Source of the DNA: an uncultured virus (IMG/VR IMGVR_UViG_3300037067_016575)
Lineage: Duplodnaviria; Heunggongvirae; Uroviricota; Caudoviricetes
Reading direction: 5' to 3' (one strand)
IMG/VR virus record: IMGVR_UViG_3300037067_016575
DNA: 64,000 nucleotides
In this document: positions 1 to 64,000 of the stretch, one piece after another
How positions within the stretch are numbered: the stretch's first letter is position 1
How the letters are laid out: each line of letters opens with the position of its first letter
Notes under the pieces: generated by a model
Told to the model about the DNA's origin: nothing
Databases searched by the model: none
What the model saw: the letters and a program-made list of their open reading frames with translations, nothing else
Made by a program: the position numbers and the translations under genes

Positions 1-604
1 ACTTCCCCGCTGTATTCACAGCCGTCTGTTTTGTGATGCCTAAATCAAACGCCTGATACAACCCGTTGTCGTGATATTCCGGTGGCGTTATCTCGTCCAC
101 TATCGACAGATACCATTTTCCTTCATTATAGTGAACGTCTACCTGTTTTACCTTCGTAAACGACGCATACGGTGTTATCGGAAACCTGAGATCTACTCCC
201 CCTTCAACCTTATGCGATAGGGTTACTTCTTCATTTGTTACCCGGAACCCACTCTGGTTATATTTCATCGTGAAGAAATATTTCCTACCCCGAAATCCCG
301 GCGGACGCGCTTCCGGATCTACCTTCGTCAGAGCGAAAAACGATTTGTAGTTCGCATCCAGCGTCTTCAGGGTCATCTGCAAGACTTTACTATTGACCTG
401 CTTATATTCCGGATACTGATCTTTTATATTAGGTAATTTGTTCTGCTGATCTACATACGATACCGATTTCTGTTCATTCTCCCACCTCTCCTGCCGCTCA
501 GCTAACGCTCCGTTATATATTAACCGACACCGGTTAGATAATACCCATAAGGTATCTTCCTGTTCTTTCGTCGGATATATTCTAACCTTCCTCGTTAACT
601 GCAT
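1..604 (-). CDS. tnpB: TnpB RNA-guided nuclease (IS200/IS605 family), 5' part; runs off window start
   Basis: Near-identical in nucleotide sequence to 20551-21154 at a constant offset of 20550; starts MQLTRKVRIYPT. Confidence 0.93.
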   Translation of the reverse strand, partial: MQLTRKVRIYPTKEQEDTLWVLSNRCRLIYNGALAERQERWENEQKSVSYVDQQNKLPNIKDQYPEYKQVNSKVLQMTLKTLDANYKSFFALTKVDPEARPPGFRGRKYFFTMKYNQSGFRVTNEEVTLSHKVEGGVDLRFPITPYASFTKVKQVDVHYNEGKWYLSIVDEITPPEYHDNGLYQAFDLGITKQTAVNTAGK

Positions 605-710
605 TCTTATACTCAATTCGTTGTTCTCTTTATATTCTTTCTGTTAGTTCCGGGAATCTTATATCGCATTCATCCCCGTCTTGAAAGAGGGGGAATTCTG
701 CTCGTTTATG
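1..710 (-). mobile_element. IS605/IS1341-type element copy 1 (left end plus partial tnpB)
   Basis: Left-end hairpin AGAATTCCCC..GGGGATGAAT shared with copy 2; homology stops just past the TTTAA target (plus 711-715). Confidence 0.85.
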
Positions 711-903
711 TTAAATTATAATCGGGCTCCATCCGACATACGTATCTCTCTCGTTGGGTTCCGTCTACCATGTGATGGATCTCTCTTTTTACACCATTAT
801 CCGTTCTCCATCGTTCTACCCTGATAACTCCTTCTGGATATCCGGGTATTGTGTTGTAGAAAATGGGGGGGATCTAAATTTCGCTTCTTTCAATTTTACC
901 ATA

Positions 904-1344
904 TTATTCACGTTCCGTGACTACATCAAGGTCTGCGAATCGAGATACTGGTATTTGCGGGTTGAATTTCATCACCCGGTTTGTTACTAACTCATTAATG
1001 GTTTTTTGCAATTTTAAGAGTTGTTCAAAACTATCAATCTGAATGACGTGTTTATTCTTATTCGGGTAGAACGCATAGGTTTCATCGTACTTTTTTTGAC
1101 TTGTTGGTATGATTAATACTTCCACATCTGTTTTAAGATTAACGTATTCTGGGACTATGGGGCTATGGGCGGAATTATCAACAATATTACTTATTTCTAA
1201 TGTAGTAATACCTCCATGATCTCGCGTCACTGCTATGTGTTGCCCGTTATCGTGTGCCATTTCGTTCATCATTGAGATCAAGTAACTATATTGTGTTTCC
1301 GTCATTTTCACCATCCCAATCACTCCCGCAAGTACGTAATTCAA
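904..1344 (-). CDS. hypothetical protein with C-terminal RF tag (SRFADLDVV)
   Basis: ORF track; tag. Confidence 0.7.
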   Translation of the reverse strand: MNYVLAGVIGMVKMTETQYSYLISMMNEMAHDNGQHIAVTRDHGGITTLEISNIVDNSAHSPIVPEYVNLKTDVEVLIIPTSQKKYDETYAFYPNKNKHVIQIDSFEQLLKLQKTINELVTNRVMKFNPQIPVSRFADLDVVTERE

Positions 1345-1802
1345 TCGTGTTTTGTGACAACTTCAATTTCAGAAAACCGGTTGAACTGTTTTGGTTTCTT
1401 TTCTCCATTAACCAGAGGTTGGTTAATTTTTTCAATTTCGTTAAGGATACGGCGTAACTCGTCAATATCAGATTGGCTTTCGATAATTAATAGCCTCCCT
1501 CCTTTACAGAGGTTCCCCCGAATTTCACGGAACGTTTTACCTTTTTTCAACGGATATACCGTAACTTCATCTTTGATCAAATCGCTATGAATTATGACTT
1601 TCCTTATTTTTTCATGGGGGTCAACGTACTCACTATTTGGTGGTTCTCGTGGTTCTTCATCCGGATCGTAATAGCCGTCGTCGTAATCCTCGTCCTCATC
1701 CTCAATCTCATAGTCATCGTTGTCATCATATATCTCATCATTCGGGTCTGGATAGTCCTCGTCGTCATTGTAAAAACTAGCCTTACCTTCACTTTCCGAC
1801 AT
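1341..1802 (-). CDS. hypothetical protein, very acidic N-terminus, RF tag (NRFSEIEVV)
   Basis: ORF track; D/E/Y-rich N-terminus; tag. Confidence 0.75.
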   Translation of the reverse strand: MSESEGKASFYNDDEDYPDPNDEIYDDNDDYEIEDEDEDYDDGYYDPDEEPREPPNSEYVDPHEKIRKVIIHSDLIKDEVTVYPLKKGKTFREIRGNLCKGGRLLIIESQSDIDELRRILNEIEKINQPLVNGEKKPKQFNRFSEIEVVTKHD

Positions 1803-3314
1803 GATCCCACCCCAATAAATTAATTTAACGACTGTATTTCTGCATATTTTCTTGGACTTCTTTTCTCAAATCGTCCATTTTTTCAGGGTTTTTACTAGCT
1901 TCCGAAATCTCTTTACCAACGAGAAACGCATTTAGCATTATACCCGTTGTTTGATGTGCCTGCTTTACAAGAAGGCGTGTATGATTGGAATTAGCTTTTC
2001 GCATCCTCTCTGTGTTGAGTTCAAGAGATTTCGCACACACGTGTAAATGCTTCCCCATTTTCTCGTTTCCGACTGAATAAAAATCGCGAGACATATGTTC
2101 TAATGCATTACTTACGGATTCTATGTCATCTAATGATTCGTGTTGGATTGACAGCCAGTCGTCTTTTCCCATAATGTTCTCCATACGTTTTCACCTCACT
2201 TCTTTGTTATAACGCGTGCCACTAAAATATCTGTTTTCATCGTCATATTTTGTCCAACCATTTCCCATATTCTCTTTCTAACCGTTTCTGATAATCAGAA
2301 TAATCTTCCATACATTGCACTCTCTTGCGGAATATACTATGTACAGCTTGTTTTCGTTCAATTGGGGTTGACTCTTGTTTCATTCTCGATGCCGCAACAA
2401 CGATTGCCCCCACATGTTCTTTTAATGATGCATATGTATTATTGTCGGCACGATATCCCGTCCCCGACAGTACACCCAACGATCTGCGTTTATTGACCTC
2501 GTGAAAAATATCTTTTTGGTTGTATTCTGATACGTCGTCGAGAAGGGGTAAGAGTTCCCGTATTACAATATACATATGTATACTGTCATATCCGATGAGG
2601 TCTAACGCTTCGAGTAGTTCCGCTTTTGTTGACTTTATCTGCAATTCACAATCGTAACAGATGCCTTGAGATTCGCCTTGTTTATTCCAGATGATCGTTC
2701 TGTCTGGGTGTCGGTCAAATTGTGTAACTCTCACCTTATGTTTTCTGCAAAATTTACAGTAACCGATACCCATTTCGTTCACCCGATGTATAAATCTTTT
2801 TTAATATTCGTTGGTTCCCCGCATTTCTCGCGGAGCCGTTTGATTTCTTCGAACACCTCTTTATGGTGTTCTTTAAGGTCGTCCTGATGTTTAGTTAAGA
2901 TTTCAAGTGCTATATTTAACTCTTTATTTTGTTTTTCGGGGTCTTTGAGATTTATTGCATCTTTAATCCGCCTTATTGCAAAATTACTATGCATAGTCGT
3001 TCCGAGAACTTGGTGATACCAGAACGGAAGATCTTCACGAAATTTATATTCTTCATCCATCTACAATCTCTCCATAAGAGTTGTTATTATCAATTGTTAT
3101 CGGTTCTCCATCCCATTCTGATGGGAGAAGAAGCAATCCCTTGCCAAATTTGCCACAACGTGTGCATATACAGTCTTGAAATAGGTGGCCCATCGGCCAC
3201 CACGGTTTATCTTTATACCGCACCCGTTTCATTCCGGGTAGGATGGTTATCCATATATGATTACCGAATAGACATCTTATTGAGAATACCATACGTAAAT
3301 CCTCGCTGAAAAAG

Positions 3315-3905
3315 TTAAGAGTATAATTTGTTTGCCAGTTTGGTTGCGGTTTTGAGCAGATCCCGATATGCTTCGTGATCTTCATACGTTGCAAAGTAAC
3401 CTAACATGAAAAAAGTTTCTGCTACATATCGCCTTTGAAATGCAATATTTACACCCGGTTTCTCTTTTCCGTCCATATCAGATAAATTGTGTAACCGATC
3501 ACAGAGTTTCAATAAAACTGCTTCGCCACCGACACGATATAATCGTTTATAACTATCTAGATCTTTTTCGTGACGTGAGGGTAAACGGACATCCTTTGTC
3601 ATCGCAATGACAAGGGTTGTGATACGTTTGCGTTCGAGAGTGTGATTAGAGGGGTCATCGCCATAAATCTTGTTTAAGAACACTACCAGATCAAATTCAT
3701 CGACATCTTCGAGACAATCATGAGACAAAGCTGAAATTGCGACGACTTCATCAAATCCGTCGATATATTTTTGAGCTAATTCTGCAACTGCATAGGGGTG
3801 TGTGAAGTATGGGGTCACCCCATCTTTACGGAACTGACCCTCGTGTGCTTCCTTTACCAGTTTTATTGCCGTATCAACATTTTTTGAAATATTAATACCA
3901 GTCAT
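3315..3905 (-). CDS. HD-domain hydrolase, Mesh1/small alarmone hydrolase-like
   Basis: Motifs AHEGQFRK..PYFTHP..VA, SHDCLED and LKLCDRLHNL, typical of the RelA/SpoT hydrolase (HD_4) family. Confidence 0.85.
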   Translation of the reverse strand: MTGINISKNVDTAIKLVKEAHEGQFRKDGVTPYFTHPYAVAELAQKYIDGFDEVVAISALSHDCLEDVDEFDLVVFLNKIYGDDPSNHTLERKRITTLVIAMTKDVRLPSRHEKDLDSYKRLYRVGGEAVLLKLCDRLHNLSDMDGKEKPGVNIAFQRRYVAETFFMLGYFATYEDHEAYRDLLKTATKLANKLYS

Positions 3906-5247
3906 TTACTTCCCGTCCCTAATACTAAATCGATTGCCGCGATCTAATTCGTAAAGACCGTGGATCTTGTTTTTAAAGCTGAAAACAGGCCGCTCAAAAC
4001 TATCAAGGTCGATAGCCTGCGGTTCGTTTTCGCTGTTTTTATCACTCGTCATATTTCACCTCTTTATTTTTATTGATTCTGTTTATCGAGTTTTTTTACA
4101 TCGAATATTGCATTCCACATTTCGAGATCGCACGCGAGATTCTGGTACATTTCTATGATTATGGAGGTTATTCCATGATTTGATACTCGTGTATTCTTAA
4201 TTATACCGTTGTATGACCTTATATATTTTATTACTTCATCCACACGAGGGGTTTGACACTTTACTACCCACGTTTCTCTTACGGGTTCGAGGATAATTAT
4301 ATCATTAAATGATATATAATTACCCTCGTTGTTTTTAATGTTCATTTATATCACTCTTTTTGGTACATAAAAATAGTAGTGCCATTTGTACAAACGGCAT
4401 CCCTATAATATCGCTTCTCTATCATTCCCATCAGATGTTCAGAGGCATAAGGTTCGGATATGTTTATTGAGGTAACCCCACAAGATAACGGAAGTGTTTG
4501 TGGATCTGTTGTATTATTTATCGGGATTATGATAATTATTGCCATAATCAGTAATAATACCCCAACAATTATCCCCATTGATTTAACGTTCCGTCTTTCC
4601 ATGTTACATACCTTTCAGGTTTACCACCAAATCTTCTGGCTTTACACCCTGTTCAGTGATTTGTAGTGATCTCTCACAAACCATACATTTGTCGTCGTCT
4701 TTAATCCCGCTTTTACATCCTTTCCCAATCTTGCTGCGGTTAACTACAATTCCGAGCCAGTTACAATAAATCTCTTCTGCCATTTAATCCACCTTTTTTT
4801 GGTTTTTCTTTAACTTTTCAATTCCAAGGATAAGCATTTCCATGATCCATCGATCATCGACACCGGGATTGTTAGGAACGTTTAAATCCCAAAGGATCTG
4901 CCTTAAACACCTGCGGGTCGCAGTATGCAACTTTATATATCCTTTATCTTCATCCACTGCTTCAAAAGTATCTTGCTTTTGGATTTCGTCGAGTAACTCG
5001 GTATATTTATCTGGTATTTTATCCCTGTTCGCCATAATTATCAATCCCGTAATATAAATCTTCTTCAATTGTGTTTGTTATGAACTTATGGGGGTAATCG
5101 ATATATTCCACAAAACTTGAAGTATCGTTTCCACGGAGAGCCATAATATTTTTCATCATATTCAGTTCGGTTTTTTTATTATGGATTGTTCGCAACAAGG
5201 TTTCCGCTTCAACAACTAATCTTGCTTCATCCCATTCTTTTAAGATA

Positions 5248-5655
5248 TCATAATACCTTTGTTCTGGTGAGATTTTTTTCGGTTTTTCCATTCGTTTTCA
5301 CCTGCGTTTTCTTCTTTTTGATCTCGGATTCCATTATTACATCGATGTCGCTGAACCTTGATTTTGTTAATTTTTGCGGGGTTCCGGGGTTATCGAATCC
5401 TATAATGTGACCCATATAATTTAGAGTCTCAATTGCCGCCCACGTCCTTACCATGATCTTTACAACATCGTTTTTACGACCGTCTTCTGGTATTTCTGGT
5501 ATGGAGATGTTATGCCCCATAAGGTATGCTTTTAAATCGTCAATATCTTTTTGAGTGTATTTTTCAGTCCAATGACGATCCGGGTTCTCTACATTATCAT
5601 TAACAAATTGAGAGAGGATTATTTGTTTAAGGCTAACATCTCTATCATCATCCAT
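5248..5655 (-). CDS. hypothetical protein with RF tag (SRFSDIDVI)
   Basis: ORF track; tag followed by a Lys-rich tail. Confidence 0.7.
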   Translation of the reverse strand: MDDDRDVSLKQIILSQFVNDNVENPDRHWTEKYTQKDIDDLKAYLMGHNISIPEIPEDGRKNDVVKIMVRTWAAIETLNYMGHIIGFDNPGTPQKLTKSRFSDIDVIMESEIKKKKTQVKTNGKTEKNLTRTKVL

Positions 5656-6029
5656 ACTAATTCCCCCATATTACTTTTTTCTTTTTGGACTCTGACGAAT
5701 GAATTCATAATATACGAGATCTTCTTCCGCTAGTACGTGTAAAAAATACGTTCGGTTATCATCGGTCTGATGATAGTTTATTGAGTGTACTGTCGCCCAT
5801 AGGTCTTTACCATATTTTGTCCAGTTCAATCTTACGTGACATTTATCTTTATGAACACTCACGTTCCCATCGAAATCTTTGTTTGCAGTCGCGGTTTTTG
5901 TGAGCGTTTCATACGTGATAGTATCACAGATGATAAATCTCGGCGTTTTACAATCGTTTTCTAATACCGACACTTGCCGAGTGATCTCTTCGATAATTTC
6001 ATTTTGAGTTAACATAATTTCACCTTAAA

Positions 6030-6680
6030 TTATACGATGTCGATGTTTGCAAAACGATTTTTGTTTTCCACGGTTGGTTCTTCTATTTCATTATAGTCTG
6101 GAATGATTAATTTAACAAATCTTACAAACGCTGTTTTATCTACGAAAAATATGAAGTTGTTATCGAGATCGATCCACCCCATATACTCAAGATAAAAAGT
6201 CCTTCGTTCTTCAACATCATCTGCGGTTTTATATAGGAAGCCACTGACCGGGTGTTTTTTAATAAAGGCTTCTTTGTCTGGATTCCTTGCAGCGATTACT
6301 TCATCAAGAAAAACGGATTCTTTCGTGCGGTTTCCATCCTTGAAATATTTTCCTGATGCAAGATCTTTAATTCTCGTTTTTACATCAGATTCGTCTGATT
6401 TATAACAGATATAATAAACTGGCACTTTATTAATGTTAAATGACCCAATTGCTGCTTCATCTTTAATCATAGAATCTGCAATGTTTTTGAGCGTCACTTG
6501 AACTGCACCAAACTCAAATTCCGCCGAACCCATGTAATCAAAGCTAAAGATCTTGTTCAGCATTTCAAAGGCTTCCTTTGATAATCCACCGTAGCGGTAA
6601 CCTCCACCAAAGGTAAATACGCCGGGATCACCCCACGGTTTCTTTAATCTCTGAATTAGATATGATGATCTTCCTACCAT
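6030..6680 (-). CDS. hypothetical protein with terminal RF tag (NRFANIDIV*)
   Basis: ORF track; GGAG SD; FDYMGSAEFEFG core. Confidence 0.8.
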   Translation of the reverse strand: MVGRSSYLIQRLKKPWGDPGVFTFGGGYRYGGLSKEAFEMLNKIFSFDYMGSAEFEFGAVQVTLKNIADSMIKDEAAIGSFNINKVPVYYICYKSDESDVKTRIKDLASGKYFKDGNRTKESVFLDEVIAARNPDKEAFIKKHPVSGFLYKTADDVEERRTFYLEYMGWIDLDNNFIFFVDKTAFVRFVKLIIPDYNEIEEPTVENKNRFANIDIV

Positions 6681-6691
6681 GTTTTTTCTCC

Positions 6692-7606
6692 TTATGGAAT
6701 CGCTCCAAACCGTCTTGCCATACGTTCTACGTATACTTCAATCATTGCCCTGAACACTTGTGCATCTTCACCCATATCCGTATGCAACGAGTTCTTTACA
6801 TACCCGGCTTCTCGTAAGATCTGGTAGTGAAGTGTCCGTCGTAATTCTTCTAACCCTTCGATGTTTAGCCAAACGTTCCCTTCACCCCACCGTTGCACTC
6901 TTCTTACACGAGATATAAACTGGTTTACGTATTCATCGAGAAGGCTTTTCCTTATAGGGATTGATACGAAATTAATTACTTGGATTATATCTTCGTCAAT
7001 AAGATTTTTATCATTAATGTATTTTCCGGCACGGAAATTCCGCCACGTCATTGCGGTTGGTTCGGCTATCGGCAATTCGGCGAGTTTATTTTTAATCTTC
7101 TCACAGTCGTAGATTAACCCACACGACATGTGATTTTCACAACCTTTACAACACATATCAAGTATGCTTTCCGTAAACATCTGGAAAGAACGATGGTTTT
7201 TCCTTGTTATTACTTCAGCATCACTAAAAACCGCTGATAAAATGTGACCGTCTTTTCGCTGTGCACGGTCAGCATCTTCCATTATTAATGAAAGGGCGCT
7301 TTGCGTTTCTTCGTCCATTCGAGCTTGTTCTTCCTTTCGGTTTTTAAGAAACTCGTGGTGTTTCGCGATCTCTGCTTTAAAAGTTGTGTTTTTTATCCTG
7401 TTGAGAATTAATGTATCGCTATCGCCTTCACTTTTGAATTCTGCATCCCCGTTAATAATTGCATATGCATCTTTAAGAGATAATCCTTCAATTTGTGACA
7501 GCACTTTTAATGCATGATCTTGTGCATCTTCGTAATGGTATCTTGTCCTTACGAAATCCGTTAACCATTCTCCATCTACTCTGAAATGGTGTTCAATTTT
7601 TTCCAT
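6692..7606 (-). CDS. hypothetical protein with Cys cluster
   Basis: 304-aa ORF with GAGGTGA SD. Confidence 0.75.
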   Translation of the reverse strand: MEKIEHHFRVDGEWLTDFVRTRYHYEDAQDHALKVLSQIEGLSLKDAYAIINGDAEFKSEGDSDTLILNRIKNTTFKAEIAKHHEFLKNRKEEQARMDEETQSALSLIMEDADRAQRKDGHILSAVFSDAEVITRKNHRSFQMFTESILDMCCKGCENHMSCGLIYDCEKIKNKLAELPIAEPTAMTWRNFRAGKYINDKNLIDEDIIQVINFVSIPIRKSLLDEYVNQFISRVRRVQRWGEGNVWLNIEGLEELRRTLHYQILREAGYVKNSLHTDMGEDAQVFRAMIEVYVERMARRFGAIP

Positions 7607-7634
7607 GACTTTTCACCTCGCAAGTGTTAATTAC

Positions 7635-8015
7635 TTAAGGTTCGATTAAATCGATTTCTGCAAACCGGTTTTGTTTTTTAATTGGGTTTGTTCTATCTGT
7701 AGTTTCGTCTACCAGAATTAGTTTATCGTTTGGAGATACCAAGGGATCGGAATTTAACATTGTAATTAATTCTTTTGATTGTATTTGAACCCATTTCGGT
7801 TTTTTGTTGATATTTACAACGCAATTAAGTAGGGGGGTTATTCTTTTGTGATATCCATCTAACACTTCGGGAGAGATTTTGTTTCTTGATTGTGTTGAAC
7901 CTCTTGGAAATATTATAACACAAGGGGTTTTGCGTTTTCCGGTTGAACATGATGTGCAAATATACCATGAAAATAGTTTTGTTTTAACACCATCCCCCAT
8001 TCTTTCATCAACCAT
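7635..8015 (-). CDS. Cys/Zn-type hypothetical protein with RF tag (NRFAEIDLIEP*)
   Basis: WYICTSC..PC motif; resembles 8025-8366. Confidence 0.75.
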   Translation of the reverse strand: MVDERMGDGVKTKLFSWYICTSCSTGKRKTPCVIIFPRGSTQSRNKISPEVLDGYHKRITPLLNCVVNINKKPKWVQIQSKELITMLNSDPLVSPNDKLILVDETTDRTNPIKKQNRFAEIDLIEP

Positions 8016-8024
8016 GATACCACC

Positions 8025-8366
8025 TTAATCAATAAGATCTATATTTGCAAATCGGTTTTCTGATGCGTTCGGTTCCTTTTTGGTTTGGAATAACGAAGAA
8101 AGATCTGATAGGAAATCGGGTTCCTGCATTAATATCTGTTTGACTTCGGCAAACGAAACCAGTTGCCAGTTCGGGCGATGCGGGGGAGAGGTCATGTTAC
8201 ATATATCAAAAAACCTTATAATCTTAAGGTCATTTAACAGGTATTCCTTTTTCGCCTCTAATGTAAGATTAATTTTTGTATCTTGAACACGAAACGCGAT
8301 TTTCTTAACACACGGTTTTTCGCATTCTTGACATATTACCCAAATAGATACGTTTTGTTTTTGCAT
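8025..8366 (-). CDS. Cys/Zn-type hypothetical protein with RF tag (NRFANIDLID*)
   Basis: WVICQEC..PC motif; resembles 7635-8015. Confidence 0.75.
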   Translation of the reverse strand: MQKQNVSIWVICQECEKPCVKKIAFRVQDTKINLTLEAKKEYLLNDLKIIRFFDICNMTSPPHRPNWQLVSFAEVKQILMQEPDFLSDLSSLFQTKKEPNASENRFANIDLID

Positions 8367-8867
8367 AATGTGAACTACCCCGCGTAAGAATTCTCTTTTT
8401 GCTTTATGGGAATGTGAAAGTATTACTTGAGGTGAGGTATGGAGAGAGGTATCATTTGTCTAAAACCGATAACATAGGAATTTAATAGGTTTGAGGAGAA
8501 CAATGACTCGGTTTATAGATCCATACTTTCGACATTCTTTCCACGCTGACGAGAAAAAATTATGGTTTAAAATTAATGTAATTGACAATAGGTTCGCCAA
8601 AAAATGCGCGTAAATTGAGAGGGTCAAATACCAACAGAGATAGTGAGATGATAACTATAATAATACCAACAATAAGGAATTTAGTTGTACTCACCGTTAC
8701 CATATCGTCACCACATTCGCAGCAACCGGTATCTTCTTCTGGTTCCTCCACGGTAGGGTCACAATTACAAGTACCGCACTCTGGTTTGCATACTTCTAGT
8801 TGTCTGGTGACAGTTACATCTACACCGTCCTTGAATTGAACCATAATGAGATCTCCAAAAAAGTTAG

Positions 8868-9437
8868 TTAATGGGTATTTGTGGCATAATCCCAATCGCC
8901 ATCAACCGGGGGTTTGCCATGAATGATTTTTTCATTTTTTATGGTTTTATATGCAATCGGGTTGACGTGCCTGCCATCGTATTGGTAATAATGGCCGAGC
9001 CAGTAATAATAAACCGGATAATTGTGGTGGATTATTACCGGCGGATCAGCATACCTATACCTCTGTAACGCAATAATATTTGTGATAATATACCCGTTAT
9101 TTTGTGTGCCTACAACCGTGGCAGTATAGGTATATCCCGGCATTAACCCGTTCCAATCATAATAATTGGAACAATACAAATACTGGCCGGTTGTCGTAAA
9201 CACCGTATACTGAGGTGACATTGTTGTTGATATCACGGTAAACGTGACTGTCTGCGGTAATACCTGTGTCGGCACGGGCGTTGGCGTTGGGGTAACAACA
9301 GGAACCTGCTGTTGTGTTTCTATGATCCGATTTGTTGCCATTATATAGCAACAGGTTACAAGTAAGATGAGTATAGTCGCAACCATACCGATTACTGCAA
9401 TAAGATATATTTTATCTTTTGTATTACTTTCTACCAT
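8868..9437 (-). CDS. membrane-anchored protein, PT-rich linker, Tyr-rich beta domain
   Basis: N-terminal TM, PTPTP linker; similar layout to 61390-62112. Confidence 0.7.
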   Translation of the reverse strand: MVESNTKDKIYLIAVIGMVATILILLVTCCYIMATNRIIETQQQVPVVTPTPTPVPTQVLPQTVTFTVISTTMSPQYTVFTTTGQYLYCSNYYDWNGLMPGYTYTATVVGTQNNGYIITNIIALQRYRYADPPVIIHHNYPVYYYWLGHYYQYDGRHVNPIAYKTIKNEKIIHGKPPVDGDWDYATNTH

Positions 9438-9449
9438 AATTATCCTCCA

Positions 9450-9824
9450 TTAATGTTTAGATTTTGGCGTTACAATCCACCTACTGGCGTCACCTTTATT
9501 AATTTTCGTGACATCACTTGGAAAATTTGAACGCACTTCTTCTTCTTTTAACTTCCGTTCGATTTGTTCGTCAAGAAATTGGTCGTGATCAAAGGTTGAG
9601 AAATCGTTTCTTCTCGGGATTTTCTCGTACCCTTTTCCGTCCTTTCTCAAGACATCGATACTTGGATGTTTTTCATTGAACGTGAAGACGACAGTACTTT
9701 CGTAGAGCTTGCCCCTAAATTCAACTTTATCTATAATAATGCCTTGTTCGTATTACTTCTTATAGATTTCTGCTAACTCAAGCGTCATTTCCTGTTCTAT
9801 AGTTGCATCATACTTTTGGTTCAT
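9450..9824 (-). pseudogene. ORF interrupted by one in-frame TAA (9753-9755)
   Basis: GAGGT SD and ATG at 9824, 23 codons, TAA, then the same frame continues into the 9450-9650 ORF. Confidence 0.55.
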
Positions 9825-9964
9825 TGTTTTTACCTCGTTCCCTGAAAATCCATTGCCTGCATTTCTTTCCAACGCAATGCCCGTACTCACAGAACTTTCC
9901 TTTGGATCTACACCGGTTTGTTATTATCTCGTTGTTTAAACTTAGACTAACCATTATAAAACAC

Positions 9965-10204
9965 CTACTCCGATAATGACACTATCTCCACGTCATCAAA
10001 CCGATTTTTTATAAGATTCGATAAACCTTGTGGGTTGAGTTCCCTCTCACGAAGTTCTTGGATTTTTTTAAGAACTTTGTGCGCTCTGGGGGATTCTCTC
10101 CACTCACACCGTTCACACCGTTTACCCATGTAAACCGTGCACCAATTATACCAATTACAGGTGTTTTTGATGTAATCCTCCAATTCATTCAACGAATTGA
10201 CCAT
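9965..10204 (-). CDS. small Cys-rich protein with RF tag (NRFDDVEIV)
   Basis: ORF track; tag. Confidence 0.7.
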   Translation of the reverse strand: MVNSLNELEDYIKNTCNWYNWCTVYMGKRCERCEWRESPRAHKVLKKIQELRERELNPQGLSNLIKNRFDDVEIVSLSE

Positions 10205-10208
10205 TCGG

Positions 10209-10601
10209 TTACTCCTTTGCGTCCTTATCTGTCACAATATCGATCTGGTTGAACCGTGTCGCTGCCGGTTTCTCTGGATCTTTGTGTTTTCTTTTTACAG
10301 TTGGTTTCTTAGAGGGTTTTTTGGGTTCAGGAACTACTGATCCGAGTGTTGCCGCTCGTCTAATTTTAGTAAGCGTATTTTTTATGAATTCCGGATCGTC
10401 TTCCTTTAAACTTTTAATAAGTTCAAGAATGAGGGTTTCGGTAAAATCTATATCCGCGTTTTGTTCGTCTATCATCAAAACAAAAGATATCATATCTTCG
10501 TATGATAGAGTTTCTTGCATGTCACAGGCAAGATCCGTTGCATCTATTGAAATGTCGTCTAGTGAATACTTTAATTTAACTCTCGGTAGTTTAGGTGGCA
10601 T
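10209..10601 (-). CDS. hypothetical protein with RF tag (TRFNQIDIV)
   Basis: ORF track; K/P-rich linker then tag. Confidence 0.75.
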   Translation of the reverse strand: MPPKLPRVKLKYSLDDISIDATDLACDMQETLSYEDMISFVLMIDEQNADIDFTETLILELIKSLKEDDPEFIKNTLTKIRRAATLGSVVPEPKKPSKKPTVKRKHKDPEKPAATRFNQIDIVTDKDAKE

Positions 10602-10786
10602 AAAGAAGTCTCCTCCTTTTTAAATATGTATATGTAATTTTAAACTTCCTATTTGGGCGGGCTTTTTGCTAGGGGCAAGGTTTCCGTCGATGTCATTAAT
10701 AATTATTAATAAAGAAACCGTGTTTTTCCGCTGGGCACATGTGTCTCCCCGCTATATCCTTAAATATACATATGTATGTTTGATTG

Positions 10787-10996
10787 CTATTCTGTGGGTA
10801 ATACGAGGTCAATACCAAGGAATCTTGGTACAATTGGATCTGCTTTTTGAGGGGGTGTTTCCACTAAACAAAACGAACATTTATGCGGCACACATATAAT
10901 TTGGGTGTCATAATTAAGGAGTGTGCATTTCTGACCGTATATCATAATTTTTCCTGAATTGACACTATGCAGGCATCTGCACTTTAATTCTGACAT
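10787..10996 (-). CDS. small Cys-rich protein with RF tag (PRFLGIDLV)
   Basis: ORF track; tag. Confidence 0.65.
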   Translation of the reverse strand: MSELKCRCLHSVNSGKIMIYGQKCTLLNYDTQIICVPHKCSFCLVETPPQKADPIVPRFLGIDLVLPTE

Positions 10997-11001
10997 TTTT
11001 T

Positions 11002-11460
11002 TTATCCCTCCATTACAAGATCTATTTCGGCAAACCGATTGAACGGTTTGGGGGGATTCAATTTAGCATTAAAGATATAATCAGATTCGGGTCTGCTCAA
11101 GTCATTATAGTCGATCCGATCTAACGAGATTTTGTTTGATTTTACGGTGTTTAATGCATTAACAATTTTGAGCGCGTGTATATGAGAGATGCCAGTCCAA
11201 TGTTTGCAGATAGTGCAAAATTGTTGATTTAATCTCGTATATTCCCCGTTATAGGTAAATTCTTTACATTTATTTCCGTGATTGTGATAAGCATCCAATA
11301 TACAAACAATCTCGCCAGTATTTGTAGCGCAGTTTCCTTTTATGAATATACTAGAAATCTCAATCTTTTCATTAAATACGTATTGAAATATTTCTTTGAT
11401 GGTTAAGTTTCCTTCACGAATTTGATAAAAACGGAGTTCCTTCATAATAATCACAAACAA
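11002..11460 (-). CDS. CxxC-xHW family protein with RF tag (NRFAEIDLV)
   Basis: QFCTICKHWTGIS; paralog of 40279-40728 and 12698-13024. Confidence 0.75.
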   Translation of the reverse strand: MFVIIMKELRFYQIREGNLTIKEIFQYVFNEKIEISSIFIKGNCATNTGEIVCILDAYHNHGNKCKEFTYNGEYTRLNQQFCTICKHWTGISHIHALKIVNALNTVKSNKISLDRIDYNDLSRPESDYIFNAKLNPPKPFNRFAEIDLVMEG

Positions 11461-11961
11461 AAATTATTATTTTTTAGTATCCGGTTTAAACTGCCGACAA
11501 TACCGGCACACGGCAATATATCCGTGATTGCGGAGATGTGTTTTATATTTGTGAAGTAAGGCCGGATCGTTTGATACTTCGTCGCTGATACGAATATCAA
11601 CGCATTTCCAATTATCTTCTGGGGTTATGCGGAAATCTTTCCCAATACACCGCCCCCACATACCCACCGTTTGTGACCAGTCGTCACCATTACTATCTTT
11701 ATTACTGGTTACCGGGTTTATATTTCCACCCACCACATTTGAGGGTTTCTGGATTTCAAACGGTTCTTTTTTATCACACCACGGGCATACCCACTCCTGC
11801 TTGAATTGTTCTCCGGGAATAGGTTTGAGTAACATATACTGTCCACATGTACATTTCTTCTTATCGTCTGTCATAGTTTAATACACCTCGATTTCTTCTG
11901 AATTTTCTGTTGTTAATAGATGATATCCCCGCGAGTGTGGCAGCGTGTTTCATCTGCCATG

Positions 11962-12675
11962 TTACTTCCTGCAACTCCTAGAAATACCGTAGAAATCCCG
12001 TTCGTAGTAACCCCGTAATCTCCATTCGTTCGTGTGGGGGATAAACACCTGTCTTCTTGGGATCTCCGTGGAAAGTTCTTTTTTTTTAATTGTTTTCTTT
12101 GCAGGAGTTTTCTTCTTGGCTTTTGGTTTAGGGTTTGTCGTTTTCTTCGTCTTTGTTTTTTCTGCGGGTTTCGTTTGTGCTCCTTTATTCTGGTCTTCCG
12201 GGGGGTTTTCGAGAATTACAATATCTATATTCGCAAACCGATCTGCTGAGGGATGTTGTTTCGTGCCATCGTCGATAACGGGGTTCTTGTAATACGTGAA
12301 AAATCCTTTGTCGAATTTATCTTCATATTCCTTAATCGTATCCTTTAATTCCCTGATTTTGTTCTTGTTCTTTGTCAATACGGTATTTGTTTTTAATATA
12401 AGGTTTTTTTGGTCAAAGATCGTTTCACCTAACTCCTCTATTTTACTAGATAACGTCATCTCTTTTTTACGCAGGGTAGTTATTTGCATTTTTAAGGTTT
12501 TTATTTCTTCTTTTGCTTTTTCGAGTTCTACAAGTTGCCCTGCCGGCGTGGTCTTTTTTAATTTCTCGACTTCTTTTTTTGCCCGTTCTTCGCGTTTATT
12601 GGCGGATTCAACCCGTTTAAATGCCGCATAGAGAAAGTCTTTTTCGTGATCTCCCCAAATACCACCATATGACAT
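11962..12675 (-). CDS. coiled-coil protein with internal RF tag (DRFANIDIV) and Lys-rich tail
   Basis: Start moved to the ATG after the GGAGGTGG SD. Confidence 0.7.
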   Translation of the reverse strand: MSYGGIWGDHEKDFLYAAFKRVESANKREERAKKEVEKLKKTTPAGQLVELEKAKEEIKTLKMQITTLRKKEMTLSSKIEELGETIFDQKNLILKTNTVLTKNKNKIRELKDTIKEYEDKFDKGFFTYYKNPVIDDGTKQHPSADRFANIDIVILENPPEDQNKGAQTKPAEKTKTKKTTNPKPKAKKKTPAKKTIKKKELSTEIPRRQVFIPHTNEWRLRGYYERDFYGISRSCRK

Positions 12676-12697
12676 ATTACCACCTCCTTTTTGTTTA

Positions 12698-13024
12698 TTA
12701 TACAATATCTATTTCTGAAAACCGATTTGGTTTGTTTAATTTCTTTACCTTGTTTGACTTACCACGATTCATCTTTTTTAAATCGTCTATTATTGCTTGC
12801 GAGACCAATCCTTGTTTGAGTTGATTATATACCTCATTTAAATTTATCCCTCTCCAATGAGCGCATTTGATACAACACTTCTCTTTTTGATCTCCGGTAT
12901 ATGAAATGCACACGTTCGATTCATTGAAACAAAATGATGAAAGTTTTGGGATGTCTGATTCTGCATCTATATCATGTAACAGACAATGCCCTTTAACTAA
13001 TAATATGAAATTTATTTTTTCCAT
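12698..13024 (-). CDS. CxxC-xHW family protein with terminal RF tag (NRFSEIDIV*)
   Basis: CCIKCAHWRGIN. Confidence 0.75.
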   Translation of the reverse strand: MEKINFILLVKGHCLLHDIDAESDIPKLSSFCFNESNVCISYTGDQKEKCCIKCAHWRGINLNEVYNQLKQGLVSQAIIDDLKKMNRGKSNKVKKLNKPNRFSEIDIV

Positions 13025-13044
13025 ATCCCCATCACCTCATAAAA

Positions 13045-13081
13045 TACTTTTATTCCCCCTTCTCGAAGGGGAATAAAAGTA
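13045..13081. terminator. long intergenic inverted repeat (hairpin)
   Basis: tacttttattcccc(c)ttc-tc-gaaggggaataaaagta. Confidence 0.5.
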
Positions 13082-13833
13082 GATTCAATTATTTAAGCGA
13101 CTGGACGCTTACTTTAATCCTTATCTATAAAGTCCTGAATGTCTACTAGATGTCCTTCTCTCTTCACATATTTTGGGGGAACGTATGTGTTCGCCTTATG
13201 ATATGAATAATATGCATATGCAATCAGGAAAATTCCTGTTACTACCAGCACAACTCTTCCTACGGTGTCTGTATCTTTTGTAAACAGCATGAGGATCAGA
13301 CAAATTACCCCAATGCCTGCAATAATGTTTTGTCCTGCCATGTTTTTTTCACCTCGTGAATATGTTAAGTTGTTCGGTTAATGTTACTTCTGACTCCCCA
13401 AAAAGTGTTTTCTTGAGGAATGTTACTGTAACCACGCCCGGTATGTCATCGTTAACTATACTTTCGTGTTTTAAGAACACTTGAGTCACTCGTTCTTCTC
13501 CGGGCGGGACTTCAACTTCCCGTGTGTATTCCCCGTAATTATGTTCCGTATCATCCACTGATATACAGAGTGGAAACAGACTTAAAAATGTGAGTTTGCA
13601 GGTAATTGGATACTTAAAGGGATTTTTGATCAGAATGGTTGTTGAACATTCGTTTTCCGAATAATAATCCTCATAAACTGCAAACTTTTTTGGGTTTACT
13701 GTAAGGATACCATTGTTGTTCAGTAATCCCATTAATGAACCCCCCTTAATCGGATTTTTATATTTAAATACATTATATAACCAATTACTCCCACAAATAA
13801 CATCCAACCAAAACCCTCAAGAGTCATGGTATC

Positions 13834-14463
13834 TTATACAGGAATTACTCCATATACAAACGCGAGAATTACCAGTGATGCCGCAATTACACCAAGGTAA
13901 ATCTTGATGTTCCACTTACTCACGTTTGCTCCATCAAGGGGTTCAATGGGAATCATATTGAACAGTGCCAGAAATGCGTTGACGGTTACACCCGATATCC
14001 CGATAACCGACAGAATACTTGACGGATCAATGAATTTGCCGTAGAGAAACAGTAGTCCAAACGGGATACAAAGGATCAGATTTACCAGAACCCCGGCTAC
14101 TTTAACCCACCCGATTTGGTCTCGGTTTAAGTTCCCTCGCGCATATGCAGCACCGGGAGCTGCAAAACAGACCCCGAATACCGAAACTACGAGTCCGATC
14201 AGTAACATCTTCCCATCTTTCCGGAACTCTGACCAACACCCGTATTTTATTGCGGTAAATTTGTGCGCCATCTCATGTAGGATAAAACCGATCCCTACAG
14301 TTACAAGCGCGATACAGACTGTTTTAATCACTCCCACAACATCCGAAAACCCGTGGATGATGGAGGGCATTGAAAAGATCGCTGCGATTGCGAGCCATGC
14401 AATAATAAGATCGGTCTCTTCGACTTTGCTTACTCTGCTTAACATATCGTGAAATGATGTCAT
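13834..14463 (-). CDS. site-2 protease, M50 family membrane Zn metalloprotease
   Basis: HEMAH within a TM segment and NMIPIEPLDG (NxxPxxxLDG). Confidence 0.9.
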   Translation of the reverse strand: MTSFHDMLSRVSKVEETDLIIAWLAIAAIFSMPSIIHGFSDVVGVIKTVCIALVTVGIGFILHEMAHKFTAIKYGCWSEFRKDGKMLLIGLVVSVFGVCFAAPGAAYARGNLNRDQIGWVKVAGVLVNLILCIPFGLLFLYGKFIDPSSILSVIGISGVTVNAFLALFNMIPIEPLDGANVSKWNIKIYLGVIAASLVILAFVYGVIPV

Positions 14464-14941
14464 ATTATTTTAACTCCTTTTTTCTTATTCTTTTCCTGCC
14501 ATAACATTCTCGTATTCTGATGAACGAAGATGTCGTTTGATCCAGTGATCGGCAAGTTTTGTATCGATTAGTTGTTTCCATGCTTCCGGGAAAGTTACAT
14601 TATCTCTCGCCATCTTCGCACGGAACCGTTCTGACCATGCACCATGTACTTGCATATGCAGATACCCTTTCATATGCTCCGTGTTCATTGGGTCGATATA
14701 ATCAACAATACTTATGGGGTCTTTCTTAATTTCAATCGGGGGATCTGACTTAGGTTTTTTTGATTGTTCATACTCCCTTAAAATTTCCCCAATTAAGATT
14801 TCCTCTGCTTTGGCTTCCCTCCATTCCGGGATTTCCATGTAATTCCCTTTGTGGCTTTCTATTGCATCCCACGTTTTCTTATGGATTTTGTCTGACATTT
14901 CTTTTAATTTGTTGTAAAAGTCATCGTTGTTTTCCATTTTA

Positions 14942-15634
14942 TTACCTCCCTCGCCGCCTTTGTTTTTTGCTTAAATAATACTCTGCCGGGTTATCGACGT
15001 TGATTATAGCTAATTTCCCCCCGCAATCACACATAACTAGGTTGTTATGGAATTGTGGGACGACGGGTTTGTTATTGCCGATAACTAACTTTACCGTAGT
15101 ATGACCAACAAAGACCTTATTATACCCCGGAACCGGCTGTTTTTTTGCATAGAACACAAGATCGCGATCCCACATAATATCCTCAGGATCTTGTGATTCA
15201 ATTGGAACACCGGGTTTGAAACCCCCATGCACAAATATCCGGTTCTGATCGTCGATGTAATATAAAACCTGATTGTTGAAGAACTGTTTATGGGATTCGG
15301 GAATATTTGACACGTTGTAATCGTAAGATCTCATTGTGGCATTTCCCCCTTGATCCTGCCAAATATAGTTCACGTAAAATGCGTTATTAGGGTCTGAGTT
15401 CATCCAACCCATAAACCACGAACAGTGATTCCCACGTACATCAATACGATCCTTGATCTGTAATAACCTGTCAATACACTCTTTCGTGTGATCTCCGCCA
15501 TCGACGATATCCCCTAAAGTAATCAGACGATCTTTATCGTCGTTAAAATCCGCTTTCGCAAGGACTTCGTTTAGTGCGGATAATCTGCCGTGAATGTCAC
15601 CGATACAAAAACATCTCTTCATAATATCACTCAC
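14942..15634 (-). CDS. calcineurin-like metallophosphoesterase (phage Ser/Thr phosphatase-like)
   Basis: GDIHG, LGDIVDGG, RGNH, FVHGG, GHT motifs. Confidence 0.9.
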   Translation of the reverse strand: MSDIMKRCFCIGDIHGRLSALNEVLAKADFNDDKDRLITLGDIVDGGDHTKECIDRLLQIKDRIDVRGNHCSWFMGWMNSDPNNAFYVNYIWQDQGGNATMRSYDYNVSNIPESHKQFFNNQVLYYIDDQNRIFVHGGFKPGVPIESQDPEDIMWDRDLVFYAKKQPVPGYNKVFVGHTTVKLVIGNNKPVVPQFHNNLVMCDCGGKLAIINVDNPAEYYLSKKQRRRGR

Positions 15635-16083
15635 TAAATCACATCGATATCCGCAAACCTGTGATATGGCGGCACCGGTAATCTCTCTGGTACTAATTTT
15701 CCAGACCTCGTGTGTTTTCTACTATCTGGCACAACCTTAACAACCTGTCTTGTGGATAACTCAATCCCCCGTGGATCGCAATTGGGGATCACAAATTCCT
15801 TTTTACTCCCCGTGAATACAATTGCCCGGTATTCGCCTTTATACCACCTAGATGAATAGGCAATAAAATTTTCTGGTGTTTCCGTCCATCCGCAACTCAT
15901 ACGATCTTTTTCAGAGCGGTGTATATTTTTTGTACTTAAACCCCTCCGCACATAACTGATACTTTCATCATCAATTCCATTTTCACGGAGAAATTTAATT
16001 ACATCTTTGATGATATGAAATTGGTATACCCCAGTACATGTTTTTGCATTCTCTGGGTTTAACCACTCTTTATTATTTGCCAT
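15634..16083 (-). CDS. hypothetical protein with terminal RF tag (HRFADIDVI*)
   Basis: ORF track; tag. Confidence 0.75.
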   Translation of the reverse strand: MANNKEWLNPENAKTCTGVYQFHIIKDVIKFLRENGIDDESISYVRRGLSTKNIHRSEKDRMSCGWTETPENFIAYSSRWYKGEYRAIVFTGSKKEFVIPNCDPRGIELSTRQVVKVVPDSRKHTRSGKLVPERLPVPPYHRFADIDVI

Positions 16084-16103
16084 AATTTTTCCCCTGTTTT
16101 ATA

Positions 16104-16253
16104 TGGAGATGAATGGATTCGAACCAGACAGGCGTTTCCGCTCCCAAGTGACTTTTCATTATAGAGTTTACTCAATCATTTACGTATCAGCTATGTACAT
16201 CTTGCACGATACAAAATGATTTTTCTCCGGGTTATAATTACTCGTTCATCCCC
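16104..16253 (-). ncRNA. tRNA-like structured RNA (150 nt), non-canonical
   Basis: GGGGATGAA/TTCATCTCC-A acceptor-like stem, TGG-TTCGAAT-CCA T-loop, GCG-GAAA-CGC hairpin; fills an ORF-free gap. Confidence 0.55.
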
Positions 16254-17760
16254 AAAAATTAATTTGGTTTGTTATTTCACATCTTTCTCGAACTCTGCCA
16301 GAATGTCATTGGTGACACAAGAACATACATCGTGCCACATGGTTTTTTCTGTATCCGGACTATGACTATTTGTATTTTCCAGTGCTGCTTTTAGGCGGCT
16401 TTCGCTAAATGTGTGCAACCCAAATTCTTCAATGAGTGCCACCATTTCTTCAACCGTTTCAATATTGTCTACAACCTCGTAGATTTTTGAATATGTATCT
16501 CCTTTAATACATGAGATCTGTTGTAGATCGTATTTGATCTTTTTTTCACGGTCGTTTTTTTCTTTTAACATTGAACGAATTTCGTGTTTTAACTGTTCAT
16601 CCATTATTCTCCACCTCGATTTATTTTAGTTCTGCTGCTGATGAAATTATTCTTTGATTTATCAGTATCGAACCCTCGTACCATGTAATTTTATATGTGT
16701 GCCACATCTGTATTTTCCTAAACGCACTTGGTTCAACATACCATAATCGGCCATTTGAATCCCATATCTGATTCGTATCAACTGTATCAAATCCTGATTG
16801 TTTCGCGGCTACTTTAATCGTTGAAGTGTGGATCTTATTTGTTGATTCTGCGTTGGATTTTTCTTCTGCATGTATTGCAAAACCCATTATAACCAGACAC
16901 GCTAGAACGAGAGATGCAAGCACATATGAATTGTTGTATATGCCGGTTGTGGTATTTTGAGACATAACTATCACTCCACTTTACGAGATAGAATCTCATC
17001 AATTTCATTCTGTGTATATCCAACACCCTGCATATTTTTTACATGCTGCTTTGTGAAGACTTCCGGTATATGTCCATACTGATACGAATTCACCCTTAAT
17101 ACAATAGTTTTAAGGGTGAATTGAAAACACCATTTATACGACCATGTGTTTTTATCGAACGTACACAATGGTAACGGGGTGTCGATTTCTTTATACTGGC
17201 AAAACCGGATCAGCCAGCGCCAATACTTGATTTCAACACCCCACTTAAAGAAAAATGAATTCCGATAGAATGAAATGAGTTTTGGTTTATAATTCATAAT
17301 TAGATCTCCTTGTTTAATATTTGTTGTGCATTACAACATCCGTTCCAGCGAACTGGTTGTCTGGTTTTATTTTTTCGGCTGGTTGGGGGAGTTCATATAT
17401 TCATAAAACTTCTTTGCATCTTCTCCGTGCAGAATTCCGAACTCGTCCATGACTTTTTTACGTTCATCTTTTCGGATCTCGGCATTATGCTCACTTAAAC
17501 TAATGATTTGCTCTGGGTGATCGGGCAGGGTATAATGAAACCCATCTCGTTCAATACGATGGGGGATCTCCGCACAGTATTTTGGTGTTTGCTGGCTCAC
17601 TGCGCCACGGGCACGGATCTCTCGGATATCCATTTCTCTTATAAACCTAAACTCGTCGTCTGGCGTATCAAGGATTAATCCTTCATATCTCTTCAATGCA
17701 CACTCACTGATAAGAAACATAGTCTCATTAATATTACCGATATTTACCATCTTACCTCCA

Positions 17761-18357
17761 TCAGTTGCATTGGTGTCTTACACTTGGATTACGCTGTTTT
17801 TCACTCCATTTCATCAGGCAATAGGTTGTGATTATGCCACCTGCAATAGCCAGCACAACCAACAGGATCATTACCAAAAGACCTTTACCCTTTGCATCCC
17901 CGCCACCTTTCAGTAACCCACCTACGTTTTTGAGTGCACTGGGAAGGGTCGTAAAGGCCGACCACGCGTTCGAAATCATCGCAAACGTGTTCCAGCCAGC
18001 GATAAGGATATTCCAGATAGAACGTGTTCTAAACGCCATTACAAGCGATTGTATCCACATTACCAATCCTGCACCGAGAACCGGGAAGATGATAAGGATA
18101 TATCCAAGTTCAAGAGATCCCTGAACATAGATCGGATCAAGGAACCCTGTTGCTCCTGCGAGTAATACTATCACGATAAGATAGCACCACGTGAACCCGG
18201 CAACTGCCATTATGACGACAGACCAGATCACCAGTTTCATCCACCCTTCGGGTCGTTCACTCCACACTCTTCCGGCTCCGATAGCGTTGAACGTGCTGAT
18301 ACCGAAATTCAGTATCCAAACCCCGATTAATAGGATAAGACCCAACCAATCACTCAT
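17761..18357 (-). CDS. multi-pass membrane protein
   Basis: About five hydrophobic segments; start at MSDW after GGTGA SD. Confidence 0.75.
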   Translation of the reverse strand: MSDWLGLILLIGVWILNFGISTFNAIGAGRVWSERPEGWMKLVIWSVVIMAVAGFTWCYLIVIVLLAGATGFLDPIYVQGSLELGYILIIFPVLGAGLVMWIQSLVMAFRTRSIWNILIAGWNTFAMISNAWSAFTTLPSALKNVGGLLKGGGDAKGKGLLVMILLVVLAIAGGIITTYCLMKWSEKQRNPSVRHQCN

Positions 18358-19874
18358 ATCTTCACCTTTTGTTTTTTGGATTCCCGTCCGATTCATCGAT
18401 TGCTAGTTGGATGGGATCGTTCGACTTGATTATATCGATGACCCGTGCCTGTTCAATCTCGTTACCCCATTTATCGAAGATATGTTTAACCACACCGATA
18501 AATATTCCGTTCTGGATAACAACGATCCCTTCATGGGCGATATACATCCCATCCGGAATTTCTGTGTAATCGCCAACCTTAAACTTTTTTAAAGAGAGGT
18601 CGCCAACTTTGATCTGGCACTCCTCGTACGTGTTGAAAAGACTCATAGTTCACTTCACCTTCTTTTTGTTCTCTGGTAGTTCAGGACACCAATCCGGAAT
18701 ATACCTAATTTCACTTGACATTGTTTCGCGTTTCCGTTCAATGTAAGTTACTGCCATGCTACAGAAATGTTCGGAGTTGTCGTCGTAAACTTCCTCTTCT
18801 TTATGCCACGGACACTGTTCACATGAGGTTACACTGATAGTAAACCCGCGTTTGCGATTGATTTTGCCTTTTTTGAATTTATGGCATTTAAGGACGGTCG
18901 CTTGGAATGCAAGGCTGCGGAAATAGGTGTAGTAACCCAAGATAAGGTCTCTGGAATACAGGATGTTGTATCTTTGGATTGGGGTAAACCTCGGGCAATT
19001 CTCAATCTCCGTACATGATTCACAGAGAAATACTTTATTTTTAGTATCTCCCTTTGCACCATATAACTCACGGATTTGATCTAACGTCGCTGGATAGATA
19101 TTAACATCCTTACGATGCTTGCGAGGAAATGGCGTTTTCAACGTATCGATGACCTTTTTAACCTGATCTTCTGTGCAGTGATGCATAGTGGCATACGTCG
19201 GCATTCCGTTTTTTTGGATGAAACCTTGCCGTTCGCGATAGTTAACTACGAGATATTGTTTGTCTTTTTCAATCTCGTAAACATCACACGGAATCTCCGG
19301 GTTCGGTTGATACATTTTTTCCATCGCCATCGTCGTCATCCCCCCTGTTTTTTGAAATCTGGGTGTCGTCAAACCCGAGCATTGTATTTCTCTGAACGAA
19401 ATAATGTTCTTCATTACCTTCGTCGTCACCGATAGGGTTCGGGAACCCATATCTCACGGCAATTGCTTTATATAAGGGCAGACCATACAGGGCATCTAAA
19501 TTCTTTTTCGCCCGTTTCTGCAACAACTCTTTGTCCTCAAGTAGATCAGTATATATGTATAAAGCCTGACGCATCCATGCAGCAGAAGTACCCCTGTGAG
19601 TTAACCCGAATTCAAATCCTATCCGGGTCATTTCTTTCATCTGTTCAATGACGTTTGCTTCCGTCCACTCTTTAATGACACGGATATCCTCTCCGTTTTC
19701 GTCGTAGGCTTGAACGCAATAATTGATTTCCTCACATACACTTGTAGGAACGAACATCACGAAATACTTCATGATCTCTTTGTGAATTCGATTGTCCTTT
19801 ACCTGTGCAATAAACTCTTCGTGTGATTTCATGATGATTCCCTTAACTTTCTGAATTCTTCCGGATGTTTTTCT

Positions 19875-21260
19875 GTGAACTACCCCGCCGTAAACGGCGT
19901 GGCTTCCTGAGAGTGTACTGGAATGTCCAGACCTGTTTTTCTCAGATTATCGGTGAAGTGCCGATAGCCAGTCCACATGGCATTCGACGATAGGAACCGT
20001 ACCATGATATTGACCGCTGAATTACAGTCTCGATCTAAGTCGTTTCCACAATCGCATTTCATAACACGATCTTTGACGGTCATATCTGTATGAATTTTTC
20101 CACACTTACAGCACGTCTTGCTCGTGTTTCGTTCACTAATTTCTATTACTTTCTTACCTCTCATCGCTGCTTTATAGGTTAGAAATCCCGTGAACCTCGC
20201 AAGGTATCCGGTTCCTTGCGTTGACCTGTTCATCCCTCTCTTCGCTTTCTTCGACATCCCTTTCTGGGGTTTCGACTGCGGCATACTCTTCACATCAAGA
20301 TCACCGACTATTATTGTGTTAGCCTTTGTGTTCTCAACGATCATCTTCGAGGTCTTATGCTGGAAATCCTTAATCTGGTTACTCCGTTTTCTCTCGAATT
20401 TCCGTTTGATATTGTTCAAGTGTACCCATTGCCGACTGCTCGGCCGGCAATTCGTTTTCGTATGTTTTATACAACGATCTCTACGGCTCGTGATCTTGTC
20501 AATCGTTTTGTTCCAATACAAGTCCGGCCTCGCATTGTATACCTCAAAAAACTTCCCCGCTGTATTCACAGCCGTCTGTTTTGTGATGCCTAAATCAAAC
20601 GCCTGATACAACCCGTTGTCGTGATATTCCGGTGGCGTTATCTCGTCCACTATCGACAGATACCATTTTCCTTCATTGTAGTGGATTTCAACCTGTTTCA
20701 CATCCGTGAACTTCGCATACGGTGTTATCGAAAACGCGAGGTCTGCCCCTCCCTTGACCTTATGCGATAGGGTTACTTCTTCGTTGGTTACCTTGAACCC
20801 ACACTGGTTATATTTCATCGTGAAGAAATATTTCCTACCCCGAAATCCCGGAGGTCGTGCTTCCGGATCTACTTTTATCAGCGCGAAAAACGATTTGTAG
20901 TTCGCATCCAGCGTCTTCAACGACATCTGCAAGACTTTACTATTGACCTGCTTATATTCCGGATACTGATCTTTTATATTAGGTAATTTGTTCTGCTGAT
21001 CTACATACGATACCGATTTCTGTTCCCGTTCCCATCTCTCCTGCCGCTCAGCTAACGCAAAGTTATATATTAACCGACACCGGTTAGATAATACCCATAA
21101 GGTATCTTCCTGTTCCTCTGTCGGGTATATCCTGACCTTCCTCGTTAACTGCATTCTTATACTCAGTCCACCATTCCGTTTATATTCTTTCTGTTAGTTC
21201 CGGGAATATTATATCGCATTCATCCCCACCTTGAACAATGGGGAATTCTGCTCGCACATG
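19875..21260 (-). mobile_element. complete IS605/IS1341-type tnpB-only element (copy 2)
   Basis: TTTAA target at 21261-21265; left-end hairpin; right-end hairpin CGCCGTTTACGGCG followed by GGGTAGTTCAC; no tnpA inside. Confidence 0.9.
19880..21154 (-). CDS. tnpB: TnpB RNA-guided endonuclease
   Basis: N-terminal RIYPT HTH, RuvC-I AFDLG, Zn finger CCKCG..CDCG, RuvC-III DRDCNSAVNI. Confidence 0.95.
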   Translation of the reverse strand: MQLTRKVRIYPTEEQEDTLWVLSNRCRLIYNFALAERQERWEREQKSVSYVDQQNKLPNIKDQYPEYKQVNSKVLQMSLKTLDANYKSFFALIKVDPEARPPGFRGRKYFFTMKYNQCGFKVTNEEVTLSHKVKGGADLAFSITPYAKFTDVKQVEIHYNEGKWYLSIVDEITPPEYHDNGLYQAFDLGITKQTAVNTAGKFFEVYNARPDLYWNKTIDKITSRRDRCIKHTKTNCRPSSRQWVHLNNIKRKFERKRSNQIKDFQHKTSKMIVENTKANTIIVGDLDVKSMPQSKPQKGMSKKAKRGMNRSTQGTGYLARFTGFLTYKAAMRGKKVIEISERNTSKTCCKCGKIHTDMTVKDRVMKCDCGNDLDRDCNSAVNIMVRFLSSNAMWTGYRHFTDNLRKTGLDIPVHSQEATPFTAG

Positions 21261-21424
21261 TTAAATTCAATTATTTCCATGAATGTTTCATCATATTCCG
21301 GCATAACAAATGTGAATGCGATCCACCCAAGGACTAGGCGTTTCATGGTTTCGCCGTTGCCGAAGTAAAATCCACCGTATTTTCCGATGCTAAAAACAAC
21401 ACTGAAACTCATTTTGTGTTCCAC
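21209..21424 (-). CDS. small protein whose 3' end is replaced by the IS left end
   Basis: Reading frame enters the IS at GAA TTT AA|C. Confidence 0.65.
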   Translation of the reverse strand: MEHKMSFSVVFSIGKYGGFYFGNGETMKRLVLGWIAFTFVMPEYDETFMEIIEFNMCEQNSPLFKVGMNAI

Positions 21425-22536
21425 TCCTTTTTTTTGTATAATGGGTTTAATGCTGCGGTATAATCCTCTGTGATTTCAAAATGTATTCTATCGTAATCAT
21501 CAGGATATTCTCTCATTAGTTGCTCTGCCCGAATTGTACTAATTAATTGACCGTTTTTTCCAGCAATGATTATACGGCGTATCTCTTGTTCGATTTCGTG
21601 AGGACACGCCATATTTATACCCCTGCTATCCTGCGCATTCTTTGATATTGCTTTAATGGTAGATCAAAACATTCCACATCTTCGTCGCCTTTCGCTTCGT
21701 TTAATAATGGACACATATGATCGTAAATAAAACTACATATGCCTGCGGGTTTGCCATCTATGGTAGTTACTTGGACTGAAAATGGACATTGGTGCGTCAT
21801 GGTAATAAACCTCCGACCTCGCATACTTTCTTGATTTCGTCGAGTTCAAGCTGAAAACAATCTGTTTTTGGTTCGTAGTCAAATGGACATCTTTCCTCGG
21901 ATATATTGAGGATCGTGCATTGTGACTCTACACGAGAGAGATCTTCGGAATATTCCGGGTGTGCATATGGACATACGAAATGTGGCCTGCTGGCAAATTC
22001 ATAACGTTCGATCTCTTTTTCATCTATGTATGAATTAACCTCATTTGATGACCATTGCACTTTTTTCTTGTGGTTCTTGTCACGATAGGCTGTATATGTG
22101 TTTCCGTCCCTTGTCAGGTCGTAAACTGTTTCATCGCATCCATTGACAAGATAAACAATATATTTCATGGTTTCACCTTCACGATTTCTGCAATTGTGTT
22201 TACAATACGTTCATGCGTATCGTATAGCCCTTTCTCATGTGCTTGTTTCCAATCCCATCCTAAAGAATCACGCATTTTCCGCAGATCTTTTTCAAGTTCC
22301 GGGAATTGTTTTTTTATGATGTTCATAGAGTGCGCATATCTTTTGGCACTTACAGATCCAACATACCTTTCGTCGATCCGGGTTGTTGTATTATCATCAT
22401 ACCAGTACACGATATATTCATGTAATGAAGACCCTGCGGCATTCGTGCTGACACAAATAACCTCGTTTACCACACCGGTTTTTGAGGGGTTTTTATAGAG
22501 ATATACTTCATCTCCCACTTCGTTTCCTGCCATAAA

Positions 22537-23280
22537 TCATCCTTTCGAGATCATTAACACTACATTTCGTTCACTTAATACGTCTGCGTTTCTATCAGGG
22601 ATTGTTATGATATCTCCTTTTGAGATCGCATATTCTTTACCATCGATCCCCATGAATGTATCAATATCGGTTAACGCCCTGACCAACGAGTATTTTTGTA
22701 CTTGTTGTTCCATAACAGATTTCTGTTCTGGTAGTGTTGCAGGCGTTCCTTCCCGTTTTGCATCGGGGGTTAAACTCTCTGCTTCTTCAACCCCGGGTGA
22801 TGTTCCTGCGGGTTCTGTTGGGGGGGGTTCGTCTACATCTCCGTCTGGTTGTGTTACGATCTCGGATTCCGGCTTGTGTGAAACCGATGTATTGAACGCT
22901 GCGGTTGGGCTGCATCCGATACAAGACCTTAAACATAACTCAATGTTTGCCGTAATAGATTCATACATCATCTTCTCGGCAGGAGTCATATTTTTTAGTT
23001 CGTTGTGGTCATTGATGTTGTTTATTCCGTGAGATGATGCTAATGATATAATTTTTCTTGCTCGTGTTTCGAAAATATCTTTTGAAGTCTCTCTTACAGA
23101 GAACACTTCGTTGAAAATATCACGGGCTTCGTCGCATAGCTGGTTATCGTATGATAATACGATCCTCATTATGCGATCTTCTTCTTCCTTCCCTTTTTCG
23201 TATAAATCCGGTGGGATCTGGGTAAGTTTTCCGTTGTTTCTTTCATCTAGCAGAATACTTCGCAGATCGTCCAGTTTCAT
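22537..23280 (-). CDS. archaeal GINS subunit (Gins51/Gins15-like), replication factor
   Basis: Helical A domain (ER..KL..IP.DLY, R.RKII.LA, MT.AEK.MY), disordered linker, beta B domain (FMGIDGKEY.I.KGDIITIP..NA.VL). Confidence 0.8.
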   Translation of the reverse strand: MKLDDLRSILLDERNNGKLTQIPPDLYEKGKEEEDRIMRIVLSYDNQLCDEARDIFNEVFSVRETSKDIFETRARKIISLASSHGINNINDHNELKNMTPAEKMMYESITANIELCLRSCIGCSPTAAFNTSVSHKPESEIVTQPDGDVDEPPPTEPAGTSPGVEEAESLTPDAKREGTPATLPEQKSVMEQQVQKYSLVRALTDIDTFMGIDGKEYAISKGDIITIPDRNADVLSERNVVLMISKG

Positions 23281-23292
23281 AATACACCCGAG

Positions 23293-23664
23293 TTAAAATT
23301 CTCCGATTTCCACACTTATGAGTTTATCTAATCTTTCTCGTAATACATAATATCTCTCGGTTAATTCCGGCTTTCCTTTGAAGCTTCCTAAACTTGATAT
23401 ATCACACTGCTGGATTGTGCAGAACCAACGATATTGCGGGGGGATTACACATTTACCTTCATTTGTTAAATAGGGTATGGTATTCCCGGTCTTTTTAAAT
23501 TTAATTCCTTTTGTTTTTGCGTAATCTTCAGCGATCTCACAATACGATGCAGAACAACAACTCCCGAGACATTTACAAGAATTCTGGCATTGTCCGTACG
23601 TTAACTCTGCCATCTCTTGCCAGAGGGTATTATTTTTGTCCTGCTGCTTTTCTTTCTTTGTCAT
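23293..23664 (-). CDS. Cys-rich (Fe-S/Zn) protein, YkgJ-like pattern
   Basis: CQNSCKCLGSCC..C and KCVI....R..C. Confidence 0.5.
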   Translation of the reverse strand: MTKKEKQQDKNNTLWQEMAELTYGQCQNSCKCLGSCCSASYCEIAEDYAKTKGIKFKKTGNTIPYLTNEGKCVIPPQYRWFCTIQQCDISSLGSFKGKPELTERYYVLRERLDKLISVEIGEF

Positions 23665-24239
23665 ATTTTCGTTTCCTCTGCAACTCTACTGAATCTTCTC
23701 CACGCACCCACAAAAACCGTTCTGCAAATTTTTTATAACAAATTTCAGATACGATATCGGATATCGGTAAACCCCCTTTGAGAACGAGTTCCACTTCCCG
23801 ATTATTTTTTATTTGATCTTCGAGGAGATCGAGAACCCAATTCTCTAATTCGTCGAGTTGTTCTTTATAAGATTTATCTGTCATTTGATTCCCTCCTGAT
23901 TTTCATATATCTATATGTAATACTCGAAAACTTCTTTGGGGACTTGCCCCGCATCTCAACGGATTTTTGGTTTCTCGCCGGAGATTGTTTTTCAGTTGCA
24001 GTCGTTCTATTGGTAGATGGTTTCTGCATATGCATTAATCAAAAGAATCTCTGGGAATTTGTCTCCAGCGGCCCTGTTTGGGGAGTGGGTGTTGTATATG
24101 TAACTTCGAAATTCACAGTCTCGCTCATATCTCTCGCTCATATCGAATGCTTTCGTTTCAGGAACAATGAACCTAAAAAAAGTTAGTCTCTTTGGATACA
24201 GCCATAATATGGATCTTTGAGGGTCATCTCCATATCTAT

Positions 24240-25121
24240 TTACAGTCGGATTATCCGGTCTTTGTAAAGATTATATGCAGAACCGGGATTACGGCAGTTG
24301 TGTTTCTGGCATTGCTCTTTGACATGTCTTCCGATAACGGGCATGGCGATAACTTCGTCTTTAAACTTTTCTTCTCCGAGTTCAAAGAGGGCTTTTTCAA
24401 TTGCACCCGTAATTTCTGATTCCGGAAGTTCGGGTAACTGGTCTTTCGGATCTTTCGGTGAACGTATCTTCGGAAGGACTGTTTTTTCTTTGACCATATT
24501 AACGAATGTGCCGTTCTCGTTTGATATCCAGATTTTTCCGACAACCCCTTCGTATTTGTATTCTTTGCATCTGGCGATTAGTAAATCTCTCGTAGCCAAA
24601 ATCTCTTCAAGACTGGTGGCTGTTTGAACCATCATGAGTTCGGCACAAGGGATTTCATAATTAATACAATATTCCTGTAATACGCCATAAGTAACAAAGG
24701 GCGGGGTCGTGTTTTCATCTGATAGATAAAGGTCGAATGCCACAAACTGGTTTTCGTCCCTGATCTCAATTAATTTTGGGGATTTGCCTTTACGGATAAA
24801 CTCCCCGAAAAGAACGGCACGAACACCGGGGATCTGCTCGTGGAATCGTAAGAGTCTTTTAATATTTGCTGCACAGGGAAGTGCAAGGAATTTCTGCCGT
24901 TCGGATTCCTCGATCTTGTTCATTTCACGAGTCCGAACCTGCAACTCTCCTTCGTCGTCCAGATAACAACCTACGTTCTCTCCATCATACTTTCTTTGCC
25001 AGTATATCGGAGTACCGAATAATTTATCATTAATAGTTAAACCTTCGGTTTTATCCATATGATAATCGGCAATACATCCGAAACTGTGATATTTGATTTC
25101 ACTTATTGGAGTTTTTGTCAT
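24240..25121 (-). CDS. ATP-dependent RNA ligase-like nucleotidyltransferase
   Basis: Motif I KYDGEN, III LFGEF, IIIa FVAFDL, IV EGVVGK, V VKEK. Confidence 0.75.
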   Translation of the reverse strand: MTKTPISEIKYHSFGCIADYHMDKTEGLTINDKLFGTPIYWQRKYDGENVGCYLDDEGELQVRTREMNKIEESERQKFLALPCAANIKRLLRFHEQIPGVRAVLFGEFIRKGKSPKLIEIRDENQFVAFDLYLSDENTTPPFVTYGVLQEYCINYEIPCAELMMVQTATSLEEILATRDLLIARCKEYKYEGVVGKIWISNENGTFVNMVKEKTVLPKIRSPKDPKDQLPELPESEITGAIEKALFELGEEKFKDEVIAMPVIGRHVKEQCQKHNCRNPGSAYNLYKDRIIRL

Positions 25122-25546
25122 GTTTTTTCACCATTGTGTTATTTGATTTTAAATATTTCATGGCTTTGGGGTGATAGAGGCAACCACACCTCATTGTGAT
25201 CCTTTCAATTTGACCGGGTGTGTAATCATAACCGTTGAATGGACAGTCTGATGCAAATGGCATATATCCCCCATTTTTGTCACACGTTTCACAATTACAC
25301 GGATTTTGTTTTATCTCCACCATCTAAATCATCCCTCGGTGCATTTGTTGAATTCTGTTATCATAATGCTTTTTTGATTTTTTAAGATCTGGTCAATACT
25401 TTCGCATATTTTATCGATATCTCCTGCGTTTTCCGATAGGTGTGTTTTGAGTTCGTCCTGCATTTCCATAACGTTATTTAATACCATGAGGGCTGAATTC
25501 TTTGCCACAAGATCCATTAATTCCTGTTTTGTTGGTTTTTTTGAAA

Positions 25547-25951
25547 TTACCATGTTTTTTCACCTACTTGCACTTCGGTATACGAAATTACCGAACGATA
25601 CCAGTTCAACCACGGGACGTTGAACCCATACACTTTGAACTCATATGTTTTCCCCATTTCTACATGAGAGAACGCCGTTTGTGACCCCCATACCCATAGA
25701 ACAAGGTTGTCATTAAACTGTACGATTTCCCCATTTGTATACAGGACATTATGGAGGGTTGTTGAACATGATGTGTGACCGTCGCTATCGGAACTGCATG
25801 ATGTCGTGGTATACGTATCTGTTTTAATGACTTTTAACGTTACAGTGTCTTGTGTGGCAAACGGTATGCATATGCACAACACACAGAATATTACGAATAA
25901 TATAAGGACGATAACCGCTACAATCCCTCCGAGATCTCCATTGTCATTCAT
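25547..25951 (-). CDS. membrane-anchored OB-fold-like phage protein
   Basis: N-terminal TM; GKTYEFKVYG..WYRSVI. Confidence 0.55.
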   Translation of the reverse strand: MNDNGDLGGIVAVIVLILFVIFCVLCICIPFATQDTVTLKVIKTDTYTTTSCSSDSDGHTSCSTTLHNVLYTNGEIVQFNDNLVLWVWGSQTAFSHVEMGKTYEFKVYGFNVPWLNWYRSVISYTEVQVGEKTW

Positions 25952-26553
25952 TGGTATTTCACTCCCTTTTTCTTTTTTCTTATTTTCTTTGGTTCGTCGT
26001 CGTGTGGCATTACAATATCGAGATCCGATAATCTCGGTTTTGTGATAGTGCGCTCTATGGGTTTCGGTTTGATATAAAGGTCTTTGTTGATTTCTTTTAA
26101 GAGTTCTTTTGCTAAAGGTGTATTACCAGAATCCACCTCTTGAGACCAATTATATGACGTTTCTTGATCAATTGAGTTACTTAAGAAGTTAATGCAATCA
26201 TCTAATGTTTTGAAGATATATGCGTCACACACTAATTGTTTACACATACTTTTAACATCGTCATCGCTCGCGTCTTCCCACGCATCGCATCCAGAACACG
26301 ACCCGTAAGAGTCATTGTAGATTACAACTTCTCCGGTATCGTTGAGTTCAACGCATGTAGCTACCATGCCCTGATAATCGCCTTCGTTGTAATGACCGAG
26401 AACAGTAATGTTTGTTAACAATCCTTGCATTTGGTTGTCATGACCACCAGCACAACGATCCATTGTCATTATCTCGTTCCAATTAATACGAGATATGAGT
26501 TTGTCGGATTGATAATATTTCTTTGCCGGATTTTCTGTCATGATGCCTTCCAA
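25948..26553 (-). CDS. hypothetical protein (YGSCSGCD motif) with degenerate tag (PRLSDLDIV)
   Basis: ORF track. Confidence 0.7.
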   Translation of the reverse strand: MEGIMTENPAKKYYQSDKLISRINWNEIMTMDRCAGGHDNQMQGLLTNITVLGHYNEGDYQGMVATCVELNDTGEVVIYNDSYGSCSGCDAWEDASDDDVKSMCKQLVCDAYIFKTLDDCINFLSNSIDQETSYNWSQEVDSGNTPLAKELLKEINKDLYIKPKPIERTITKPRLSDLDIVMPHDDEPKKIRKKKKGVKYQ

Positions 26554-26558
26554 GGCTG

Positions 26559-26906
26559 TTACAAGTTATTTTTCTTTGGAATTACCACGTCAAACATTGC
26601 ATCGAACAGGTCTTCCCCTAACCGGGTTGCCTGAACAAACACTTGATCGTGGTTAATTACTTGCTTAATATCCCGTGCGTGTTTGGATACCAAGCCACTG
26701 TTTCCCAGATCTTTTAGGATGGTTACAACTTCGTCTTTTGTCGCGGTTAAGTCGTTGGCAATTTGCGGGATCGTTATCTCTCTCCCTTCATTCTCTAAAA
26801 GGTAAACATACACCGCCCAATGGTCATCTGATTTTAACCCTTTTATCATCTCACGCATCGCATCCGGCGTGATTTTTAAAAGTTCGGTGACTTTCTGATT
26901 ATCCAT
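26559..26906 (-). CDS. winged-helix DNA-binding protein
   Basis: ITIPQIANDL....EV..ILKDL..SGLV plus wing. Confidence 0.65.
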   Translation of the reverse strand: MDNQKVTELLKITPDAMREMIKGLKSDDHWAVYVYLLENEGREITIPQIANDLTATKDEVVTILKDLGNSGLVSKHARDIKQVINHDQVFVQATRLGEDLFDAMFDVVIPKKNNL

Positions 26907-28131
26907 ATTATATCACTCCATTTGATTCAAGGATAAAAAGGAAAAATATAAACATTAAGCCAAAAATCCAGATTAATTCCAAAATTACCGAAAATTCTAT
27001 CTTTTTTACGAGGTTAAGTGGTTTCGCGGGATTGGTATATTCTGATGAGATTACATTATTTGGTTTTGGCATAAATATCACATTAATTTAGTTTCGTTTA
27101 TTAACTTTAATTCGTCATCTTTGGCAGCGGAGATCATTTTATTGACCAGATCCTCTATACTATCTGCATATACGCGCCGGTATGTGATGCATATTTGGTT
27201 ATCTGTTGTACTTAATCCCGGGTAATATGTCCCTTCCCACATATTACCATCTTCTTTGCCCCACGTTTCAGATAATTTAATTTCGATATTTGCATTCAGA
27301 CGGAGTTTCTTTGTAAGGGTTGGATCGTGTTTAAACAAGAGGTTCGAAATTCGTTTTAATTCAGTAGTTAATTCAATAAGATTTTCATCGATTGTCTGGT
27401 GTATCATGGTAAATCACTCCCAAAATAGTGCATATGACGGGATTACAGCAATTACCACATGGTGGTCTGGGAGTGATTTTTGCGAGATTTCTGCTTCTTG
27501 TTCAGCTTGAGATTTGCTTGGTGTTGTTATATGGCAGCGAAGAATTCGCCCGTGGTAATTTATCGGATTGTCTCTCTGAAAACTTTCAGTAAGGTGTATT
27601 TTTGGGATACTAAGTGCTGTTACCCTCTCTTCGAGCACGCCACTCTCTGAAACCGCCTTTATTTTTACATGGCACTCTGCCACAATCATATCGCGAGTCG
27701 CTTCTGAGATAATGCCTAAATCCACACATGCTTCAAGATAACCGCAAGACTCCATAAGGGTTTCTGTCAATATATTACGACTCCCCTGTTCCAATATAAT
27801 TGGATATTCTATTGGGGTGTCATACGAACCCAAAACTTTTGCACGAATAAGTTTAATTACAACAGGATCGTCTATCATGCTACCAACCCGAAGAGTTTGT
27901 CTTCAAACACTGCTTTTTTTATGTTCTGAGTTACCGGATCATTTATTGTGTTATAAATCTGCCATTTACTACAATAAATATACTCCTTCTTTTCGAATCC
28001 GCTAATATTACGGTTCCATATCTTAACACATATCCCATTGGTCTTTGAGATCGGGTCGTGTGTTTCTATAATATGGTAAACGGTATCCTCATTTATCTCC
28101 AATAACACCGTCCGTTCTACACTTAAGACTC

Positions 28132-28473
28132 TCATAAGTTCACCTGTTTTTTCTTCTTTTTGGTTTCGGATTCCATTACTATATCAATTACCGCAAACCG
28201 GTTCTCCGGTTTTGTAGGTAGGTCGGGTTTTTCATCCGGTATATCTACCGTCCCAATTCCAACCCGGGATAAAAACTCTTCGTCTGATAATATTTCGATG
28301 TAAACAAAGCCTAATGCTTTAACTTTCGAATTATATTCTATCAGGTCTCGTTTATCGGATAGGGTGATTGTATTATTTGGTTTGTCTAAAATAACCTGTC
28401 CTTTTTTCATGGTCTCATTTATTATAGTCCCGAGTATTCTTTTCATATCACTTATTTTAATATATTTCGCCAT
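28132..28473 (-). CDS. hypothetical protein with RF tag (NRFAVIDIV)
   Basis: Start at MAKYI after GGTG SD. Confidence 0.7.
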   Translation of the reverse strand: MAKYIKISDMKRILGTIINETMKKGQVILDKPNNTITLSDKRDLIEYNSKVKALGFVYIEILSDEEFLSRVGIGTVDIPDEKPDLPTKPENRFAVIDIVMESETKKKKKQVNL

Positions 28474-28519
28474 GAAAACACCTTCTTTAATTTTAATTAA
28501 TAACAGTGTTATTAAGTAA

Positions 28520-28849
28520 TTAAGGATCAATTAAATCGATTTCTGCGAACCGGTTTTTCTTTTCAACTGGTTTTGTTTGTGAATTGTTTGTTGAAATGAT
28601 GAGTTTTGTTTTTGGATTTAACCTTTTGCCGGTATTACCTTTCTCTTTGCCGATGATTGCGTTTTTTATTTCACATACTGCATCAATAGCTCCTTGTAAT
28701 TCGTGAAGTTCTTCAGCATCTTCTTCAGATATATCAGATAAATCGTCATCTGACCCATTAACTAATTCATTAATTTGTAAAGTAAGATATTTCTCGTTTT
28801 TGTTAAGGTAGTCGAGTAATTGATCTACTGATATATGTTTTTCGACCAT
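28520..28849 (-). CDS. hypothetical protein with RF tag (NRFAEIDLIDP*)
   Basis: ORF track; tag. Confidence 0.75.
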   Translation of the reverse strand: MVEKHISVDQLLDYLNKNEKYLTLQINELVNGSDDDLSDISEEDAEELHELQGAIDAVCEIKNAIIGKEKGNTGKRLNPKTKLIISTNNSQTKPVEKKNRFAEIDLIDP

Positions 28850-28864
28850 TATATTACACCTTAA

Positions 28865-29179
28865 TTATTCATTTTCATTGACAATTTCAACGTCTGCAAA
28901 CCGATTTTTCTGTTGTTGCCCGTTGTGCAAATCCGTATCAAAAAATTCAAGGGATAATCTGTCGCTCCAAATTAGGATGTCTGTTGTTGTATATGTATTA
29001 CCGGAATGTAAGATCCCAAGAAGGTCGTCAATAACTTTTACAGCACTTTCAGCTTCTTGCACGTCATCCGTTGTTGTCGTTTTAGGATCGTAATAATGAT
29101 CTCCTCTACGATATCCCAATTCTTTTTTGTTCTCTTCAAGAAGTTTGATCAGGCTGTCCACCTGTAGATATTTCGTCAT
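28865..29179 (-). CDS. hypothetical protein with RF tag (NRFADVEIV)
   Basis: Start at MTKYL; N-terminus resembles the two adjacent genes. Confidence 0.7.
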   Translation of the reverse strand: MTKYLQVDSLIKLLEENKKELGYRRGDHYYDPKTTTTDDVQEAESAVKVIDDLLGILHSGNTYTTTDILIWSDRLSLEFFDTDLHNGQQQKNRFADVEIVNENE

Positions 29180-29654
29180 TGTTCTCATCCCTTTGAACGA
29201 TTTCGATGTGTTCAAACCGATTAAATTTCTTTACAGGTTTTCGCTCCGTCGTCGGTTTTGGTGGGTCATCGGTTGACGGTTCATCGCCCATCTGGATAAA
29301 AGACTGAGATAACTGATATAACAGTTCATCCACAGCTTCCATTGCTATCCTTTCTGGTTCTCCTTGAGGGTTTGCTCCGGGATAAATTTCCCAATACGGG
29401 CGATTCCACGCCCCAATAAGTCCGTAACAGTCGAGGTATACGGAGATTGTATGTTCTCCTTTTTTTACTACGAACCTCACTACTGCACAACCGAACGGAG
29501 GGATGGGTTGGATTTCCCATCCTGCCGGGATAGGGATATATGGGATCTGCCCCATCCACTTTTCGGATTCAAAAGCAACGTCGTGCTCTGCGGAAGCACG
29601 CGCTCGTTTTAGGAACATGTCCGTTCGTTCCCTTAATTCATCCCTTACTGACAC
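29136..29654 (-). CDS. hypothetical protein with RF tag (NRFEHIEIV)
   Basis: ORF track; tag. Confidence 0.75.
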   Translation of the reverse strand: MSVRDELRERTDMFLKRARASAEHDVAFESEKWMGQIPYIPIPAGWEIQPIPPFGCAVVRFVVKKGEHTISVYLDCYGLIGAWNRPYWEIYPGANPQGEPERIAMEAVDELLYQLSQSFIQMGDEPSTDDPPKPTTERKPVKKFNRFEHIEIVQRDENNDEISTGGQPDQTS

Positions 29655-29677
29655 GATATCCCTCTTTGCTTTTTTTA

Positions 29678-30230
29678 CAATGTAGGCTGGGAATTGAACC
29701 CATCACGGCATAACGGCAATTACGCCTACCCATTCACCCTCTTGGCCTAGAGGGTTACAACATTGGGTGTTCACCATAGAACAACCATGACCGTTTGATA
29801 GATATTGTTAGAGTCAAACCCCTACAATATCATTAGGTCATTTTGTTACGTACTACATAACATCTATATGCGCTATTATGACGTAACACATAATATTCAA
29901 CGCTTTTTTAAATCCTAAACATACATACTATGACGATAATCTTACATAACAACTACACGCCTGTTCTTCACGATACAACCGGTGCAGGAGATCAATCCTG
30001 CGACACTGTAACTTCGGGATTTATCAAACCTCTGCCTCTAATATGGCATCATACGGTTGACCCGCGTTATTTACTTTTGTTTTCTTAGGTTAGCGATTAC
30101 TCGCCCGTGTAGCGACACTACAGGTGGCAACGTTTCGAAATACCGTTTTAATGGCTCTAATAGTCTGCCAGCCCCGTCATTGTGTTTTCTTCCGGAGAGG
30201 GATATTATTCCCCGTCCATCATAGATGAAT
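29678..30230 (-). ncRNA. candidate large structured ncRNA (~550 nt) ending in a tRNA-like T-arm/acceptor module
   Basis: Longest ORF-free stretch; many hairpins, a GNRA loop, and a 3' TGGG-TTCAATT-CCCA arm. Confidence 0.5.
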
Positions 30231-31012
30231 TTTTTACTTTTTTACATCATTATTTTTCGAATCTCAATATCCTCTGGGGTGAGATCGTATCTATAATAGA
30301 GATACGCGATCATTTCAAAGGTTTCCATTTCAGTTAATGAAGGGGTAAGTGGCGGATCGCCCTTATCAGCATGTCTATGATAAATGACAAAATCCCGCAT
30401 ATTTTCACTCTACCAGTTTAACCAACTTTTTATCGTTTCTTCTACGTACACCATTCGGATGTTTTCGTTTCAGGATCTTTACAAGTTGGAAATCACGACC
30501 CCCACAGCAGACATATTCAAAAGAATAACGATACTTCTCTGTATCGTATTCAAAACTGATCTCCATTCCGACGTTATTAGAACAATCATGCCCCGTGGGA
30601 TCTTCAAACTCCTCAATGAGTTTTCCGATTTTTAATAATAGTTCGTTACGTCGGGCTTTTTCTTTTATACCTAATTCAGATAAAAAATCTGTTTCCTCCA
30701 TAAAGAGACTTCCAAATCGGTTTTTATCCGGAACGATTTTTTTGCTATCTGAATTGAGGTTTATTTTACTGCAATCTTTGTTCTGGCACACTAAAATATC
30801 TTCCCACCCCGATGAAGTATAACGGGTCGCACCAAGGCAACGCCCTCCGCATGAGGGGCATCTTCGATCCGTATCCCGAAGTGTGCAACAAACGCTCGTT
30901 CCAGCCCCGGGAAGTAACTTCACAAAATTACACCGTGAACAGACGGAATACATTTCGTGGGTAAGTTTTTGGGGGCATCCAAGTTGTTGGATCAAGGTTA
31001 AGGCACCCATAA

Positions 31013-31654
31013 TTAATCATCTTCGTATTCAAAACTTTTCTTGTCGATTTCGCTTGTCCACCCGTTTTTCTTTAACCATCCTGAAACTGTTTTGAGTGGT
31101 GGGGTTGACGTGCATTGGTCATCGACATTAAACAAATCTTCCTTAAGATGGATATGATATAAAAAGTTCTCACCGTTTTTAAGGTCTTCTTTGATTTTAT
31201 CCTCAAATTGATCCGTTGGGAGATCTTTGAGATTGAAGTCCTCAATTTTTTTAATTAATCCCTGATTAATGAGTTCTATCGTTCCATTAATCTGGATCAT
31301 CATAACCGAATCGTTGTGTGTTGACCGGTTAAATACAATGCACGGGTCTTCTGCCAGAATTGATGACTTTCCGAACGTAAAATAATCCGAATAACATAGA
31401 ACACTGCGATTGATAAAATCCATGAGAACTACACCATATCCACTATTTGTGATTGTATGAAGTAGTTTTGACTGCGGCCATTCGTTTCCTTCTTTGGCTT
31501 CATTAATAAATTTATAGAATTCTTTCCCTTGATTTAAAAAAGAGGGTTGCATACATCGCCACGGCATATCATTTGTCCAGCGATTTATAAGGACTTCTTT
31601 TACGTCGCCACGTTCATCTTTAAACCTGATCCCTACGAAGATATCTCCACCCAT
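31013..31654 (-). CDS. paralog family A member 1
   Basis: MGGDIFVGIRFKD..RWTNDMPW..MQP.FL.QGKE. Confidence 0.8.
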   Translation of the reverse strand: MGGDIFVGIRFKDERGDVKEVLINRWTNDMPWRCMQPSFLNQGKEFYKFINEAKEGNEWPQSKLLHTITNSGYGVVLMDFINRSVLCYSDYFTFGKSSILAEDPCIVFNRSTHNDSVMMIQINGTIELINQGLIKKIEDFNLKDLPTDQFEDKIKEDLKNGENFLYHIHLKEDLFNVDDQCTSTPPLKTVSGWLKKNGWTSEIDKKSFEYEDD

Positions 31655-31656
31655 GA

Positions 31657-32283
31657 TTAATCATCTCTGAAACTTACCTTGTCGATCTTGCTTTTCCACC
31701 CGTTTTTCTTTAACCACGCATGTGTTTCTTTTATTGTTGGTGTTTGTTCCCCTCTGGGGGCATCAATATTGAATATTCCGTCTGAGAGTATAATATCATA
31801 TAAAAATGGGTTTTTATTTTGGATTTGATCGTTAACATCATCTACGAAATCAATAGGTAAGATATTGAGTCGGCACCAACCCTCAGCATACCGGGATATA
31901 TCCCTTTCAATTGATTGAACCCATCCTTTTTTGACAAGATCCGCTGTACTTTCTAATATTTCCTGCGCTGCTGAACTAACTGATGTAACACTAAGGTGAC
32001 CCGGAGTAAAATAGTGGTTTCTTGAGAAGATTTCGTGATTTATAAAATCAATCAAGACAATTCCATACTCGCTTCTATCGATCTTGTCAATTAGTTTTGA
32101 CTGCGGCCATTCGTTTCCGGGTTTGGCTTCGGCGATAAACTTTTTAAATTCCTTGCCCTGATCCAAGAAGGTTGGTTGCATTAATCGCCACGGCATATCA
32201 TTTGTCCATCTATCCATGAGGACTTCTTTTATTTCTCCCTTCTTGTCTTTGTATCTGACACCCACAAAAATATTTCCGCCCAT
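31657..32283 (-). CDS. paralog family A member 2
   Basis: MGGNIFVGVRYKD..RWTNDMPW; start trimmed to match paralogs. Confidence 0.8.
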   Translation of the reverse strand: MGGNIFVGVRYKDKKGEIKEVLMDRWTNDMPWRLMQPTFLDQGKEFKKFIAEAKPGNEWPQSKLIDKIDRSEYGIVLIDFINHEIFSRNHYFTPGHLSVTSVSSAAQEILESTADLVKKGWVQSIERDISRYAEGWCRLNILPIDFVDDVNDQIQNKNPFLYDIILSDGIFNIDAPRGEQTPTIKETHAWLKKNGWKSKIDKVSFRDD

Positions 32284-33276
32284 GATTACACCAACGGATC
32301 GAAAGTCAGTTTCCTTAACACCCGGTCTTTCGGAACAATTTTTCCGGGGAACGGGTTGAATTCGCAAGTCTCACAGCAGAAACTAGTCTGATCCGGGTTT
32401 TTGCACTCTGCCAGACAGGTTGCTACTTGTCCATCCTTATCATCGATAAAACATACTAACCTTGACATGATATCACTCCTTATTTTTGAACTTGGTACAA
32501 TTCGTGTGCCGCATTTATCGCAGTCGTAGTTCCTTCCTTGAATGCCAGATAAAACGCATCTGGTTTCTCTTCTGCGCATTTTAAACAAATTGGTTTCGTG
32601 CACGCGGGATGCCGTAAAACCAGATAATCGTTGACCCTTGCTTTACCTGTAATAGATAAGTCGGTGTGACAGATACGACAGTAATGTTCCGGTGTCTCGC
32701 GGTTAATAATTGCATCGTGAGAGCACAGAGAGATGTTGATATCATCCGTTTTTCCGATATGTAAACGGAAGAACGTATCCCAAAATAATGGATCTTGAAT
32801 TGGCGCTCCGTCCTTACAAGCACGTACATAATGAGAAAACTCTTCCGGCGTAAAGTTTACGCCGTCTTCTGTAGTGCATTCATCAAATAGATATTTGTGA
32901 TATTTCTCTTTAAGACTCGGAACTTTTGTTTTTATTGTCATATTACAACCTACCTCTCTCTGAATTCTTTTCAATCGGTCTGACCCAATTAAAAGATTTA
33001 CACTTCCAAACAACCACGGTTTGCAGTTGGCCTGCTGGGGGGTTTCTTGTAATCCGATGATGCATATGCAATGTTGAAACCGTGTTTTGTTCCTATAAAC
33101 CGATCCGTTTTGACTTGATCTATGTGTAGGATTCGAATTCCTTTATATACACCAAAAAGAGTGACATAAAATTTTTAATAAATTATTATGAATTTTTAAT
33201 GATTCTGCATATGCAACTCTGGGATTCCCAGTTGTGCTTGCAATGGGCACAATGGGCAGCACATATGTTCTGCTGA

Positions 33277-33570
33277 TCACTGATACGAGAAAGTATCCGT
33301 TGTGATCTGCCCGTGGATCATATCGCAGAACGGGCATCTCGTGCCGTCACGGGGAAGAGGGTTTTCACTTTCGAAGTCCCTGTGACAACGCCAGCACGTA
33401 TATTTGATCTTCTTTTTGTTTACCCCTTCTCCGCCGCGAAACTGGCCGCGTTGCGGGTTCCCGCCAGTCTGCTGCCGATTGCCCCCGCCGCGATAGTTTC
33501 TGCGGTCGCGGTGCTGTCTTTGATCTCCTGTCCTCTCATTACTTTGGATCTGGTTTGATTTGTTTTCCAT
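33277..33570 (-). CDS. RG-rich Zn-ribbon protein
   Basis: RGG-rich N-terminus, CWRC..CPFC. Confidence 0.6.
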   Translation of the reverse strand: MENKSNQIQSNERTGDQRQHRDRRNYRGGGNRQQTGGNPQRGQFRGGEGVNKKKIKYTCWRCHRDFESENPLPRDGTRCPFCDMIHGQITTDTFSYQ

Positions 33571-34835
33571 GATTTTTCTCCTGAATGGATTTATTTTATT
33601 TGTTCGTTTGTTTGTTTCAATTCACACTCCCGCAAAAGGAGTGACGTTTTGTTTTACTGGATGTTTTAGTATACCGGGTCGTAGATATATTTGTTTACAT
33701 TTCAGCAATCCCCGCTTTGAGTTCTTCAACCATCCCATATGGATCGTTTCTATTCCGTTCTACAAGACTTTCGGCCTTTCGGTTTGATATATTAATCCAA
33801 TCCAGCACATATTTGCGATAGTTACTGTCTTTTCGCAGTTTCCCAAGTAGTAAAATCAGTATTACCGTTAACTGCTGGATCTTCGTTGGTTTCCGAATTA
33901 AGGTGAATTCAGAATAGGGACTCCATTTTTCATGCATTTCTTTTACCGATATCTCGATTTCCGTACATCGCCACCCACGTAGTTCAGCACGTTTCGTGAT
34001 CTCTATTATCGGTTTGGGTTTGGGAACTGATAGCGACATAACTGAACGTCACTCGTCAAAATCCAGACTGTGATCCCGTCTCTTCTGGTTTTCCCTTTCA
34101 TTTTTTGCTATATCAGCGAGACGCTCGTTCACCCTTACGAATGCTTTGAAACCTTCCGGCTCCCATCTCCTCAATGCCTCCGCAACGATTTCAATACTGG
34201 TTTTTGCACCGGCATTAAGTGCGGCGTTGAGCATTCCATCTTGTTCCCGTTTGGATTCTGTCATACCGTGAAGTTTACCGATTAATAACATAGCGTATGC
34301 CATTTCATTGCGGTTATCGTGATCACCAAATAGTATTTTGATATCGGCAACCGTTGCCTTAATATCACCCTTATGTGCGGCATAACTCTCTTTTACTGTT
34401 TCTTTAATCGCCGATACTTTTCTTTCAGGGACACCAAATAATCCCGAAATTGTTTCTGGGTTAATAGTATCCGTTGGCTGCTGAATCTCTGAATCTACCA
34501 TGATCAATCATCTCCATATTATTTTGTGGGAAAATAAGTGTTTCCCTTAATCGTTCTCCTGCGTTTCCCCAAAGATGGCTTTGAAGACGGATAATGCGTC
34601 TTCTGCATCCTGTATACTGTGCTCGTCGAGTTGGAACATGTGATCTGATTCGACAAAACAGAAATTACCCGTAACAACAATCTTTCCATTCGTTCCATAG
34701 GGGTTATTTGAACTTTCCTCACCACTACACCGGGTTACAGTTAGTTTCCGTTCAATCCGTCTTTCACTATCGTCAAAAATGCATTCAACTTCAAGAGATT
34801 CCTCACGACTATCGGAATCTGATGTGACTTTTACA

Positions 34836-35372
34836 TTACGGATCATCAGTATCACTTACTTGTTGCTCGATCTTGTGTTCTAATGCCTCTGTTGGTGTCA
34901 CGATATCCATGTCACCGAACCGTCCCGAATTGTACACAATCTGTTTTTCCGTTTTGAGCGTCCACGGGAATACTCCGATTTCCAAGAGATTTTTGTTATT
35001 TTTGATTAATTTTTTATTCTCGGTGGTTACCCGTTTCAGATTTGTTTCCAGAACCTCGATCTGGTCACGCACCTCTTTTGCTCTTAAGTATTCCTTCTCG
35101 CGATGTGCACTCGTATACTCATCCCGCACCCGGAAAACTTCGTTCTCTCGCTCAAGGTGTTTGATCCTCCGTTCAAGAAGACGAATGATATTTTTTATAT
35201 CTTCTTTGTCCGGGTTGGTTTCGTCGATATATTTTACAAACGAGCCTTTAACTGTGAGAAAAGGTCTGTCGTCATCTGTTGGCGGACTGTAGGAATAGGT
35301 CGTTTTGGTTCTGGTAGGCCGTGGGTCATCATTTATCATCCACACCCTCAATGCGTTCATATTAATGGTCAC
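34836..35372 (-). CDS. coiled-coil protein with RF tag (GRFGDMDIV)
   Basis: ORF track; tag. Confidence 0.7.
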   Translation of the reverse strand: MTINMNALRVWMINDDPRPTRTKTTYSYSPPTDDDRPFLTVKGSFVKYIDETNPDKEDIKNIIRLLERRIKHLERENEVFRVRDEYTSAHREKEYLRAKEVRDQIEVLETNLKRVTTENKKLIKNNKNLLEIGVFPWTLKTEKQIVYNSGRFGDMDIVTPTEALEHKIEQQVSDTDDP

Positions 35373-35730
35373 AATCTCACCTCTTTTTCACCAAGTAACA
35401 GTAATTCTAGTGACCTTATTTCACCGTCACAGAATTTCAGGTTTTCCAAATACTCATCTCTGATGATTTTCGGTAATTTCTTCCCTTTTGGGAATTTGCC
35501 TGCTAGTAAAATTGATGCTGTCCGTGCTCTTTCCAAGGATAACAACACAAGATATTCTTTTACCTGATTTACAGATAATTTGAACTCTTTCGCTTCCATT
35601 GCCTTTTTGAAGTCCCTTTTATCTGCACGATACGGGATGTCGGGCGTTTCTGCTAACACACGTTCGATATCTTTCTGAAAATCTTTGTCAGTCATTTTTT
35701 CACCCTCTCCTTTTCGTGATTGCATATGCA

Positions 35731-36168
35731 TTAAACTATATCAATCTGGTTAAACCGCGTTGGCTTCGGTTGTGGGATCTCGCTTTTCTTTAATGGGACT
35801 TTGAGTTTCTTGCTCCCATACCTTACCTTATATTTTATTTCGGGTTTTTGGTTATCAAATCCGAAACCTTGTTTTCCTTTTGGATAGTTTTTGATTGCCC
35901 CTCGTAAATATGGCTCAAAGACATCTCCACGCCAACAACGTTCCGGCTCTGATGGGGTAATAATAAAACAATACCCGTTTGTTTCATGGAGTGTTTTCCC
36001 ATTCCCGTTTGTTTCCAAATCGGTGAGAATCCCGATCAGATGTCCATTAAAATTATCAGATTCGTTGATGTAACGGAAATACACTGTGTAAAACCCTTCA
36101 CTACTAACCCCGTTCCGATGGTAAAGAACGTGATAAACGTGTATTGCATCTTTTGGGATGGTTCTCAT
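35731..36168 (-). CDS. hypothetical protein with terminal RF tag (TRFNQIDIV*)
   Basis: ORF track; tag. Confidence 0.75.
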   Translation of the reverse strand: MRTIPKDAIHVYHVLYHRNGVSSEGFYTVYFRYINESDNFNGHLIGILTDLETNGNGKTLHETNGYCFIITPSEPERCWRGDVFEPYLRGAIKNYPKGKQGFGFDNQKPEIKYKVRYGSKKLKVPLKKSEIPQPKPTRFNQIDIV

Positions 36169-36197
36169 ATTTACTCCCCCCTCTACATATGTACTTT

Positions 36198-36740
36198 TTA
36201 TACGACAATATCAATGTGCTCAAACCGATTGAACTTTTTTACAGGTTTCTTTTTTACAGGTTTCTTTTTTACGGGTTTTGGTTTGCTCGGTTTACGTTCG
36301 GGTTTTACCGGTTTTTCTCCGAAGTAAATTGTTCTGATCGACCGGTATTTCGGTTTCTCTAACCGTGTCAAATCTTTTGTTGAAAACCCGTTCACGGTTT
36401 TTATGTTGATTGTTTGTTTTACTAGGTCGAGAGTGTAAAGGTAACGGATATCCCCCTGAATACGGGTTGCCGGTTCATATGATCCACAACACCACCCCGA
36501 AAAACTGTCATTTCCGGGTTCACATATATTAGATTTTGTTTTACTATACTCATCTGCACCAATAAGGATTAACCACCCTGCTGCCTGTTGTACGTTATCC
36601 CGTATACGTCCTTCATGTACCCATTCCATGAATTTTGTAAGTGTTGGTAATGCGCCAGTGGGGTATCCGTCGGAATGACGATAGAGGATAACTTCTTCGT
36701 CATATTCGTCTTTTATAACAATATTACACCGAGTGGACAT
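36198..36740 (-). CDS. phage-type MSTR...Y.H.DGYP protein with KPVKK repeats and RF tag (NRFEHIDIVV*)
   Basis: MSTRCNI..LYRHSDGYP motif; tag. Confidence 0.75.
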   Translation of the reverse strand: MSTRCNIVIKDEYDEEVILYRHSDGYPTGALPTLTKFMEWVHEGRIRDNVQQAAGWLILIGADEYSKTKSNICEPGNDSFSGWCCGSYEPATRIQGDIRYLYTLDLVKQTINIKTVNGFSTKDLTRLEKPKYRSIRTIYFGEKPVKPERKPSKPKPVKKKPVKKKPVKKFNRFEHIDIVV

Positions 36741-36921
36741 AATTTACCCCTATGCTGAAAACCAACCGATTACAATAAAAATTATCCCGAGAAATACCCC
36801 CACAATAAGTTTAAAGTGTTGACTGTAGATCGTAGTTACTTCTATTGTTAATCCCGTAGAGCACGTTAAAATTGCACCTGCTATCATTAACTCTCCATTC
36901 ATAAATTTCACCTCGTAATTT

Positions 36922-36960
36922 TTAATTACTTAATTAATTATAGGATAATTAAGTAATTAA
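36922..36960. repeat. AT-rich palindromic intergenic element
   Basis: ttaattacttaatta-N9-taattaagtaattaa. Confidence 0.7.
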
Positions 36961-37229
36961 ACCAAATCGATCTCGGCAAACCGATTGAATTTTTTCTTTT
37001 CTGCGGGTTTCGGTAATTTCGCCCGTTTTTTTATACCCGGTTTAAAGTTAGAGTGAGTTATCGTATATTCTTTTTCGTAATCGCTACCTTCACCTGCACA
37101 ATACATACATACGGCACAACATGGGTGAGCGGGAGTTTGATGAGGGGGGCGATACTGATTGCATACGTTATGCGAAAGTGCACCTGCAATATCGCCAATT
37201 TCAGCATGAGTAAGAAAACAATACCACAT
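36957..37229 (-). CDS. WYC..CxxC family protein with terminal RF tag (NRFAEIDLV*)
   Basis: Similar to 42852-43181 and 54088-54459. Confidence 0.7.
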   Translation of the reverse strand: MWYCFLTHAEIGDIAGALSHNVCNQYRPPHQTPAHPCCAVCMYCAGEGSDYEKEYTITHSNFKPGIKKRAKLPKPAEKKKFNRFAEIDLV

Positions 37230-37562
37230 AAGTTCACCCGATATTTATTTACCCGGAATGAACCGGGAAAAAGGTTGGTTTAGTTATACCTTTTTTATAA
37301 GTTCGATCTCGCATTCCACGTCTTTGATTTGTTTTTCTAGTTCGGCGATCTCGTTCTCTTTTTTTTCTGCGGTGAATTGTTTCATAAACAACATCCCTGC
37401 TATGAACGCCTCTTGTTCCGTTGGAGTTCTCGGAGATGCATCCGGATACTGGTTGAAAAAAATAATTAACTTCTCTTTCAACTCCATTGCTACATCCATG
37501 AATATTGGGTTATCCCCATAACGTTCTTGTATGCGTTTATCAAGTGAGGTTTCTACCATGAT

Positions 37563-38030
37563 TTACCATCCACGTTTTTTCTCGAATTTTTCCCGAGTTG
37601 TTTGTTCAAGGGGGCAGAATTCCGGGAACTTGCACTTCCCCTTGTTTCCGTAAAACACATCCATTACGTAGATCTGCTTTCCTTTACCCTTGCATTCTGT
37701 GCATGTATACCTGATCGGGGTTTTTGTTGCGTCTATTTTTGCCGAAGGACAGTTTAAACAGAAATAGATTACACTTGGTTTTGGGTAGAGCCGCGTTTTG
37801 AGGCCGTTTTCTGTTTTACCCGTTGGTTTTAGAGGGCAGAATTCCGGAAATTTGGTCTTATCCTCTGGAAATATATCGAGATGGACTTCCTCTTTTACTG
37901 TCAGCTCGCCACATCGGAGTACAATTGGATCTTTTGTGCCTTTTATGAGTAAGAGTGAGGGGCAATTAAAGCACGTCGTGATTTCGCGTGCTTTCGTATA
38001 AATTCGTACTTCCTGAGTTTTCTTTATCAT
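37563..38030 (-). CDS. protein with two tandem Cys domains
   Basis: C.NCPS...C...KFPEFCPL occurs twice. Confidence 0.7.
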   Translation of the reverse strand: MIKKTQEVRIYTKAREITTCFNCPSLLLIKGTKDPIVLRCGELTVKEEVHLDIFPEDKTKFPEFCPLKPTGKTENGLKTRLYPKPSVIYFCLNCPSAKIDATKTPIRYTCTECKGKGKQIYVMDVFYGNKGKCKFPEFCPLEQTTREKFEKKRGW

Positions 38031-39134
38031 AATTTACCTCGTAATTTAATTACATTAATTTTAAGGTTAACACAAGTTAGATCTCATGAGGGCAATAACG
38101 TCAGGATGAAACCAATACAGGGTTTTTCCTTGAAATTCGTACCTGTCGATAGTCGTTAGTTTTGTATTGAGTCTGAACGTTCCGTTTGCCATGATCTCTT
38201 TGAAGATCTTTTCTGTCATTTCTACGTCGTAGTGTTCGATAACTGCCCGTAGGAACTTATACTGATGTGTGAAATCGTGATAGAACGGCGTCCAGTTTAC
38301 CGTACCGAGATCATGAATGCCAATCGTAAAACAATTTTTATCTATACGAGTGATCCTTGGATTCTCCGGTAATGATTCGATTTTCGCAATTAGCTCGGCG
38401 TTAAGAGTTTCGAGTTTCTCTTTATATTCATCAAACGCTTTCTTATGATTTGTTAATGCTTTGATCTCTGCCATAATCTACCTCCATTTTTTTATACATT
38501 TTTCCGGAACATGAACCGGGAAAAAGGGGTTTTTATTATATTTTTATTTACTCCACTTCAAATTCCCAGAACCCCGGCCATTTAGATTTTCCTTCAACCC
38601 TTAATGAACCGCCATTTTTATCTACGGATTTGGAAATTTCGTTTGCGGTTTTTTTGTTTTCGCACTGGATATGAACCATTTCCCCCACGCCGTTAAGGGC
38701 GGGACAGTGTAAGGCGCGTACAACCCGTGAACTGTGTATAGGATTTGAACTTAATCCAATGAATGCGTTGTTTCCCGACAATCCACACGCTGTACCAATC
38801 TTTCGCTCTGCCAGTTCTGCAATTGTTGCTTCAATGAAGATACCTCCCTCTTCGGGAAATTTGTTTACGTAGTCTTCATCCATGAATCCATTAATTTCTG
38901 ACCTTGACATTTCACGCATATTTTTCCTCTTTTTTTACATTTTTTCACGAATACCTAGTATCCGAATTTGTTATTTCCTGCACTCTGCTTTCACCGTATG
39001 ATATGATGCCATCTGGTGTTCTCTCCCGTTGAGCTCGTCCTTAATCCATCTGCCAGACCAATCGGTTCGCCTCTCTTTTAATATTTTTTTGATTGACGGG
39101 TCGGGAATTTGTACTATCGGCACTTGCGTGAGAC

Positions 39135-39377
39135 TCATACCGCGTTCCCCTTTCCTTCACGAGGGAGTACCCGCCACGTTACGCTGTTTGCTTCACTGTA
39201 CTGTTCAATGATCAGTTGTTTTGAGATCTTTGAGATCTTGTACAGATTTACACCGATGACTTTCGCGGATAAACCAAGATCTTGGCCGATGTATTTCGCT
39301 TTGAAAAAGCGTTTTCCAAGAGCGATCTGTTCCTTGAGGTGTTTGATGATCAATTGCTGGTTTTTTGTGTATGACAT
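39135..39377 (-). CDS. small archaeal winged-helix protein
   Basis: FFKAKYIGQDLGLSAKVIG..L..I....IEQYS....TWRV, resembling small euryarchaeal wHTH proteins. Confidence 0.65.
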   Translation of the reverse strand: MSYTKNQQLIIKHLKEQIALGKRFFKAKYIGQDLGLSAKVIGVNLYKISKISKQLIIEQYSEANSVTWRVLPREGKGNAV

Positions 39378-39580
39378 TGTGGTTTCATCCCTGTGCTGTG
39401 TGATTTTTTCTTATATTCTGCATATGCATGTACCGATTCAGGACATCCTCTTCAGGGTCTCCCAAAGTTACATGCAGTGCAAGATAGTTCTGATATTCCT
39501 GACAATACGCTTCCCCGTCACAATCACTAGATTGACATACGAGACATGGATTCATTTCTTCCAACGGTTCTTCCATGAGT

Positions 39581-40282
39581 TCACACTCCGTTTTTAATTT
39601 CAGTCACGTTTTTAAGATATCTTGGATTTACAATTACCTCGTTTTCACACCGTTTGTGGGTATACAGGAATATACGGTTTTTTGAGATTGTTGCCTGATA
39701 TACCGTACCTTTCAGATTGAACCGTTTGGCAAACCATTCTGCTTTTTCCAAGTCGGTTGTCCAACTTAACCCTCGGATCTTTGCTTTTTTGTCCGGTGTC
39801 CCACGATAAATAGTCAACTTCTCCGGGAAATTTGCATATATATTTTTCTCGCCTTCGTCCATCATCTCTGCGATGTCGGCAATTGAAAACATATTTACCA
39901 GACTTGAGATTTTATGCTGGTGCGGAAATTCCGTCGATAACCAGAGATCAAGTAACAAGTCAGAGTATTCTTTTTTCGGGTAATCATATATCCTCAAAGT
40001 GAAGTCCAAAATCTGTAACCGGTTCGGTTTTGTGACGTTCCAAAAAACCTGATGAACGTTTTTACATGTAATTCGCATGTAATCGAGTTTCGATTTTATC
40101 GCAATCCTTGCGTTGGTTTCGTCCGATACGTCGAGAAGTCTGTGGCCCGTTGGATTGGTCTCGTCGGGGAACATAACCACGGGACTTATATTGATTTCAT
40201 AGAGTAAACTTACAAGGATATTATCGGGGAACATCGCAAGTGTCCCGATGAGTTTTTCCGGAGTGGCTTTTGTTTTCGTCAT
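39581..40282 (-). CDS. ADP-ribosyltransferase-like (R-S-E) protein
   Basis: IYRG, LSWTT and ENEVIV in ART order. Confidence 0.55.
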   Translation of the reverse strand: MTKTKATPEKLIGTLAMFPDNILVSLLYEINISPVVMFPDETNPTGHRLLDVSDETNARIAIKSKLDYMRITCKNVHQVFWNVTKPNRLQILDFTLRIYDYPKKEYSDLLLDLWLSTEFPHQHKISSLVNMFSIADIAEMMDEGEKNIYANFPEKLTIYRGTPDKKAKIRGLSWTTDLEKAEWFAKRFNLKGTVYQATISKNRIFLYTHKRCENEVIVNPRYLKNVTEIKNGV

Positions 40283-40728
40283 GGTAACACCAGATCTATT
40301 TCTGCAAATCTGTTGAATGGTTTTGGTGCGGGGGTTTTCTTCCGGGGTTTTGGTATAGGGTTATAGAGGTCGCCATAGTAAATTTTGTTTAACTGTATTT
40401 TTTTATCTTTAACCGCTTTCATTACGTCCAGAATTTTTATAACCTGATCCTCGGATATCCCCCGCCAATTTACACAATTTGTACAGAATTGTTTATCGTT
40501 TCGTGACCATCCCTCTTTTCGTTCATACGTATCACAACTATTTCCCCTAAGGCTATCTGTAACGACTGCACATGAAACTTTGTCGGTACTTTTTTTACAT
40601 TTTCCATTAATGTGAAGACGGTTTAGATCAATGTCATCGGTTGTGGCAAGTTTTTGAAAAATTTCTTCTATTGGTACGTTAAAATTATATTTCTTATACG
40701 AATTAAATGTTATTTTTTCCATAATCAA
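40279..40728 (-). CDS. CxxC-xW family protein with RF tag (NRFAEIDLVLP*)
   Basis: QFCTNCVNWRGIS; paralog of 11002-11460. Confidence 0.75.
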   Translation of the reverse strand: MIMEKITFNSYKKYNFNVPIEEIFQKLATTDDIDLNRLHINGKCKKSTDKVSCAVVTDSLRGNSCDTYERKEGWSRNDKQFCTNCVNWRGISEDQVIKILDVMKAVKDKKIQLNKIYYGDLYNPIPKPRKKTPAPKPFNRFAEIDLVLP

Positions 40729-40886
40729 CCACCACGTCGATATTTGCGGTTAAAGGATTTTTATTTTCTTTTGATCACTAACTCGGTCAAAGTGTTGCCA
40801 CTTTTGGCATCTTGTTTTTCCTTTTTTATCCGCTTTTTCATGAACTCCTAAACGTTACGGGAGATATCATTTCCTTCAACTGCTCG

Positions 40887-41165
40887 TCATGGTAGTACTA
40901 GATCAATCTCCGCAAACCGGTTTTTCTTAAGAGGAGGGTCACTCATATTTTCCTGCGACGGGGGATATAATTTGATCTCGTCTGCATCCATGATATCTCT
41001 AGAATACATGTCACAATCTCTTCCTAATTGGCAAAATTCTTCCGGAGAGAGTAAGATGCTTATTTTACCGGGTCTTACAGAAATACATCCCCTTGTGAAT
41101 ACAAGTTCTACGGCCCTTTCACCGTGACCTTTGTATTCAACGATCTTCCATGATTTCATTTGCAC
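40887..41165 (-). CDS. hypothetical protein with RF tag (NRFAEIDLVLP*)
   Basis: ORF track; tag. Confidence 0.7.
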   Translation of the reverse strand: MQMKSWKIVEYKGHGERAVELVFTRGCISVRPGKISILLSPEEFCQLGRDCDMYSRDIMDADEIKLYPPSQENMSDPPLKKNRFAEIDLVLP

Positions 41166-41568
41166 TCACCACGTCGAGGTCTTCAAATCTACCTTTTGTT
41201 TTTGGCTGTGGATCTTCCCGATTCTTGTATCTCTCCTGTAATCTTGAATATATTTTATCAAGATTCTGTTTTCCGAGACGGTTGAGTGTAGAGTAACCAC
41301 TTTCAAAAAAAGGTGTTAATTCTGGTTGTGACCCGGCTTCTTTTATGTGGCGTAAAAGTTCCCTCGTGTCTTTTGAGTCGTCCATTATCCATTGCAGAAT
41401 GCACCTTTGACCTGCAATAAACGGGCAACACTGGCAACCGTCACCAAACTGGCCGCTCAATCCAAAATAATGGGGGATAACACAAATCGGATGCTTATCC
41501 GGCCTTGATTCGGTTTCCATCAGGGCTGCACGTAAGATCTCTAATTTCAATTCTGCCTCATTAACCAT
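41137..41568 (-). CDS. Cys-containing protein with RF tag (GRFEDLDVV)
   Basis: ORF track; tag. Confidence 0.7.
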   Translation of the reverse strand: MVNEAELKLEILRAALMETESRPDKHPICVIPHYFGLSGQFGDGCQCCPFIAGQRCILQWIMDDSKDTRELLRHIKEAGSQPELTPFFESGYSTLNRLGKQNLDKIYSRLQERYKNREDPQPKTKGRFEDLDVVSANEIMEDR

Positions 41569-41581
41569 AAAATCACCCCAT

Positions 41582-41619
41582 TAATTACTTAATTACTTCT
41601 GTAATTAATTAAGTAATTA
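41582..41619. repeat. AT-rich palindromic intergenic element
   Basis: taattacttaatta-N10-taattaagtaatta. Confidence 0.7.
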
Positions 41620-41940
41620 GATTAAATCAATATCGGCAAACCGATTGAACGGTTCTTTAGGAATCAGATTATGCCCGTGAAGGATTTCTCCCCCATCAAT
41701 AAAATTCGTTCTGGATATTTTAACAACAACGTGTCCTTTATTAAATGGGACGTGTATCCAAAATGTTCCGGACACCGCTTCACAACCGCACTGTGTTTGA
41801 CGACATGCCACGAACAGATCCTCAAGATCGCCTTTTTTGTCCCATTTGATATCTTTTTGATTTGCGCAATTTTTATGATATCGCTGGATTGCATCCATTA
41901 CTGGTTGCGGAACACGGAATTTTTGCATATGTATCACCAA
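41617..41940 (-). CDS. hypothetical protein with terminal RF tag (NRFADIDLI*)
   Basis: ORF track; tag. Confidence 0.7.
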   Translation of the reverse strand: MVIHMQKFRVPQPVMDAIQRYHKNCANQKDIKWDKKGDLEDLFVACRQTQCGCEAVSGTFWIHVPFNKGHVVVKISRTNFIDGGEILHGHNLIPKEPFNRFADIDLI

Positions 41941-41942
41941 GA

Positions 41943-42461
41943 TTACACGACAATATCAATAACGGCGAACCGATTGAATTTTTTTACGGGTTTAACCTGT
42001 TTCGGTTTTTGATTGACTCCGAACCACCGATAAATCTCAGCCCACCCAACGGCGACAGCCGCATTGTATTCATCGTAAGGCGTATAAACTTCCGGTTGAC
42101 CGTAATTCTTATCTATGAAATATCCGTTCGCCATCCTGATTACGAATAAATTGTAATCACTAATTTCCTTAGCGTATGGAGGGAGATAACTGATCCGGAA
42201 ATCATCGTAGAGGTTGCCATGAGCCGGACAGTTATTCTTAAACCAGACACACATCATATCCTGATCGATCTTCTGACTTTTAGCAATCTTACGGACTTTT
42301 GGGACGATTTTCTTTAATCGACCCAATAACGCTTCGTCATTACAGAACCAATCATACCACCCGGCATTACACATAGACTCTCGCGATCCATCTGCGTATA
42401 CTCCATTGTCCCAATTCTCAAGGAACTGCCTGATTGAAATGTTATCCATCATATCGATCAC
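41943..42461 (-). CDS. phage-type protein (WYDWFC..FKNNCP..LYDDFR) with terminal RF tag (NRFAVIDIVV*)
   Basis: ORF track; tag. Confidence 0.75.
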   Translation of the reverse strand: MIDMMDNISIRQFLENWDNGVYADGSRESMCNAGWYDWFCNDEALLGRLKKIVPKVRKIAKSQKIDQDMMCVWFKNNCPAHGNLYDDFRISYLPPYAKEISDYNLFVIRMANGYFIDKNYGQPEVYTPYDEYNAAVAVGWAEIYRWFGVNQKPKQVKPVKKFNRFAVIDIVV

Positions 42462-42464
42462 ATC

Positions 42465-42848
42465 TTAATAATCAAGGTCTGAAAATCGTTCGGTGGATAC
42501 TGGAACGGGTTTTGTCGGCGCTTGTATTTCCAGTTTGACAATCTGTCCACCGACGAAATAATTATCTTCTGTCAGTTTTTTTACGATCTTCACGTCGTTG
42601 ATTATCTTGGTGAAAATGAACACCCCCTTTACTTCTTCCCGTGTCCATCCATTGTGAGATATTTTGTCCAATGCTACTATGTCGGCTTCTTTGTCCCACT
42701 CTTCTAAATCCTGATATGACTTATGAAGATAATAGGTCATCAGGAAATTTAACACATCACCCGGAATCTGATAATCGCTATGATCCTCGTAATATTTTTC
42801 ATTTACAGTTCCAATCAGGTTCTTTGGGTATTCCTGCATAGTTCTCAC
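42465..42848 (-). CDS. hypothetical protein with terminal tag (ERFSDLDY*)
   Basis: ORF track; tag variant. Confidence 0.7.
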   Translation of the reverse strand: MRTMQEYPKNLIGTVNEKYYEDHSDYQIPGDVLNFLMTYYLHKSYQDLEEWDKEADIVALDKISHNGWTREEVKGVFIFTKIINDVKIVKKLTEDNYFVGGQIVKLEIQAPTKPVPVSTERFSDLDY

Positions 42849-42851
42849 CTG

Positions 42852-43181
42852 TTATACGATATCAATATTGGCAAACCGGTTTCTGTTTATTTTTTCTGGG
42901 GTTATGATAACATCTTCCGGGATCGTGCTACCTTCAATGACGCCACATATCCAATTAGGATGTGTTTCTGAATATATTTTCTCTGTTGTGCTGCCTTCCA
43001 TTGCGCAAAACTTACACGTTCTGCAAAAACCTTTGTATGGATTTAAGTACTTATTACGATCTAACCCATCCATCGGTGAATACATTTTGCATTTTTTGTG
43101 TCTGTTGGCATATTTTACGCTTTGTCCACCTAATGACGCTTTGAAGATAAAACAATACCAGTGAGATTTTCTTTCTTTCAT
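42852..43181 (-). CDS. WYC..CxxC family protein with terminal RF tag (NRFANIDIV*)
   Basis: ORF track; tag. Confidence 0.7.
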   Translation of the reverse strand: MKERKSHWYCFIFKASLGGQSVKYANRHKKCKMYSPMDGLDRNKYLNPYKGFCRTCKFCAMEGSTTEKIYSETHPNWICGVIEGSTIPEDVIITPEKINRNRFANIDIV

Positions 43182-43561
43182 GGTTCCACCAAATCGATCT
43201 CGGCAAACCGATTTTTCTTTTCTGGTTTTTTCTTTTCCTGATTGTCTTGATTAAATTGAGAGATTGGTTCGAGCGGATATTTTTCACGGAATTCTTTAAA
43301 TATACTCATGATAATATCTGTACTGACAACCTCGAAATCGTGACCGTTATTTCCTTCGTATGTGTAGAAATGTTCCAGAATTTCATTCTCAAGAAGATCG
43401 TAAATGTTTATTGATCTTTCGGGAATTGAGGTGGGTTTTGGATCGGGAATTATCTCTGCAAATGCACATACTTCGCAATATGCTACTGAATTAATAGGGC
43501 AGTCTTTCTTGTTTTGTACTGTCCCGCGTTCATCGAATTTACAAAAATATTGAACGACCAT
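43178..43561 (-). CDS. Cys-containing protein with RF tag (NRFAEIDLVEP*)
   Basis: ORF track; tag. Confidence 0.7.
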   Translation of the reverse strand: MVVQYFCKFDERGTVQNKKDCPINSVAYCEVCAFAEIIPDPKPTSIPERSINIYDLLENEILEHFYTYEGNNGHDFEVVSTDIIMSIFKEFREKYPLEPISQFNQDNQEKKKPEKKNRFAEIDLVEP

Positions 43562-44568
43562 TTCAATCCCCTCTGGGTAATTCGTATTTACATATGTAAC
43601 TGTGAGATTATCTTTCTGATGTCTTCGTCCGGAACATGAACCGGAAAAAAGATAGTCACTTCCCGACGCTATGAGCTTTTTCGGCTCTCTTTTTTATGTC
43701 ATCATCAAAACACTCAAGGTTGTTCCTTGTCGCTGATACGCAGAATGGTTCGCTGCTACCTCCACTTACTGATAACATTATACCATCCACCTGTCGTATT
43801 GCAAAAAGCCAGTCCATTGCTATCTCTGTTCTATTTGGAGCATTTTCAGGAACGAGGTTGACAAATAGGCGATTGAGTAATAGACAAATATACATTTTTT
43901 CTTTTGTAGTGTGTTCCATTGTTACCTCGGGATCTTAACTTGGTTTTCCAAGTATGATTCAACCCGTTCCTTGAAAACCGGTGCGTCGTCTTTGTGAATT
44001 AGGAGCGAATGATAATCTACGGGATTGCCTTTAATCCTTAACCCTTCTCCAAGTTTTGGTGACCCATTTATTCCTTTGAGATAATGAGATCCATACTGGC
44101 ACTGAATGCCAATTTCGTTTCGACAGAGATCTCCGAAGTTCACGTAATATTTTACAGAACACGTGATTTCTTTTGATGTTCCCTCGTGGTATTCACACCG
44201 GTTACATTCTGCCACGGTTGGGTCACGCCACGGGAGTGTTGGACATTTTGATGGAAAGTTTACCATTTTTTCACCTGTGCCACGTTAGGCGTCTTCATCA
44301 AACCCTACGGCGTCGAGAAGATCCATAAGTGACCCGATATCGTTTTTGATGAAAACAAGTCCACCGTCCTTTCCTTTCATGATTCCGCCAAATTCACTGC
44401 GGTGGATCGGTTTGCCCTGTTGATCAAGGATTTTTACAGAGGGATCGTTTTTCTCTACAATGTACCCGTCTTTGTCGAGGACTTTATCAAAGCATAAAAG
44501 CATGTCTTCTTTTGAGTTCTCGTCAAAAGTAATTACACCCTTTTTGAAAACTTTTTTTGTCATGTTTA

Positions 44569-44772
44569 TCACCAGTAATCGAGATCTTCAAATCGCGGCT
44601 TTATGATCGTTTTTTCTTCTGTGGTGCTAGTTCCGGATACCCCCGTGAGGTGAGTAGACGCTGTTTTTTTCCTCTTTTCTATTTCTTCCAACCTTTTCTC
44701 TATATCAAGAAGTGTGTCATTGTCTATGTCACTAAATCTCGCTACAAAATTCTGATGTGTGTTTAGAGACAT
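44569..44772 (-). CDS. 67-aa protein with two RF tags
   Basis: ARFSDIDN near the N-terminus and PRFEDLDYW* at the C-terminus. Confidence 0.6.
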   Translation of the reverse strand: MSLNTHQNFVARFSDIDNDTLLDIEKRLEEIEKRKKTASTHLTGVSGTSTTEEKTIIKPRFEDLDYW

Positions 44773-44935
44773 AGTATTATCACCCCATCAAGATAAAGGC
44801 CGATGAGAGTGTTGTGCTCATTACACAAATTATTCCGAGAATGGGTACACTCATGAAAATAACACACGTAACTAATACCATCGCCGTAATAGTACCAATT
44901 TTTACGAGGTATATTTTTGTTTTGTAATTCATATA

Positions 44936-45532
44936 TTACCCTCCGAGATGTGCCTTTAGTTTCCTGATATATTCGATATCAGGAAACCCGGTGATGTAAA
45001 TTTCACCGTTGTGAATATTGATTTCAATTGGCGGGATTTCACCTGCATCTGGTGCCGGGATCTTCCCTGTCAATGAAATGACTTTCTGGTTCGATGACGC
45101 GATTAATGCTTTTCCATCAGTCGCGTTTTCCTGATCATACCGACCCGAGACCAACATATCTGCCGCTGCCAGTAACCGGTTCACACCTATGTCCTCTTTG
45201 TCTTTCAGTTCTGTATATGTAAACCCGGTGAATATCAGCACGGTCTTTCCATTCTGCTGTAGGATCTCAGCAAGATCGGCTAGTGCATCGGCCTGCAAGA
45301 ACGGTTCTCCCCCGGAAAACGTAACACCTTCGATGCTTTCAATCATCAGGATCTTGTTCGCCAGCTCGGTTACAGGAACCATGATATTGGGTTCAAAAGA
45401 CCAGTTTTGTGGGTTGAAACACCCCGAGCATTTCAGGTTGCATCCCTGCACCCAAACGACCGCTCTTTCCCCGTGACCGTTCGCTTTTGAACGATCCATG
45501 AAATACGCCATGTTTAGTTTTCGTTCGGACAT
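44936..45532 (-). CDS. radical SAM protein, NrdG/activase-like
   Basis: VWVQGCNLKCSGCFNP (CxxxCxxC), GVTFSGGEPF, FTGF, SSNQ. Confidence 0.85.
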   Translation of the reverse strand: MSERKLNMAYFMDRSKANGHGERAVVWVQGCNLKCSGCFNPQNWSFEPNIMVPVTELANKILMIESIEGVTFSGGEPFLQADALADLAEILQQNGKTVLIFTGFTYTELKDKEDIGVNRLLAAADMLVSGRYDQENATDGKALIASSNQKVISLTGKIPAPDAGEIPPIEINIHNGEIYITGFPDIEYIRKLKAHLGG

Positions 45533-45799
45533 GATTACACCATTAGTTTTGTTTGTCGTTCGCTGGGTGGATTAATCCACTGTTTATTTTGTTATATTTT
45601 GGTCTGTATAATTCGTGAGGGGCTTTAATTATTACTCCTGAATAACCAGTACCGTTTTCAAGTTTTTTTAACATTTCTTTGCTGTATTCATGATCTCCAC
45701 ATGGGAAAAATACACCCCACGAACCTTTAATTTTTTCTGCCATAAGTTCACCTTATTTTGGGAGTTGTGCAATGAATGTTCCGGAATAATCTTCGCTGA

Positions 45800-46435
45800 T
45801 CATACTTGTTCCACCAAATCGATCTCAGCAAACCGATTTTTCTTTTCCGTGTTTTTATTAGTGGGGGTGTTTAAACTAATGGCAATTTCGTTGATCTTTT
45901 TAATGATCTCTTCCCGGTTATTCAGAATTTCGCCATCACATAGATCACTTTCGCAAATCACCATCAGTTTCCCAATCTCTTTGACCTTTTCGATAAACGA
46001 AACGTTTTCCTGTATATCTTCCACTCTGTCGAGTTTTTGAATCCTGAATGGTTGTTTTTTATTAGTATATATTTTGTAGAAACTACGGTGGGCGTGGTAA
46101 TCGGAAGTTTTATTGGTGATTTCCCATTCTGATGGAACGTAAGGAACGTATAACACATCCCCTTTTGTTTCGTATCGTGATTTTATCGGGACATTGATAC
46201 AGAATGGTTGGTTTTCTGCATACATCTTTTCAAACGCCGTAACTCGTTTTTGAATTGGGTGTTTGTCCAATTTGAACCCATAAAGATCTTTCCCACCCAG
46301 TCCATTCAGCCAGCCATTACCGGATTCAACCACAACGCCTTTTTTATCGAAAAAAATGATGTTTTTAAGTTCACGGTCTTCGATAAAATACGGCCTGTAA
46401 AAATCACTGTATGCGAAGATTGTAATTCCTGCCAT
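45800..46435 (-). CDS. hypothetical protein with RF tag (NRFAEIDLVEQV*)
   Basis: Start at MAGIT after GAGGAGG; the upstream extension in the ORF track overlaps tRNA-Lys. Confidence 0.75.
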   Translation of the reverse strand: MAGITIFAYSDFYRPYFIEDRELKNIIFFDKKGVVVESGNGWLNGLGGKDLYGFKLDKHPIQKRVTAFEKMYAENQPFCINVPIKSRYETKGDVLYVPYVPSEWEITNKTSDYHAHRSFYKIYTNKKQPFRIQKLDRVEDIQENVSFIEKVKEIGKLMVICESDLCDGEILNNREEIIKKINEIAISLNTPTNKNTEKKNRFAEIDLVEQV

Positions 46436-46459
46436 AAGATTCCTCCTCGTTTTTGTGTA

Positions 46460-46567
46460 TGCGCCGGAGGGGATTTGAACCCCCGACCAACGGATTTCTT
46501 CCGGGCTAATATGACCCATTGCTGCCCGTTAAAAGTCCGCCGCTCTACCTGACTGAGCCACCGGCGC
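46460..46567 (-). tRNA. tRNA-Lys(UUU) with canonical 37/38 intron
   Basis: GCGCCGG/CCGGCGC-A; GCGGA-CT TTT A-[intron CGGGC..GCCCG]-TCCGT; GGGG-TTCAAAT-CCCC. Confidence 0.9.
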
Positions 46568-46587
46568 ACAAAATATATTTCTCCGTG

Positions 46588-46798
46588 TGAGGTTAACAAT
46601 ATGCCGTGATAGACACCTGTATTGCAGGCTTATACGGATACCTGCAAGTGACTCTATGGTGAACGGGGTAGCCCATAGAACGCTCTACCCGAACATAAGC
46701 AATCCACACAATCCGGAAAATACGGCGATTTCGTATCTTGGTTGCCGCCACCTCATCAGTCTGACGCCCTGCGCGACATCACCACATTATTTAACCTC
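46588..46798 (-). ncRNA. candidate ~210-nt closed, pseudoknotted ncRNA
   Basis: Terminal helix GAGGTTAA/TTAACCTC; internal hairpins TCTATGG/CCATAGA and TTGCAGG/CCTGCAA. Confidence 0.5.
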
Positions 46799-46822
46799 TG
46801 TGCGGATGTTGGGGAAGAGGTA

Positions 46823-46895
46823 TACTCCCGGACAGATTCGAACTGTCGCCGCCAGATCCAAAATCTGGCATCATTGACCGCTAGACTACGGGAGT
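46823..46895 (-). tRNA. tRNA-Gln(UUG), archaeal A1-U72 type
   Basis: ACTCCCG/CGGGAGT-A; CCAGA-TT TTG GA-TCTGG; GACAG-TTCGAAT-CTGTC. Confidence 0.9.
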
Positions 46896-46898
46896 ATA

Positions 46899-46973
46899 TG
46901 CTCCATAACAGATTTGAACTGTTGTCTCATGTTGTCACCATGAGAGATAACAATGTATGTTATCCGATGGAGC
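46899..46973 (-). tRNA. atypical tRNA-like gene, loop GTGACAA (GAC, Val-like)
   Basis: GCTCCAT/ATGGAGC-A and perfect T-arm, but 7-bp D-stem and 6-7-bp anticodon stem. Confidence 0.5.
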
Positions 46974-46975
46974 GA

Positions 46976-47125
46976 TGTGGTGCGTTGGATTTGAACCAAC
47001 CATTTGCCGCATTATCTAGAATACTCGGCAAACTATCTTCTACTTCCCTTATATCAGTAACGGTTCCGGCACAGGTGCGACCCGTGGCGCTTGTCGTTTC
47101 ATATAAAGGTGTCAAGTAACACCAC
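46976..47125 (-). ncRNA. 150-nt tRNA-like RNA with enlarged arms
   Basis: GTGGTGT/GCACCAC-A; GTTGG-TTCAAAT-CCAAC; long internal hairpins. Confidence 0.55.
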
Positions 47126-47150
47126 GCAAGTTCACCAGATTTTTAGTTTG

Positions 47151-47428
47151 TCTCTCTGGCGGGAGATGCAGACCGTTTACATATCTGGAAATTACCACAT
47201 ACGCCCGAATCTTCTAAACCAGACATCGGTTCGGGATTGTTCCCCATACTGGACAGGGCAAAAGGCGATTCAACGAACAAATCCACCTTTACCAGACCTT
47301 CATCTTTATCTCTCTGGTGGGAGATGCATGCCTTTGTTTCGTTTCCCGGTCAAGCGCACTTATCCGGCTACGTTTCGAACCTTCCGTTGCCAGACATCGG
47401 TTCAAACAACCCCTCACTGGATAGGGTA
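47151..47428 (-). ncRNA. two tandem copies of a ~110-120-nt structured RNA motif
   Basis: Shared blocks CCCT.TCCAGT..GGG, GAACCGATGTCTGG and TGCATCTCCC.CCAGAGAGA. Confidence 0.55.
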
Positions 47429-47512
47429 TAGGAGAGGTGAGATTTGAACTCACGGACTTCTGCAAGACATGATCTTAAGTCATGCGTCGTTGGCCGACTT
47501 GACTACTCTCCT
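47429..47512 (-). tRNA. tRNA-Leu(UAA)
   Basis: AGGAGAG/CTCTCCT-A; CATGA-CT TAA GA-TCATG; long variable arm. Confidence 0.88.
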
Positions 47513-47983
47513 GCTTTATACGATTTGTTTTAAAAATTATTAAAAGTATATGCACCCGATAAGTGTTACTGCAATAATAAGGATTGCCATTAAGATTACG
47601 GCTAATCCCCCTGCACAAGATACCGGTTGTGGTGTATGAACGATTACCAGTGTTCTCCCGTTAAACGGCCACATGTTTTTCACCGATTGATTCTGGTTGA
47701 ATTGCCCTCGCAATTCATAAGGTGATACTGGAACCGTGCAAACGCTGTTGACGCTGCGTCTTCGAGACGGACGCGGAACCGTGTAACCCCTCCGAAAACT
47801 CCGATAATTACAATCTCATTTTCGAGGTGTGGATCGCACTGTGCCGCAATTTTCTTTATCCATTCCGGGGTTAAGTCTGTTTCAAACTGTAATGCCCGGT
47901 AAATAATTTCGCTCATCGTATCATTTGGATTTTTTCGTTCGAAATACTGCTTAATTTCCATGTTTTTCCTCCGTTTGTTTGAA

Positions 47984-48056
47984 TGGGCCTAAAGGGATTC
48001 GAACCCTTGGCGCCCCGGTTATGAGCCGGGTGGTCTAACCGCTGACCTATAGGCCC
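47984..48056 (-). tRNA. tRNA with CAU anticodon (likely archaeal Ile2, otherwise Met)
   Basis: GGGCCTA/TAGGCCC-A; CCCGG-CT CAT AA-CCGGG. Confidence 0.88.
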
Positions 48057-48069
48057 GGTTATTCTAACT

Positions 48070-48108
48070 TTAATTATTTAATTACTCTGTAATTAATTAA
48101 ATAATTAA
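48070..48108. repeat. AT-rich palindromic intergenic element
   Basis: ttaattatttaatta-N9-taattaaataattaa. Confidence 0.7.
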
Positions 48109-49191
48109 AAAATTTATTGGTTTTTAGTATCAACAAGTCCGGCGTTATTCAGTTCTCTACACGCCTTTGTGTAGGAGTTATAAAACACCTTGTTGATGAT
48201 TTCTTCTTTGTCACAATATGATTGCGACGATGGGTTTATTGACGGGTTATCAATTTTCATTACGGCCAGTTTTTCACCGTCACGCACAAACCGCTCAATT
48301 GTCACCGTAAAGGAATCTTTTGACTGCATGTTATTACTCCGCTGACGTTGGTTCATCTCTCTTGTAATTTTTTGATTTCAATATTTAGTTCTTTTTTCAA
48401 TTCTGTCGCGGCCTTGATTATATTATCAAGATATTCATCTCCTTTGTGCATCTCTTTTAGGAGTGATTTTTTGTTGTGTTGTGAGAGTTTTTGGATTGGC
48501 TCCGTCTTATACCATCCCAATACGGTAAATGCTCTCATCGGAAAGAAAATGTCGTGTTCAATGCTCCAAAGTTTCTGTTGGATCATTTCACCGCGTTTCT
48601 TTCCGTATGCTTTCTGACAGTAATTCAGAACCGCCCCATGCCAATCGATCATAGTTTACCCTCCTTTTCTCATTTACGTTCTTCTTATTCGGTCTCAAAT
48701 TCAATCCCTTCGCAGAATGCGGGAGGAGTGAATTCTACTTCCATTGTGGGATATTTTTTACCTTTTTTAAGACGCAAATGCCACCGCTCCTTAAGGTAAT
48801 CTTCCCATGAAATCCCGCCGGGAATGATTTTAATTTCGCCCTGATGACCTTCATCAAAGATCTTCCCCTCGAATAGTTCTGCAATCGCATTGAGAATTTC
48901 GGCGTCAACCCACCAGATCAAAGAGCTCCCTCCCCCTCCCTTGTGCTCGGTCTCAATTGTGTGGTTATCGACATCATCACTTTTAGTCATTGTGTAGAAT
49001 CGTGAACCGTAGAGATTGGGGTTGTCTTTATGGTTGACTCTCCACCCATATCCTTCTCCATCCCATCCAGTTCCAGCCTGAATAATAAACTGGTTTTTGA
49101 ATTTTGATTCATTAAGTTGATTTAAGAGTGCCGTTATTTCGGTAGGTATGATCTCTTTTTTGGTTTCAACCCATCCAATGTTTGCCATAGT

Positions 49192-49770
49192 TCACCTTCG
49201 TGTGATGTGCTGCTCTAACATGCGCCCTGCATTGCGAATCGGGAGGTATTCACGATAGTAAATGTGAGTGCTGAATTTTGCTCGTAATTCAAAACACCAA
49301 TTTGCCGGGTCGTCGTGTGGCTCACAGTAATGCCCCGGGGCATAATTTCGAATATAGGGAATCGCATCGTCTCCGAGATGTTTTTGGGTTATTCTACGGT
49401 ACCGTGTCGTTATTTCGTTCCACCTTTTTTCAGAGGTGTATGTGCTTGTACCAGTAATATTAATACTGAGTTCTGCACCCGTTGGTTTTTGCCAGACGTA
49501 AATCTCCCCAAATGGTGGAACGTGAGATGGTCGTGCACGATCCGTGTAATTTACATATGCATCTTGCGAGACCGGATCGTTTTTTATTTCTTCAAATAAA
49601 GGTTGAAACTCTGATAAGAAATCGCGGATTTCCTGAATTGTTTTTATGTAATCCCACGGTTTCCTAATCCCTAATGTTTTCAATTCGTCAAGGCGTGTTC
49701 TTCTGGTGGTATCAATGATTACGATACCTCCATAATTGATCGTTGTGTTCGGGTCGTTTGATCCTGCCAT
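49192..49770 (-). CDS. hypothetical protein, weak similarity to 50704-51183
   Basis: G(I/L)RKP(W/Y).YI shared; start trimmed to after the repeat. Confidence 0.65.
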   Translation of the reverse strand: MAGSNDPNTTINYGGIVIIDTTRRTRLDELKTLGIRKPWDYIKTIQEIRDFLSEFQPLFEEIKNDPVSQDAYVNYTDRARPSHVPPFGEIYVWQKPTGAELSINITGTSTYTSEKRWNEITTRYRRITQKHLGDDAIPYIRNYAPGHYCEPHDDPANWCFELRAKFSTHIYYREYLPIRNAGRMLEQHITRR

Positions 49771-49872
49771 GATTCCACCTCGTGAAATTTGTATAACGTC
49801 GATATACGACGAATTCAACTGCTCCTCTTGGAAATACCTTGTTTCCCGGAACGAACCGGAAAAAAGTTAAAT

Positions 49873-50604
49873 TTAATGAAGGACATTTAATGAGGGAAAC
49901 GTTCCCGACGGCGCAAGATCTGGCTCGTTCCTCAGTAACCTGTCGAGTGTTGTTACTGACCCATCACCACGGACTGCGTAAATTTCTTCACTCTTCTTGT
50001 TTTTCTTCTTTTTCTTCGCCTCTTTCTTTTGTCGTTTTTCCTCGCGCACTGTGAACGACTCATTAGGGTTCTCCCCGTGGCCTTCGGTTACAGATGATAC
50101 TCTCCCTTCATCATTTTTTCTGAATATTACCATTGAGAGTTTTTCACGCTTTCTGATAACAATGAGTATAACATGTTCTTTTGTTTCGGTCACTATGAAG
50201 TCTTTTGAGTCCTCAAAAGCATACCTTACGAATTCTTTAAAACCTGTGGTTTTATCCTCAGTCACGTCATCCCCGACGATATCCCATAGAGAGGTTGTGG
50301 ATTCTGTGTTTGCTAGAGTGGTAAATGTGCAGATTGAGTTAACTGTTTTGTGTGTAGTTAATGTAAATTTAACTTCGTTTGCGTTAAGTGCACTAGGATT
50401 ATACACACTATACGTAACACTTTTTTTACCAGTTCTTACTATTGGATATGGGGTGATTGGGGGAATGTTGTTATCTTTGCACTCCTTACAGCACATCGAA
50501 CTATTTTGAGTGAAACAGAAAAAATCTGCTTTGTTTTTTTTACAGTAATCGCAGATAATATCTTCGTCAAATGTGACATTATCATACCTTGTTATTGAAA
50601 ACAT
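49873..50604 (-). CDS. Zn-finger protein with shared C-terminal module
   Basis: CDYC..C..CCKEC; ends EIYAVRGDGSVTTLDRLLRNEPDLAP. Confidence 0.7.
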   Translation of the reverse strand: MFSITRYDNVTFDEDIICDYCKKNKADFFCFTQNSSMCCKECKDNNIPPITPYPIVRTGKKSVTYSVYNPSALNANEVKFTLTTHKTVNSICTFTTLANTESTTSLWDIVGDDVTEDKTTGFKEFVRYAFEDSKDFIVTETKEHVILIVIRKREKLSMVIFRKNDEGRVSSVTEGHGENPNESFTVREEKRQKKEAKKKKKNKKSEEIYAVRGDGSVTTLDRLLRNEPDLAPSGTFPSLNVLH

Positions 50605-52017
50605 TAATCTCACCTCTAAAATCAGTATAACGTCGATATACGACGAATTCAACTGCTCCTCTTGGAAATACCTTGTTTCCCGGAACGTGAACCGGAAAAA
50701 AGGTTAGAGATTTTTCATCTCTTCATACATGATATAACCGTGCCAGCGGATTTGTGTGTCAAACCCTTTCTCTTTGAAGTTAAGAGGAATGTAGAATAGT
50801 TTTGCGTCCGTCCCAAGAAACTCAAAAAGTTCGGCCTGTATTTTGTCGGCAGTGCTTTCCCATTCTGTTTCCGTAATCCCTGATTTCGGCATAAGAAAAA
50901 TTGTTAGGTTGGTTCCCCGAGATAATGCTTTTTGAGTGATACTTCCCTCCGATCTAAAGGGCCACGGTTTATTTACGTTTATGTTATACGCCTTGACTAT
51001 ATCTCGCATTACTTTGATAAATTTTTTAGTCCTCTCAGCCGGGGCAATATATTCATACGGTTTGCGTAAACCGGCGATGTTTTTACGGCGTACTTCAATG
51101 TGTGACATTTCCTCTATTCCCCCTCCGATATGAGTGAGATCTATTGGACGTTTAATGATGAAATCTTCCACATTGCATTTCATTATTTTACCCCCTGTAT
51201 TTTTTGTTTTCCTTCGGTGTTCTCCGGTGGCTTTTTGCTTTCCCTTCTTCAATATTTAGGATCTCGTCGATTGTGTCCCTTAATGCAAGAAGTTCCTCTC
51301 TTGAGTTTAAAGTGATCTCTGATACTGGAATACAATCAAAATCTAACCTATGAACTGCTTTATTATGTGGTTCAAAAAACATAAGGATATATTTTTCGTC
51401 TTTTGTACGAATTTGCATGTTTTCACCTCGTAAATTTTAGTTTCCCCTACTACACTAATTCCTTTATTTTCCGGAATGTGAACCGGAAAAAAAGATTAAA
51501 GGTGTCCGTCGCTCATGAAGTTCATGCACAGGCATTTTGTGATGTGTGTAAGATACATCAGTTCATACTTTGCGCGTTTCCCACTGACGGCCTTTTTCAT
51601 TTCATCGGAGATTTCCCGAAACTTTGTTTCATTCTCGGTCAACATCTCGGGATATCCGAATGTTATTGTGTACTGCTTTAGAGCGTCAAGAACCGCCTTT
51701 GCGTCGCTATTGGCGTCAATTTCGTCCATTAGAGCGAATGTCTCAATACATGTGCTTGCGACCACAGGAACGTCTTTTCTGACTTTGAGATAATCTTCCG
51801 TAAACAGTGCAAGGATCTTCTCTGCAAACTGTTTCCCGGTAATCTCATGTATTTCCTTTGCGCGTTCGATTGATATACGATAGTTATACGCCTGTAAGAC
51901 GTGTATCCCCTCGTTTATCATTTCGGGTTTCCATTCAAATAACGGTTTGGGTAATTTTGCCATAATTGTTCTCCTTTTGAATGCCTTAATTTTCCGGAAC
52001 GTGAACCGAAAAAAAGG

Positions 52018-52734
52018 TTAAATGTTTAGTGTCGGGCCTGTTCCCGGTGGCGCAAGATCTGGCTCGTTCCTCAGTAACCTGTCGAGTGTTGTTACTGACC
52101 CATCACCACGGACTGCGTAAATTTCTCTATCTTCTTCGCATTCTTTCGCTTTTTTCTTTGCTTCTTTTTCCCGAATTTGTTTTTCTGTGAGATACAAGTT
52201 ATTTACTTTTTGAGAAATTAACCCCCCCAACTTATTGTTGTCAAATTTATCATAGAGTATAGTGGTTACCTGATTGCCTTTTTGGAATACAGTTAGGATA
52301 TAAAAATTCTTTGATTCTGTTAACCCATATTCCTTATATCCCTCAAAGTTTACATCAAGGTATTCTTCTAAGGTAAACATTTTAACTTCTGTTGAGGGGG
52401 ATGTGAGGGTTAAGCTAACATTACCTTCAATCATTTTATTATTTATCATCCGAGCACTATAGATATATGTAAATCCTCTCCGATATTCTTTTATTGCACG
52501 ATCTGGATCGATTTTCCATAATACTTGGAATCCGCCATTTGGATATCGAAATCCTCTGTTATCGGAGATCAGATCAACCCGTAATTTTTGCATGTCTTTC
52601 TTTGAAAAAGCATAGTAGTGTTTTCCCGGAATTTCATCATATAGTTTTGGGGTTACACCTACTTGCCTAAAATATGCAAGAGCTTTTTCTTCTTCTTTTG
52701 TTTGATAACTTAAATCAAATTTTACACCGAGCAT
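52018..52734 (-). CDS. hypothetical protein with shared C-terminal module
   Basis: Ends EIYAVRGDGSVTTLDRLLRNEPDLAP. Confidence 0.7.
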   Translation of the reverse strand: MLGVKFDLSYQTKEEEKALAYFRQVGVTPKLYDEIPGKHYYAFSKKDMQKLRVDLISDNRGFRYPNGGFQVLWKIDPDRAIKEYRRGFTYIYSARMINNKMIEGNVSLTLTSPSTEVKMFTLEEYLDVNFEGYKEYGLTESKNFYILTVFQKGNQVTTILYDKFDNNKLGGLISQKVNNLYLTEKQIREKEAKKKAKECEEDREIYAVRGDGSVTTLDRLLRNEPDLAPPGTGPTLNI

Positions 52735-53712
52735 AATTTCACCTCTTAAAATACATATGCACATTTCTTTACAATAGGATATCTTGTTTCCCGGAACGTG
52801 AACCGGAAAAAAGGTTATAATAAATCAGAGGGATCAAATTCAAACCGCCCTTTATTCTTTAGTCCTTCTGATTTGTGTTCTTTCTTTGGTGCCGGATTCG
52901 GTTGTGTTGACTGCCCTGTGTTTGGGTTTGCCGGGGGTATTCCTGATGGAATGTGTACCCCAACTAACCCCTCCATTCCCATAACTGAAAAAACCGTTGG
53001 TTGTTCTACCGGCGCACTCTCCCACCTCTTTTGAAATTCTCTTTGGATCGCTGTTTCCATGCCTGCAAGAAAATCATCTGATTTCATATTTTGGGTGACG
53101 TGTTCTTCTGCCATTTTTTTATTGAACGTACGCGTGGCTATGTAATAACCTTGTTTCGTTTTGTTTACTGTTTCGTCGAGAGCTTTGACGACCCCATTAT
53201 GTCCAATGTCGTATCCTCTTTGCCATTCGGCTTTATCCTTATAATTCTCATTGATTGCCATTTTTCACCTCAAATTTTCGTATAACGTCGATATACGATA
53301 CTCCTGACATTCCGGAACGTGAACCGGAAAAAAGGTTAGTAATACTCGATCTCGCTTGTGGGTTGGGGTAATCTCGGCATTTTTTTGGGGATTACTCCCT
53401 TTTTGAATAATTTTTCGACTGCCGCCCATGCTACCCGTTCGTGTTCATGCCACGGATATTCGTCCGGAATTGTTTTTACATTTACAATAGTCTCTGCGAT
53501 CATCGTGGCGTCTTCGATAAACGCCTTATCGACGTTCATATACGTATTGCCGTCGATAGATGTGATTTTCCGTGTTTTCGGATTAATATTGAGTCCTGCC
53601 AGATTACTACCGTAAAGTCCGTTTGATAGTTCGGCGTAATAATCTTGGAGAATTGTTTTCCAAATCCTCACCTTGAATTTTGCCATAATTTCACCTCTGC
53701 ATATGTATTTAT

Positions 53713-54037
53713 AGATAAGGCAGCAAGAAAACCCCTGTTTTAAAACAGGGGATGAATTGCGTTAACCCAAACAAATAAATCTGGACTCATCAACCTATGG
53801 ATGACCATACAATGTTGAATTGTATGTGTGTTGTTCTCACAACAAGTTTGTGCGAACACAATGTAGCTGGCGACGCTCCTGTAAAGGAAATAGTCAGTAG
53901 TGGCCGTTTCAACCGACCTGTGAGAATAAGGCTGGCTTTCGAGCCGGCAAACTTCTCCAAAGTAATCCGAACGAGATGTGTTGTTCACCCGAACGACCTC
54001 ACGCTCAATCCTCCCGTTTTAACGGGGGGTAGTTGAA
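53713..54037 (+). mobile_element. non-autonomous IS200/IS605 derivative lacking tnpB (ends approximate)
   Basis: Left-end hairpin AGAAAACCCCTGTTTTAAAACAGGGGATGAAT and right end CCCGTTTTAACGGGGGGTAGTTGA resemble the ends of 19875-21260. Confidence 0.65.
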
Positions 54038-54087
54038 TTGTCAGGATGCAATACCAGATGGTCGGATTAAATAGTTCGGGCATTATT

Positions 54088-54459
54088 TCAATCCCCCATT
54101 ATAAAATCTATTTCGGCAAACCTTTTTTGCGCCCCGATTTTACACGTTTCCTTCTTCGGGGGCGGAGTTGAATTAATCTCGGTTTCTGTTATTATCTCTA
54201 TATGTTCAAACCGGTTCGGGGGTTTTGGTATGATAATCCCCTTTATCCACCCGGGATGTTTTTCCGCATACTCCTGTTCTTTAACACTGCCAACAAACGC
54301 ACAGTTAAAACAGGAGTCACAAACACCTCCCCGCCCTAGAGGTGTGTATATGTAATCCTTGCAGGTTGTTTTTCGGATTACTGTAAGACCGTATCCCATG
54401 TCTTTGTTTAAGATCATGCAATACCAGTGGGGATTGAATAATGAATCGCCGTATCCCAT
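54088..54459 (-). CDS. WYC..CxxC family protein with two RF tags
   Basis: NRFEHIEII and KRFAEIDFI. Confidence 0.7.
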   Translation of the reverse strand: MGYGDSLFNPHWYCMILNKDMGYGLTVIRKTTCKDYIYTPLGRGGVCDSCFNCAFVGSVKEQEYAEKHPGWIKGIIIPKPPNRFEHIEIITETEINSTPPPKKETCKIGAQKRFAEIDFIMGD

Positions 54460-54661
54460 AATCTAAAACCTCTATATTGCGTTTCTAATCGTGCCAGAAG
54501 GAATGACCCTACAAACACGTGATCCTCACCCATTTACGCGCCTGTCTGCGTAATACGCCCTTCTGAAAAGGGGAGAGGGGTTTAGGGTGAGGGGTTCTTT
54601 TCTCTTAAATGGAAGAGAAAAGAGGTATTCGGGGAGAAGAGGGGGAAACGTTCTCTTTTCA

Positions 54662-55462
54662 TCAGAACATATCCGCAACATCGATCCGGTCTGCGATCTT
54701 GGAACTGGTTTTGACAGGTTTACCCTTTTCGGGTCTGCCGTCCGGATGGAGTTCTGGAACCTCTGACTCATCAGCAGCTTTTGCGCCGCCATCTAAGTAA
54801 TCGATTTCGTTCTCCATTACAACGTCAACCGTCGAGAACCGGTCTTTTTCTTCGTCCAGAATTTCCATGATCTCTTTTTGGAGCGGAAGGATCTGGTCTG
54901 CCATGATCATATTCCGCATCTCTTCGATCCGGTGGTCGATCTGAACGTCTTCCGTTACATTGACCGTTTTAAGCCGATCCAGCATCTTAAGAAGTGCTCC
55001 CCGTGTGCGGGAAGTCATCTTATCCCCGTTTTTCTCAATGGTCTCGGAGATCTTCTTGAGTACCTTCTCGTGGATCTGGGTCTGGATCTGGGAGAGCATC
55101 TCTTCCATGAGGTTTTCAGTCTGCAAACCCGACATGGAGAGTGGGATGAAATGGATATCTGCCTTTAACGTCGGGTCAATCGCTTGCATCGAGAGATGTG
55201 CGTCTTGTACGACCTTTTCAAGCTGACCTTTCCCGATATCGTTAGTGATCCTCATCGTGTAAAACTTGGCGCATGTTCCCACGGCCATGTTTACCTGTTG
55301 CCTTACCACCCCGATCTGATTGCGCTGCTCTTTCTGGAAATGATAATACAATTTTTTGGAGTTCTCAGACTCGTTGATCTCGGTCTTATCCGTGAAATTC
55401 GGACTTGACATCTTGAGTTCAACGACGTAGAGTTGTCCTTTTGCTGTTGTTACTGCTGCCAT
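54662..55462 (-). CDS. helical protein of the AAA operon, RF tag (DRFSTVDVV)
   Basis: GGTGAGGT SD; co-oriented with the DUF2997-like gene. Confidence 0.75.
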   Translation of the reverse strand: MAAVTTAKGQLYVVELKMSSPNFTDKTEINESENSKKLYYHFQKEQRNQIGVVRQQVNMAVGTCAKFYTMRITNDIGKGQLEKVVQDAHLSMQAIDPTLKADIHFIPLSMSGLQTENLMEEMLSQIQTQIHEKVLKKISETIEKNGDKMTSRTRGALLKMLDRLKTVNVTEDVQIDHRIEEMRNMIMADQILPLQKEIMEILDEEKDRFSTVDVVMENEIDYLDGGAKAADESEVPELHPDGRPEKGKPVKTSSKIADRIDVADMF

Positions 55463-55523
55463 AAGTTTACCTCACCGATACAAGATTGTTTGGCAAAGAA
55501 AAGAGTTTTGAATTTCGCCGACC

Positions 55524-55742
55524 TTACCGGTGGACGAAAACTTCTGATCCCTTCTCTTCGAGGTAGGGCGTGTGGGCTTCCGCCATGAGATCCTGTTCCT
55601 TGACATTGGACTTGATCCCGTTGGATTCGAGATGCTTTCGGAGCTGCGCAAGGACTTCCGTGCATTTTGCACTCTTGAATCCTTCTGCGTGAACTTCGAG
55701 TTCCCCGCCATTCGAGATCCGGTATGTAATATTTTCTGACAT
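55524..55742 (-). CDS. DUF2997-like small protein
   Basis: ITYRISNGGELEVHAEGFKSAKC.E....L pattern; position after the DUF1257-like gene. Confidence 0.7.
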   Translation of the reverse strand: MSENITYRISNGGELEVHAEGFKSAKCTEVLAQLRKHLESNGIKSNVKEQDLMAEAHTPYLEEKGSEVFVHR

Positions 55743-55744
55743 AG

Positions 55745-56143
55745 TTAGAACCTCGTTGCGGTAATCAGGATCTTACCGTCCTTGTCCTTTGTTACCTGCT
55801 GCGTGAATCCCTGCTTCGTGTTGAAGTCCTTGATGACCGCCGCCTGATACTGATCCTGTACCATGTTGGTCACCTTGGCGAATTCCTTGTTGCACTGCCA
55901 CGGGTCGCCCTGCATCTCGTAGCTCTTCTTGTCCTCGGACTTGATAAACCTGAGATTACCCTGTTTCTGGTAACCATCAATCGGGGGATAGTTGACCTTG
56001 ATCATGGTCTTGTCGGGATTCATGGAGTAAGTGAACTTGACTTTCTCCGTTGAAAGCTCTTTCTGCATTGCTTTGAGTGCGTCTTCCAGCATCTTTGCGC
56101 TGGTTAACTCGCACTTTGTTTTGAGTGTCGTTATATGTGACAT
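55745..56143 (-). CDS. DUF1257 (Ycf35)-like protein
   Basis: MSHITTLKT...L..AL..M..GD.W......Q.Y.......GF; start trimmed. Confidence 0.7.
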   Translation of the reverse strand: MSHITTLKTKCELTSAKMLEDALKAMQKELSTEKVKFTYSMNPDKTMIKVNYPPIDGYQKQGNLRFIKSEDKKSYEMQGDPWQCNKEFAKVTNMVQDQYQAAVIKDFNTKQGFTQQVTKDKDGKILITATRF

Positions 56144-56229
56144 TCTTGTGATACCTCGTAAATATTGGGTGTTCGGACTTCGATACTGGATACCAACTTC
56201 CGGAACGAACCGGGAAAGTGGTTTGGATG

Positions 56230-56523
56230 TCACCCGCAATAATGCACAGAAACCTTACTAGGATTGATTCCGTTGGCTTTTAAATGTGCGATCAGTGCTT
56301 GGTCGTTCCCGGAACAAATAACCTCGCCATTCGAGATTATTACGTCCGTACGGGGTGACGGGTCAACCGGAACCACACTCAAATCCTCATGCCCTAGTGC
56401 CGTAAGGTTTGCTCCCGGCATAAAGGCAAGGGAAAAAAGAGGGTTGTGGTTAACCATATCCTCCCGGTGCCGCTCAGTCAATATCGCCGAGATCGGCTTT
56501 GCTGATTTCATCTTTAACGTCAT
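56230..56523 (-). CDS. hypothetical protein overlapping the AAA gene end
   Basis: ORF track. Confidence 0.55.
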   Translation of the reverse strand: MTLKMKSAKPISAILTERHREDMVNHNPLFSLAFMPGANLTALGHEDLSVVPVDPSPRTDVIISNGEVICSGNDQALIAHLKANGINPSKVSVHYCG

Positions 56524-58276
56524 TTTCCGTTACCACGTCGATTGTGCTGGCCCGGGTTCCGATCTTCTCTTTTGATGATACGATCTTCTTTCGGGCTTCT
56601 TCATCGTCCGACGCATTGATCGCGTTCTCTTCCGCCCAACGGATCATTGCATCCAGAATGTCCTTCTTCTGAGTGGTGATCGGTGTTACATCCTTCATCG
56701 CCTTGACAATGTGATCCGTCGTCAGGGGTTTTGCCCCTTCGTCGAATGCGTTACCAAGTGCGTCCTGAATGGTGTTACGGATTTCACGACCTACAAACCC
56801 TTCGCTGGCATCGGCCAGCTTTTCAAGGTCGAAATCTTCTGGGTTACGCTTGACGGCCTTGATGTGGATACGGAAGATCTCGATCCGTTCCTTCCGAGTC
56901 GGAGCGTTCACGAAAAACATCTTTGGGAACCGGCTCATCAGTTCTGCCTTGAGGCTCGCGTGATCGTTGCACGTTGCTACGACAAAAACGCCTTTCGACT
57001 CTTCCATCTCCGTCAGGAACGACCCGAACAACCGGGCGGATTCCTCGTGCATTTCACCGTTCTGGCCGGCACCAAGTGCCTTTTCGATCTCATCAATCCA
57101 GAGGATACAGGGAGCCAGTGCCTTGGCGAGTTTCCACGTGTTCCTCATGTTGTTAGACGACTCGCCGTAATATTTACTGACGAGCTGGGACATGTCCAAC
57201 CGTAGGAGCGGAAGCCGGAGTTCGTTGCCGCACGCCTTCGCGACCAGTGATTTACCAGAGCCGGGAACACCGACCATGATAATACCACGGGGCGGGTCAA
57301 TACCGTATTCCCGAGCCTCCTTTCCGAAGTGCTTTGAGGCAGATCGGATGTACGCTTTCAGGGTGTTAAGTCCCCCAATAGACTCCGACGTTTCCTCCGG
57401 TTCCCAGTACTCAAGCTGACCGGACTTCTTGATGATCTGCTTTTTCTCGCTGATGATCGTCTTGATGTTCAGATCGCCGTTGATCAGACACTTGGCGAAC
57501 ACGTTCTCGCATTCTTCGAGCGTGAGACCCAGCGCCGCCGCTACTATCGCGTCCTTGTTGGCGTTTACCTGATCATTGAGAGTCTTCTTCTTCGCCAGTA
57601 GTTTGGTCAGCATCGCTTTCTGCGATTTTGCATTCTCGGGATCACTTGTTTCTTTGATGTTATCCTTCATCGTCTGTTCCTGATCGGACAGCCCTTTGAT
57701 CGCAGCGCATAAGATCGCCTCGATCTCGGACTTGTCCGGCAGTGGCACGTCGATGATGCTGATCACTTTCTGCAAATCGACTGGAATAGATACGACCGGT
57801 GAGACAAGGATGATGATTTTCCTCTGTCCTTTCAGAACCGGGACGATATCACGGAGTTTACGCTGTACCAACGGAACATCCTTCATGAATCCGTGGGTAT
57901 CCAGCATAATGAAAATGTTTCCAGCGGTTCGTACTTGTTTGTCGTCTGCTCCCTTGTACTGTTCTGTGAGCTTCTTGGAACGGACTGCCTCCATTGCGTC
58001 GAACAACGTAAGTATCGTAGGGGTGTCGTCGTTTTCCGTTGAGTTTTGATCGGTATTTGTCTGAACCCATGTCGTGTTTGTTACATCGATCATCCGATGA
58101 TCGACATTCCTGAAACCTGATGCACCGGAATAGATATACACGGTGCGGTGTTCATCTTTGGCGATATCCGCAATGATTTCTATGACACGAGATTCCTCAT
58201 GGGTTTCAATGGCAATAACCGGGTATCGAGCCCGGATGTGGGTTGATAATTCCTTTTTTAGTTCTGCAATTCCCAT
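56474..58276 (-). CDS. Ycf46-type AAA+ ATPase
   Basis: IRARYPVI.IETHEE.R N-terminus, degenerate first AAA domain, Walker A GVPGSGKS, Walker B LWIDEIEK, sensor ATCN, WA..NA..AS; tail TRASTIDVV. Confidence 0.9.
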   Translation of the reverse strand: MGIAELKKELSTHIRARYPVIAIETHEESRVIEIIADIAKDEHRTVYIYSGASGFRNVDHRMIDVTNTTWVQTNTDQNSTENDDTPTILTLFDAMEAVRSKKLTEQYKGADDKQVRTAGNIFIMLDTHGFMKDVPLVQRKLRDIVPVLKGQRKIIILVSPVVSIPVDLQKVISIIDVPLPDKSEIEAILCAAIKGLSDQEQTMKDNIKETSDPENAKSQKAMLTKLLAKKKTLNDQVNANKDAIVAAALGLTLEECENVFAKCLINGDLNIKTIISEKKQIIKKSGQLEYWEPEETSESIGGLNTLKAYIRSASKHFGKEAREYGIDPPRGIIMVGVPGSGKSLVAKACGNELRLPLLRLDMSQLVSKYYGESSNNMRNTWKLAKALAPCILWIDEIEKALGAGQNGEMHEESARLFGSFLTEMEESKGVFVVATCNDHASLKAELMSRFPKMFFVNAPTRKERIEIFRIHIKAVKRNPEDFDLEKLADASEGFVGREIRNTIQDALGNAFDEGAKPLTTDHIVKAMKDVTPITTQKKDILDAMIRWAEENAINASDDEEARKKIVSSKEKIGTRASTIDVVTENDVKDEISKADLGDID

Positions 58277-59090
58277 ATTTGGTTAACCTCCCTCCATAGT
58301 ATAGGGATATTCGGACTTCTATACTGAATGCCACATTTCCCGGAACACGAACCGGAAAAAAGGGTTATGCAAACATCTCATTTTTTTAACTTATTGTAAT
58401 ACTTTGTCCAAAATGCAAGTGCTTCATTCGGATCGTTCCATCGGTGTTGTTTTATCCATGCGTATGACATGCCTGCTGGGTGAGGGGGTATATCCCAAAC
58501 ACCTTTTTTAGATAACTCCCAATAACCCTGATATACCCCGTCTATTAGGTGTGGCACCCCCTTCCGGATTGCCCATCTATTTTTTCCGGATATACTTGCG
58601 GTTATTAAAGTTATTTGTTGAGATTCCGGTAGGTTTTCAGATAAAAGAGGAATGATTTTCCACAGCGTCATGTGTTCACCCGTAAATAAGTTTTGAAAAC
58701 AGCGCGTATTGGAGGATTTTGTCTGCAATCCCGGCATCGATGTTTCCTGCATCAAGAGTGTTCTTTCCGTTTACATTGATTAAAGATACCTCGTTAGGCT
58801 GTGATTTCATCCAATCTTTTAATCCTTGTATGAGTCCTCGTTTGGAGAGAGTCAACCGAATGTTTTCATCGTCCGGATAGAATAAAATCGTTCCACCGTT
58901 GTTTATTGCTGACGAGGCCCATTCTGATAGTGACATTCCTGTTGGTTTTTTGTCATTAGGGTGTTTGATAATTATATGACCTATCCAATAGTTTGATCCA
59001 CCCTCCAACATTGTACAGATAATGTTGTCGAAAAACTCATCGTCGAGTTCGACTTCAACTTCCATGAAAACTGATTCTTTGACCATAATT

Positions 59091-59573
59091 TTACCTCTTA
59101 AATATCATTGTGCTTTTTCCATTAATCCCCAGCACTTCACGTTCTGTACCTTGAATAATTCGCATTAACCGATCAATCCAATCGGAATATCTGTGGCAAT
59201 TTATTGTAAACCGTTTATCCCCAAGAATACAACAAGGCACTACGGCAAAGGGAATATTATTTATTTTGGCGTATTGAATTATTTCTACCGTTGCCTCGTC
59301 TGGATGCATTCCGACGATTAATGAACTGCTTTTTATTTTTTCTTCTTTTGTGAACCATTTGCGAATGAGTGTCACTTTCTTTAAAAATAGTTGCGAAACG
59401 TTCTGTAATCTCGGTTTTGGCTCGAAGACGGTAACCGAATACCCATACTGATACAAACATTTCGAGAGTTCAAGGTTTCCGTCGGCGATTACTAGAACAG
59501 TCGGATATTTTTCGGGGGGGTATTTATAATAAATGTTTTTTGAAAAAATTTCAAATCTCCTTGGATCTCCCAT
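59091..59573 (-). CDS. class I SAM-methyltransferase-like protein
   Basis: VLVIADGN..LS, VFEP, IVGMHPDEAT..I...A....PFAVVPCC. Confidence 0.6.
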   Translation of the reverse strand: MGDPRRFEIFSKNIYYKYPPEKYPTVLVIADGNLELSKCLYQYGYSVTVFEPKPRLQNVSQLFLKKVTLIRKWFTKEEKIKSSSLIVGMHPDEATVEIIQYAKINNIPFAVVPCCILGDKRFTINCHRYSDWIDRLMRIIQGTEREVLGINGKSTMIFKR

Positions 59574-60221
59574 AACATCTCCCCCAATATGTATATACAG
59601 ATCCCTTATTTCCCGGAGCGAACCGGAAAAAAGGTAAAAATTATCGGAAAATTTTATGCAGGATTTCGGATGAATCAAAATCGTCTCCATATTGAAGGGA
59701 TTTGTCCAGTTCCAAAAACTCCCTAATCGTTTCCGGGGATGTTGACTTTTTTATATTACAATACTTGATTAAATCCTGTAAACAGTCGTCACAGATATAC
59801 CCGAATTCCTCATTATATCTACGACATAGGATATGTTCACAGCCTTCTTTAGAACACGGCATTACACCCATAATTTACCTCGTAATGATTTCCTGATTTC
59901 CAATTTCCATTAGTTTTTCACGGAGATGGTCTTCTGATACCTGTACTGTTTTTGCTGCTGTTACGACCATCGTATCAACAAGCTGCCACGTTTTAATCTG
60001 CTCATCCGTCAGAAAGCTTTTGATCTGTTCCGTCGCCATATTCAACGTTGCCTTGTAGATCTCGTGAGCTCTCTCCGCTTCCATATGACGGCGCATTTCT
60101 GCGATGGTATCGTCTGATGACATCGTTTTTCACCTCTTTTTTTTGTATATCGCCGTTATACAGCGTATTCAACTGCTCCTCTGAAATACCCGTTCTCCGG
60201 AACGTGAACCGGAAAAATGGG

Positions 60222-60872
60222 TTAAAATGGTTTCATCCATTTTATTTTGTTGTTTGAGTTTTCCGGGGTAAAACTTGCCTTGTTAATGGGACTTGTCCAC
60301 CCGTTCTTTTTCAGCCATCGTTTAACATCTGCGAGTTTCGGATCTCGATCCGATTTTCCATCGATCTCAAAGAGCGAGTTATTTAAATATACTTCGAAAA
60401 ATAGTGATCCTTGCCGATCATCAATAGGTAACCGGAAGTACTCTTTGAACTGATCTGTTGATATATCCTGTTTAACCGTGGGGTCTTTCTTGAAATCGTA
60501 ATGAGTGATCGTCCCGATAAAACCTTTCTCGATCATTGCGAATACATTTTTTAGTGTATCCGGATCTTCGTGAGTGATTAATAAACACCCGATTTCACAA
60601 TAATCGTTTCGTGAAAATATTGTGTGGTTGATGAAATCGATCAGGACTAATCCGTATTCGTCTGGATCAATCTCATTAATGAGTTTTGACTTCGGCCATT
60701 CGTTTTCGGGTTTGGCATCATTAATGAACTTGTTCAACTCTTTGCCTTGCTCCAAGAAAGAAGGCTGCATGAAACTCCACGGGAGTATATTTGTCCATGT
60801 GCTCATCAGTACTTCTTTGATTGTTCCTTTTTTGTCTTTGTACCTAATACCTACGAAAATTCCTCCGCCCAT
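60222..60872 (-). CDS. paralog family A member 3
   Basis: MGGGIFVGIRYKD..WTN..PW..MQPSFL.QGKE; flanked on both sides by the long repeat. Confidence 0.8.
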   Translation of the reverse strand: MGGGIFVGIRYKDKKGTIKEVLMSTWTNILPWSFMQPSFLEQGKELNKFINDAKPENEWPKSKLINEIDPDEYGLVLIDFINHTIFSRNDYCEIGCLLITHEDPDTLKNVFAMIEKGFIGTITHYDFKKDPTVKQDISTDQFKEYFRLPIDDRQGSLFFEVYLNNSLFEIDGKSDRDPKLADVKRWLKKNGWTSPINKASFTPENSNNKIKWMKPF

Positions 60873-61389
60873 AGTTTCACCTCTGAAACTTGTATACCGT
60901 CGATATACGACGAATTCAACTGCTCCTCTAAAATACCCGTTCTCCGGAACCTGAACCGGAAAAAAGGTTAATGTTGAATCATTTCGATAGCTGGTGTCCC
61001 GGGCATTCGAAAATGATGATCTGTCATTTCGTGGCCGCATTCGGGGCAACGGAATGTTAGTTCAACTTGAGGATTGTTTGGATCTGACCAGATTTCGATT
61101 TTTGTTAAATTCATCATTACACCGGCATGCCCGGTTCCATGACAGTTACAATGGATCGTCATCTAATCATCTCCGTTTGTGCTTGTTGATGCAACGGATT
61201 TTATCCCCTTGATCCTGTACATCATTTGTGTTTTTCCGATTGTGTTCCCTTCAATTTCGACGGCTTGGTTATTTTCTGCCTTTGACATCTCATTGGCGAG
61301 TTTCCGAAGCTCTTTTGTTACCTGTTTCTGAGTTAATTTCTCAGAAAACAGTAGCATGATATCTGTACCCATCTGTTATCACACCGGGG

Positions 61390-62112
61390 TTAATGTTTGT
61401 GCACGTACTGAGGGGTCTGGACAGTGATTACAACGCCTTTAGGGATCTGGTCGCGATTGATATCTTCGCAGTTACCCCCTTCGGAGTCGCATTGCCAATA
61501 CGAACCTGCATACGTATAATACGTGTAAACATGAATATCTGCGTCCGGGTCGTCCAGAATATACCGGTCACCGTATTCATATCCCGTGTTGTAATCGTAT
61601 TCTCCATTCTCTAACACGTAATACTGGTTTTCGTTATACCGGTACTGAGGATAGAGAACATTCGCCCGTGGACTGTAAGGATACGTATCACAGTTATCCA
61701 CGGTGTAAATCGTGCCGTACCCTTCCTGCGTCCCGGTAACCTGACAGGTATACATTTCGTTGGGGTATTGATCTCGCCATGAGAAATAGTCCGGGAACAC
61801 GAGCACAACGTTATCCGTGGTTTGTACGGTGAATTCACGGTCAATCTGGTATGCGGAGTTATATTGTGCCGCGTGGGTCTCATAGACCGTATACGTGATG
61901 GTCGAGGGATACGTTGGGGTTGCTACTGCCGCTGCCGCTACGGTTCCCGCTGTTACATCGGTGTTTACCGGGGCTTTTATGAAGGTCATCCCGCCGCCAG
62001 TTGCTATTAGGTAGCACGCTGTTCCTACGATTAATAACCCTGCAATTACGACGCCTACGGCTACGATAACTGCAAGTTTTCCGCTTAAAGGGGTTGGTTG
62101 GTTTTCTGTCAT
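61390..62112 (-). CDS. membrane-anchored Tyr-rich protein
   Basis: N-terminal TM; similar layout to 8868-9437. Confidence 0.7.
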   Translation of the reverse strand: MTENQPTPLSGKLAVIVAVGVVIAGLLIVGTACYLIATGGGMTFIKAPVNTDVTAGTVAAAAVATPTYPSTITYTVYETHAAQYNSAYQIDREFTVQTTDNVVLVFPDYFSWRDQYPNEMYTCQVTGTQEGYGTIYTVDNCDTYPYSPRANVLYPQYRYNENQYYVLENGEYDYNTGYEYGDRYILDDPDADIHVYTYYTYAGSYWQCDSEGGNCEDINRDQIPKGVVITVQTPQYVHKH

Positions 62113-63086
62113 AGTATTTCCTCCGTGTTTTTGTTTTTAAAAGATATCTGCCACGAACAGGGCAGGTAATGCCGGGTTACCCCATCCACCATACGGGATA
62201 ATTATCCAGTCGAGACCGGAATATTCCGTATCTGCTACATCGTATGCTGCGCTTGCATTACCATACGTCGAGACATAAAAATACTTGTGTCTGTTAATCA
62301 CAATGTATTCCCGACCGAGATATGTCTTTTTTCGTTTATCTTTTGGAGTGATTGTATCCTGTTGGATTTTAATGTGTTTTTCGATTGATACGCCTTTTGC
62401 CATGTTCTCACTCCCTGATCTCTTTTTGTTCCTTCTCGATCAATGCTGCGAGTTCTGCCCTTGCATCTGCAAGATCTTTACGTGCTCCGTCAAGACGAGC
62501 GGCTTCCGTCTGGATGAGATCTACCCTCATGTTCGGGACAAGCCACATCAGAGAGTTTACCGCCCATCCTGCCATTTCTAACGAGGTTATCGGCACGGTT
62601 GCAGATCTTATTTTTCCCTCGTCTGCCGCATTATACATCTGGTTTTTGACTTCCGCCGCCTTGTCAATAAGGGACTTTTCGATCTCGTCTGCCAGATTTC
62701 GTATCGATGTCTCTTTAGATTTCACATACTGATCGTATGAGAAAATTTTGCCTTCCAACCTCTCCCTCGGGGTTAATTGAACCGGGGGAACTACCGGGAC
62801 TTTTGGTTTTATTGTCATGATATCACCTCGTGGTTTCCGGAATCAGATGCCCCTCGTCATCATAAGGGCAGTTTTCCAAGTCTGGTTCACCCGGGCAAAT
62901 ATCTCCTTTTCGCTCGGGGCATTTTAGACATAGACATTTCTTGCATTGTTTTTCCGTGCCGGGACATTTATTACAACCCATTGCCATGATTTTACCTCTG
63001 AAACTTGTATACCGTCGATATACGACGTATTCAACTACTTACCTGAAATGCCTCGTTCTCCGGAACGTGAACCGGAAAAAGGGTTA

Positions 63087-63773
63087 CTATTTATTACAGA
63101 AAATTGGTTTATATTCGGGAGGTTCCCCGGCATATGCAACACAAATTGCATTTTTTACTTTTTCTGGGAGCATTGCGTACCGATCTCTCCCCTGATTTTT
63201 TACGGCGTCACAATACATTTTATATCCCTCATCCCATGGGGCGGAGAAATGAGTTTGATGATCCCCCCAATGTACAAATTTCGGGCGGAATATATCAGAT
63301 CGGGATATCCATTTTTGAAGGAACGTTCCTTGTTCTGCCAGATAGTTGATACGCCCCGTTATTTCACCACACGAATCGCGGCAATCGTGATCCCCTACCC
63401 ATATTTTATGTGAGCCGACGGTTTCTACCCCCCCACTACACCCGGGCATATACCACGGGTCTTGAGAGACATATTCCGAAATGAGATCTGCCTGTTCTGG
63501 TGAATACTTGCTGAAACAGTAAACAAGAAGGTCTCTGAAATAATCTTCTTGCTTCTTCGGTTCCCATTCAAAATAGTAATTTCCCCCATTGACACTCCCC
63601 CCATTATAATAGGTGTCAAAGGTTAGCACAATCCCGTAGTTTTCGTGAAAAAATACGTAAAATGTGTCTTTAATATGATCGGGTTCTATTTTTACTTGAA
63701 ACGGTATTTCAAGGACTTTTTTAAACCCGAAATTCTCAATTTTTTTGATATAGTTTTCTACATTTTTCTCCAT
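63087..63773 (-). CDS. hypothetical protein flanked by long repeats
   Basis: GAGGTGA SD; ORF track. Confidence 0.75.
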   Translation of the reverse strand: MEKNVENYIKKIENFGFKKVLEIPFQVKIEPDHIKDTFYVFFHENYGIVLTFDTYYNGGSVNGGNYYFEWEPKKQEDYFRDLLVYCFSKYSPEQADLISEYVSQDPWYMPGCSGGVETVGSHKIWVGDHDCRDSCGEITGRINYLAEQGTFLQKWISRSDIFRPKFVHWGDHQTHFSAPWDEGYKMYCDAVKNQGRDRYAMLPEKVKNAICVAYAGEPPEYKPIFCNK

Positions 63774-64000
63774 GAGTTCACCTCGTTTTTTCGTATACCT
63801 TCGATATACGACGTGTTCAACCTCTCCTCTGAAACACCTCGTTCTCCGGAGCGCGAACCGGAAAAAAGGTTGGTTTTATTTTCCTCAATTATGGGATTTA
63901 GTACGTCTCAAACATGAGGTAGGGGCAACTTTCAGGCCCGTCAACCTCTGCATATACCCGCACTTTACGACCATCGGGAAGTTTTGCGAAGAGAACGTTG

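Follow-up and report, generated by a model that had tools for sequence, protein, structure and literature searches.

A nine-residue peptide with the consensus [N]-R-F-[AS]-[DEN]-I-D-[ILV]-[VI] is carried in 36 copies, one-residue variants included, by 35 of the 128 minus-strand ORFs (27%) of the 64,000-nucleotide window, by which we mean the whole stretch of DNA that was analysed, and this tag probably serves as a docking or address label. The full reading that we favour, with a probability of roughly 0.55, is that of a short linear docking motif read at one shared site, for which the AAA+ ATPase 56474 is the likeliest reader (ORFs are named by their first coordinate; Table 1). All genes here are predictions read from the sequence, the set of 128 ORFs being made up of 125 greedy gene calls with 10787, 28865 and 44569 added.

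The three minus-strand frames contain 30 matches to the strict pattern RF..[ILV][DE][ILV], all within long ORFs (30/30), and the three plus-strand frames contain one. Within the 125 minus-strand ORFs the pattern occurred 28 times, whereas 2000 residue shuffles gave 0.20 on average and never more than 3, so that the comparison with shuffled sequences that the initial annotation had proposed places the tag far beyond chance expectation. All 34 of the ORFs listed in that annotation carried the motif or a one-residue variant of it at the places given there; the 35th is the ATPase, which the annotation had named among the potential readers but not among the tagged proteins. Across the copies the R is invariant and the F, I and D are nearly so. 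A literature search found no description of such a tag, in agreement with the earlier remark that no equivalent had been described.

Table 1. Tagged ORFs and candidate reader genes of the window, with tag positions and distances from tag to stop codon.
Feature	Coordinates	Strand	Tag	Tag position	Residues to stop	Remarks
Tagged ORF	904..1344	-	SRFADLDVV	919-945	4	
Tagged ORF	1341..1802	-	NRFSEIEVV	1356-1382	4	
Tagged ORF	5248..5655	-	SRFSDIDVI	5335-5361	28	then MESE
Tagged ORF	6030..6680	-	NRFANIDIV	6033-6059	C-terminal end	
Tagged ORF	7635..8015	-	NRFAEIDLI	7644-7670	2	
Tagged ORF	8025..8366	-	NRFANIDLI	8031-8057	1	
Tagged ORF	9965..10204	-	NRFDDVEIV	9980-10006	4	
Tagged ORF	10209..10601	-	TRFNQIDIV	10233-10259	7	
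Tagged ORF	10787..10996	-	PRFLGIDLV	10802-10828	4	
Tagged ORF	11002..11460	-	NRFAEIDLV	11014-11040		Cys-rich C..C.HW.G family; tag kept in relatives P0003, P0004
Tagged ORF	11962..12705	-	DRFANIDIV	12217-12243	84	internal
Tagged ORF	12698..13024	-	NRFSEIDIV	12701-12727	C-terminal end	
Tagged ORF	15634..16083	-	HRFADIDVI	15637-15663	C-terminal end	
Tagged ORF, variant	25948..26553	-	PRLSDLDIV	26011-26037	20	Leu for Phe; 12.9 bits
Tagged ORF	28132..28530	-	NRFAVIDIV	28177-28203		then MESE; tag kept in relative P0016
Tagged ORF	28520..28849	-	NRFAEIDLI	28529-28555	2	
Tagged ORF	28865..29215	-	NRFADVEIV	28880-28906		then NENE
Tagged ORF	29136..29654	-	NRFEHIEIV	29196-29222	19	
Tagged ORF, variant	34836..35372	-	GRFGDMDIV	34899-34925	20	12.4 bits
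Tagged ORF	35731..36168	-	TRFNQIDIV	35734-35760	C-terminal end	
Tagged ORF	36198..36740	-	NRFEHIDIV	36204-36230		linker (KKPV)x3 encoded by 15-nt tandem repeat 36234-36278
Tagged ORF	36957..37229	-	NRFAEIDLV	36960-36986	C-terminal end	C..C..CAF family
Tagged ORF	40279..40728	-	NRFAEIDLV	40288-40314		paralogue of 11002
Tagged ORF	40887..41165	-	NRFAEIDLV	40896-40922		
Tagged ORF	41137..41568	-	GRFEDLDVV	41167-41193	9	
Tagged ORF	41617..41940	-	NRFADIDLI	41620-41646		tag kept in relative P0014
Tagged ORF	41943..42461	-	NRFAVIDIV	41949-41975		
Tagged ORF, truncated variant	42465..42848	-	ERFSDLDY	42468-42491	C-terminal end	
Tagged ORF	42852..43181	-	NRFANIDIV	42855-42881	C-terminal end	
Tagged ORF	43178..43561	-	NRFAEIDLV	43187-43213		tag DNA matches 45800 tag at 41/45 nt
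Tagged ORF, variant	44569..44772	-	PRFEDLDYW	44572-44598	C-terminal end	weaker ARFSDIDND near N-terminus
Tagged ORF	45800..46519	-	NRFAEIDLV	45812-45838		
Doubly tagged ORF	54088..54459	-	NRFEHIEII + KRFAEIDFI	54190-54216 + 54100-54126		relative P0017 keeps both
Tagged ORF	54662..55462	-	DRFSTVDVV	54818-54844	51	ATPase gene group; relative P0064 keeps 9/9
Ycf46-type AAA+ ATPase, candidate tag reader	56474..58276	-	TRASTIDVV	56531-56557		in tail
DUF1257/Ycf35-like partner gene	55745..56143	-				weak Pfam match; start set at internal Met
DUF2997-like partner gene	55524..55742	-				E 1e-4, 22.5 bits, just under 24.1 cut-off

The tag had been placed near the C-terminus, behind a Lys/Pro-rich linker, and this was borne out: it ends 0-4 residues from the stop in 24 of the 36 copies (nine being the exact end of the protein; the remaining copies lie up to 84 residues away), and the linker (residues -16 to -2) contains 18.7% Lys and 14.3% Pro, compared to 8.7% and 4.2% in the proteome. 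Of the 16 copies in which the chain continues past the tag, 15 have an acidic residue at position +11. The proteins themselves are small, soluble and of unassigned function, the ATPase being the exception in size, with TM-like segments in none of the 34 small ones (compared to 13 of 93 untagged ORFs) and CxxC motifs in 13 of 35 (compared to 18 of 93). Their bodies are mostly unrelated, although to call them simply unrelated was a slight overstatement, as BLASTP joins three small paralogue groups within the set (11002 with 40279; 36957 with 42852 and 54088; 41617 with 42465). TnpB, the proteins with TM-like segments and, the AAA ATPase aside, the recognisable enzymes of the window lack the tag, as had been noted for enzymes and membrane proteins.

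As judged from codon usage and alignments, selection acts on the tag as a peptide. Codon identity between tag copies with the same residue was at background at six of the nine positions (observed versus expected: Asn, 0.47 and 0.49; Ala, 0.29 and 0.34; the variable x position, 0.48 and 0.56; Ile, 0.32 and 0.34; tag position 6, 0.25 and 0.29; Val, 0.27 and 0.28), meaning that synonymous sites there are randomised; this, together with the restriction to coding frames and the retention of the tag by diverged relatives while the adjoining linkers change, is what points to the peptide level. By matrix score (30 window tags; training minimum 18.8 bits) the tag is conserved in relatives of the element's proteins on other contigs, with P0003, P0004, P0014, P0016, P0017 and P0064 scoring 18.8-30.5 bits, and P0005 has three copies, each following a Cys-rich module. 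P0003 and P0004 keep the tag at 25-57% body identity, and over five relative pairs 44 of 54 tag residues are identical, compared to 457 of 658 in the rest, with indels in the linkers. The core proposal of the initial annotation, that the tag is a short linear label for address or docking, thus holds up on peptide-level selection, on coding-frame restriction and on conservation in diverged relatives.

The motif unit would read [K/P-rich linker]-(F)-N-R-F-[A/S]-[D/E/N]-I-D-[I/L/V]-[V/I], with an optional [T/M]-E-x-E after it, and would sit at the tip of a disordered tether. Some 35 proteins, small, soluble and for the most part unrelated, carry it in a single mobile element and the few known relatives of that element. 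We suggest that one common binding site reads every copy and that the tag docks there, rather than being cleaved or modified. The reader may most plausibly be the element's own Ycf46-type, Cdc48-like ATPase: by copying the motor's own tail the small proteins would dock at a site on its ring, and would then act either as clients, unfolded or cleared away at set times, or as adaptors delivering other proteins to the motor.

The product of 56474 is predicted to be a Ycf46-type, Cdc48/VAT-like AAA+ ATPase with a pseudo-D1 and an active D2 domain. Its tail peptide was the top 9-mer (13.4 bits) among 13,031 from 98 non-training proteins, the next best, excluding relaxed tags and the ATPase tail, scoring 5.3 bits. 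SRAQTIDLV is retained by its closest relative, P0020, where the rest of the tail has diverged, a second close relative, P0021, has a degenerate DRSEILDYV (1.8 bits), and 31 more distant homologues (alignment A3, about 490-560 aa) are without the C-terminal extension, suggesting that the tag-like tail, in the register R-x-x-x-I-D-[VL]-V, is a clade-specific gain. Ycf46-type ATPases are widespread in bacteria and phages with no sign there of a proteome-wide tag; among the 46 minus-strand CDS of 47488-68705 in mycobacteriophage Corndog, only gp96 (ending KVRVLDL-stop) and perhaps its neighbour gp95 have vaguely similar ends.

Co-folding of a 30-residue tag segment with the tail-less ATPase (residues 1-560), the DUF1257-like protein and the DUF2997 protein gave ipSAE values of 0.44, 0.44 and 0.41, in a range (up to 0.60) that holds only 18 of 157 solved complexes and both of the mismatched pairs that passed, compared to 0.00 for the best of three controls and 0.00 when the ATPase was replaced. 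Runs shared at least 73% of contacts, and partner pLDDT was 58-60. The verdict was "weak support", from a mark that 116 of the 157 solved complexes attained, compared to 2 of 215 mismatched pairs, in a class that the tool describes as wrong more often than right for any guess not likely beforehand; the job (four chains with their own alignments) was unlike the calibration set-up and the result was given without an interface. The earlier naming of this AAA protein as a possible reader therefore gains from the tag-like tail and from a co-fold signal lost on ATPase replacement, but the weakness of that signal leaves the ATPase a candidate, and docking on it or its gene module is a tentative proposal, at somewhat less than even odds.

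The tagged ATPase may equally be one more client of another reader, as it bears the motif just as a client would and an AF2 monomer model leaves its tail (residues 566-583) undocked in cis, at pLDDT below 50. Since no more than 71-83 kb of the element's sequence is available, the actual reader may be encoded beyond the window or by the host. The host had been taken for an archaeon, specifically a methanogen, a claim that is not supported, its sole evidence being a GINS-like gene that matches below curated cut-offs, while several window genes have relatives in bacterial phages. The psi-[D/E]-psi-psi core with acidic residues after it, and the F-x-x-I, resemble the beta-strand-augmentation motifs that interact with SUMO (SIM) or Atg8 (LIR), so that a different hub might belong among the ubiquitin-like beta-grasp proteins, clamps, protease rings or scaffolds. 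The form [VIL]-x-[VIL]-[VIL] fits 30 of 35 tagged but 19 of 93 untagged tails, an acidic residue lies within four positions in 21 of 35 compared to 9 of 93, the acidic +11 position agrees, and the HbYX tails of proteasomes, docking tails common to an ATPase and unrelated proteins, offer a precedent. We nevertheless consider such a hub unlikely: comparison of 125 and 126 window ORFs with Pfam and PHROGs turned up no recognisable gene for a ubiquitin-like protein, a clamp or a protease ring, the PIP box, APIM and HbYX end were each found in 0 of 35 tagged tails, basic residues precede the tag aromatic where most LIRs have acidic ones, and the co-fold signal required the ATPase chain.

A role of the tag in cargo loading or virion packaging is rather improbable; comparable to encapsulin cargo-loading peptides or the T4 capsid targeting sequence, it would bring the small proteins into a capsid or other shell, to be delivered into the next cell. 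Encapsulin cargo has the same architecture of body, flexible linker and short C-terminal peptide, and the small, soluble carriers devoid of TM-like segments would suit it, but none of the genes recognised in the 64 kb is for a capsid, portal, terminase or shell, an ATPase of 600 aa would be odd cargo, tags are also internal with up to three copies per protein, and 27% of ORFs as cargo would be unusual. Less probable still is a self-associating strand, in which tags would pair with one another and with the tail of the ATPase, building mixed oligomers or a condensate that needs no dedicated receptor; many core residues are beta-prone and the charges (R, D/E) are complementary, and P0005 and 54088 have multiple copies, but an R that never varies and F, I and D that hardly do would be expected of a shaped pocket more than of a generic zipper, and the co-fold, weakly, put the tag against an ATPase lacking its tail.

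We regard as very improbable a by-product of DNA or RNA function (a recombination site, a promoter, a ribosome-binding signal for the next gene or a spreading 3' cassette) or a mere protease cleavage site, to which the resemblance of P0005 to modules separated by tags might point, given the background codon identity, the single plus-strand match, the peptide kept in P0003 and P0004, the tag-to-stop distances of 0 to 84 residues, which leave no fixed spacing to the next start, and the nine tags that end their proteins exactly, with nothing left to cleave off. What favours it at the nucleotide level is the tag Arg codon, CGG in 24 of 34 copies compared to 20% in general, although CGG already stands in 13 of 31 Arg-Phe pairs outside tags; TTT and GAT are also mildly over-used. 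A nucleotide-level influence at the Arg codon is thus possible, and the earlier claim of free synonymous variation stands for Asn, Ala, Ile, Val and the x positions but not for Arg. Near-identical tag DNA on unrelated bodies (43178 and 45800, as tabulated; 7635 and 28520, 38 of 45 nt) shows that tags move or convert between genes.

Across the three minus-strand frames of the window the strict form of the tag, RF..[ILV][DE][ILV], had 30 matches, all of them towards the end of a long ORF, compared to a single match in the plus-strand frames. The initial annotation had proposed a comparison with shuffled sequences, and in this the tag lies far above expectation, with 28 matches in 125 proteins, whereas 2000 residue shuffles averaged 0.20 and never exceeded 3. 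Adding three displaced ORFs and accepting one-residue variants brought the relaxed count to 36 copies, carried by 35 of the 128 ORFs (named here by their lower coordinates in the window), a set which includes all 34 ORFs named in that annotation and, as the 35th, 56474, a Ycf46-type AAA+ ATPase. Across the 36 copies the consensus has Phe at -2 in 8 and Asn at -1 in 21, then Arg, Phe (34 copies), Ala/Ser, Asp/Glu/Asn, Ile (27), Asp (31) or Glu (5), Ile/Leu/Val, and Val (26) or Ile (8). This core is followed by a stop within a few residues or by [T/M]-[E/P]-x-[E/D], and of the 16 copies long enough to have a position +11, 15 carry an acidic residue there. The tag lies 0-4 residues from the C-terminal end in 24/36 copies and is not at the very end in 27/36, and the linkers are rich in Lys (18.7% compared to a background of 8.7%) and Pro (14.3% compared to 4.2%).

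The tagged bodies are mostly unrelated, as had been claimed, with the exception of three small paralogue groups, the only ones detected by BLASTP on bodies without their tags. It had also been held that recognisable enzymes and membrane proteins lack the tag, which is borne out by the 34 small tagged proteins (none with a Pfam match to a known enzyme family and none with a TM-like segment, compared to 13 of 93 untagged proteins with such a segment) but not by the AAA ATPase, which carries a tag-like tail. CxxC motifs occur in 13 of the 35 tagged proteins, and two Cys patterns, C..C.HW.G and C..C..CAF, were seen by eye to recur, suggesting several small zinc-ribbon-like families. Protein atlas searches with the bodies of 45800 and 25948 gave no usable match for the former and sub-threshold viral look-alikes only for the latter, and the AF2 model of tagged protein 11002, built from a 4-row alignment, was poor (mean pLDDT 50.6) with a low-confidence tail.

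The ATPase 56474 matches phrog_8638 over its full length (6e-110) and combines the family N-terminal region with one classic AAA domain, which places it in the Ycf46-type AAA+ family, widespread in phages, bacteria, cyanobacteria and plastids and of unknown function. Pfam returned AAA and lid domains only, the AAA domain being closest to VAT/Cdc48/p97, and the N-region has 37 homologues (~29% identical, ~520 aa; database name 'SpoVK/Ycf46/Vps4 family'). In an AF2 model of mean pLDDT 85.9, ~600 columns could be aligned to p97-type/VAT D1-D2 chains, and this whole-chain alignment indicates that the protein consists of a pseudo-D1 and an active D2 without an N-domain. Its gene lies in a block (54088-58357) with a 97-aa ORF, DUF1257-like and DUF2997-like genes (55745 and 55524) downstream of the ATPase gene and the tagged ORFs 54662 and 54088, and the GC content of this 54-58 kb region (47-51%, compared to ~40% for the window elsewhere) suggests a separately acquired module. 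The DUF2997-like match (E 1e-4) reached 22.5 bits for a cut-off of 24.1 and the DUF1257-like match (E 0.019) 15.6 bits for a cut-off of 22.2, the latter gene also matching phrog_20456 at 1.8e-7. A DUF1257 (Ycf35)/DUF2997 gene pair has been described in cyanobacteria (PMC4284462).

A C-terminal extension is limited to the window ATPase and its two close relatives, P0020 and P0021, and a search of the viral contig collection with 56474 found no close relative. The tail motif reads T-R-A-S-T-I-D-V-V in the window and S-R-A-Q-T-I-D-L-V in P0020, in tails that have otherwise diverged, and is degenerate in P0021. When 13,031 9-mers from 98 proteins outside the training set were scored with the tag matrix, TRASTIDVV came top at 13.4 bits, the next four being relaxed tags and the best other 9-mer scoring 5.3 bits. 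The tail did not dock in cis in the AF2 model, and some 10 of 34 family members in the alignment were judged by eye to end in hydrophobic-x-acidic-hydrophobic. In the bacterial and phage homologues (P0022-P0054) the tag matrix scores highest on the classic AAA arginine-finger strand, G-R-F-D-E-I-F-F-V, with 7-10.6 bits in 22/33 of them compared to a chance maximum of 5.3 among untagged window proteins. On this sequence likeness the tag may mimic the arginine-finger strand, or the likeness may be accidental; it leaves open an insertion at the ring subunit interface. Among the tails encoded by the 46 minus-strand CDS of 47488-68705 in mycobacteriophage Corndog, only that of gp96 (AAA; ending K-V-R-V-L-D-L), and perhaps that of gp95, is vaguely similar, and no wide tail sharing was found among them. 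Corndog gp95 is not similar to ORF 54662 (E 0.64), and the neighbourhood of gp96 gave no match to DUF3150 or DUF1257.

Co-folding of ATPase residues 1-560 with the DUF1257-like and DUF2997 partners and a 30-residue tag segment as partner chain gave ipSAE values of 0.44, 0.44 and 0.41, compared to 0.00 in three controls, in one of which the ATPase was replaced (verdict 'weak support'). The partner chain had a pLDDT of 58-60, and the runs shared at least 73% of their contacts. In calibration the mark was reached by 116/157 solved complexes and 2/215 mismatches, but at ≤0.60 by only 18/157 solved complexes and by both of the passing mismatches. No interface was returned, and by the criteria of the method the result is a weak pass for the predicted pairing, of weight only where that pairing was likely beforehand; we held it to be so because the ATPase tail resembles the tag. 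The score of 0.00 with the ATPase replaced leaves the DUF1257-like and DUF2997 chains (55745 and 55524) without support as a docking site. Among the readers first suggested, 56474 has gained some support from its tail and the co-fold.

We propose that the tag would be a docking handle on a flexible tether, most likely plugging the small proteins into a site that would also take the ATPase's own tail, this site being either the ring itself, to which the co-fold lends weak support, or an unseen partner. The ATPase is thus a candidate reader, weakly supported by modelling, and the tagged proteins could be clients or adaptors, which sequence cannot tell apart. In its fullest form, to which we give a probability of only about 0.2, this would be virus-encoded, proteome-wide addressing, in which one in four proteins of the element would serve as an exchangeable head on a handle that copies the tail of its Ycf46-type unfoldase and plugs the head into that motor, as part of a library of adaptors handing over host proteins (e.g. 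defence factors) or as a client with a lifetime set by the motor. If such a system were real it would give a first mechanistic handle on the orphan Ycf46/Ycf35/DUF2997 module. Were the reader the Ycf46-type ATPase, the tag would offer a direct experimental entry to that family, a function class for dozens of otherwise uninterpretable small viral ORFs and, as a nine-residue handle with a defined partner, a compact tool for protein recruitment to an unfoldase. Short peptides that dock different proteins to one machine are known, as clamp-binding boxes, proteasome HbYX tails and ClpX adaptor tails. The initial annotation knew of no described equivalent of the tag in archaeal viruses, and our search of titles and abstracts agreed with this, finding in them neither a description of such a tag nor a report of a mobile element with a single docking peptide on roughly one in four of its proteins; a search for Ycf46 in phages found nothing relevant.

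Several AAA+ systems share parts of this proposed arrangement. In E. coli ClpXP the C-terminal XB peptide of SspB docks the adaptor onto the zinc-binding N-domain of ClpX, and the tagged proteins have the same build of folded body, flexible linker and short C-terminal peptide; however, the tag sequence differs, the tail is common to 35 proteins with the motor included, and the sole AAA+ gene of the window is not ClpX but Ycf46/Cdc48-like, has a pseudo-D1 and lacks a zinc-binding N-domain. HbYX tails (hydrophobic-Tyr-any as the last three residues) are common to PAN/Rpt ATPases, archaeal Cdc48, Blm10/PA200 and assembly chaperones, and resemble the present case in that one short tail is found on an AAA+ ATPase and on unrelated proteins, all plugging into one pocket type, but they need the Tyr and placement as the last three residues (found in 0/35 tagged and 5/93 untagged proteins), and the window gave no sign of a proteasome-like ring. 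The p97/Cdc48 cofactor motifs (VIM, VBM and SHP box) and the Vps4 MIT-MIM pairs likewise bring many proteins with a short linear motif to one classic-clade AAA+ ATPase; these bind an N-terminal or MIT domain, whereas Pfam and fold searches found neither in 56474. Other known motifs were tried and rejected. The PCNA-binding PIP-box, Q-x-x-[ILM]-x-x-[FYW]-[FYWL], is present in 0/35 tagged and 0/93 untagged C-terminal 40-mers, and APIM, [KR]-[FYW]-[LIVA]-[LIVA]-[KR], also PCNA-binding, in 0/35 tagged proteins. A PDZ class III ligand, [D/E]-x-hydrophobic with a free C-terminal carboxylate, does not hold as a general rule since only 9/35 tagged proteins end in this way and the others run on for 1-84 residues, and the tail-specific protease ligand was rejected along with it. 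A Shine-Dalgarno sequence or promoter embedded in the tag, and an arrest peptide, were also rejected.

The rival that fares best is a host hub of the beta-augmentation type binding the tag, whose core fits both SIM and LIR patterns, with a psi-x-psi-psi core, acidic residues after it and F-x-x-I. As pattern matches only, the SIM core [VIL]-x-[VIL]-[VIL] occurs in 30/35 tagged tails compared to 19/93 untagged, and with an acidic residue within 4 in 21/35 compared to 9/93. LIR/AIM motifs, [WFY]-x-x-[LIV] after acidic residues, bind a beta-grasp Atg8-type partner by strand addition; the LIR-like F-x-x-[ILVM] is found in 34/36 tags, but also in 49/93 untagged tails, and the flank upstream of the tag is basic (Lys/Pro-rich) rather than acidic. 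The invariant Arg and preferred Asn lie outside both consensuses, and no SUMO/ubiquitin-like beta-grasp gene was recognised in the window by Pfam or PHROGs. A packaging signal would resemble encapsulin cargo-loading peptides or the T4 capsid targeting sequence, terminal peptides that address proteins to one shell (the T4 signal being N-terminal and cleaved) and, like the tag, short peptides on unrelated proteins. Unlike those signals, some tags are internal or repeated. No capsid, portal, terminase or encapsulin family was recognised among the 125 (Pfam) or 126 (PHROGs) ORFs of the window, and the element extends further. Self-association, with the tags binding one another, is a further rival for such a peptide.

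That the tag is a by-product at the nucleotide level fits poorly with its codons, since among same-residue tag pairs the same-codon share is at background for Asn, Ala, the x position, Ile, position 6 and Val, as predicted by long-standing selection on the peptide. The synonymous variation noted earlier holds at those six positions but not at the Arg, which is CGG in 24/34 copies compared to 20% overall; Arg before Phe outside the tags is CGG in 13/31 (42%), so the excess is partly due to Arg-Phe context and the rest is without explanation. Tag DNA can be near-identical on unrelated bodies (e.g. 41/45 nt between 43178 and 45800), and thus new tags seem to arise by gene-end copying. A 15-nt tandem repeat of three copies (36234-36278) encodes the (KKPV)x3 linker directly before the tag of ORF 36198, showing that repeat expansion can lengthen linkers. 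The tag is a strong feature, selected as a peptide.

Searching 1.84 billion representative proteins with a profile built from 33 tag regions gave 16 matches at E ≤0.001, 12 of them the window's own and the others P0005, P0014, P0016 and P0017, to which family searches added P0003, P0004 and P0064. The tags of all these relatives score 18.8-30.5 bits (matrix trained on 30 window tags), and P0005 has three copies, one after each Cys-rich module. In five relative pairs identity was 44/54 within the tag and 457/658 in the remainder, with indels in the linkers; the contrast is modest, yet the tag was never lost in relatives. Of 13 matches in a word-index search with the tag profile, almost all came from the window itself. 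In the viral contig collection, degenerate DNA versions of the tag had 0 matches and a looser pattern 23 loci, none with multiple tags. At 14 of these 23 the match was one conserved ORF, unrelated to the tagged proteins and ending NNRF[SA][EK]ID[LF]V..ST-stop, found once per contig on many unrelated viral and giant-virus contigs; this is a chance match, and the ORF may be a spurious frame that overlaps a conserved gene. Three matches in bacterial genomes were also read as chance, two of them lying deep in long reading frames and the third in an ORF that is short and probably spurious. Metagenome contigs gave at least 120 loci and, among the matches listed, several tags occurred only on the window's own contig. 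The tag-bearing clade looks small in public data. The identical element is present in sequencing runs of four studies, and contigs aligned to the window had 219 differences in total (40 inspected). Other contigs of those runs, one of 19 kb at the same depth, match the window over tag DNA alone (28512-28577 and other tag sites), and so further tagged genes probably lie outside the window.

The genes of the window are almost all on the minus strand; a greedy ORF call gave 125 minus-strand and 18 plus-strand ORFs, few of which could be assigned product names from Pfam (125 ORFs) and PHROGs (126 ORFs) scans. The window is taken from the reverse strand of a ~71-kb metagenome contig, and identical proteins on contigs of up to 83 kb indicate that the element is at least so large and seen in part.

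Recognised genes and repeated sequences of the window, with contig loci carrying the chance-match ORF
Feature	Location	Basis or strand
HD hydrolase	3315	Pfam/PHROGs
M50-like membrane protein	13834	Pfam/PHROGs
NinI-like phosphatase	14942	Pfam/PHROGs
TnpB-type RNA-guided nuclease genes (n=2)	19880-21154; partial copy 2-616, cut by window end	strand as all other genes
GINS-like protein	22537	Pfam/NCBIfam, mixed relative to cut-offs
RNA ligase	24240	Pfam/PHROGs
NrdG-like radical SAM activase	44936	Pfam/PHROGs
tRNA genes (n=3)	46822-48056	
AAA ATPase, 600 aa	56474	Pfam/PHROGs
TTCCGGTTCAYGTTCCGG copies	38504, 43629, 50680, 51471, 51994, 52791, 53312, 58340, 60197, 60944, 63060, 63846	minus
Loci with ORF ending ...NNRF[SA][EK]ID[LF]V..ST-stop	L124, L126, L129-L131, L134, L135, L137, L139, L140, L142, L143, L145, L146, L025	

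The GINS-like gene matched the Sld5 domain at 26.5 bits (cut-off 22.3), Gins51_C at 22.5 (cut-off 27), NCBIfam Gins23 at 1e-11, yet with 44.9 bits for a cut-off of 120, and PDB GINS at 0.063. With scores below the curated cut-offs for Gins51_C and Gins23, this gene hints at an archaeal host, but the archaeal virus of the initial annotation is not supported beyond this hint, and the database relatives of ATPase 56474 and ORF 17761 are in bacterial phages.

Paralogues are also found among the untagged proteins, in a trio of 42-47% identity (31013-31654, 31657-32367 and 60222-61049), a pair 41.7% identical in the C-terminal half (49873-50652 and 52018-52764) and a weak pair (8868-9437 and 61390-62112). 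An 18-nt motif, TTCCGGTTCAYGTTCCGG, has 12 copies with ≤3 mismatches, all on the coding strand, compared to a chance expectation of 0.24. Most are intergenic, one precedes the ATPase gene, and in the five contexts inspected (38504, 43629, 53312, 58340 and 60197) the motif is preceded by a T run and has a GAGGTGA-like ribosome-binding site downstream. Together with the next two bases, AA, it can form a 6-bp hairpin (TTCCGG/CCGGAA), and it is probably a regulatory or processing signal common to one gene class.

Follow-up and report, generated by a model that had tools for sequence, protein, structure and literature searches.

A tmRNA is about 360 nt long and is laid out as a tRNA-like frame, a long irregular helix, an A-rich linker and a short frame closed by tandem stops. 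In mascRNA and menRNA, an anticodon-less tRNA-like module ends a long RNA, and YrlA RNAs are about 100 nt in size. Models for ROOL and GOLLD are included in Rfam 15. These two are large ornate viral RNAs of bacteria whose function is described as open in the accessible parts of two reports (PMC5737381; PMC12286853). The same source parts give ROOL an average length of 581 nt, six junctions, three pseudoknots and a frequent location near tRNAs (PMC5737381), and describe RNA-only cages formed by ROOL and GOLLD (PMC12286853).

A stretch of 64,000 nt from an uncultured virus of the Caudoviricetes (IMG/VR record IMGVR_UViG_3300037067_016575), here called the window, was analyzed for a comparable molecule. 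Within one ORF-free gap of this window lie nested helices between the two ends, a structured interior and, close to the 3' end, a T-arm set in tRNA register. The segment 29635-30231 is very probably a real structured RNA element, and modeling suggests that the locus probably encodes a large viral non-coding RNA outside known families. With a probability of roughly 0.45, our main reading of these models is that an archaeal-type virus makes a stable RNA, about 500 nt long and without a decoding role, which would be framed by tRNA-like parts and matured by tRNA enzymes. No description of such an RNA was found in a literature search that mainly covered the main texts of openly available papers.

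An ORF-free gap whose two ends pair

The window is gene-dense (92% covered by ORFs) and nearly all genes lie on the minus strand. Its largest internal ORF-free gap measures 587 nt (29655-30241), the next one 204 nt, and the window edge (1-903) is the sole longer stretch free of ORFs. Stops occur 9-16 times per frame in all six frames of the gap, which bore out the ORF-free character noted in a preliminary description of this DNA. A 52-aa plus-strand ORF inside the gap was called as a gene on one recorded contig, and a homolog search with it found none. The GTG start of the downstream gene (29654) was supported by alignment with residue M21 of P0004, a protein 70% identical to the downstream one that carries a 20-residue N-terminal extension; an atlas search with the downstream protein itself returned no usable match. 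The sequence suggests that the RNA is probably co-transcribed with the upstream ORF, because this ORF ends so close to the rod (Table 1) and none of the nearby sequence makes a convincing TATA element. The TATA search around the RNA gave one weak match, at 30690, and a sigma-70 promoter scan of the locus is not applicable to an archaeal host.

The span originally put forward, 29678-30230, is indeed structured (folding z -3.36), but the unit is larger and includes outer stems that had been missed (29635-30231, z -4.86). Global folding by itself is modest evidence, because similar scores were obtained for 2 of 21 control windows (z <= -4.7; 10 shuffles each). The strongest signal at the locus is the end-to-end pairing, which the first reading had overlooked. 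On the minus strand, the end-to-end duplex reaches -75.2 kcal/mol compared with -40.3 ± 5.1 kcal/mol for shuffles. None of 500 shuffles and none of 1052 background pairs of the same spacing attained this value, for which the duplex boundaries were picked after the fold was known. An untuned scan took in 3675 pairs spanning 450-780 nt; no pair came to -75.2 kcal/mol, and the best one (-64.6 kcal/mol) was the same locus, narrowly ahead of an unrelated locus at -63.5 kcal/mol. The outer duplex accounts for -30.0 kcal/mol (shuffles -13.5 ± 2.9 kcal/mol; reached by none of 500). Six helices were found between the two ends, and the nested helices have pair probabilities of 0.94-0.99 in the free ensemble. 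As the z-score of the end duplex differs little between the strands (-6.5 for minus vs -5.5 for plus), the RNA was assigned to the minus strand from the T-arm and the gene direction.

Table 1. Positions of the predicted RNA elements and adjacent genes in the window (p, pair probability).
Feature	Position	Strand	Remarks
Complete folded unit (597 nt), putative precursor	29635..30231	minus	long irregular rod formed by pairing of the two ends
Outer stem, 5' strands	30196..30231 (30231-30223, 30216-30213, 30205-30196)	minus	p 0.94-0.98
Outer stem, 3' strands	29635..29665	minus	contain the downstream gene's purine-rich RBS, GTG start (29654) and first codons
Outer helix, 9 bp	30231-30223 with 29643-29635	minus	over first codons of downstream gene
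Outer helix	30216-30213 with 29653-29650	minus	free-ensemble fold
Outer helix, 10 bp, perfect	30205-30196 with 29665-29656	minus	over RBS of downstream gene
Core RNA, 507 nt	29677..30183	minus	closed by ACAAUG/CAUUGU, 30183-30178 with 29682-29677, p 0.98
5' acceptor-like strand GGGCUGG	30168..30174	minus	in model A pairs with 29690-29684 over 7 bp; in model C with 29687-29684 over 4 bp, next to the T-arm
Helix	30174-30168 with 29690-29684	minus	GGGCUGG/CCAGCCU, p 0.99 (free ensemble)
D-arm-position hairpin UGGC/GCCA, 11-nt loop without GG	30152..30170	minus	predicted; model C only, constrained fold
Helix, 7 bp	30146-30140 with 29711-29705	minus	p 0.97 (free ensemble)
Irregular helix, 21 bp (7+4+4+6 bp), 5' strand, anticodon-arm position	30120..30146	minus	first 7 bp in free ensemble, rest in constrained model only
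Irregular helix, 21 bp, 3' strand	29705..29733	minus	includes GTAGGC (29729-29724), the alternative partner in the preliminary description
Interior ornate domain, 383 nt	29736..30118	minus	z -3.28; 1 of 60 shuffles as good; middle part with competing registers
Interior hairpins	30105-30092, 30048-30033, 30001-29984, 29841-29787, 29783-29768, 29755-29736	minus	fold
A-rich linker	about 30086-30066	minus	interior domain
Candidate long-range pseudoknot, 8 bp	GUUUGAUA 30029-30022 with UAUCAAAC 29800-29793	minus	helix list, single sequence
Short start-less frame NAGQPYDAILEAEV with two tandem stops, after A-rich linker	30021..30068	minus	may be chance
T-arm TGGG-TTCAATT-CCCA	29688..29702 (read 29702-29688)	minus	4-bp stem plus A.G mismatch, loop UUCAAUU
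Downstream gene, 172 aa	29136..29654	minus	widespread family, function unassigned; start within outer stem
Upstream ORF, 52 aa	30242..30400	minus	stop 11 nt before the rod

The complements listed in the preliminary description all occur on the minus strand: GGCGA-GTAA-TCGCT (30105-30092), TGTAG/CTACA (30122-30108), GCAGGA/TCCTGC (30001-29984), ATGACC/GGTCAT (29841-29787) enclosing GATATTGT/ACAATATC (29831-29801), and ACCCTCT/AGAGGGT (29755-29736). For TGTTACGT/ACGTAACA (29888-29844) the complement is likewise present, but its pair probability is only 0.14 and several registers compete. For the suggested TTTGA/TCAAA pseudoknot, a geometric reading indicates that a 2-nt linker would have to cross a 12-bp stem; the 8-bp pairing of 30029-30022 with 29800-29793 is the more plausible pseudoknot candidate.

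The T-arm, its relatives and the competing folds

The pattern GGGTTCRANTCCC, which was written from the T-arm site and makes for a somewhat generous test, matches three sites in the window where 0.01 would be expected, and the two sites besides this one are tRNAs. A looser scan detected seven T-arms in the window, all on the minus strand. Six of them lie in the tRNA cluster, where each has a perfect 7-bp acceptor; the remaining one (29688-29702) is without a 7/7 acceptor partner within 700 nt. Its acceptor-like strand (66-72) reads CCUACAU and is bulged, the discriminator is U73 and the D-loop has no GG. Rfam matches at the locus were limited to this T-arm, which fits positions 348-362 of the tmRNA model (E 0.019). 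Of the tRNA-like 3' end that had been proposed, the T-arm stands, while the self-contained module is weak: the GTAGGC/GCCTAC module alone has a z-score of -0.91 and is equaled by 35 of 200 shuffles.

Three folds of the 3' strand were compared. Model A, a plain rod with the T-arm melted, has an energy of -153.6 kcal/mol. Model C is a tRNA-like frame with an acceptor-like stem formed by the far 5' end, a D-position hairpin, the 21-bp helix with the interior, and the T-arm; its energy of -143.6 kcal/mol falls 10 kcal/mol short of that of model A. Model B, in which the local module is forced, is the worst of the three (-139.1 kcal/mol). Model C was favored because the T-loop stands in tRNA register and is apparently conserved. 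According to these models, the acceptor-like 3' strand more likely pairs with the 5' end of the RNA about 490 nt away than with its local partner.

The apparent conservation derives from P0004, which is encoded on a 1.7-kb contig. When its residues 2-15 were back-translated, the best fit among 127,916 window positions was 29710 (8 mismatches in 42 nt; 11 for the runner-up). This match covers the T-arm and 3' strand and lies shortly before the orthologous ORF. The P0004 extension is most likely the RNA end of a relative that was read through by the gene caller, and this relative appears to keep the last 30-40 bases of the RNA, as judged from one back-translated protein. The implied base changes, which are minimum-change inferences from protein rather than DNA as observed, comprise A to G at T-loop position 57 and U to C at position 60, with the consensus kept, and at least two changes in the acceptor-like strand. 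The ACATTG after this strand would be kept and the RBS region beyond it would not. One of the two His codons allowed by the back-translation would give a full 5-bp T-stem. The implied loop changes fit model A also. Among 268 proteins, P0004 alone carries an extension that fits the end of the RNA, with 4 mismatches over 30 nt compared with 6 for the next seven proteins.

Searches for the RNA itself with blastn gave one 22-nt chance match among phages and no match among plasmids. Pattern searches of IMG/VR returned one locus with an unrelated T-arm, 44 loci of which none is homologous and most are ordinary tRNAs, and, in two further searches, at least 120 and 20 loci as chance matches. Related viruses sought via protein comprised three distant phage loci, all without the RNA; none was found via the ligase or the AAA protein, and none in genomes. 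The metagenome search recovered a single locus that is the same virus, with 1 mismatch in 6552 nt located outside the gap, and no variants within the gap were seen in the four DNA runs aligned (including X2, X3 and X5) or in locus L058.

Proposed maturation and rival explanations

According to our preferred reading, the RNA would be made within a minus-strand multi-gene transcript. Its ends would zip together, so that the T-arm and the strands from both ends make up a tRNA-like top half, and the 21-bp helix in the anticodon position would carry a multi-hairpin domain of about 385 nt that is probably pseudoknotted. Host RNase P, RNase Z and perhaps the CCA enzyme could recognize the top half, with cuts near 30180 and 29679 that would free an RNA of about 500 nt; on this model, maturation by tRNA enzymes is plausible. 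The outer stem would then be a precursor stem that hides the downstream RBS and GTG start until processing and thereby damps translation. By analogy with ROOL and GOLLD, a structural role as a self-assembling scaffold or the binding of host translation or defense proteins is most likely for the freed RNA, rather than decoding or use as a message. This tRNA-framed reading draws on the ORF-free gap, the end pairing with the recovery of the same locus as best of the untuned pairs, the T-arm statistics, the best fit of back-translated P0004 at this site with changes at T-loop 57 and 60 that keep the consensus, archaeal markers, and two further tRNA frames with perfect 7-bp acceptors in the same virus. 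Against it stand the energy deficit relative to model A, the poor acceptor (no 7/7 partner, a bulge, a U discriminator and no D-loop GG), the compatibility of the P0004 loop changes with model A as well, a relative inferred from one protein, the small strand asymmetry and the 2 of 21 control windows that fold comparably.

Somewhat unlikely, the locus could encode a real large non-coding RNA with a plain long terminal stem, in which the T-arm sequence is left over from an ancestral tRNA or serves as a tertiary T-loop motif, while tRNA enzymes take no part in maturation. Model A has the lowest energy, its GGGCUGG/CCAGCCU helix has a pair probability of 0.99 and a proper acceptor is missing; however, nearest-neighbor energies leave out the tertiary stability of the T-loop, and a 13-nt motif in tRNA register is apparently kept in the P0004 relative. 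That there is no functional RNA, and that the locus is a decayed tRNA, intron or mobile remnant or acts at the DNA level, for instance as an origin, appears unlikely. Even though some coding windows fold equally well and the evidence comes from a single virus, the end pairing exceeds all backgrounds and the 3' end is apparently conserved; moreover, the locus shows no GC-skew turn, AT-rich dip or repeat family beyond chance pairs, no group I or group II match and no bulge-helix-bulge (BHB) in its terminal stems. A mascRNA-like module of about 56 nt (29733-29679), with an RNase P cut before it making the 3' end of the upstream RNA, is decidedly improbable: the local strand does form 9 bp with a 2-nt bulge, and local pairs can win during transcription, but the module alone folds no better than z -0.91, gives the worst of the three energies and disrupts the end-to-end rod.

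The position of the outer stem raises the question of a cis-acting leader, a 600-nt fold that gates downstream translation by RBS masking in the manner of a riboswitch or attenuator. A perfect 10-bp helix over the RBS, a 9-bp helix over the first codons and a single 3' end contested by two strands would suit such a leader, whereas its very large size and a relative that conserves the T-arm end and not the RBS region make it very improbable. Extremely improbable is an analog of tmRNA, in which the tRNA-like frame and an internal tag frame (30068-30021) rescue or retag stalled archaeal ribosomes. The layout is tmRNA-like in its frame, helix of about 21 bp, A-rich linker and short frame with tandem stops. 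Terminal G1-C72, G3.U70 and A73, which are alanine identity elements, are all absent, ARAGORN and Rfam were negative except for the T-arm, no SmpB was found among the 66 window ORFs scanned, and the accessible part of one report describes the tmRNA system as not found in archaea (PMC4131195). If it were true, the function would exist in a domain of life without a reported tmRNA system.

Host and genomic surroundings

Pfam domains among the 66 ORFs scanned include GINS51-type domains (22537-23280) and an RNA ligase (24240-25121), as well as TnpB, an AAA ATPase and a radical SAM protein. The anticodon-loop insertion of tRNA-Lys(UUU) (46460-46567, minus), a gene missed by ARAGORN, reads as a canonical BHB intron. 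From the GINS51 domains and this intron-containing tRNA, the host looks archaeal. A methanogen host is a guess based on the landfill and groundwater DNA runs that contain the sequence, which is present in 5 DNA datasets of 4 studies, 4 of the 5 possibly being the window's own source; no RNA dataset is listed as containing it. The only match of the ligase in the phage collection was 26% identical and belongs to a Methanofastidiosa virus.

The RNA locus lies 16 kb from the tRNA cluster, with the nearest tRNA at 46460. Two elements on the minus strand of this region were missed by ARAGORN and Rfam. An uncalled tRNA frame (46976-47126, z -3.34) has a 7/7 acceptor and a 5-bp T-arm 125 nt apart with a long folded body, and an uncalled tRNA-like gene (46899-46971, z -3.83) has a 7/7 acceptor, a 5-bp T-arm, a long D-position hairpin without GG and a 7-nt loop that would read GAC. 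Directly after tRNA-Leu, a motif of about 90 nt occurs twice on the minus strand (about 47311-47402 and 47151-47233); the copies share their ends (GAACCGATGTCTGG ... TGCATCTCCCRCCAGAGAGA) and differ in the middle, have no Rfam match and are possibly a small ribozyme or processing element. A multi-hairpin stretch of about 240 nt between tRNAs (46575-46815, minus) has no Rfam match of note. AT-rich palindromic repeats, candidates for a promoter or operator, were seen in intergenic gaps at 36919-36989, 41581-41649 and 48069-48111, one of them just upstream of the tRNA cluster.

Elsewhere in the window, a peptide motif of the NRFAEIDLV type was found 35 times on the minus strand vs 3 times on the plus strand (range 942-54841; minus-strand examples at 7667, 28552, 36983, 43210 and 45835). 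Of the 35, 27 are located no more than 10 residues from a stop, after a Pro/Lys-rich linker on otherwise unrelated proteins and with varied codons, which suggests a docking or cargo tag common to these proteins; the exact motif occurs at 9 loci in IMG/VR, none a relative. Positions 1-717 and 20551-21267 are inverted copies of each other (90.7% identical), covering the tnpB 3' portion together with the flank that follows it. An intergenic repeat family of about 100 bp (49765-63880) precedes many genes in the manner of a promoter cassette, and paralogous ORFs are located at 31013-31654, 31657-32367 and about 60600-60890. Two coding windows on the minus strand fold unusually well (24500-25096, z -4.7; 54500-55096, z -6.4; 10 shuffles each). 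In the unrelated virus L001, an isolated T-arm with an acceptor-like strand and ACCA (about 45 nt; 1501-1540, minus) lies between two ORFs and received no ARAGORN call.

Comparison with known RNAs

If the tRNA-framed reading is true, an archaeal-virus example of about 500 nt would extend large ornate RNAs to a second domain of life and join them with tRNA-framed viral RNAs, and its maturation route would be testable in vitro. The outer stem predicts a coupling of RNA processing with translation of the next gene.

Several known identities were tried for the locus and rejected. A tRNA-Arg or tRNA-Ser with an anticodon-loop intron was discarded on account of a 26-nt D-region, U37 and the absence of a BHB or group I core. 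For an archaeal intron-containing tRNA, none of the best 25 BHB-like candidates lies at the frame junctions or the outer stem, and ARAGORN was negative. Rfam returned no group I or group II intron match at E<=10 and none for RNase P or SRP RNA. Resemblance of 29717-29696 to the group II D5 motif is confined to the 5' half. An origin was rejected as there is neither a GC-skew turn nor an AT-rich dip.

No region of the gap reached the Rfam gathering score, ARAGORN made no tRNA or tmRNA call there, and the ROOL and GOLLD models had no match at the locus even at E<=10. Placing the RNA in the ROOL/GOLLD size class, as first suggested, is supported by its size (507-597 nt), end pairing, structured interior and apparent 3'-end conservation, but the RNA is a member of neither family. 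ROOL (average 581 nt) is also virus-encoded; its multi-junction fold with pseudoknots may have a counterpart here, as judged from single-sequence folds. Its occurrence in bacteria and their phages, often beside tRNAs (PMC5737381; PMC12286853, accessible parts), differs from the archaeal-type setting here, 16 kb off the tRNAs, and the T-arm frame of this locus is not mentioned for ROOL in the parts of the literature consulted. GOLLD is likewise a large ornate viral RNA, yet it is bacterial, exceeds 800 nt in many cases and has tRNAs inside its linker rather than framing it (PMC12286853, accessible part); the locus is without a match to the GOLLD model, which holds the conserved 3' domain. Shared with tmRNA are a one-piece tRNA-like frame, a T-arm, a long helix where the anticodon arm would stand and the insertion of a large domain; at 500 nt and in an archaeal-type host, the present RNA differs in lacking the alanine identity elements and in its short, bulged acceptor. 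It resembles mascRNA and menRNA in the local module of model B and differs in having no Rfam match and a module no better than chance. No Ro60/Rsr domain was found among the 66 ORFs scanned, all neighbors included. As in YrlA, a non-decoding RNA carries a T-arm and its 5' and 3' ends form a long stem, whereas the permuted order of T, acceptor and D and the D-loop GG described for YrlA in the accessible part of 10.1101/312249 set that RNA apart from the tRNA-framed molecule proposed here.

Follow-up and report, generated by a model that had tools for sequence, protein, structure and literature searches.

Repeated intergenic units are known from T4-type phages, whose PeSLs arrange a stop codon, a stem-loop with G-T pairs, an SD and a start codon within about 100 nt (PMC2839356, PMC4122927). 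As portrayed in these reports, PeSLs are concentrated among small ORFans, have homologous copies that are able to recombine (PMC2839356) and carry a sigma70 promoter, with terminator, promoter and mini-circle activity shown (PMC2839356, PMC4122927). In archaeal viruses, the intergenic repeats of the halovirus HF2, described as proven promoters (PMC8707807), lie before small genes in one genome arm, as does a motif of HGTV-1 that combines a TATA box with an inverted repeat (PMC3950731). Archaeal terminators are described as U-tracts for which no hairpin is required, with two U4 tracts reported as the minimum for aCPSF1 to bind efficiently (PMC8716108). Accounts of integrons include attC clusters without an integrase in phages, as well as integrons in archaea (PMC9892861, bioRxiv 2022.02.06.479319).

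The window analyzed here, the whole 64-kb stretch of viral DNA, belongs to a large mobile genome of archaea, probably a virus of Methanoregulaceae; this host is suggested by a GINS-like gene, since its named homologues are from Methanoregula. The window carries a repeat that resembles PeSLs in layout, in its concentration among small ORFans and in having homologous copies that could recombine, and differs from them in its archaeal host, in the lack of an evident common promoter and in a U-run that forms the 5' arm of the stem. Like the HF2 and HGTV-1 motifs it is intergenic, precedes small genes and lies in one genome arm; whereas those motifs, as described, have a clear AT-rich TATA, the conserved core here consists of a GC hairpin preceded by a U-run. 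With the archaeal U-tract terminators read by FttA/aCPSF1 (PMC8716108, PMC11616081) it shares a U-run soon after the stop codon, but this is a single tract, short of the two-tract minimum for aCPSF1, and an arm of a conserved hairpin, which typical terminators are described as not needing. Six long copies also share with attC/CALINs (PMC9892861) AAC...GTTRRRY boxes about 60 nt apart, with a stop codon in the first. The best reading is that of a PeSL-like intergenic cassette, much as known from T4-type phages and haloviruses, and not of an integron.

Copies and layout of the repeat

Sixteen copies, all on the minus (coding) strand, lie between 37236 and 63873 (Table 1), which bears out the count of at least 16 in a preliminary description of this DNA. 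A loose pattern gave 16 minus-strand matches and one unrelated plus-strand match in the 64-kb window, far above 40 dinucleotide shuffles searched on both strands (mean 0.6, maximum 3 matches). A model search of the window added a degenerate 17th copy at 24143–24186 (21.1 bits, E ~0.005), so that the earlier statement that none occur before 37 kb is inexact; the core of this copy contains one C-G to A-T double change and one T-G pair, and its fold is weak (z -0.2). All 17 copies have the same orientation. They are intergenic, polar and concentrated toward the upstream side of a gene block that lies on one strand: hairpins occupy 12 of the 17 gaps of at least 28 nt at 49.8–63.1 kb, three of 16 such gaps at 37.2–48.7 kb and, the degenerate copy excepted, none of 27 further down. 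The adjoining genes are mostly without a Pfam or PHROG name. As in PeSLs, a repeated intergenic unit that lies among ORFans spans the distance between a stop codon and the start that follows. One ORFan with a hairpin on each side has paralogues at 31013–31654 and 31657–32283, in a tight operon without hairpins.

Table 1. Copies of the repeat and selected genes, in positions of the window.
Feature	Position	Strand	Remarks
Hairpin, long form	63829..63873	-	spacer reaches start at 63773
Hairpin, long form	63043..63087	-	spacer reaches start at 62987
Hairpin, long form	60927..60971	-	TAA is the stop at 60968
ORFan, hairpin each side	60222..60872	-	
Hairpin, long form	60180..60224	-	TAA is the stop at 60222; pair-keeping changes in second palindrome
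Hairpin, 6-nt loop	59596..59638	-	
Hairpin upstream of AAA ATPase gene	58323..58367	-	
AAA ATPase gene	56474..58276	-	SpoVK/Ycf46-like, judging by the names that its homologues bear in their source; a copy on either side
Hairpin, 6-nt loop, short T-run	56183..56225	-	within AAA / DUF2997-like gene cluster
Hairpin with second palindrome, without GTTGAAY box	53295..53339	-	TAA is the stop at 53336
Hairpin	52774..52818	-	TAA is the stop at 52815
Hairpin, T-G pair in core	51977..52021	-	TAA is the stop at 52018
Hairpin	51454..51498	-	stop at 51496
Hairpin, long form, nearest consensus	50663..50707	-	TAA is the stop at 50704; fold z -3.2, other strand -1.3
Long-form tail of 50.7-kb copy	50618..50661	-	GAGGAG..GTTGAAY box, overlapping GTCG/CGAC and GTATA-N7-TATAC dyads, SD GAGGTG
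Hairpin, long form, 6-nt loop	49829..49871	-	spacer 91% identical to that of 50.7-kb copy
Hairpin	43612..43656	-	
Hairpin	38487..38531	-	
Hairpin, 6-nt loop, shortest spacer	37236..37278	-	23 nt to start
Degenerate 17th copy, downstream of RNA ligase gene	24143..24186	-	core TAGG/CCTG, 9-nt loop
GINS-like gene	22537..23280	-	named homologues are Methanoregula

The unit consists, in order, of a stop codon, a T-run, CCGG, a loop starting with TTC, a second CCGG, purines, a spacer and the next start. The T-run, as a rule a single tract (5–7 T in 15 of 16 copies), lies 8–28 nt past the stop, a range that also holds for the stop-to-CCGG distance. The element does begin near a stop, as described earlier; the SD does not follow immediately, since 23–75 nt separate CCGG from the next start. 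Its TAA is the stop itself at the six positions so marked in Table 1, as previously stated, and also at 51496, or in seven of the 15 copies for which an upstream gene is called. The loop had been called conserved, which holds for its initial TTC and last T, the only invariant letters, and not for its length (8 nt in 12 copies and 6 nt in four, n = 16). A GTTGAAY box marks the six long forms. The second palindrome reported earlier, GTCG-TATAT-CGAC, is present in seven copies; its GTCG/CGAC arms lose one pair in two of these, and the GTATA-N7-TATAC dyad as which it doubles is intact in all seven. The six long spacers are 69–91% identical from hairpin through start (shuffled control maximum 0.60) and keep a distance of 19–20 nt between TATATC and SD, counted in the 50.7-kb tail from the end of TATATC to the AGG of the SD. 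A second hairpin family likewise lies between stops and SDs.

Fold and transcription signals

A stem-loop with the U-run as its 5' arm is predicted to be able to form on the transcript, and in 15 of the 17 copies the mRNA strand is predicted to fold better than its complement (mean -2.3 kcal/mol; 50% in random windows). The 4-bp core is paired in all 68 cells of the 17 copies, one double change included, and the 68 cells of the inner arm comprise 48 T-A, 12 T-G and 2 C-A combinations. The mRNA-strand fold and the T-G pairs agree with the earlier view that G-U variants keep the pairing of a single-stranded structure; the covariation adds no clear support, its score being reached by 46 of 500 shuffles, and the copies share ancestry. 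An excess of T-G is likewise expected where a T-run is kept for its own sake, and the 3' arm exceeds the composition control at 5% in only six of 17 copies. The invariant CGG-TTC...T-CCGG is beyond what folding alone explains.

The viral stop followed by a T-run resembles, in its letters, the gene ends of the presumed host. In two Methanoregula genomes, at least five T occur within 30 nt past the stop at 27 of 80 convergent ends (opposite strand, 6 of 80); C precedes the run in 15 of the 23 cases tallied. A bacterial intrinsic terminator was rejected, as the U-run precedes and pairs in the stem instead of following it; one of 13 copies at 44–64 kb was called as such. As to promoters, sigma70 sites are not enriched (39 versus 40.3), no TATA-like box or evident host-type promoter is common to all copies, and a TATATC-like word, found in host tRNA promoters, accompanies only seven of the 16. 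Further candidates were weighed: mimicry of a tRNA T-loop is ruled out by loops of 6 or 8 nt, not 7; likenesses to ORB, NrpR and LexA sites were set aside on spacing; Borg-type tandem repeats amount to two trivial arrays; and for mimicry of a CRISPR repeat there was no Rfam match, while one repeat motif brought up no array in five genomes.

A putative regulatory cassette and its alternatives

The repeat is most likely a signal between many small genes that punctuates their transcription. On balance, with odds slightly in its favor, we regard it as the fixed leading part of an intergenic regulatory cassette that can be used repeatedly. This would be the archaeal equivalent of PeSLs, with a leaky terminator or processing hairpin followed by start signals. 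The U-run just past the stop would serve as a host-type, probably leaky, signal for termination or cleavage by FttA/aCPSF1; upon read-through the hairpin would close over the U-run and stabilize or mark the RNA; and the remaining spacer would provide the start signals of the next gene, the SD with certainty and, at least where the form is long, probably a promoter. The terminator-plus-promoter and mRNA-hairpin options of the preliminary description probably belong together in one cassette. The fold on the mRNA strand and the host-like stop with its T-run speak for them, and the lack of an evident promoter common to the copies against. With such a cassette, the layout of PeSLs and intergenic repeats, known from coliphages and haloviruses, would reach a virus of methanogens, and as a precise repeated cis-element with natural variants it is suited to methanogen reporter tests.

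A purely post-transcriptional site, at which a long polycistronic RNA is cut, protected or antiterminated by way of a viral or host protein that reads stem and loop, with no promoter involved, is unlikely, although much of the above would suit it: the sequence-invariant core, the fold on the mRNA strand, the pyrimidine that 13 of 17 copies carry where the bulge lies, the missing common promoter box, the U-run paired in a manner opposite to that of a bacterial terminator, and the second hairpin family in the same position. It is countered by the steep fall in copy density along the gene block, which would recall an early-promoter region, by the fixed TATATC-SD distance in the long spacers and by the lack of a matching Rfam family, the window matches being tRNA sites only, both at the gathering cut-off and at E up to 5.

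We consider it improbable that the virus uses the element to switch host termination, in a device of its own making in which the U-run and the UU of the loop, lying approximately at the FttA cut site, are set against a hairpin that hides the U-run. A viral protein would then read the invariant stem-loop and shift the balance, and the virus would thereby have a regulon of its own, for antitermination or RNA processing, inside an archaeal cell. Should the loop indeed be read in this way to override FttA, transcription in archaea would be under a new kind of control.

A double-stranded DNA promoter or operator for a viral factor is a reading that we also hold to be rather improbable; the two CCGG boxes would be spaced by roughly a helical turn, and AACC with the T-run would stand in BRE/TATA register, some 26 nt ahead of a start-like word GGYAT. 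The boxes vary little (one change in 16 copies, centers 10 or 12 bp apart), AAC(C) is retained also where it does not serve as the stop, and the shortest spacer just accommodates a start plus SD. Yet a stretch of T alone makes a poor TATA box, the G-U pairing is strand-asymmetric, the 24-kb copy has a pair-keeping change, and copies with a 6-nt loop hold the downstream word in place relative to the 3' CCGG, not to the T-run.

That the copies are selfish miniature repeats, REP- or MITE-like and merely tolerated between genes, is very doubtful: they are extragenic palindromes near stops in a window that contains IS200/IS605-type elements (TnpB Pfam matches), but their orientation is uniform, their sequence is unlike that of the hairpins at the IS ends of the window, and among 228 host-family genomes three have one match each (the one examined lying inside a reading frame), with none in 61 by model search. 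In attC sites the bottom strand folds so that R and L boxes are paired. The remaining option of the preliminary description, an attC-like site for site-specific cassette recombination, appears largely refuted and scarcely credible, for although GTTGAAY fits GTTRRRY in all six long forms, 60–63 nt from an AAC box in which the stop codon often lies, the GTTRRRY box is absent from 10 of 16 copies, RYYYAAC is exact in one long form of six, the two boxes come together in one of six bottom-strand folds, no L boxes were found in these six (as already suspected), conservation extends about 40 nt beyond the supposed crossover (G|TT), where cassette-specific sequence would begin, the most conserved part is the hairpin tip, and no integrase family was found among the 109 proteins of the window.

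Relatives and recombination

INPHARED phages gave no match, exact-pattern searches of IMG/VR gave either none or 20 single matches without clusters, and the repeat model had no match in a 536-kb record (G410); among the matches listed for a DNA search across 301 genomes were those to tRNA. Searches with the AAA, GINS and paralogue families found nothing or distant loci only; AAA genes 30–45% identical are among the matches listed from metagenome and GTDB scans, and proteins 60–66% identical are known without accompanying DNA. Among the matches listed, neither these searches nor the repeat pattern yielded a relative with DNA for comparing cassette-precise indels.

In the cassette reading, copies would have spread and been homogenized through ordinary homologous recombination, and could therefore also serve as joints for gene gain and loss. 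Judging from their identity over about 100 nt, homologous recombination between long forms is plausible. Local recombination is also pointed to by a 78-nt identical tract that links two diverged paralogues, about 30–45 nt before their hairpins. Among the joints listed from sequencing reads over 44001–64000 in four near-identical runs (of six), none removes a gene between two hairpins; thin cover at 44–46 kb in run X4 was left out of this reading, and joints with sides of 20–24 letters were discounted as repeat or foreign matches. A joint from 60929 to 52779 in run X5 contains five letters found in other copies. The joints in run X2 (depth 8.15) are most simply explained by further copies outside the window, the alternative being a chimeric junction.

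Copies, placement and genomic setting

The repeat is a real, polar, sequence-conserved family of intergenic hairpins. The minus strand has sixteen copies, where a loose pattern matched shuffled sequence 0.6 times on average; this bears out the preliminary description's count of at least 16, and thirteen positions are invariant across the copies. A search with a covariance model built from the 16 copies, as that description had proposed, added one further site at 24143–24186 (21.1 bits; E about 0.005 on a rough calibration of the model), a degenerate copy that makes the claim that none occur before 37 kb inexact. The first CCGG follows the stop by 8–28 nt; the TAA of the motif is the actual stop in 7 of 15 copies. 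Loops measure 8 nt in 12 copies and 6 nt in four, and the shorter form could derive from the longer through dinucleotide slippage. Among intergenic gaps of at least 28 nt, a copy is present in 12 of 17 at 49.8–63.1 kb, in 3 of 16 at 37.2–48.7 kb and, the degenerate site aside, in none of 27 below 37.2 kb. In the dense zone, neighbouring copies are separated by a single gene in 6 of 12 intervals and by two to six genes in the remainder.

The genes of the window are nearly all small, on the minus strand, without a family and preceded by GAGGTG-type Shine–Dalgarno (SD) sites; the functions that could be named are an AAA ATPase, a radical SAM protein, an RNA ligase, a GINS-like protein, TnpB, phosphoesterases and four tRNAs. 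The GINS-like protein has its named homologues in Methanoregula, and landfill and groundwater metagenomes contain the window's DNA; among contigs that carry these proteins the longest measures 83 kb. We infer that the window is part of a large mobile genome of Methanoregulaceae and, since no virion gene was recognised within it, we only infer that this genome is probably a virus. Clusters of the motif were found neither in IMG/VR, nor in INPHARED phages, nor in loci around distant AAA relatives, 61 of which were scanned with the model, nor in 228 host-family genomes, which gave 3 single matches; Rfam yielded no match to the element, and the literature, incompletely covered, no description of it.

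Layout and possible promoter and termination signals

Promoter-early stem-loops (PeSLs) of T4-type phages follow the order stop, stem-loop, promoter, SD and start, and are reported to have terminator and promoter activity and to form mini-circles (available sections of PMC2839356 and PMC4122927). In HGTV-1, a TATA-plus-inverted-repeat motif is described ahead of most left-arm genes (PMC3950731, in part), and the intergenic repeats of HF2 are described as proven promoters (PMC8707807, in part). The repeat is alike in layout, and a PeSL-like regulatory cassette appears the most likely reading, one that we hold with modest confidence; it is a candidate member of this kind, for which promoter activity and shuffling are putative.

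The six long spacers, with a GTTGAAY box and a second palindrome, are 69–91% identical from hairpin to start. Together with one shortened copy they carry a TATATC-like word 19–20 nt before the AGG of the SD, and a similar word is found behind AAACC in host tRNA genes. The remaining nine copies have no common box at a distance that could serve, and 90 host upstream regions yielded no convergent promoter motif.

A bacterial intrinsic terminator is ruled out, because the U-run precedes the hairpin and pairs within it. Archaeal terminators are described as U-tracts that require no hairpin, and efficient aCPSF1 binding is reported to take at least two U4 tracts (available sections of PMC8716108); the single viral U-tract should therefore be leaky as a terminator. 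In 400 kb from two Methanoregula genomes, 27 of 80 convergent gene ends have a T-run of at least five within 30 nt of the stop, versus 6 of 80 on the opposite strand, and the viral stop-CC-T6 shows this stop-plus-T-run signature too. FttA is reported to cut with the polymerase about 22 nt ahead, and its optimal products to carry a final U and a U-rich segment at −9 to −14 (PMC11616081, in part). A cut after the first UU of the loop would place the run at −7 to −12, with the 3′ arm not yet fully emerged, and would approximately fit this geometry.

Predicted fold and possible exchange between copies

In the consensus fold, T4-CCGG pairs with CCGG-R4 to give an 8-bp stem, which is often extended past a bulge; outer pairs form in 46 of 68 cells with one bulged base, in 44 with two and in 29 with none. 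Core pairing holds in 68 of 68 cells, even where the 24-kb copy has A-T in place of C-G; this copy itself folds no better than shuffles. The coding strand gives the better fold in 15 of 17 copies, and in 6 of 17 the 3′ arm outperforms a composition control at the 5% level. Covariation among the 16 copies is weak (a score reached by 46 of 500 shuffles), and their relatedness by descent weakens the pairing evidence. The transcript is likely to form the predicted hairpin, and the invariance of the stem and of the start of the loop suggests that their sequence is also read by something. That the repeat is purely an RNA site is a tentative alternative to the PeSL-like cassette, and a doubtful one.

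A DNA site is less probable again. Homologous exchange between copies is plausible, because similarity among long copies is highest between neighbours (0.91 for those at 50.7 and 49.9 kb), two diverged paralogues share an identical 78-nt tract near their 3′ ends, just before hairpins (49900–49980 and 52040–52120), and members of one gene family are found flanked by hairpins as well as in an operon without them. The shared tract is a sign of recent gene conversion beside hairpins. Contigs of four sequencing runs, in which strains are nearly identical and rare forms are lost, contained no clean gene-skipping joint. Set against the general anatomy of integron attC sites, the attC form of the cassette-recombination option once floated is very unlikely: GTTRRRY is present in just 6 of 16 copies, RYYYAAC is exact in one of these six, bottom-strand folds join the boxes in one of six, L boxes are absent, about 40 nt are conserved past G/TT, the supposed crossover, and the proposed recombinase search finds no integrase among the 109 window proteins. 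The crossover consensus and bottom-strand preference follow available sections of PMC9892861.

Other features of the window

A C-terminal tag, RF-x-x-[ILV]-[DE]-[ILVYF], typically NRFAEIDL, is carried by 29 minus-strand reading frames and no plus-strand frame (942–54123), and may be a stranger feature of the window than the hairpin repeat. It lies at most 25 residues from the stop and is preceded by a Lys/Pro-rich linker; the proteins that bear it are otherwise unrelated, and it resembles a docking tag that they share. Only one tagged frame falls inside the hairpin-dense 49.8–64 kb zone. A profile of 20 tag tails found 10 proteins, eight from the window and two from elsewhere, of which one has three copies; the literature on such a motif, when searched, gave nothing relevant.

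Coordinates of additional features of the window
Feature	Position	Remark
Second AT-rich intergenic hairpin family, starting at the stop (TAATTACTTAAT...)	48069–48114, 41575–41622, 36910–36962, 28484–28522; remnant 7627–7640	Three directly after tagged genes, one before tRNA-Met; z about −4 for two folded members
Non-coding element of about 310 bp with end hairpins, presumably IS200/IS605-like	53730–54040	Related copies abundant in sequencing runs
Two IS605-type TnpB elements	19880–21230 and 1–700	About 91% alike over shared 300 nt; the second truncated by the window edge
Four tRNA genes	46460–48056	One with an apparent intron (46460–46567), called by Rfam only

More tRNA-like remnants lie near 46900–47000. 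A 200-nt pyrimidine-rich non-coding stretch follows the AAA cluster (54500–54660), and a short CATATG-type palindrome sits just upstream of several SD sites (36190, 43600, 52760, 53690 and 59590). In sequencing run X4, a contig of depth 2.9 has the 56183–56225 copy of the repeat with two extra 3′-arm bases, which would restore its usual pairing register; this single, low-depth contig could represent another copy. In an unrelated 536-kb virus record (L248, G410), a different intergenic motif, CTTACTT...GCGTAG, recurs immediately downstream of stops, near 8570, 11290 and 15580.

Follow-up and report, generated by a model that had tools for sequence, protein, structure and literature searches.

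Among described molecules, the RNA elements considered here come closest to the small stable RNAs encoded in viral tRNA clusters. Release of a small RNA by tRNase Z behind a tRNA or tRNA-like element is known from the gammaherpesvirus TMERs and from the tRNA-snoRNA dicistrons of plants. In phage T4, rnaC and rnaD (species 1 and 2) are annotated small stable RNAs of the tRNA cluster, described in the account consulted as having unknown functions (PMC9697503). Theta ribozymes (Kienbeck et al. 2024, PMC10879173) lie 3' of viral tRNAs without CCA, are pseudoknotted and occur in genomes with an RNA ligase gene; according to the portion of that study used here, their cleavage site G1 is located within 5 nt of the tRNA 3' end, a cytosine opens J4/2, DRB0094-type RNA ligase is enriched in theta phages, and the predicted hosts are Bacteroidota and Bacillota. 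GOLLD and ROOL, phage non-coding RNAs from the neighbourhood of tRNA islands, contain many pseudoknots and kissing loops and are, as presented in the part of the source considered, of unknown function, GOLLD often exceeding 800 nt (bioRxiv 10.1101/2024.12.08.627333). Archaeal tailed viruses with tRNA clusters and RNA ligases are also on record, and no RNA of the present kind is named in the accessible part of that record (PMC8651126). In a literature search covering mostly open-access texts without supplements, we found neither a description of the present motif nor a small stable tRNA-cluster RNA from a virus of methanogens.

The window, that is, the whole stretch of 64,000 nt analysed (IMG/VR record IMGVR_UViG_3300037067_016575), has a G+C content of 40.7%, and most of the long reading frames listed are on its minus strand. 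It is probably a large mobile element of archaea, and probably a virus; the viral nature and a methanogen host are what we infer, because no capsid or terminase gene was recognized among the 25 and 30 window proteins scanned. A GINS subunit is encoded, and four of its 11 relatives bear an organism name, in all cases Methanoregula (34–35% identity). The sole phage record matching the RNA ligase was a virus assigned to Methanofastidiosa (26.5% identity), and the tRNA-Lys gene displays an archaeal-type intron (see below). The motif stretch was present in six of the eight DNA runs listed, from four studies, with three runs marked as possible sources. Contigs of four DNA runs showed no variant letters over the motif (part of copy A was without cover in run X6), and a metagenome locus, L139, was 99.98% identical to the element over 5177 nt, with an identical copy B and a one-base deletion in the P3 region of copy A. 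The motif stretch is thus not an assembly artefact; as the letters over it all agree, the run contigs yield no covariation.

The elements of the tRNA cluster are, in 5' to 3' order along the minus strand:

47528–47544, minus strand: AT-rich TATA-like stretch, a candidate archaeal promoter of the cluster seen by eye, about 16–32 nt upstream of tRNA-Leu
47429–47512, minus strand: tRNA-Leu(UAA), no encoded CCA (ARAGORN; Rfam RF00005, 55.1 bits)
47291–47428, minus strand: motif copy A (138 nt), immediately next to the discriminator of tRNA-Leu (alignment and covariance model)
47258–47292, minus strand: single-copy spacer hairpin between the copies (-8.5 kcal/mol, z -2.0)
47134–47260, minus strand: copy B, 127 nt (alignment and fold; the same in L139)
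46976–47125, minus strand: tRNA-like element X1, starting 8 nt past copy B (minimum-energy fold, z -3.8)
46899–46973, minus strand: tRNA-like element X2 (cloverleaf fold, z -6.4)
46823–46895, minus strand: tRNA-Gln(UUG) (ARAGORN, Rfam)
46460–46567, minus strand: tRNA-Lys(UUU), interrupted after position 37 by a 34-nt intron, with a bulge-helix-bulge (Rfam, 60.6 bits; ARAGORN with introns allowed and relaxed score; bulge-helix-bulge by eye)

The order is therefore tRNA-Leu, copy A, spacer hairpin, copy B, X1, X2, tRNA-Gln, a gap of 250 nt and tRNA-Lys, and the packing is tight, with gaps between elements of 0, 8, 2, and 3 nt. Neither X1 nor X2 was called as a tRNA by ARAGORN or Rfam. X1 folds with a 7-bp acceptor stem, a T arm with a UUCAAAU loop and two long arms replacing the D and anticodon arms, one loop containing CUA, and X2 has long D and anticodon stems of 7 bp, a GUGACAA loop and the triplet GAC. 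The spacer hairpin is about the size of a tRNA acceptor-plus-T minihelix and might be read as one. Encoded CCA was absent in all six tRNA or tRNA-like genes, and a UAC trailer was common to tRNA-Leu, tRNA-Gln and tRNA-Lys, with or without the motif behind. The start of copy A consequently resembles an ordinary tRNA trailer.

In the gap between tRNA-Gln and tRNA-Lys (46570–46821, minus strand) we observed a candidate internal pseudoknot (46690–46666 with 46681–46651) and a long stem that closes the structure, the fold having a z of only -1.15, and a CUGAUGA word at 46759 with the remaining parts of a hammerhead absent; the gap gave no Rfam match. Upstream of tRNA-Leu, a 93-aa ORF (47680–47961, minus strand), located between tRNA-Ile/Met and tRNA-Leu, belonged to no protein family found. 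Elsewhere in the window, 26 otherwise unrelated small proteins (904–54459, minus strand; example frame ends at 7635, 28520, 40279, 43178, and 45800) share the C-terminal peptide (N)RF-x-x-(I/L/V)-(D/E), most commonly NRFAEIDLV, which resembles a tag for docking or targeting. Many genes between 37241 and 63887 are preceded by an intergenic repeat of roughly 25 nt (CCGGAAC..GAACCGG and then an A run), which is present in at least 11 copies and is a candidate promoter or operator. The window also holds an AAA ATPase gene (phrog_8638) with adjacent small genes, one of which matches phrog_20456 (54662–58276, minus strand), an NrdG-like radical SAM gene (44936–45532, minus strand) and an IS200/IS605 tnpB gene (19880–21154), with a second stretch, 91% identical, at 1–300.

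The two motif copies occurred at the places proposed by the sequence-only reading, on the minus strand, which is also that of the tRNAs. That reading had set the pair directly 3' of tRNA-Leu; this applies to copy A, which starts at 47428, the next base after discriminator A47429, but not to copy B, which begins 168 nt later. Three conserved blocks were confirmed, a 19-nt block appearing twice, as against none in 100 shuffles, and a 14-nt block being repeated exactly. The extents first given (47151–47260 and 47308–47428) were too short, with a fourth block, UCUGGU, lying outside them at 47296–47291 in copy A and at 47139–47134 in copy B; the short conserved words CGUA, AAACG, and RGAA had been overlooked as well. 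The global alignment of A with B scored 107, compared with 28 ± 8 (maximum 53) in 500 shuffles, and a covariance model built from B alone detected A with 41.1 bits (E 2.3e-10). There is no third copy in the window, since the next match of that model reached just 14.1 bits. In seven hand-set anchor segments, 78 of the 96 anchored columns were identical, a figure to be read with the bias in favour of structure that a hand choice of anchors entails. The linkers between anchors differed in length and sequence and could not be aligned. Blocks of 14 and 24 nt were near-invariant, and the divergence between copies was confined to the linkers and to changes that preserve pairing. Rfam 15 (4227 families) gave no match to either copy at the gathering score. 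With E values up to 10, only sX4 touched a copy, at 17.9 bits (cut-off 70) and centred on tRNA-Leu. Judged from the letters, the copies are a real, selectively conserved, and uncatalogued RNA module in an archaeal-type tRNA cluster.

Taken singly, the copies folded with energies no better than shuffles (z -0.22 and -0.87), and the same was true of the whole 303-nt interval (z -0.96). The two-copy consensus fold was better than chance, with -19.1 vs. -11.5 ± 3.0 in 300 column shuffles (P = 0.013). Strong shared helices, reaching -7 kcal/mol, numbered eight vs. 2.5 expected (P = 0.01); helix counts by length alone were non-significant (P = 0.09–0.23), and the structure conservation index was 0.52. 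The minus strand folded better than the plus strand (-19.1 vs. -16.9), and each of the four single-sided changes in P2a, P2b, and S2 gained or lost a G-U pair as read on the minus strand. The description of the motif as an undescribed structured RNA is therefore upheld by the absence of Rfam matches over the copies and by this shared fold. The predicted stems are as follows:

47410–47426, minus strand: copy A P1, weakly supported 5' hairpin (CCCU/GGGG, loop with CCAGU); four invariant pairs, consensus p about 0.4
47374–47406, minus strand: copy A P2 arm, with P2a (47406–47401/47379–47374), P2b (47394–47391/47386–47383), a GCAA cap and the conserved internal loop CCGAUG
47340–47372, minus strand: copy A P3, variable arm on a conserved CGU/ACG base; p about 0.56
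47291–47328, minus strand: copy A candidate H-type pseudoknot of blocks 3 and 4, with S1 (47325–47321/47312–47308) and S2 (47318–47313/47296–47291)
47258–47242, minus strand: copy B P1 (consensus fold)
47235–47230/47209–47204, minus strand: copy B P2a (consensus fold)
47223–47220/47216–47213, minus strand: copy B P2b (consensus fold)
47203–47174, minus strand: copy B P3 (consensus fold)
47166–47163/47154–47151, minus strand: copy B knot stem S1 (consensus fold)
47160–47155/47139–47134, minus strand: copy B knot stem S2 (consensus fold)

In this model P2a, P2b, and S2 are the well-supported parts, and P3 and P1 are weaker. The stems originally quoted did pair, the eight homologous pairs comprising two compensatory, one compatible, four invariant, and one broken. 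P2a (6 bp) showed two compensatory changes and one compatible change (p 0.80–0.99); a helix of at least 6 bp with two compensatory changes appeared in 2.7% of 300 shuffles. P2b (UCUG/YRGA, 4 bp) showed two compatible changes (p 0.87–0.95). The GGGG of P1 has an alternative partner in the UCCC of block 3 (p about 0.3), and the stricter versions of P1 (6 bp) and S1 (5 bp) contained one broken pair each. Most of the proposed pairs are invariant and hence without covariation. Outside P2a, P2b, and S2 the fold is tentative because several conserved helices (CCAG/CUGG, GAUGU/GCAUC, GGGG/UCCC, and URUC/GAYA) are mutually exclusive, and the whole fold rests on two paralogous sequences, no homologue having been found outside the element. 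Two further arrangements were discarded. A kissing pair between CCAG of the P1 loop and CUGG has four invariant pairs and yet competes with P2b. In a closed fold with URUC/GAYA, two variable sites form one compensatory pair; three such helices were found vs. 3.1 expected (P = 0.59), and the nested core was about 3 kcal/mol weaker.

For the pseudoknot, the sequence-only reading had paired a loop, UCUGG, with CCAGA of the 3' hairpin loop. The two are indeed complementary (five invariant pairs), but as a pseudoknot partner this UCUGG is probably wrong, and the UCUGGU of block 4 is predicted to be the better partner: pairing of the CCAGA loop with block 4 amounted to -8.0 and -11.0 kcal/mol in the two copies, as compared to -6.6 and -8.1 kcal/mol with the partner first proposed. 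Rather than a loop, UCUGG is mostly paired within P2b in the two-copy consensus. The pairing first proposed had a probability of 0.00 in both single-copy ensembles, a partial test only, given that the algorithm cannot form pseudoknots. An equally good partner for the CCAGA loop within 15 sites had a chance of 0.005–0.01, and block 4 was kept while the preceding linker changed. S2 (RCCAGA/UCUGGU) reached a consensus p of 0.93–0.98. With the stem UCUC/GAGA, the geometry is that of an H-type pseudoknot, having a loop 1 of 2 nt, no loop 2 and a loop 3 of 11 nt with six or eight adenines. The folding program, which cannot form both stems at once, favoured S1 for copy A (p 0.63) and S2 for copy B (p 0.98); the joint presence of S1 and S2 is a prediction from geometry. 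As a separate observation, the letters of the S2 helix in both copies nearly repeat those of the tRNA-Gln anticodon stem (46851–46869, GCCAGA with UCUGG), and in both copies UCUGG is followed 9–10 nt later by UUCG, as in the 3' half of tRNA-Gln. This likeness may reflect chance, descent or pairing in trans.

Relatives of the motif were sought in several collections. In viral contigs, the block 3 pattern gave 0 loci, the block 2 pattern at least 120, block 2 plus loop 3 gave 25, and the 5' domain pattern nine, with no relative among them; nine loci retrieved by a back-translated protein tag contained no related element, and three protein scans gave no relative. Metagenome contigs provided 51 loci, one of which was the same element (L139). 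Among the candidates set aside, L125 shared a longer word in repeat-rich DNA where the other blocks were absent, L145 was by eye the opposite strand of a coding gene, and the one locus in species genomes was a chance match in a Planctomycetaceae genome. By blastn the motif had no match in phages and 17 short matches in plasmids, with coverage of 15% or less. The covariance-model search suggested at the outset was carried out on the window and on 197 of 217 loci (L101–L120 were screened by regular expression only, not by model R1), but it detected no homologue, the best match outside the element attaining 17.1 bits. Searching of this sort depends on exact words and would overlook homologues that have diverged, and because relatives of the element are rare, the blank reflects sampling and exact-word searching more than family size. 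No homologue was found for the gene following the tRNA cluster. The 93-aa ORF had a single relative, P0117 (59% identity), on a contig of about 1 kb, and this contig is the most promising place to look for a second member of the RNA family.

Compared with the known systems, the copies resemble T4 rnaC and rnaD in being a pair of non-coding RNAs of 120–140 nt inside a viral tRNA cluster; they lie in the cluster and are co-oriented with it, the element itself being a probable virus. T4 differs in that it infects bacteria, and the rnaC fold ends in a T-arm-like hairpin, closer to X1 and X2 than to copies A and B. No homology to rnaC or rnaD was detected by blastn against a phage collection or with model R1 on the T4 region. 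With GOLLD and ROOL the copies share the setting beside tRNA genes, and the repeated CCAG/CUGG could likewise pair between the copies; both of those RNAs are much larger than the copies, which matched no Rfam family. Unlike the products of TMERs and tRNA-snoRNA dicistrons, the copies show no box C/D signature (neither RUGAUGA nor CUGA was present in either copy) and no match to snoRNA or miRNA families in Rfam, and the host would be archaeal. As regards H/ACA guides, block 3 is followed by an AYA triplet, but inspection by eye revealed no K-loop. Likenesses to hairpin ribozyme loop B, the ZTP and SAM-I riboswitches, the T-box, the SRP Alu domain, a type I-E CRISPR repeat and group II domain V were dropped, as they had no match in both copies or in Rfam, and the copies do not resemble the tnpB right end present in the window.

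Our preferred reading, which we hold at about an even level of belief, treats the copies as a small structured RNA module without catalytic activity. An archaeal virus-like element would transcribe it with the tRNA cluster, host tRNA-processing enzymes would free it, a knot would protect it, and it would bind protein or RNA. In archaea, tRNase Z cleaves behind the discriminator and RNase P in front of the acceptor stem. Transcribed together with the cluster, the copies would be cut by host tRNase Z behind tRNA-Leu and by RNase P in front of X1, which would release a 303-nt RNA (47428–47126) made up of copy A, the spacer hairpin and copy B; the spacer hairpin might perhaps be cut too. This release would need no ribozyme, since maturation of tRNA-Leu and X1 by tRNase Z and RNase P would suffice, and the predicted flanking sites are the reason for which the copies are read as a stable product of tRNA punctuation. 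In each copy the 5' hairpin would be followed by an arm whose two stems flank a conserved internal loop, then by a variable arm and finally by an H-type pseudoknot that would shield the 3' end. The invariant blocks may act as a decoy or scaffold by offering a surface to which a protein of the host or virus, or a second RNA, binds.

Several alternatives were weighed against this non-catalytic module. It is somewhat unlikely that the copies act only in cis, as a folded spacer that insulates the tRNAs, steers processing or blocks exonucleases and is then degraded. Their place between the processing sites of a packed cluster and the candidate pseudoknot terminating each copy would suit such a spacer, and tandem nuclease-blocking knots occur in RNA viruses. 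An insulator, however, requires pairing and not near-invariant blocks of 14 and 24 nt, and the other junctions of the cluster manage with gaps of 2–3 nt. It is unlikely that the duplication has no function as RNA, or that the copies are a site acting at the DNA level or a small coding region. That no homologues were found outside the element and that single-copy folds remained at chance level are consistent with it; against it stand the restriction of divergence to linkers and pairing-preserving changes, the G-U pairs that favour one strand, a block spacing that is no constant multiple of three, the one-base deletion in L139, and the lack of Pfam matches over the cut-off in three of three ORFs overlapping the motif.

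The position behind a tRNA had also suggested a theta or HDV-like ribozyme, and membership of that family is now very improbable, being largely refuted on sequence in spite of the location at a tRNA 3' end. HDV ribozymes have the helix order P1, P2, P3, P4, with an L3 of 6–8 nt and a P1.1. Within each copy, the helices P2a, GAUGU/GCAUC, P2b, and P3 follow this same order. Yet there is no G1: UACCC follows the tRNA-Leu discriminator, both copies start with U, and an HDV-like skeleton would begin 22 nt from the tRNA end, vs. the theta limit of 5 nt. The nested double pseudoknot is likewise missing, with a loop GCAA or GUU (3–4 nt) in place of the L3 and no P1.1; no GG follows the P1-like stem; and the junctions leading up to GCAUC match neither in length nor in sequence and share no positionally equivalent C that could serve as the J4/2 cytosine. 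A hand-written strict HDV descriptor, run with no positive control, gave 0 matches on both strands of 47280–47432 and 47112–47275, whereas a loose skeleton matched 561 and 2425 times and was non-discriminating. The short loop, the missing P1.1 and shared cytosine, and a skeleton that matches hundreds of times lead us to conclude that the copies are not members of the HDV family. They differ from theta ribozymes further in their length of 127–138 nt, the extra 5' and 3' domains, the tandem arrangement and the archaeal context. It is quite unlikely, too, that the copies found a new class of self-cleaving ribozymes, with an HDV-like helix order and a different active site. Such ribozymes would cut the tRNA-cluster transcript of an archaeal virus where each copy starts or close by (for copy A, at the 3' end of tRNA-Leu) and would work together with the virus's own RNA ligase and phosphatase. 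Such a class would agree with the abutment of copy A on the tRNA end, as in theta ribozymes (PMC10879173), with a helix immediately preceding the start of both copies, with conservation that extends to sequence beyond pairing, with the four shared helices in HDV order and with the RNA ligase (PF09414), metallophosphoesterase and HD-domain protein encoded in the window. On the other hand, no ribozyme model of Rfam matched at E values up to 10, the HDV descriptors were either empty or non-discriminating, no tRNA directly precedes copy B, and five of the six tRNA or tRNA-like genes are without a copy. The RNA ligase had no NCBIfam match and so cannot be assigned to the DRB0094 type, and the portion of PMC8651126 considered here reports RNA ligases in tRNA-rich archaeal viruses and mentions no ribozyme. 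Short hammerhead, hairpin and twister motifs were absent from the copies; two CGAAA words in copy A had no CUGANGA partner nearby. The RNA ligase, the calcineurin-like phosphoesterase and the HD-domain protein (24240–25121, 14942–15634, and 3315–3905, respectively) possibly form a set that repairs RNAs of the tRNA cluster.

Small stable RNAs from viral tRNA clusters, T4 RNA C and D among them, are still without a known function. The motif, known from one element only, is short, exists in two natural variants and is easily transcribed, so that cleavage, probing and pull-down tests would be cheap. If the copies self-cleave, they would represent a new ribozyme class; if they do not, they would be an uncatalogued RNA family of an archaeal virus, in a cluster that also holds two non-canonical tRNA-like RNAs.

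Follow-up and report, generated by a model that had tools for sequence, protein, structure and literature searches.

Why do so many proteins of an archaeal virus-like element carry the same short peptide, and what reads it? The stretch of DNA considered here, which we call the window, is 64,000 nucleotides long and encodes on about a quarter of its ORFs a tag with the consensus R-F-x-x-[ILV]-[DE], or R-F-x-x-[ILV]-[DE]-[ILV]-[VI] in its extended form. The first-pass annotation had proposed that one gene cluster, containing an AAA+ ATPase, a small ORF, DUF1257-like and DUF2997-like proteins and a helical protein, binds and processes the tagged proteins.

The module and its motor

All five ORFs of this cluster are present and co-oriented on the minus strand (54662 to 58276), and the ATPase is linked with DUF1257 and DUF2997 as adjacent genes. 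The features of the region are as follows.

58310 to 58365, minus strand: junction repeat with a 17-nt upstream motif before the ATPase gene (repeat search)
56474 to 58276, minus strand: Ycf46-type type-II AAA+ ATPase, 600 aa (Pfam AAA, phrog_8638, predicted structure)
56531 to 56554, minus strand: degenerate copy of the tag at residues 575-582 of the ATPase, in its tail (sequence)
56230 to 56457, minus strand: ORF ending Cys-Gly, 75 aa, a recurrent module gene and possibly a DUF2997-like paralog (synteny, weak profile matches)
56172 to 56223, minus strand: second junction repeat with the same 17-nt motif, before the DUF1257 gene (repeat search)
55745 to 56143, minus strand: DUF1257 (Ycf35)-like protein, 132 aa, helix-grip/TBP-like fold (profile of relatives, structure search)
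55524 to 55742, minus strand: DUF2997-like protein, 72 aa (profile of relatives)
54662 to 55462, minus strand: helical protein, 266 aa, DUF3150-like as a lead only, in which a full tag ends the last helix and is followed by an acidic tail (Atlas neighbours)
54818 to 54841, minus strand: tag copy RFSTVDVV in the helical protein (aligns with the terminal RFAYLEI of the Archaeoglobi ortholog in locus L222)
54088 to 54459, minus strand: Cys-rich protein, 123 aa, carrying the tag twice, immediately downstream of the module (ORF list, tag search)

The cluster had been described as an operon, but a copy of the intergenic junction repeat, at 56200, falls inside it. Within the window the 17-nt motif has just two occurrences, ahead of the ATPase and DUF1257 genes. 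Together, the internal repeat and the shared motif suggest that the module forms two co-regulated transcription units.

The ATPase matches Pfam AAA at residues 332-456 (E 3e-29) and phrog_8638 at residues 6-568 (E 6e-110), and aligns at about 92% coverage with proteins named SpoVK, Ycf46 or Vps4. Loci from cyanobacterial genomes align over residues 6-563, so that the Ycf46-type homology spans the whole length, including the degenerate N-terminal AAA module. The predicted structure (a monomer model, pLDDT 90.8) contains the tandem D1-D2 AAA modules of a type-II AAA+ protein, together with a coiled-coil insert and a flexible tail, and its whole-length structural matches are to p97, Rix7 and VAT (E ~1e-21). 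The model begins at the AAA-like module, with neither the double-psi barrel N domain nor the ATP-binding D1 of type-II enzymes. D1 is degenerate and lacks a Walker A motif, with E27, E28, R30, D126 and R139 conserved. D2 is intact, with Walker A at 336-343, Walker B at 391-396, the sensor N437, R449, and a pore loop, KYYG, at 368-371. This canonical aromatic loop is found in the clade of the window ATPase, and many bacterial relatives have LVG. The protein scored 122 bits against the CDC48 model TIGR01243 (cut-off 802) and 124-126 bits against the PAN/ARC/Mpa proteasome-activating models (cut-off 500). Docking to the proteasome follows the rule of an HbYX ending; the window ATPase ends LGDID, with no HbYX-type tail, and the cluster showed no protease gene.

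Assignment of the smaller partners relied on profiles built from 87 relatives, with the window protein and its nearest ortholog left out. The DUF1257-like protein scores 15 bits against PF06868 directly, below the cut-off of 22.2, and ranks first of 468 window ORFs with the profile of relatives (E 1e-14); PF06868 is matched by 78 of the 89 members of the alignment. Likewise, the DUF2997-like protein reaches 22.5 bits against PF11211 (E 1e-4, cut-off 24.1) and ranks first of the 468 with its own profile (E 1e-7), PF11211 being matched by 86 of 89 aligned members. The Cys-Gly ORF starts at an ATG behind a GGGAGG site; a 97-aa version overlaps the ATPase. Syntenic ORFs with this ending occur in 9 other loci, which were picked for that ending. 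Its leave-one-out profile (E 0.059) and HHalign comparison with DUF2997 (probability 60) are both weak, and nothing matched in an Atlas search. For the helical protein, the Atlas neighbours (feature score 0.91, TM 0.48) are clusters with DUF3150 on 11-40% of their members. Neither it nor its orthologs L081 and L222 have any Pfam match, and five module-adjacent proteins of other loci do pass DUF3150 (PF11348). Scans of viral contigs with the helical protein and with single sequences found no close relatives.

A peptide tag on unrelated proteins

The tag search gave 34 copies in 32 coding-strand ORFs and 4 matches on the other strand. Tags fall in the last 36 residues of 28 of 127 ORFs; 2000 shuffles gave 0.67 such ORFs on average and never more than 4. 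Of the 34 copies, 25 lie at most 6 residues from the stop. Several copies sit inside their protein, as far as 86 residues from its end, and one protein (P0245) has three. Beyond the module, the tags are distributed as follows.

904 to 46519, minus strand: 30 further strict-tag ORFs and two looser copies (ORFs 25948-26541 and 34836-35360) (tag search)
Minus strand, Arg codons of strict tags, first half: 942, 1379, 5358, 6056, 7667, 8054, 10003, 10256, 10825, 11037, 12240, 12724, 15660, 28200, 28552
Minus strand, Arg codons of strict tags, second half: 28903, 29219, 35757, 36227, 36983, 40311, 40919, 41190, 41643, 41972, 42488, 42878, 43210, 44595, 45835

The tagged proteins are small (median 135 aa), and the linker before the tag is enriched in Lys (20% against 9%) and Pro (16% against 4%). 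Among them are only two small paralog groups, and at E 0.01 Pfam returned no match for 32 of 33 and one weak match. For one of these proteins the tag is found in 2 of 120 homologues, namely the window protein and its 78% relative, and the other bodies end before it. The tag is conserved at the peptide level and was appended late to unrelated protein bodies.

Both tag-like motifs that had been quoted from the module exist. Neither is terminal, as the ATPase copy occupies residues 575-582 of 600 and the copy in the helical protein lies 53 residues before the stop. Both had also been called degenerate, which is correct for the ATPase (R-A for R-F); the copy in the helical protein is a full consensus match. 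At the ATPase tail position P0001 holds RAQTIDLV and P0003-P0013 hold GRF.., many bacterial relatives have R-[KR]-[IL]-E-[LI], and distant ATPases often end R-x-L-E-L.

Comparison across lineages places this motif on the module itself. The Archaeoglobi locus L222 has an identical five-gene order, its ATPase ends RRIEL, and its helical ortholog ends RFAYLEI at the same aligned position as the tag in the window protein. In 15 Myxococcota loci among 80 genome loci, the protein behind DUF2997 ends RFxLLE[LIF]D. A looser tail, R-x(1-3)-hydrophobic-acid-hydrophobic, is carried by 15 of 263 module-adjacent ORFs and 2 of 279 distant ones (p 8e-4, the loci not being independent). Counted by cluster, RF/RY-tagged neighbours are found in 3 of 9 with an ATPase R-tail and in 1 of 33 without one (p 0.026). 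Judged from these sequences, module proteins of distant lineages carry the tag natively. Expanded tag sets were found in three large records of jumbo phages, G001 (34 tags), G056 (21) and G057 (44), each of which encodes the ATPase, DUF1257 and DUF2997 spread over the genome. Their ATPases lie far from that of the window on a quick tree. Since the three phages form one clade, the co-occurrence rests on two lineages.

The expected association of tags and module is thus borne out in these records. The reverse case, a module without tags, proved common: no RF/RY-type expansion was seen in any of another 50 viral records (37 among the top Ycf46-type matches plus 13 others), and the module therefore needs no expanded tag set. 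Expansion was likewise absent from 4 other viral records and from the surroundings of the ATPase in the cultured phages Corndog and Rhizobium L338C, and 11 records with one match each had at most 2 tags apiece. A search of genomes by Pfam family overlooked existing DUF1257 genes, and its blanks were not counted. Tag DNA patterns of the window type gave 3 and 9 isolated, chance-like matches. The tag profile returned 8 matches among 1.84 billion proteins, mostly the window's own, and cannot map the range of the tag because it is too short.

Candidate readers of the tag

Structural modelling of tag binding used four chains, with the Cys-Gly protein left out. The complex scored 0.34 and the best of 3 controls 0.00; the model runs share at least 56% of their contacts, with partner pLDDT of at least 48. 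In calibration, 116 of 157 solved complexes reached the mark, as did 2 of 215 mismatches, and scores of 0.60 or less at that mark came from just 18 solved complexes and both mismatches. One control replaced the ATPase and kept both DUF proteins. Because the score then drops to 0.00, the signal points to the ATPase, and the model gives a weak indication that tag binding may depend on it. The suggestion that the tag binds by β-strand addition to DUF2997 or DUF1257 alone finds no backing in this control. The broader claim that the module reads the tag stands in part, as the comparative tests link tag and module while the structural model favours the ATPase over the two DUF proteins alone.

We consider it probable that the tag serves for docking, as a tail by which numerous adaptors or clients reach a viral motor. 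The Ycf46/DUF1257/DUF2997/DUF3150 module would use this peptide natively as its docking tail, and the element may have copied it, behind a flexible Lys/Pro-rich linker, onto about 30 small unrelated proteins. These would dock on a p97-like hexameric motor, most likely through its ATPase subunit, with a docking site formed by the ATPase alone or shared with the DUF proteins. The D2 ring could then thread and remodel the tagged proteins themselves or, if these act as adaptors, the targets bound by their variable bodies; we infer the hexamer, the threading and either role. Several observations weaken the docking reading. Most module-bearing viruses have no tag expansion, the ATPase copy is degenerate, the junction repeat within the cluster suggests two transcription units, and the L081 ortholog of the helical protein has no tag. 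An R-type tail is kept in only 38 of 113 ATPase clusters, across which no ATPase column tracks tail presence significantly after Bonferroni correction for 2667 tests. In the monomer model the tail of the ATPase stays undocked, and the cluster offers neither a protease nor an HbYX end. In G070, a complete record of 197 kb, a single RFSLLELD lies near a protein start, and searches for DUF1257 and DUF2997 matched neither.

As an extension of the docking reading, the element may tentatively be seen as a programmable remodelling system, in which a p97-like motor is served by about 30 fast-evolving plug-in adaptors, each directing it to a target of its own, host or viral. Bacterial jumbo phages would have expanded this design independently, and the function of Ycf46, Ycf35 and DUF2997 in cyanobacteria and plastids would be explained by the tail. 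The proposed adaptor architecture is a variable, often Cys-rich head, a Lys/Pro linker and a constant docking tail.

It is rather unlikely that the tag instead directs proteins to a partner encoded elsewhere than in this cluster. Such a partner could be a clamp, a protease or a Ycf46-type module of the host, or a structural or packaging protein that the virus encodes beyond the window; the ATPase and helical protein would then be further clients. Methanolinea and Methanobacterium genomes do carry Ycf46 modules of their own (L289, L295, L301), the window covers 64 kb of an element whose contigs in sequencing runs extend to about 155 kb, a scan of 40 window proteins identified none for head or packaging, and expanded tags are absent from most modules. 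However, the methanogen host-genome modules end in different tail spellings, the weak model signal requires the viral ATPase, and one consensus recurs in an archaeal element (with a Gins23-like gene), bacterial-type jumbo phages and Myxococcota loci, which have the module in common and not the host.

A true degron, by which the motor would unfold early proteins at a set time and pass them to the host proteasome or another protease, is unlikely. This reading is a variant of the docking-tail explanation, and its share lies partly inside the confidence given to that explanation. The aromatic pore loop, the unstructured linker and the small size of the tagged proteins are consistent with disposal, but the motor and its conserved partner themselves bear the motif, internal copies such as those of P0245 suit a docking site better than a free-terminus degron, and the cluster holds no protease.

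Quite unlikely is a reader among the DUF proteins, with DUF1257, DUF2997 or the Cys-Gly protein as an adaptor platform on which the ATPase docks by its own tail and tagged proteins are delivered or compete. Adaptin appendage platforms bind short peptides, and the DUF1257 helix-grip fold resembles these and KA1 domains (Z 8.2, rmsd 3.0, 89 aligned), although Z 8 is close to the background of such searches; Foldseek found nothing under E 0.001. A tail on the ATPase itself would fit docking onto a separate partner, and both DUFs are kept in all three tag-rich phages. Against this stand the score of 0.00 with both DUFs present and the ATPase replaced, and Corndog, where the ATPase and gp95 both keep R-type tails and 43 nearby genes yield no DUF1257 or DUF2997 match.

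Finally, a DNA- or RNA-level element (recombination site, terminator or ribosome-binding site) that reads as peptide by chance is very improbable and largely refuted: the Arg codon is CGG in 21 of 30 tags against a 20% background (p 3e-9) and the Phe and Asp codons are likewise biased, but all copies are in frame, synonymous identity is at background in six of nine tag columns, CGG is already used in 14 of 32 cases for Arg preceding Phe elsewhere, the jumbo phage lineage encodes the tag Arg mainly by AGA/CGT, and the window's ribosome-binding sites and junction repeat differ in sequence from the tag.

Relation to known systems

Ycf46, Ycf35/DUF1257 and DUF2997 occur widely, in bacteria and archaea as well as in plastids and viruses, and a mechanism is absent from the papers found. 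Ycf46 of Synechococcus is described as an AAA ATPase that interacts with KaiC and belongs to an operon of three genes induced by stress; the passages on it give no mechanism (PMC13683863). In the literature on Ycf46, Ycf35, DUF1257, DUF2997 and DUF3150, such a tag or docking tail is not described among the matches listed (titles and abstract openings, without subscription papers or supplements), and motif and module combined gave no match. The function is directly testable, as one genome offers an eight-residue candidate ligand, about 30 natural variants of it and a weakly modelled receptor subunit, and Rhizobium L338C and Corndog are cultured phages that bear the module.

The modules of cyanobacteria, plastids and mobile elements, with DUF3150, comprise the same three families, and the window ATPase is homologous over its whole length to bacterial Ycf46 copies at 31-38% identity, including the cyanobacterial L262 and L275. 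Unlike these, the window module belongs to an archaeal virus-like element, has an ATPase of a separate clade with a canonical pore loop, and adds the Cys-Gly ORF and about 30 tagged proteins. With p97/Cdc48/VAT, Rix7 and Drg1 the ATPase shares the tandem D1-D2 fold over its whole length. It differs from these segregases in the absence of an N domain and of a D1 Walker A, in its coiled-coil insert and single conserved Arg finger, and in an identity of 16-18%. Their cofactors use short linear motifs, whereas in the window the motor too carries the motif, along with dozens of unrelated viral proteins. If the adaptor reading is true, the system would be a viral prokaryotic counterpart of p97-cofactor or E3-receptor repertoires and would give a role to many otherwise orphan viral ORFs.

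The ClpX partner SspB consists of a folded body, a linker and a C-terminal docking tail, ssrA is a degron, and PAN and Mpa have C-terminal HbYX/GQYL tails. The logic common to these systems and the window is a short terminal peptide that engages an AAA+ machine after a flexible linker. The window differs from them in its AAA+ clade, its motif, the lack of a partner protease in the cluster, and a tag that is genetically encoded on about a quarter of the window ORFs.

A terminal peptide in a large archaeal element

The coding strand of the window carries 34 copies of the peptide R-F-x-x-[ILV]-[DE] in 32 ORFs, against 4 on the other strand, and 25 of the 34 lie no more than six residues from a stop codon. 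The tag falls within the last 36 residues of 28 of the 127 window ORFs, compared with a mean of 0.67 and a maximum of 4 in shuffles, and the residues ahead of it are rich in Lys and Pro. In the tag codons, six columns out of nine vary synonymously at the background level, and the CGG bias is partly an effect of context. One tagged protein was compared with its 120 best homologues: just 2 of them have the tag (the protein itself and a 78% relative), and the untagged homologues inspected end where the shared body ends. For these reasons the tag is, judged from sequence, a peptide added late onto unrelated bodies; that it is a repeat at the DNA level is highly improbable. P0245, a 284-aa relative, has three tag copies, each at the end of a small Cys-rich segment. 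Untagged paralog families are also present in the window (31013-31654, 31657-32283 and 60222-60884; 49873-50604 and 52018-52764), the latter two genes having near-identical C-terminal 30 residues, possibly another terminal motif.

The window consists of densely packed small ORFs of no known function, nearly all on one strand, with tRNA genes and phage-type accessory genes. Other features are as follows.

Features of the window
22537-23280: Gins23-like replication protein (E 1e-11)
46460-48056: four tRNA genes (Rfam; Gln, Leu, Met and one at 46460-46567)
37253-63871, coding strand: intergenic junction repeat, 16 copies, a poly-T run then CCGGTTC..TTCCGG, directly after stop codons
54662-58276, minus strand: five-gene module cluster

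The Gins23-like gene marks the host as archaeal and, taken with the ORF layout, tRNA genes and accessory genes, identifies the window as part of a large element, viral or virus-like, of such a host. That this host is a methanogen we infer from the sequencing runs containing the element, which come from landfill and groundwater. Identical contig pieces span the cluster in three runs, one possibly the source. The 108-nt tRNA gene at 46460-46567, found by Rfam and missed by ARAGORN, possibly contains an intron. Two IS200/IS605-type TnpB genes (1-604 and 19880-21154) share 91% identity over 300 nt.

The junction repeat is terminator-like. After six copies (49797 to 63799), and ahead of the ribosome-binding site, comes a shared CGTCGTATATCGAC-like motif that is probably an early promoter or operator. 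Since the ATPase and DUF1257 genes are each preceded by the repeat and by a 17-nt motif occurring at no other place in the window, the cluster seems to comprise two co-regulated units.

The module and its relatives

All five ORFs of the cluster are as the first-pass annotation described them, in a region of 47-51% GC against 37-45% elsewhere. The ATPase is of the Ycf46 type and is a member of neither Cdc48 nor PAN. Its confident model (pLDDT 90.8) matches p97, Rix7, Drg1 and VAT across D1-D2; D1 is without a Walker A, with invariant residues retained, and D2 retains Walker A and B, sensor 1, one Arg finger and the aromatic pore loop. The DUF1257-like and DUF2997-like proteins score below the Pfam cut-off yet are recovered by leave-out profiles, and DUF1257 is predicted to adopt a helix-grip fold, with a structural match near background significance. 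The helical protein may be DUF3150-like, which is a lead only. The 75-aa ORF, probably starting at 56457, ends in Cys-Gly, as do syntenic ORFs of nine other loci picked by that ending; beyond it, sequence support is weak. In these loci (L005, L028, L029, L032, L073, L081, L157, L177 and L222), DUF2997 is adjoined by a small ORF ending [WYLF]-C-G. The Cys-Gly end is conserved, and the ORF appears to be a module gene that recurs and has no name as yet.

The tag is native to module proteins. Tails of the R-[KR]-[IL]-E-[LI] or GRF type end many ATPase relatives (38 of 113 clusters). Gene order in the Archaeoglobi locus L222 is identical to that of the window cluster, its ATPase falls in the window clade (quick tree, SH-aLRT 96), and its helical protein terminates in RFAYLEI at the exact position of the window RFSTVDVV. 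Among 80 genome loci, the protein behind DUF2997 ends RFxLLE[LIF]D in 15 from Myxococcota. Tail-like motifs are enriched beside module genes (15/263 vs 2/279), and RF/RY-tagged neighbours accompany R-tailed ATPases after clustering (3/9 vs 1/33, p 0.026). A chromosomal subtype of the module (L289, L295, L301, L110 and many Chloroflexota loci), which methanogens also have, shows ATPase tails spelled FVP[IL]QL or IALE, and large genes separate its ATPase from DUF2997.

One of 80 viral AAA loci, L011, is tag-rich, with 34 tags in its 351-kb record, and a scan by tag only added a pair of large records, one with 21 tags and one with 44. The ATPase, DUF1257 and DUF2997 are encoded in each of the three, spread across the genome. 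Tag expansion recurs together with the module, in line with the expected co-occurrence; the reverse case, a module without expansion, is common: 50 further viral records, and likewise 4 others, have at most two matches each to a pattern covering RF/RY spellings only. In a 33-kb record with 2 tags, no ATPase match was found. The three tag-rich records, the jumbo phages G001 (34 tags), G056 (21) and G057 (44), form one clade far from the window ATPase, and G001 additionally has a Cys-Gly-ending ORF near DUF2997. In this clade (G001 101089-102669, G056, G057, L004), the Ycf46-type ATPase lies among replication genes (by inspection, helicase-, loader- and primase-like ORFs), with DUF2997 and DUF1257, which is present twice in G001 and in G057, tens of kb away.

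Among cultured phages, Rhizobium phage L338C has all three module genes, and Corndog has the ATPase and gp95, both with R-type tails, and no DUF1257/DUF2997 match among 43 nearby genes; neither shows tag expansion near the module. The available text of PMC4351075 gives no more than the name of the AAA ATPase and a list of its peptides. In L317 (Corndog gp93) and L024, where DUF1257/DUF2997 were not found, a different small protein ending GxHSHDGG follows the ATPase and DUF3150-like genes and is a possible replacement partner.

Reading of the tag

A complex of ATPase residues 1-560, DUF1257, DUF2997 and a 32-residue tag tail was modelled alongside three controls. The four-chain model scored 0.34 and the best control 0.00, with contact agreement of at least 56% and partner pLDDT of at least 48. 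In the benchmark, 116 of 157 solved complexes attained the mark, as did 2 of 215 mismatches; at or below 0.60 lie just 18 of those solved complexes and both mismatches. The model thus hints at the ATPase as tag reader. In the monomer model the ATPase's own tail was not docked.

It is reasonably probable that the tail docks tagged proteins onto the viral motor. A reader outside the cluster is unlikely, although methanogen genomes possess modules of their own. Less likely still is the DUF1257/DUF2997 pair: with the ATPase replaced and both DUFs kept, the score was 0.00, which also speaks, weakly, against the beta-strand addition to these proteins suggested by the first-pass annotation. Timed disposal of the tagged proteins would be a variant of the scheme, and a docking tail is favoured over a pure degron because the motor and its conserved partner bear the motif themselves and because not all copies are single and terminal, some being internal or repeated. 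Under the docking scheme, tagged proteins would bind by their tails to an ATPase that presumably forms a hexamer and threads substrate, its targets likewise being conjectural.

The Ycf46, DUF1257 and DUF2997 families are known, and the papers found give no mechanism for them; cyanobacterial Ycf46 is presented in PMC13683863 as a KaiC-interacting AAA ATPase of a stress operon. A literature search over titles and abstract openings yielded no paper describing such a tail or such tags. With the window, an archaeal element bearing about 30 tags joins the known cases, and this analysis adds a second tag-rich lineage sharing the consensus and a predicted interaction signal that depends on the ATPase. 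In their body-linker-tail anatomy the tagged proteins resemble AAA+ adaptors. The system may work like a tag-directed AAA+ remodeller.
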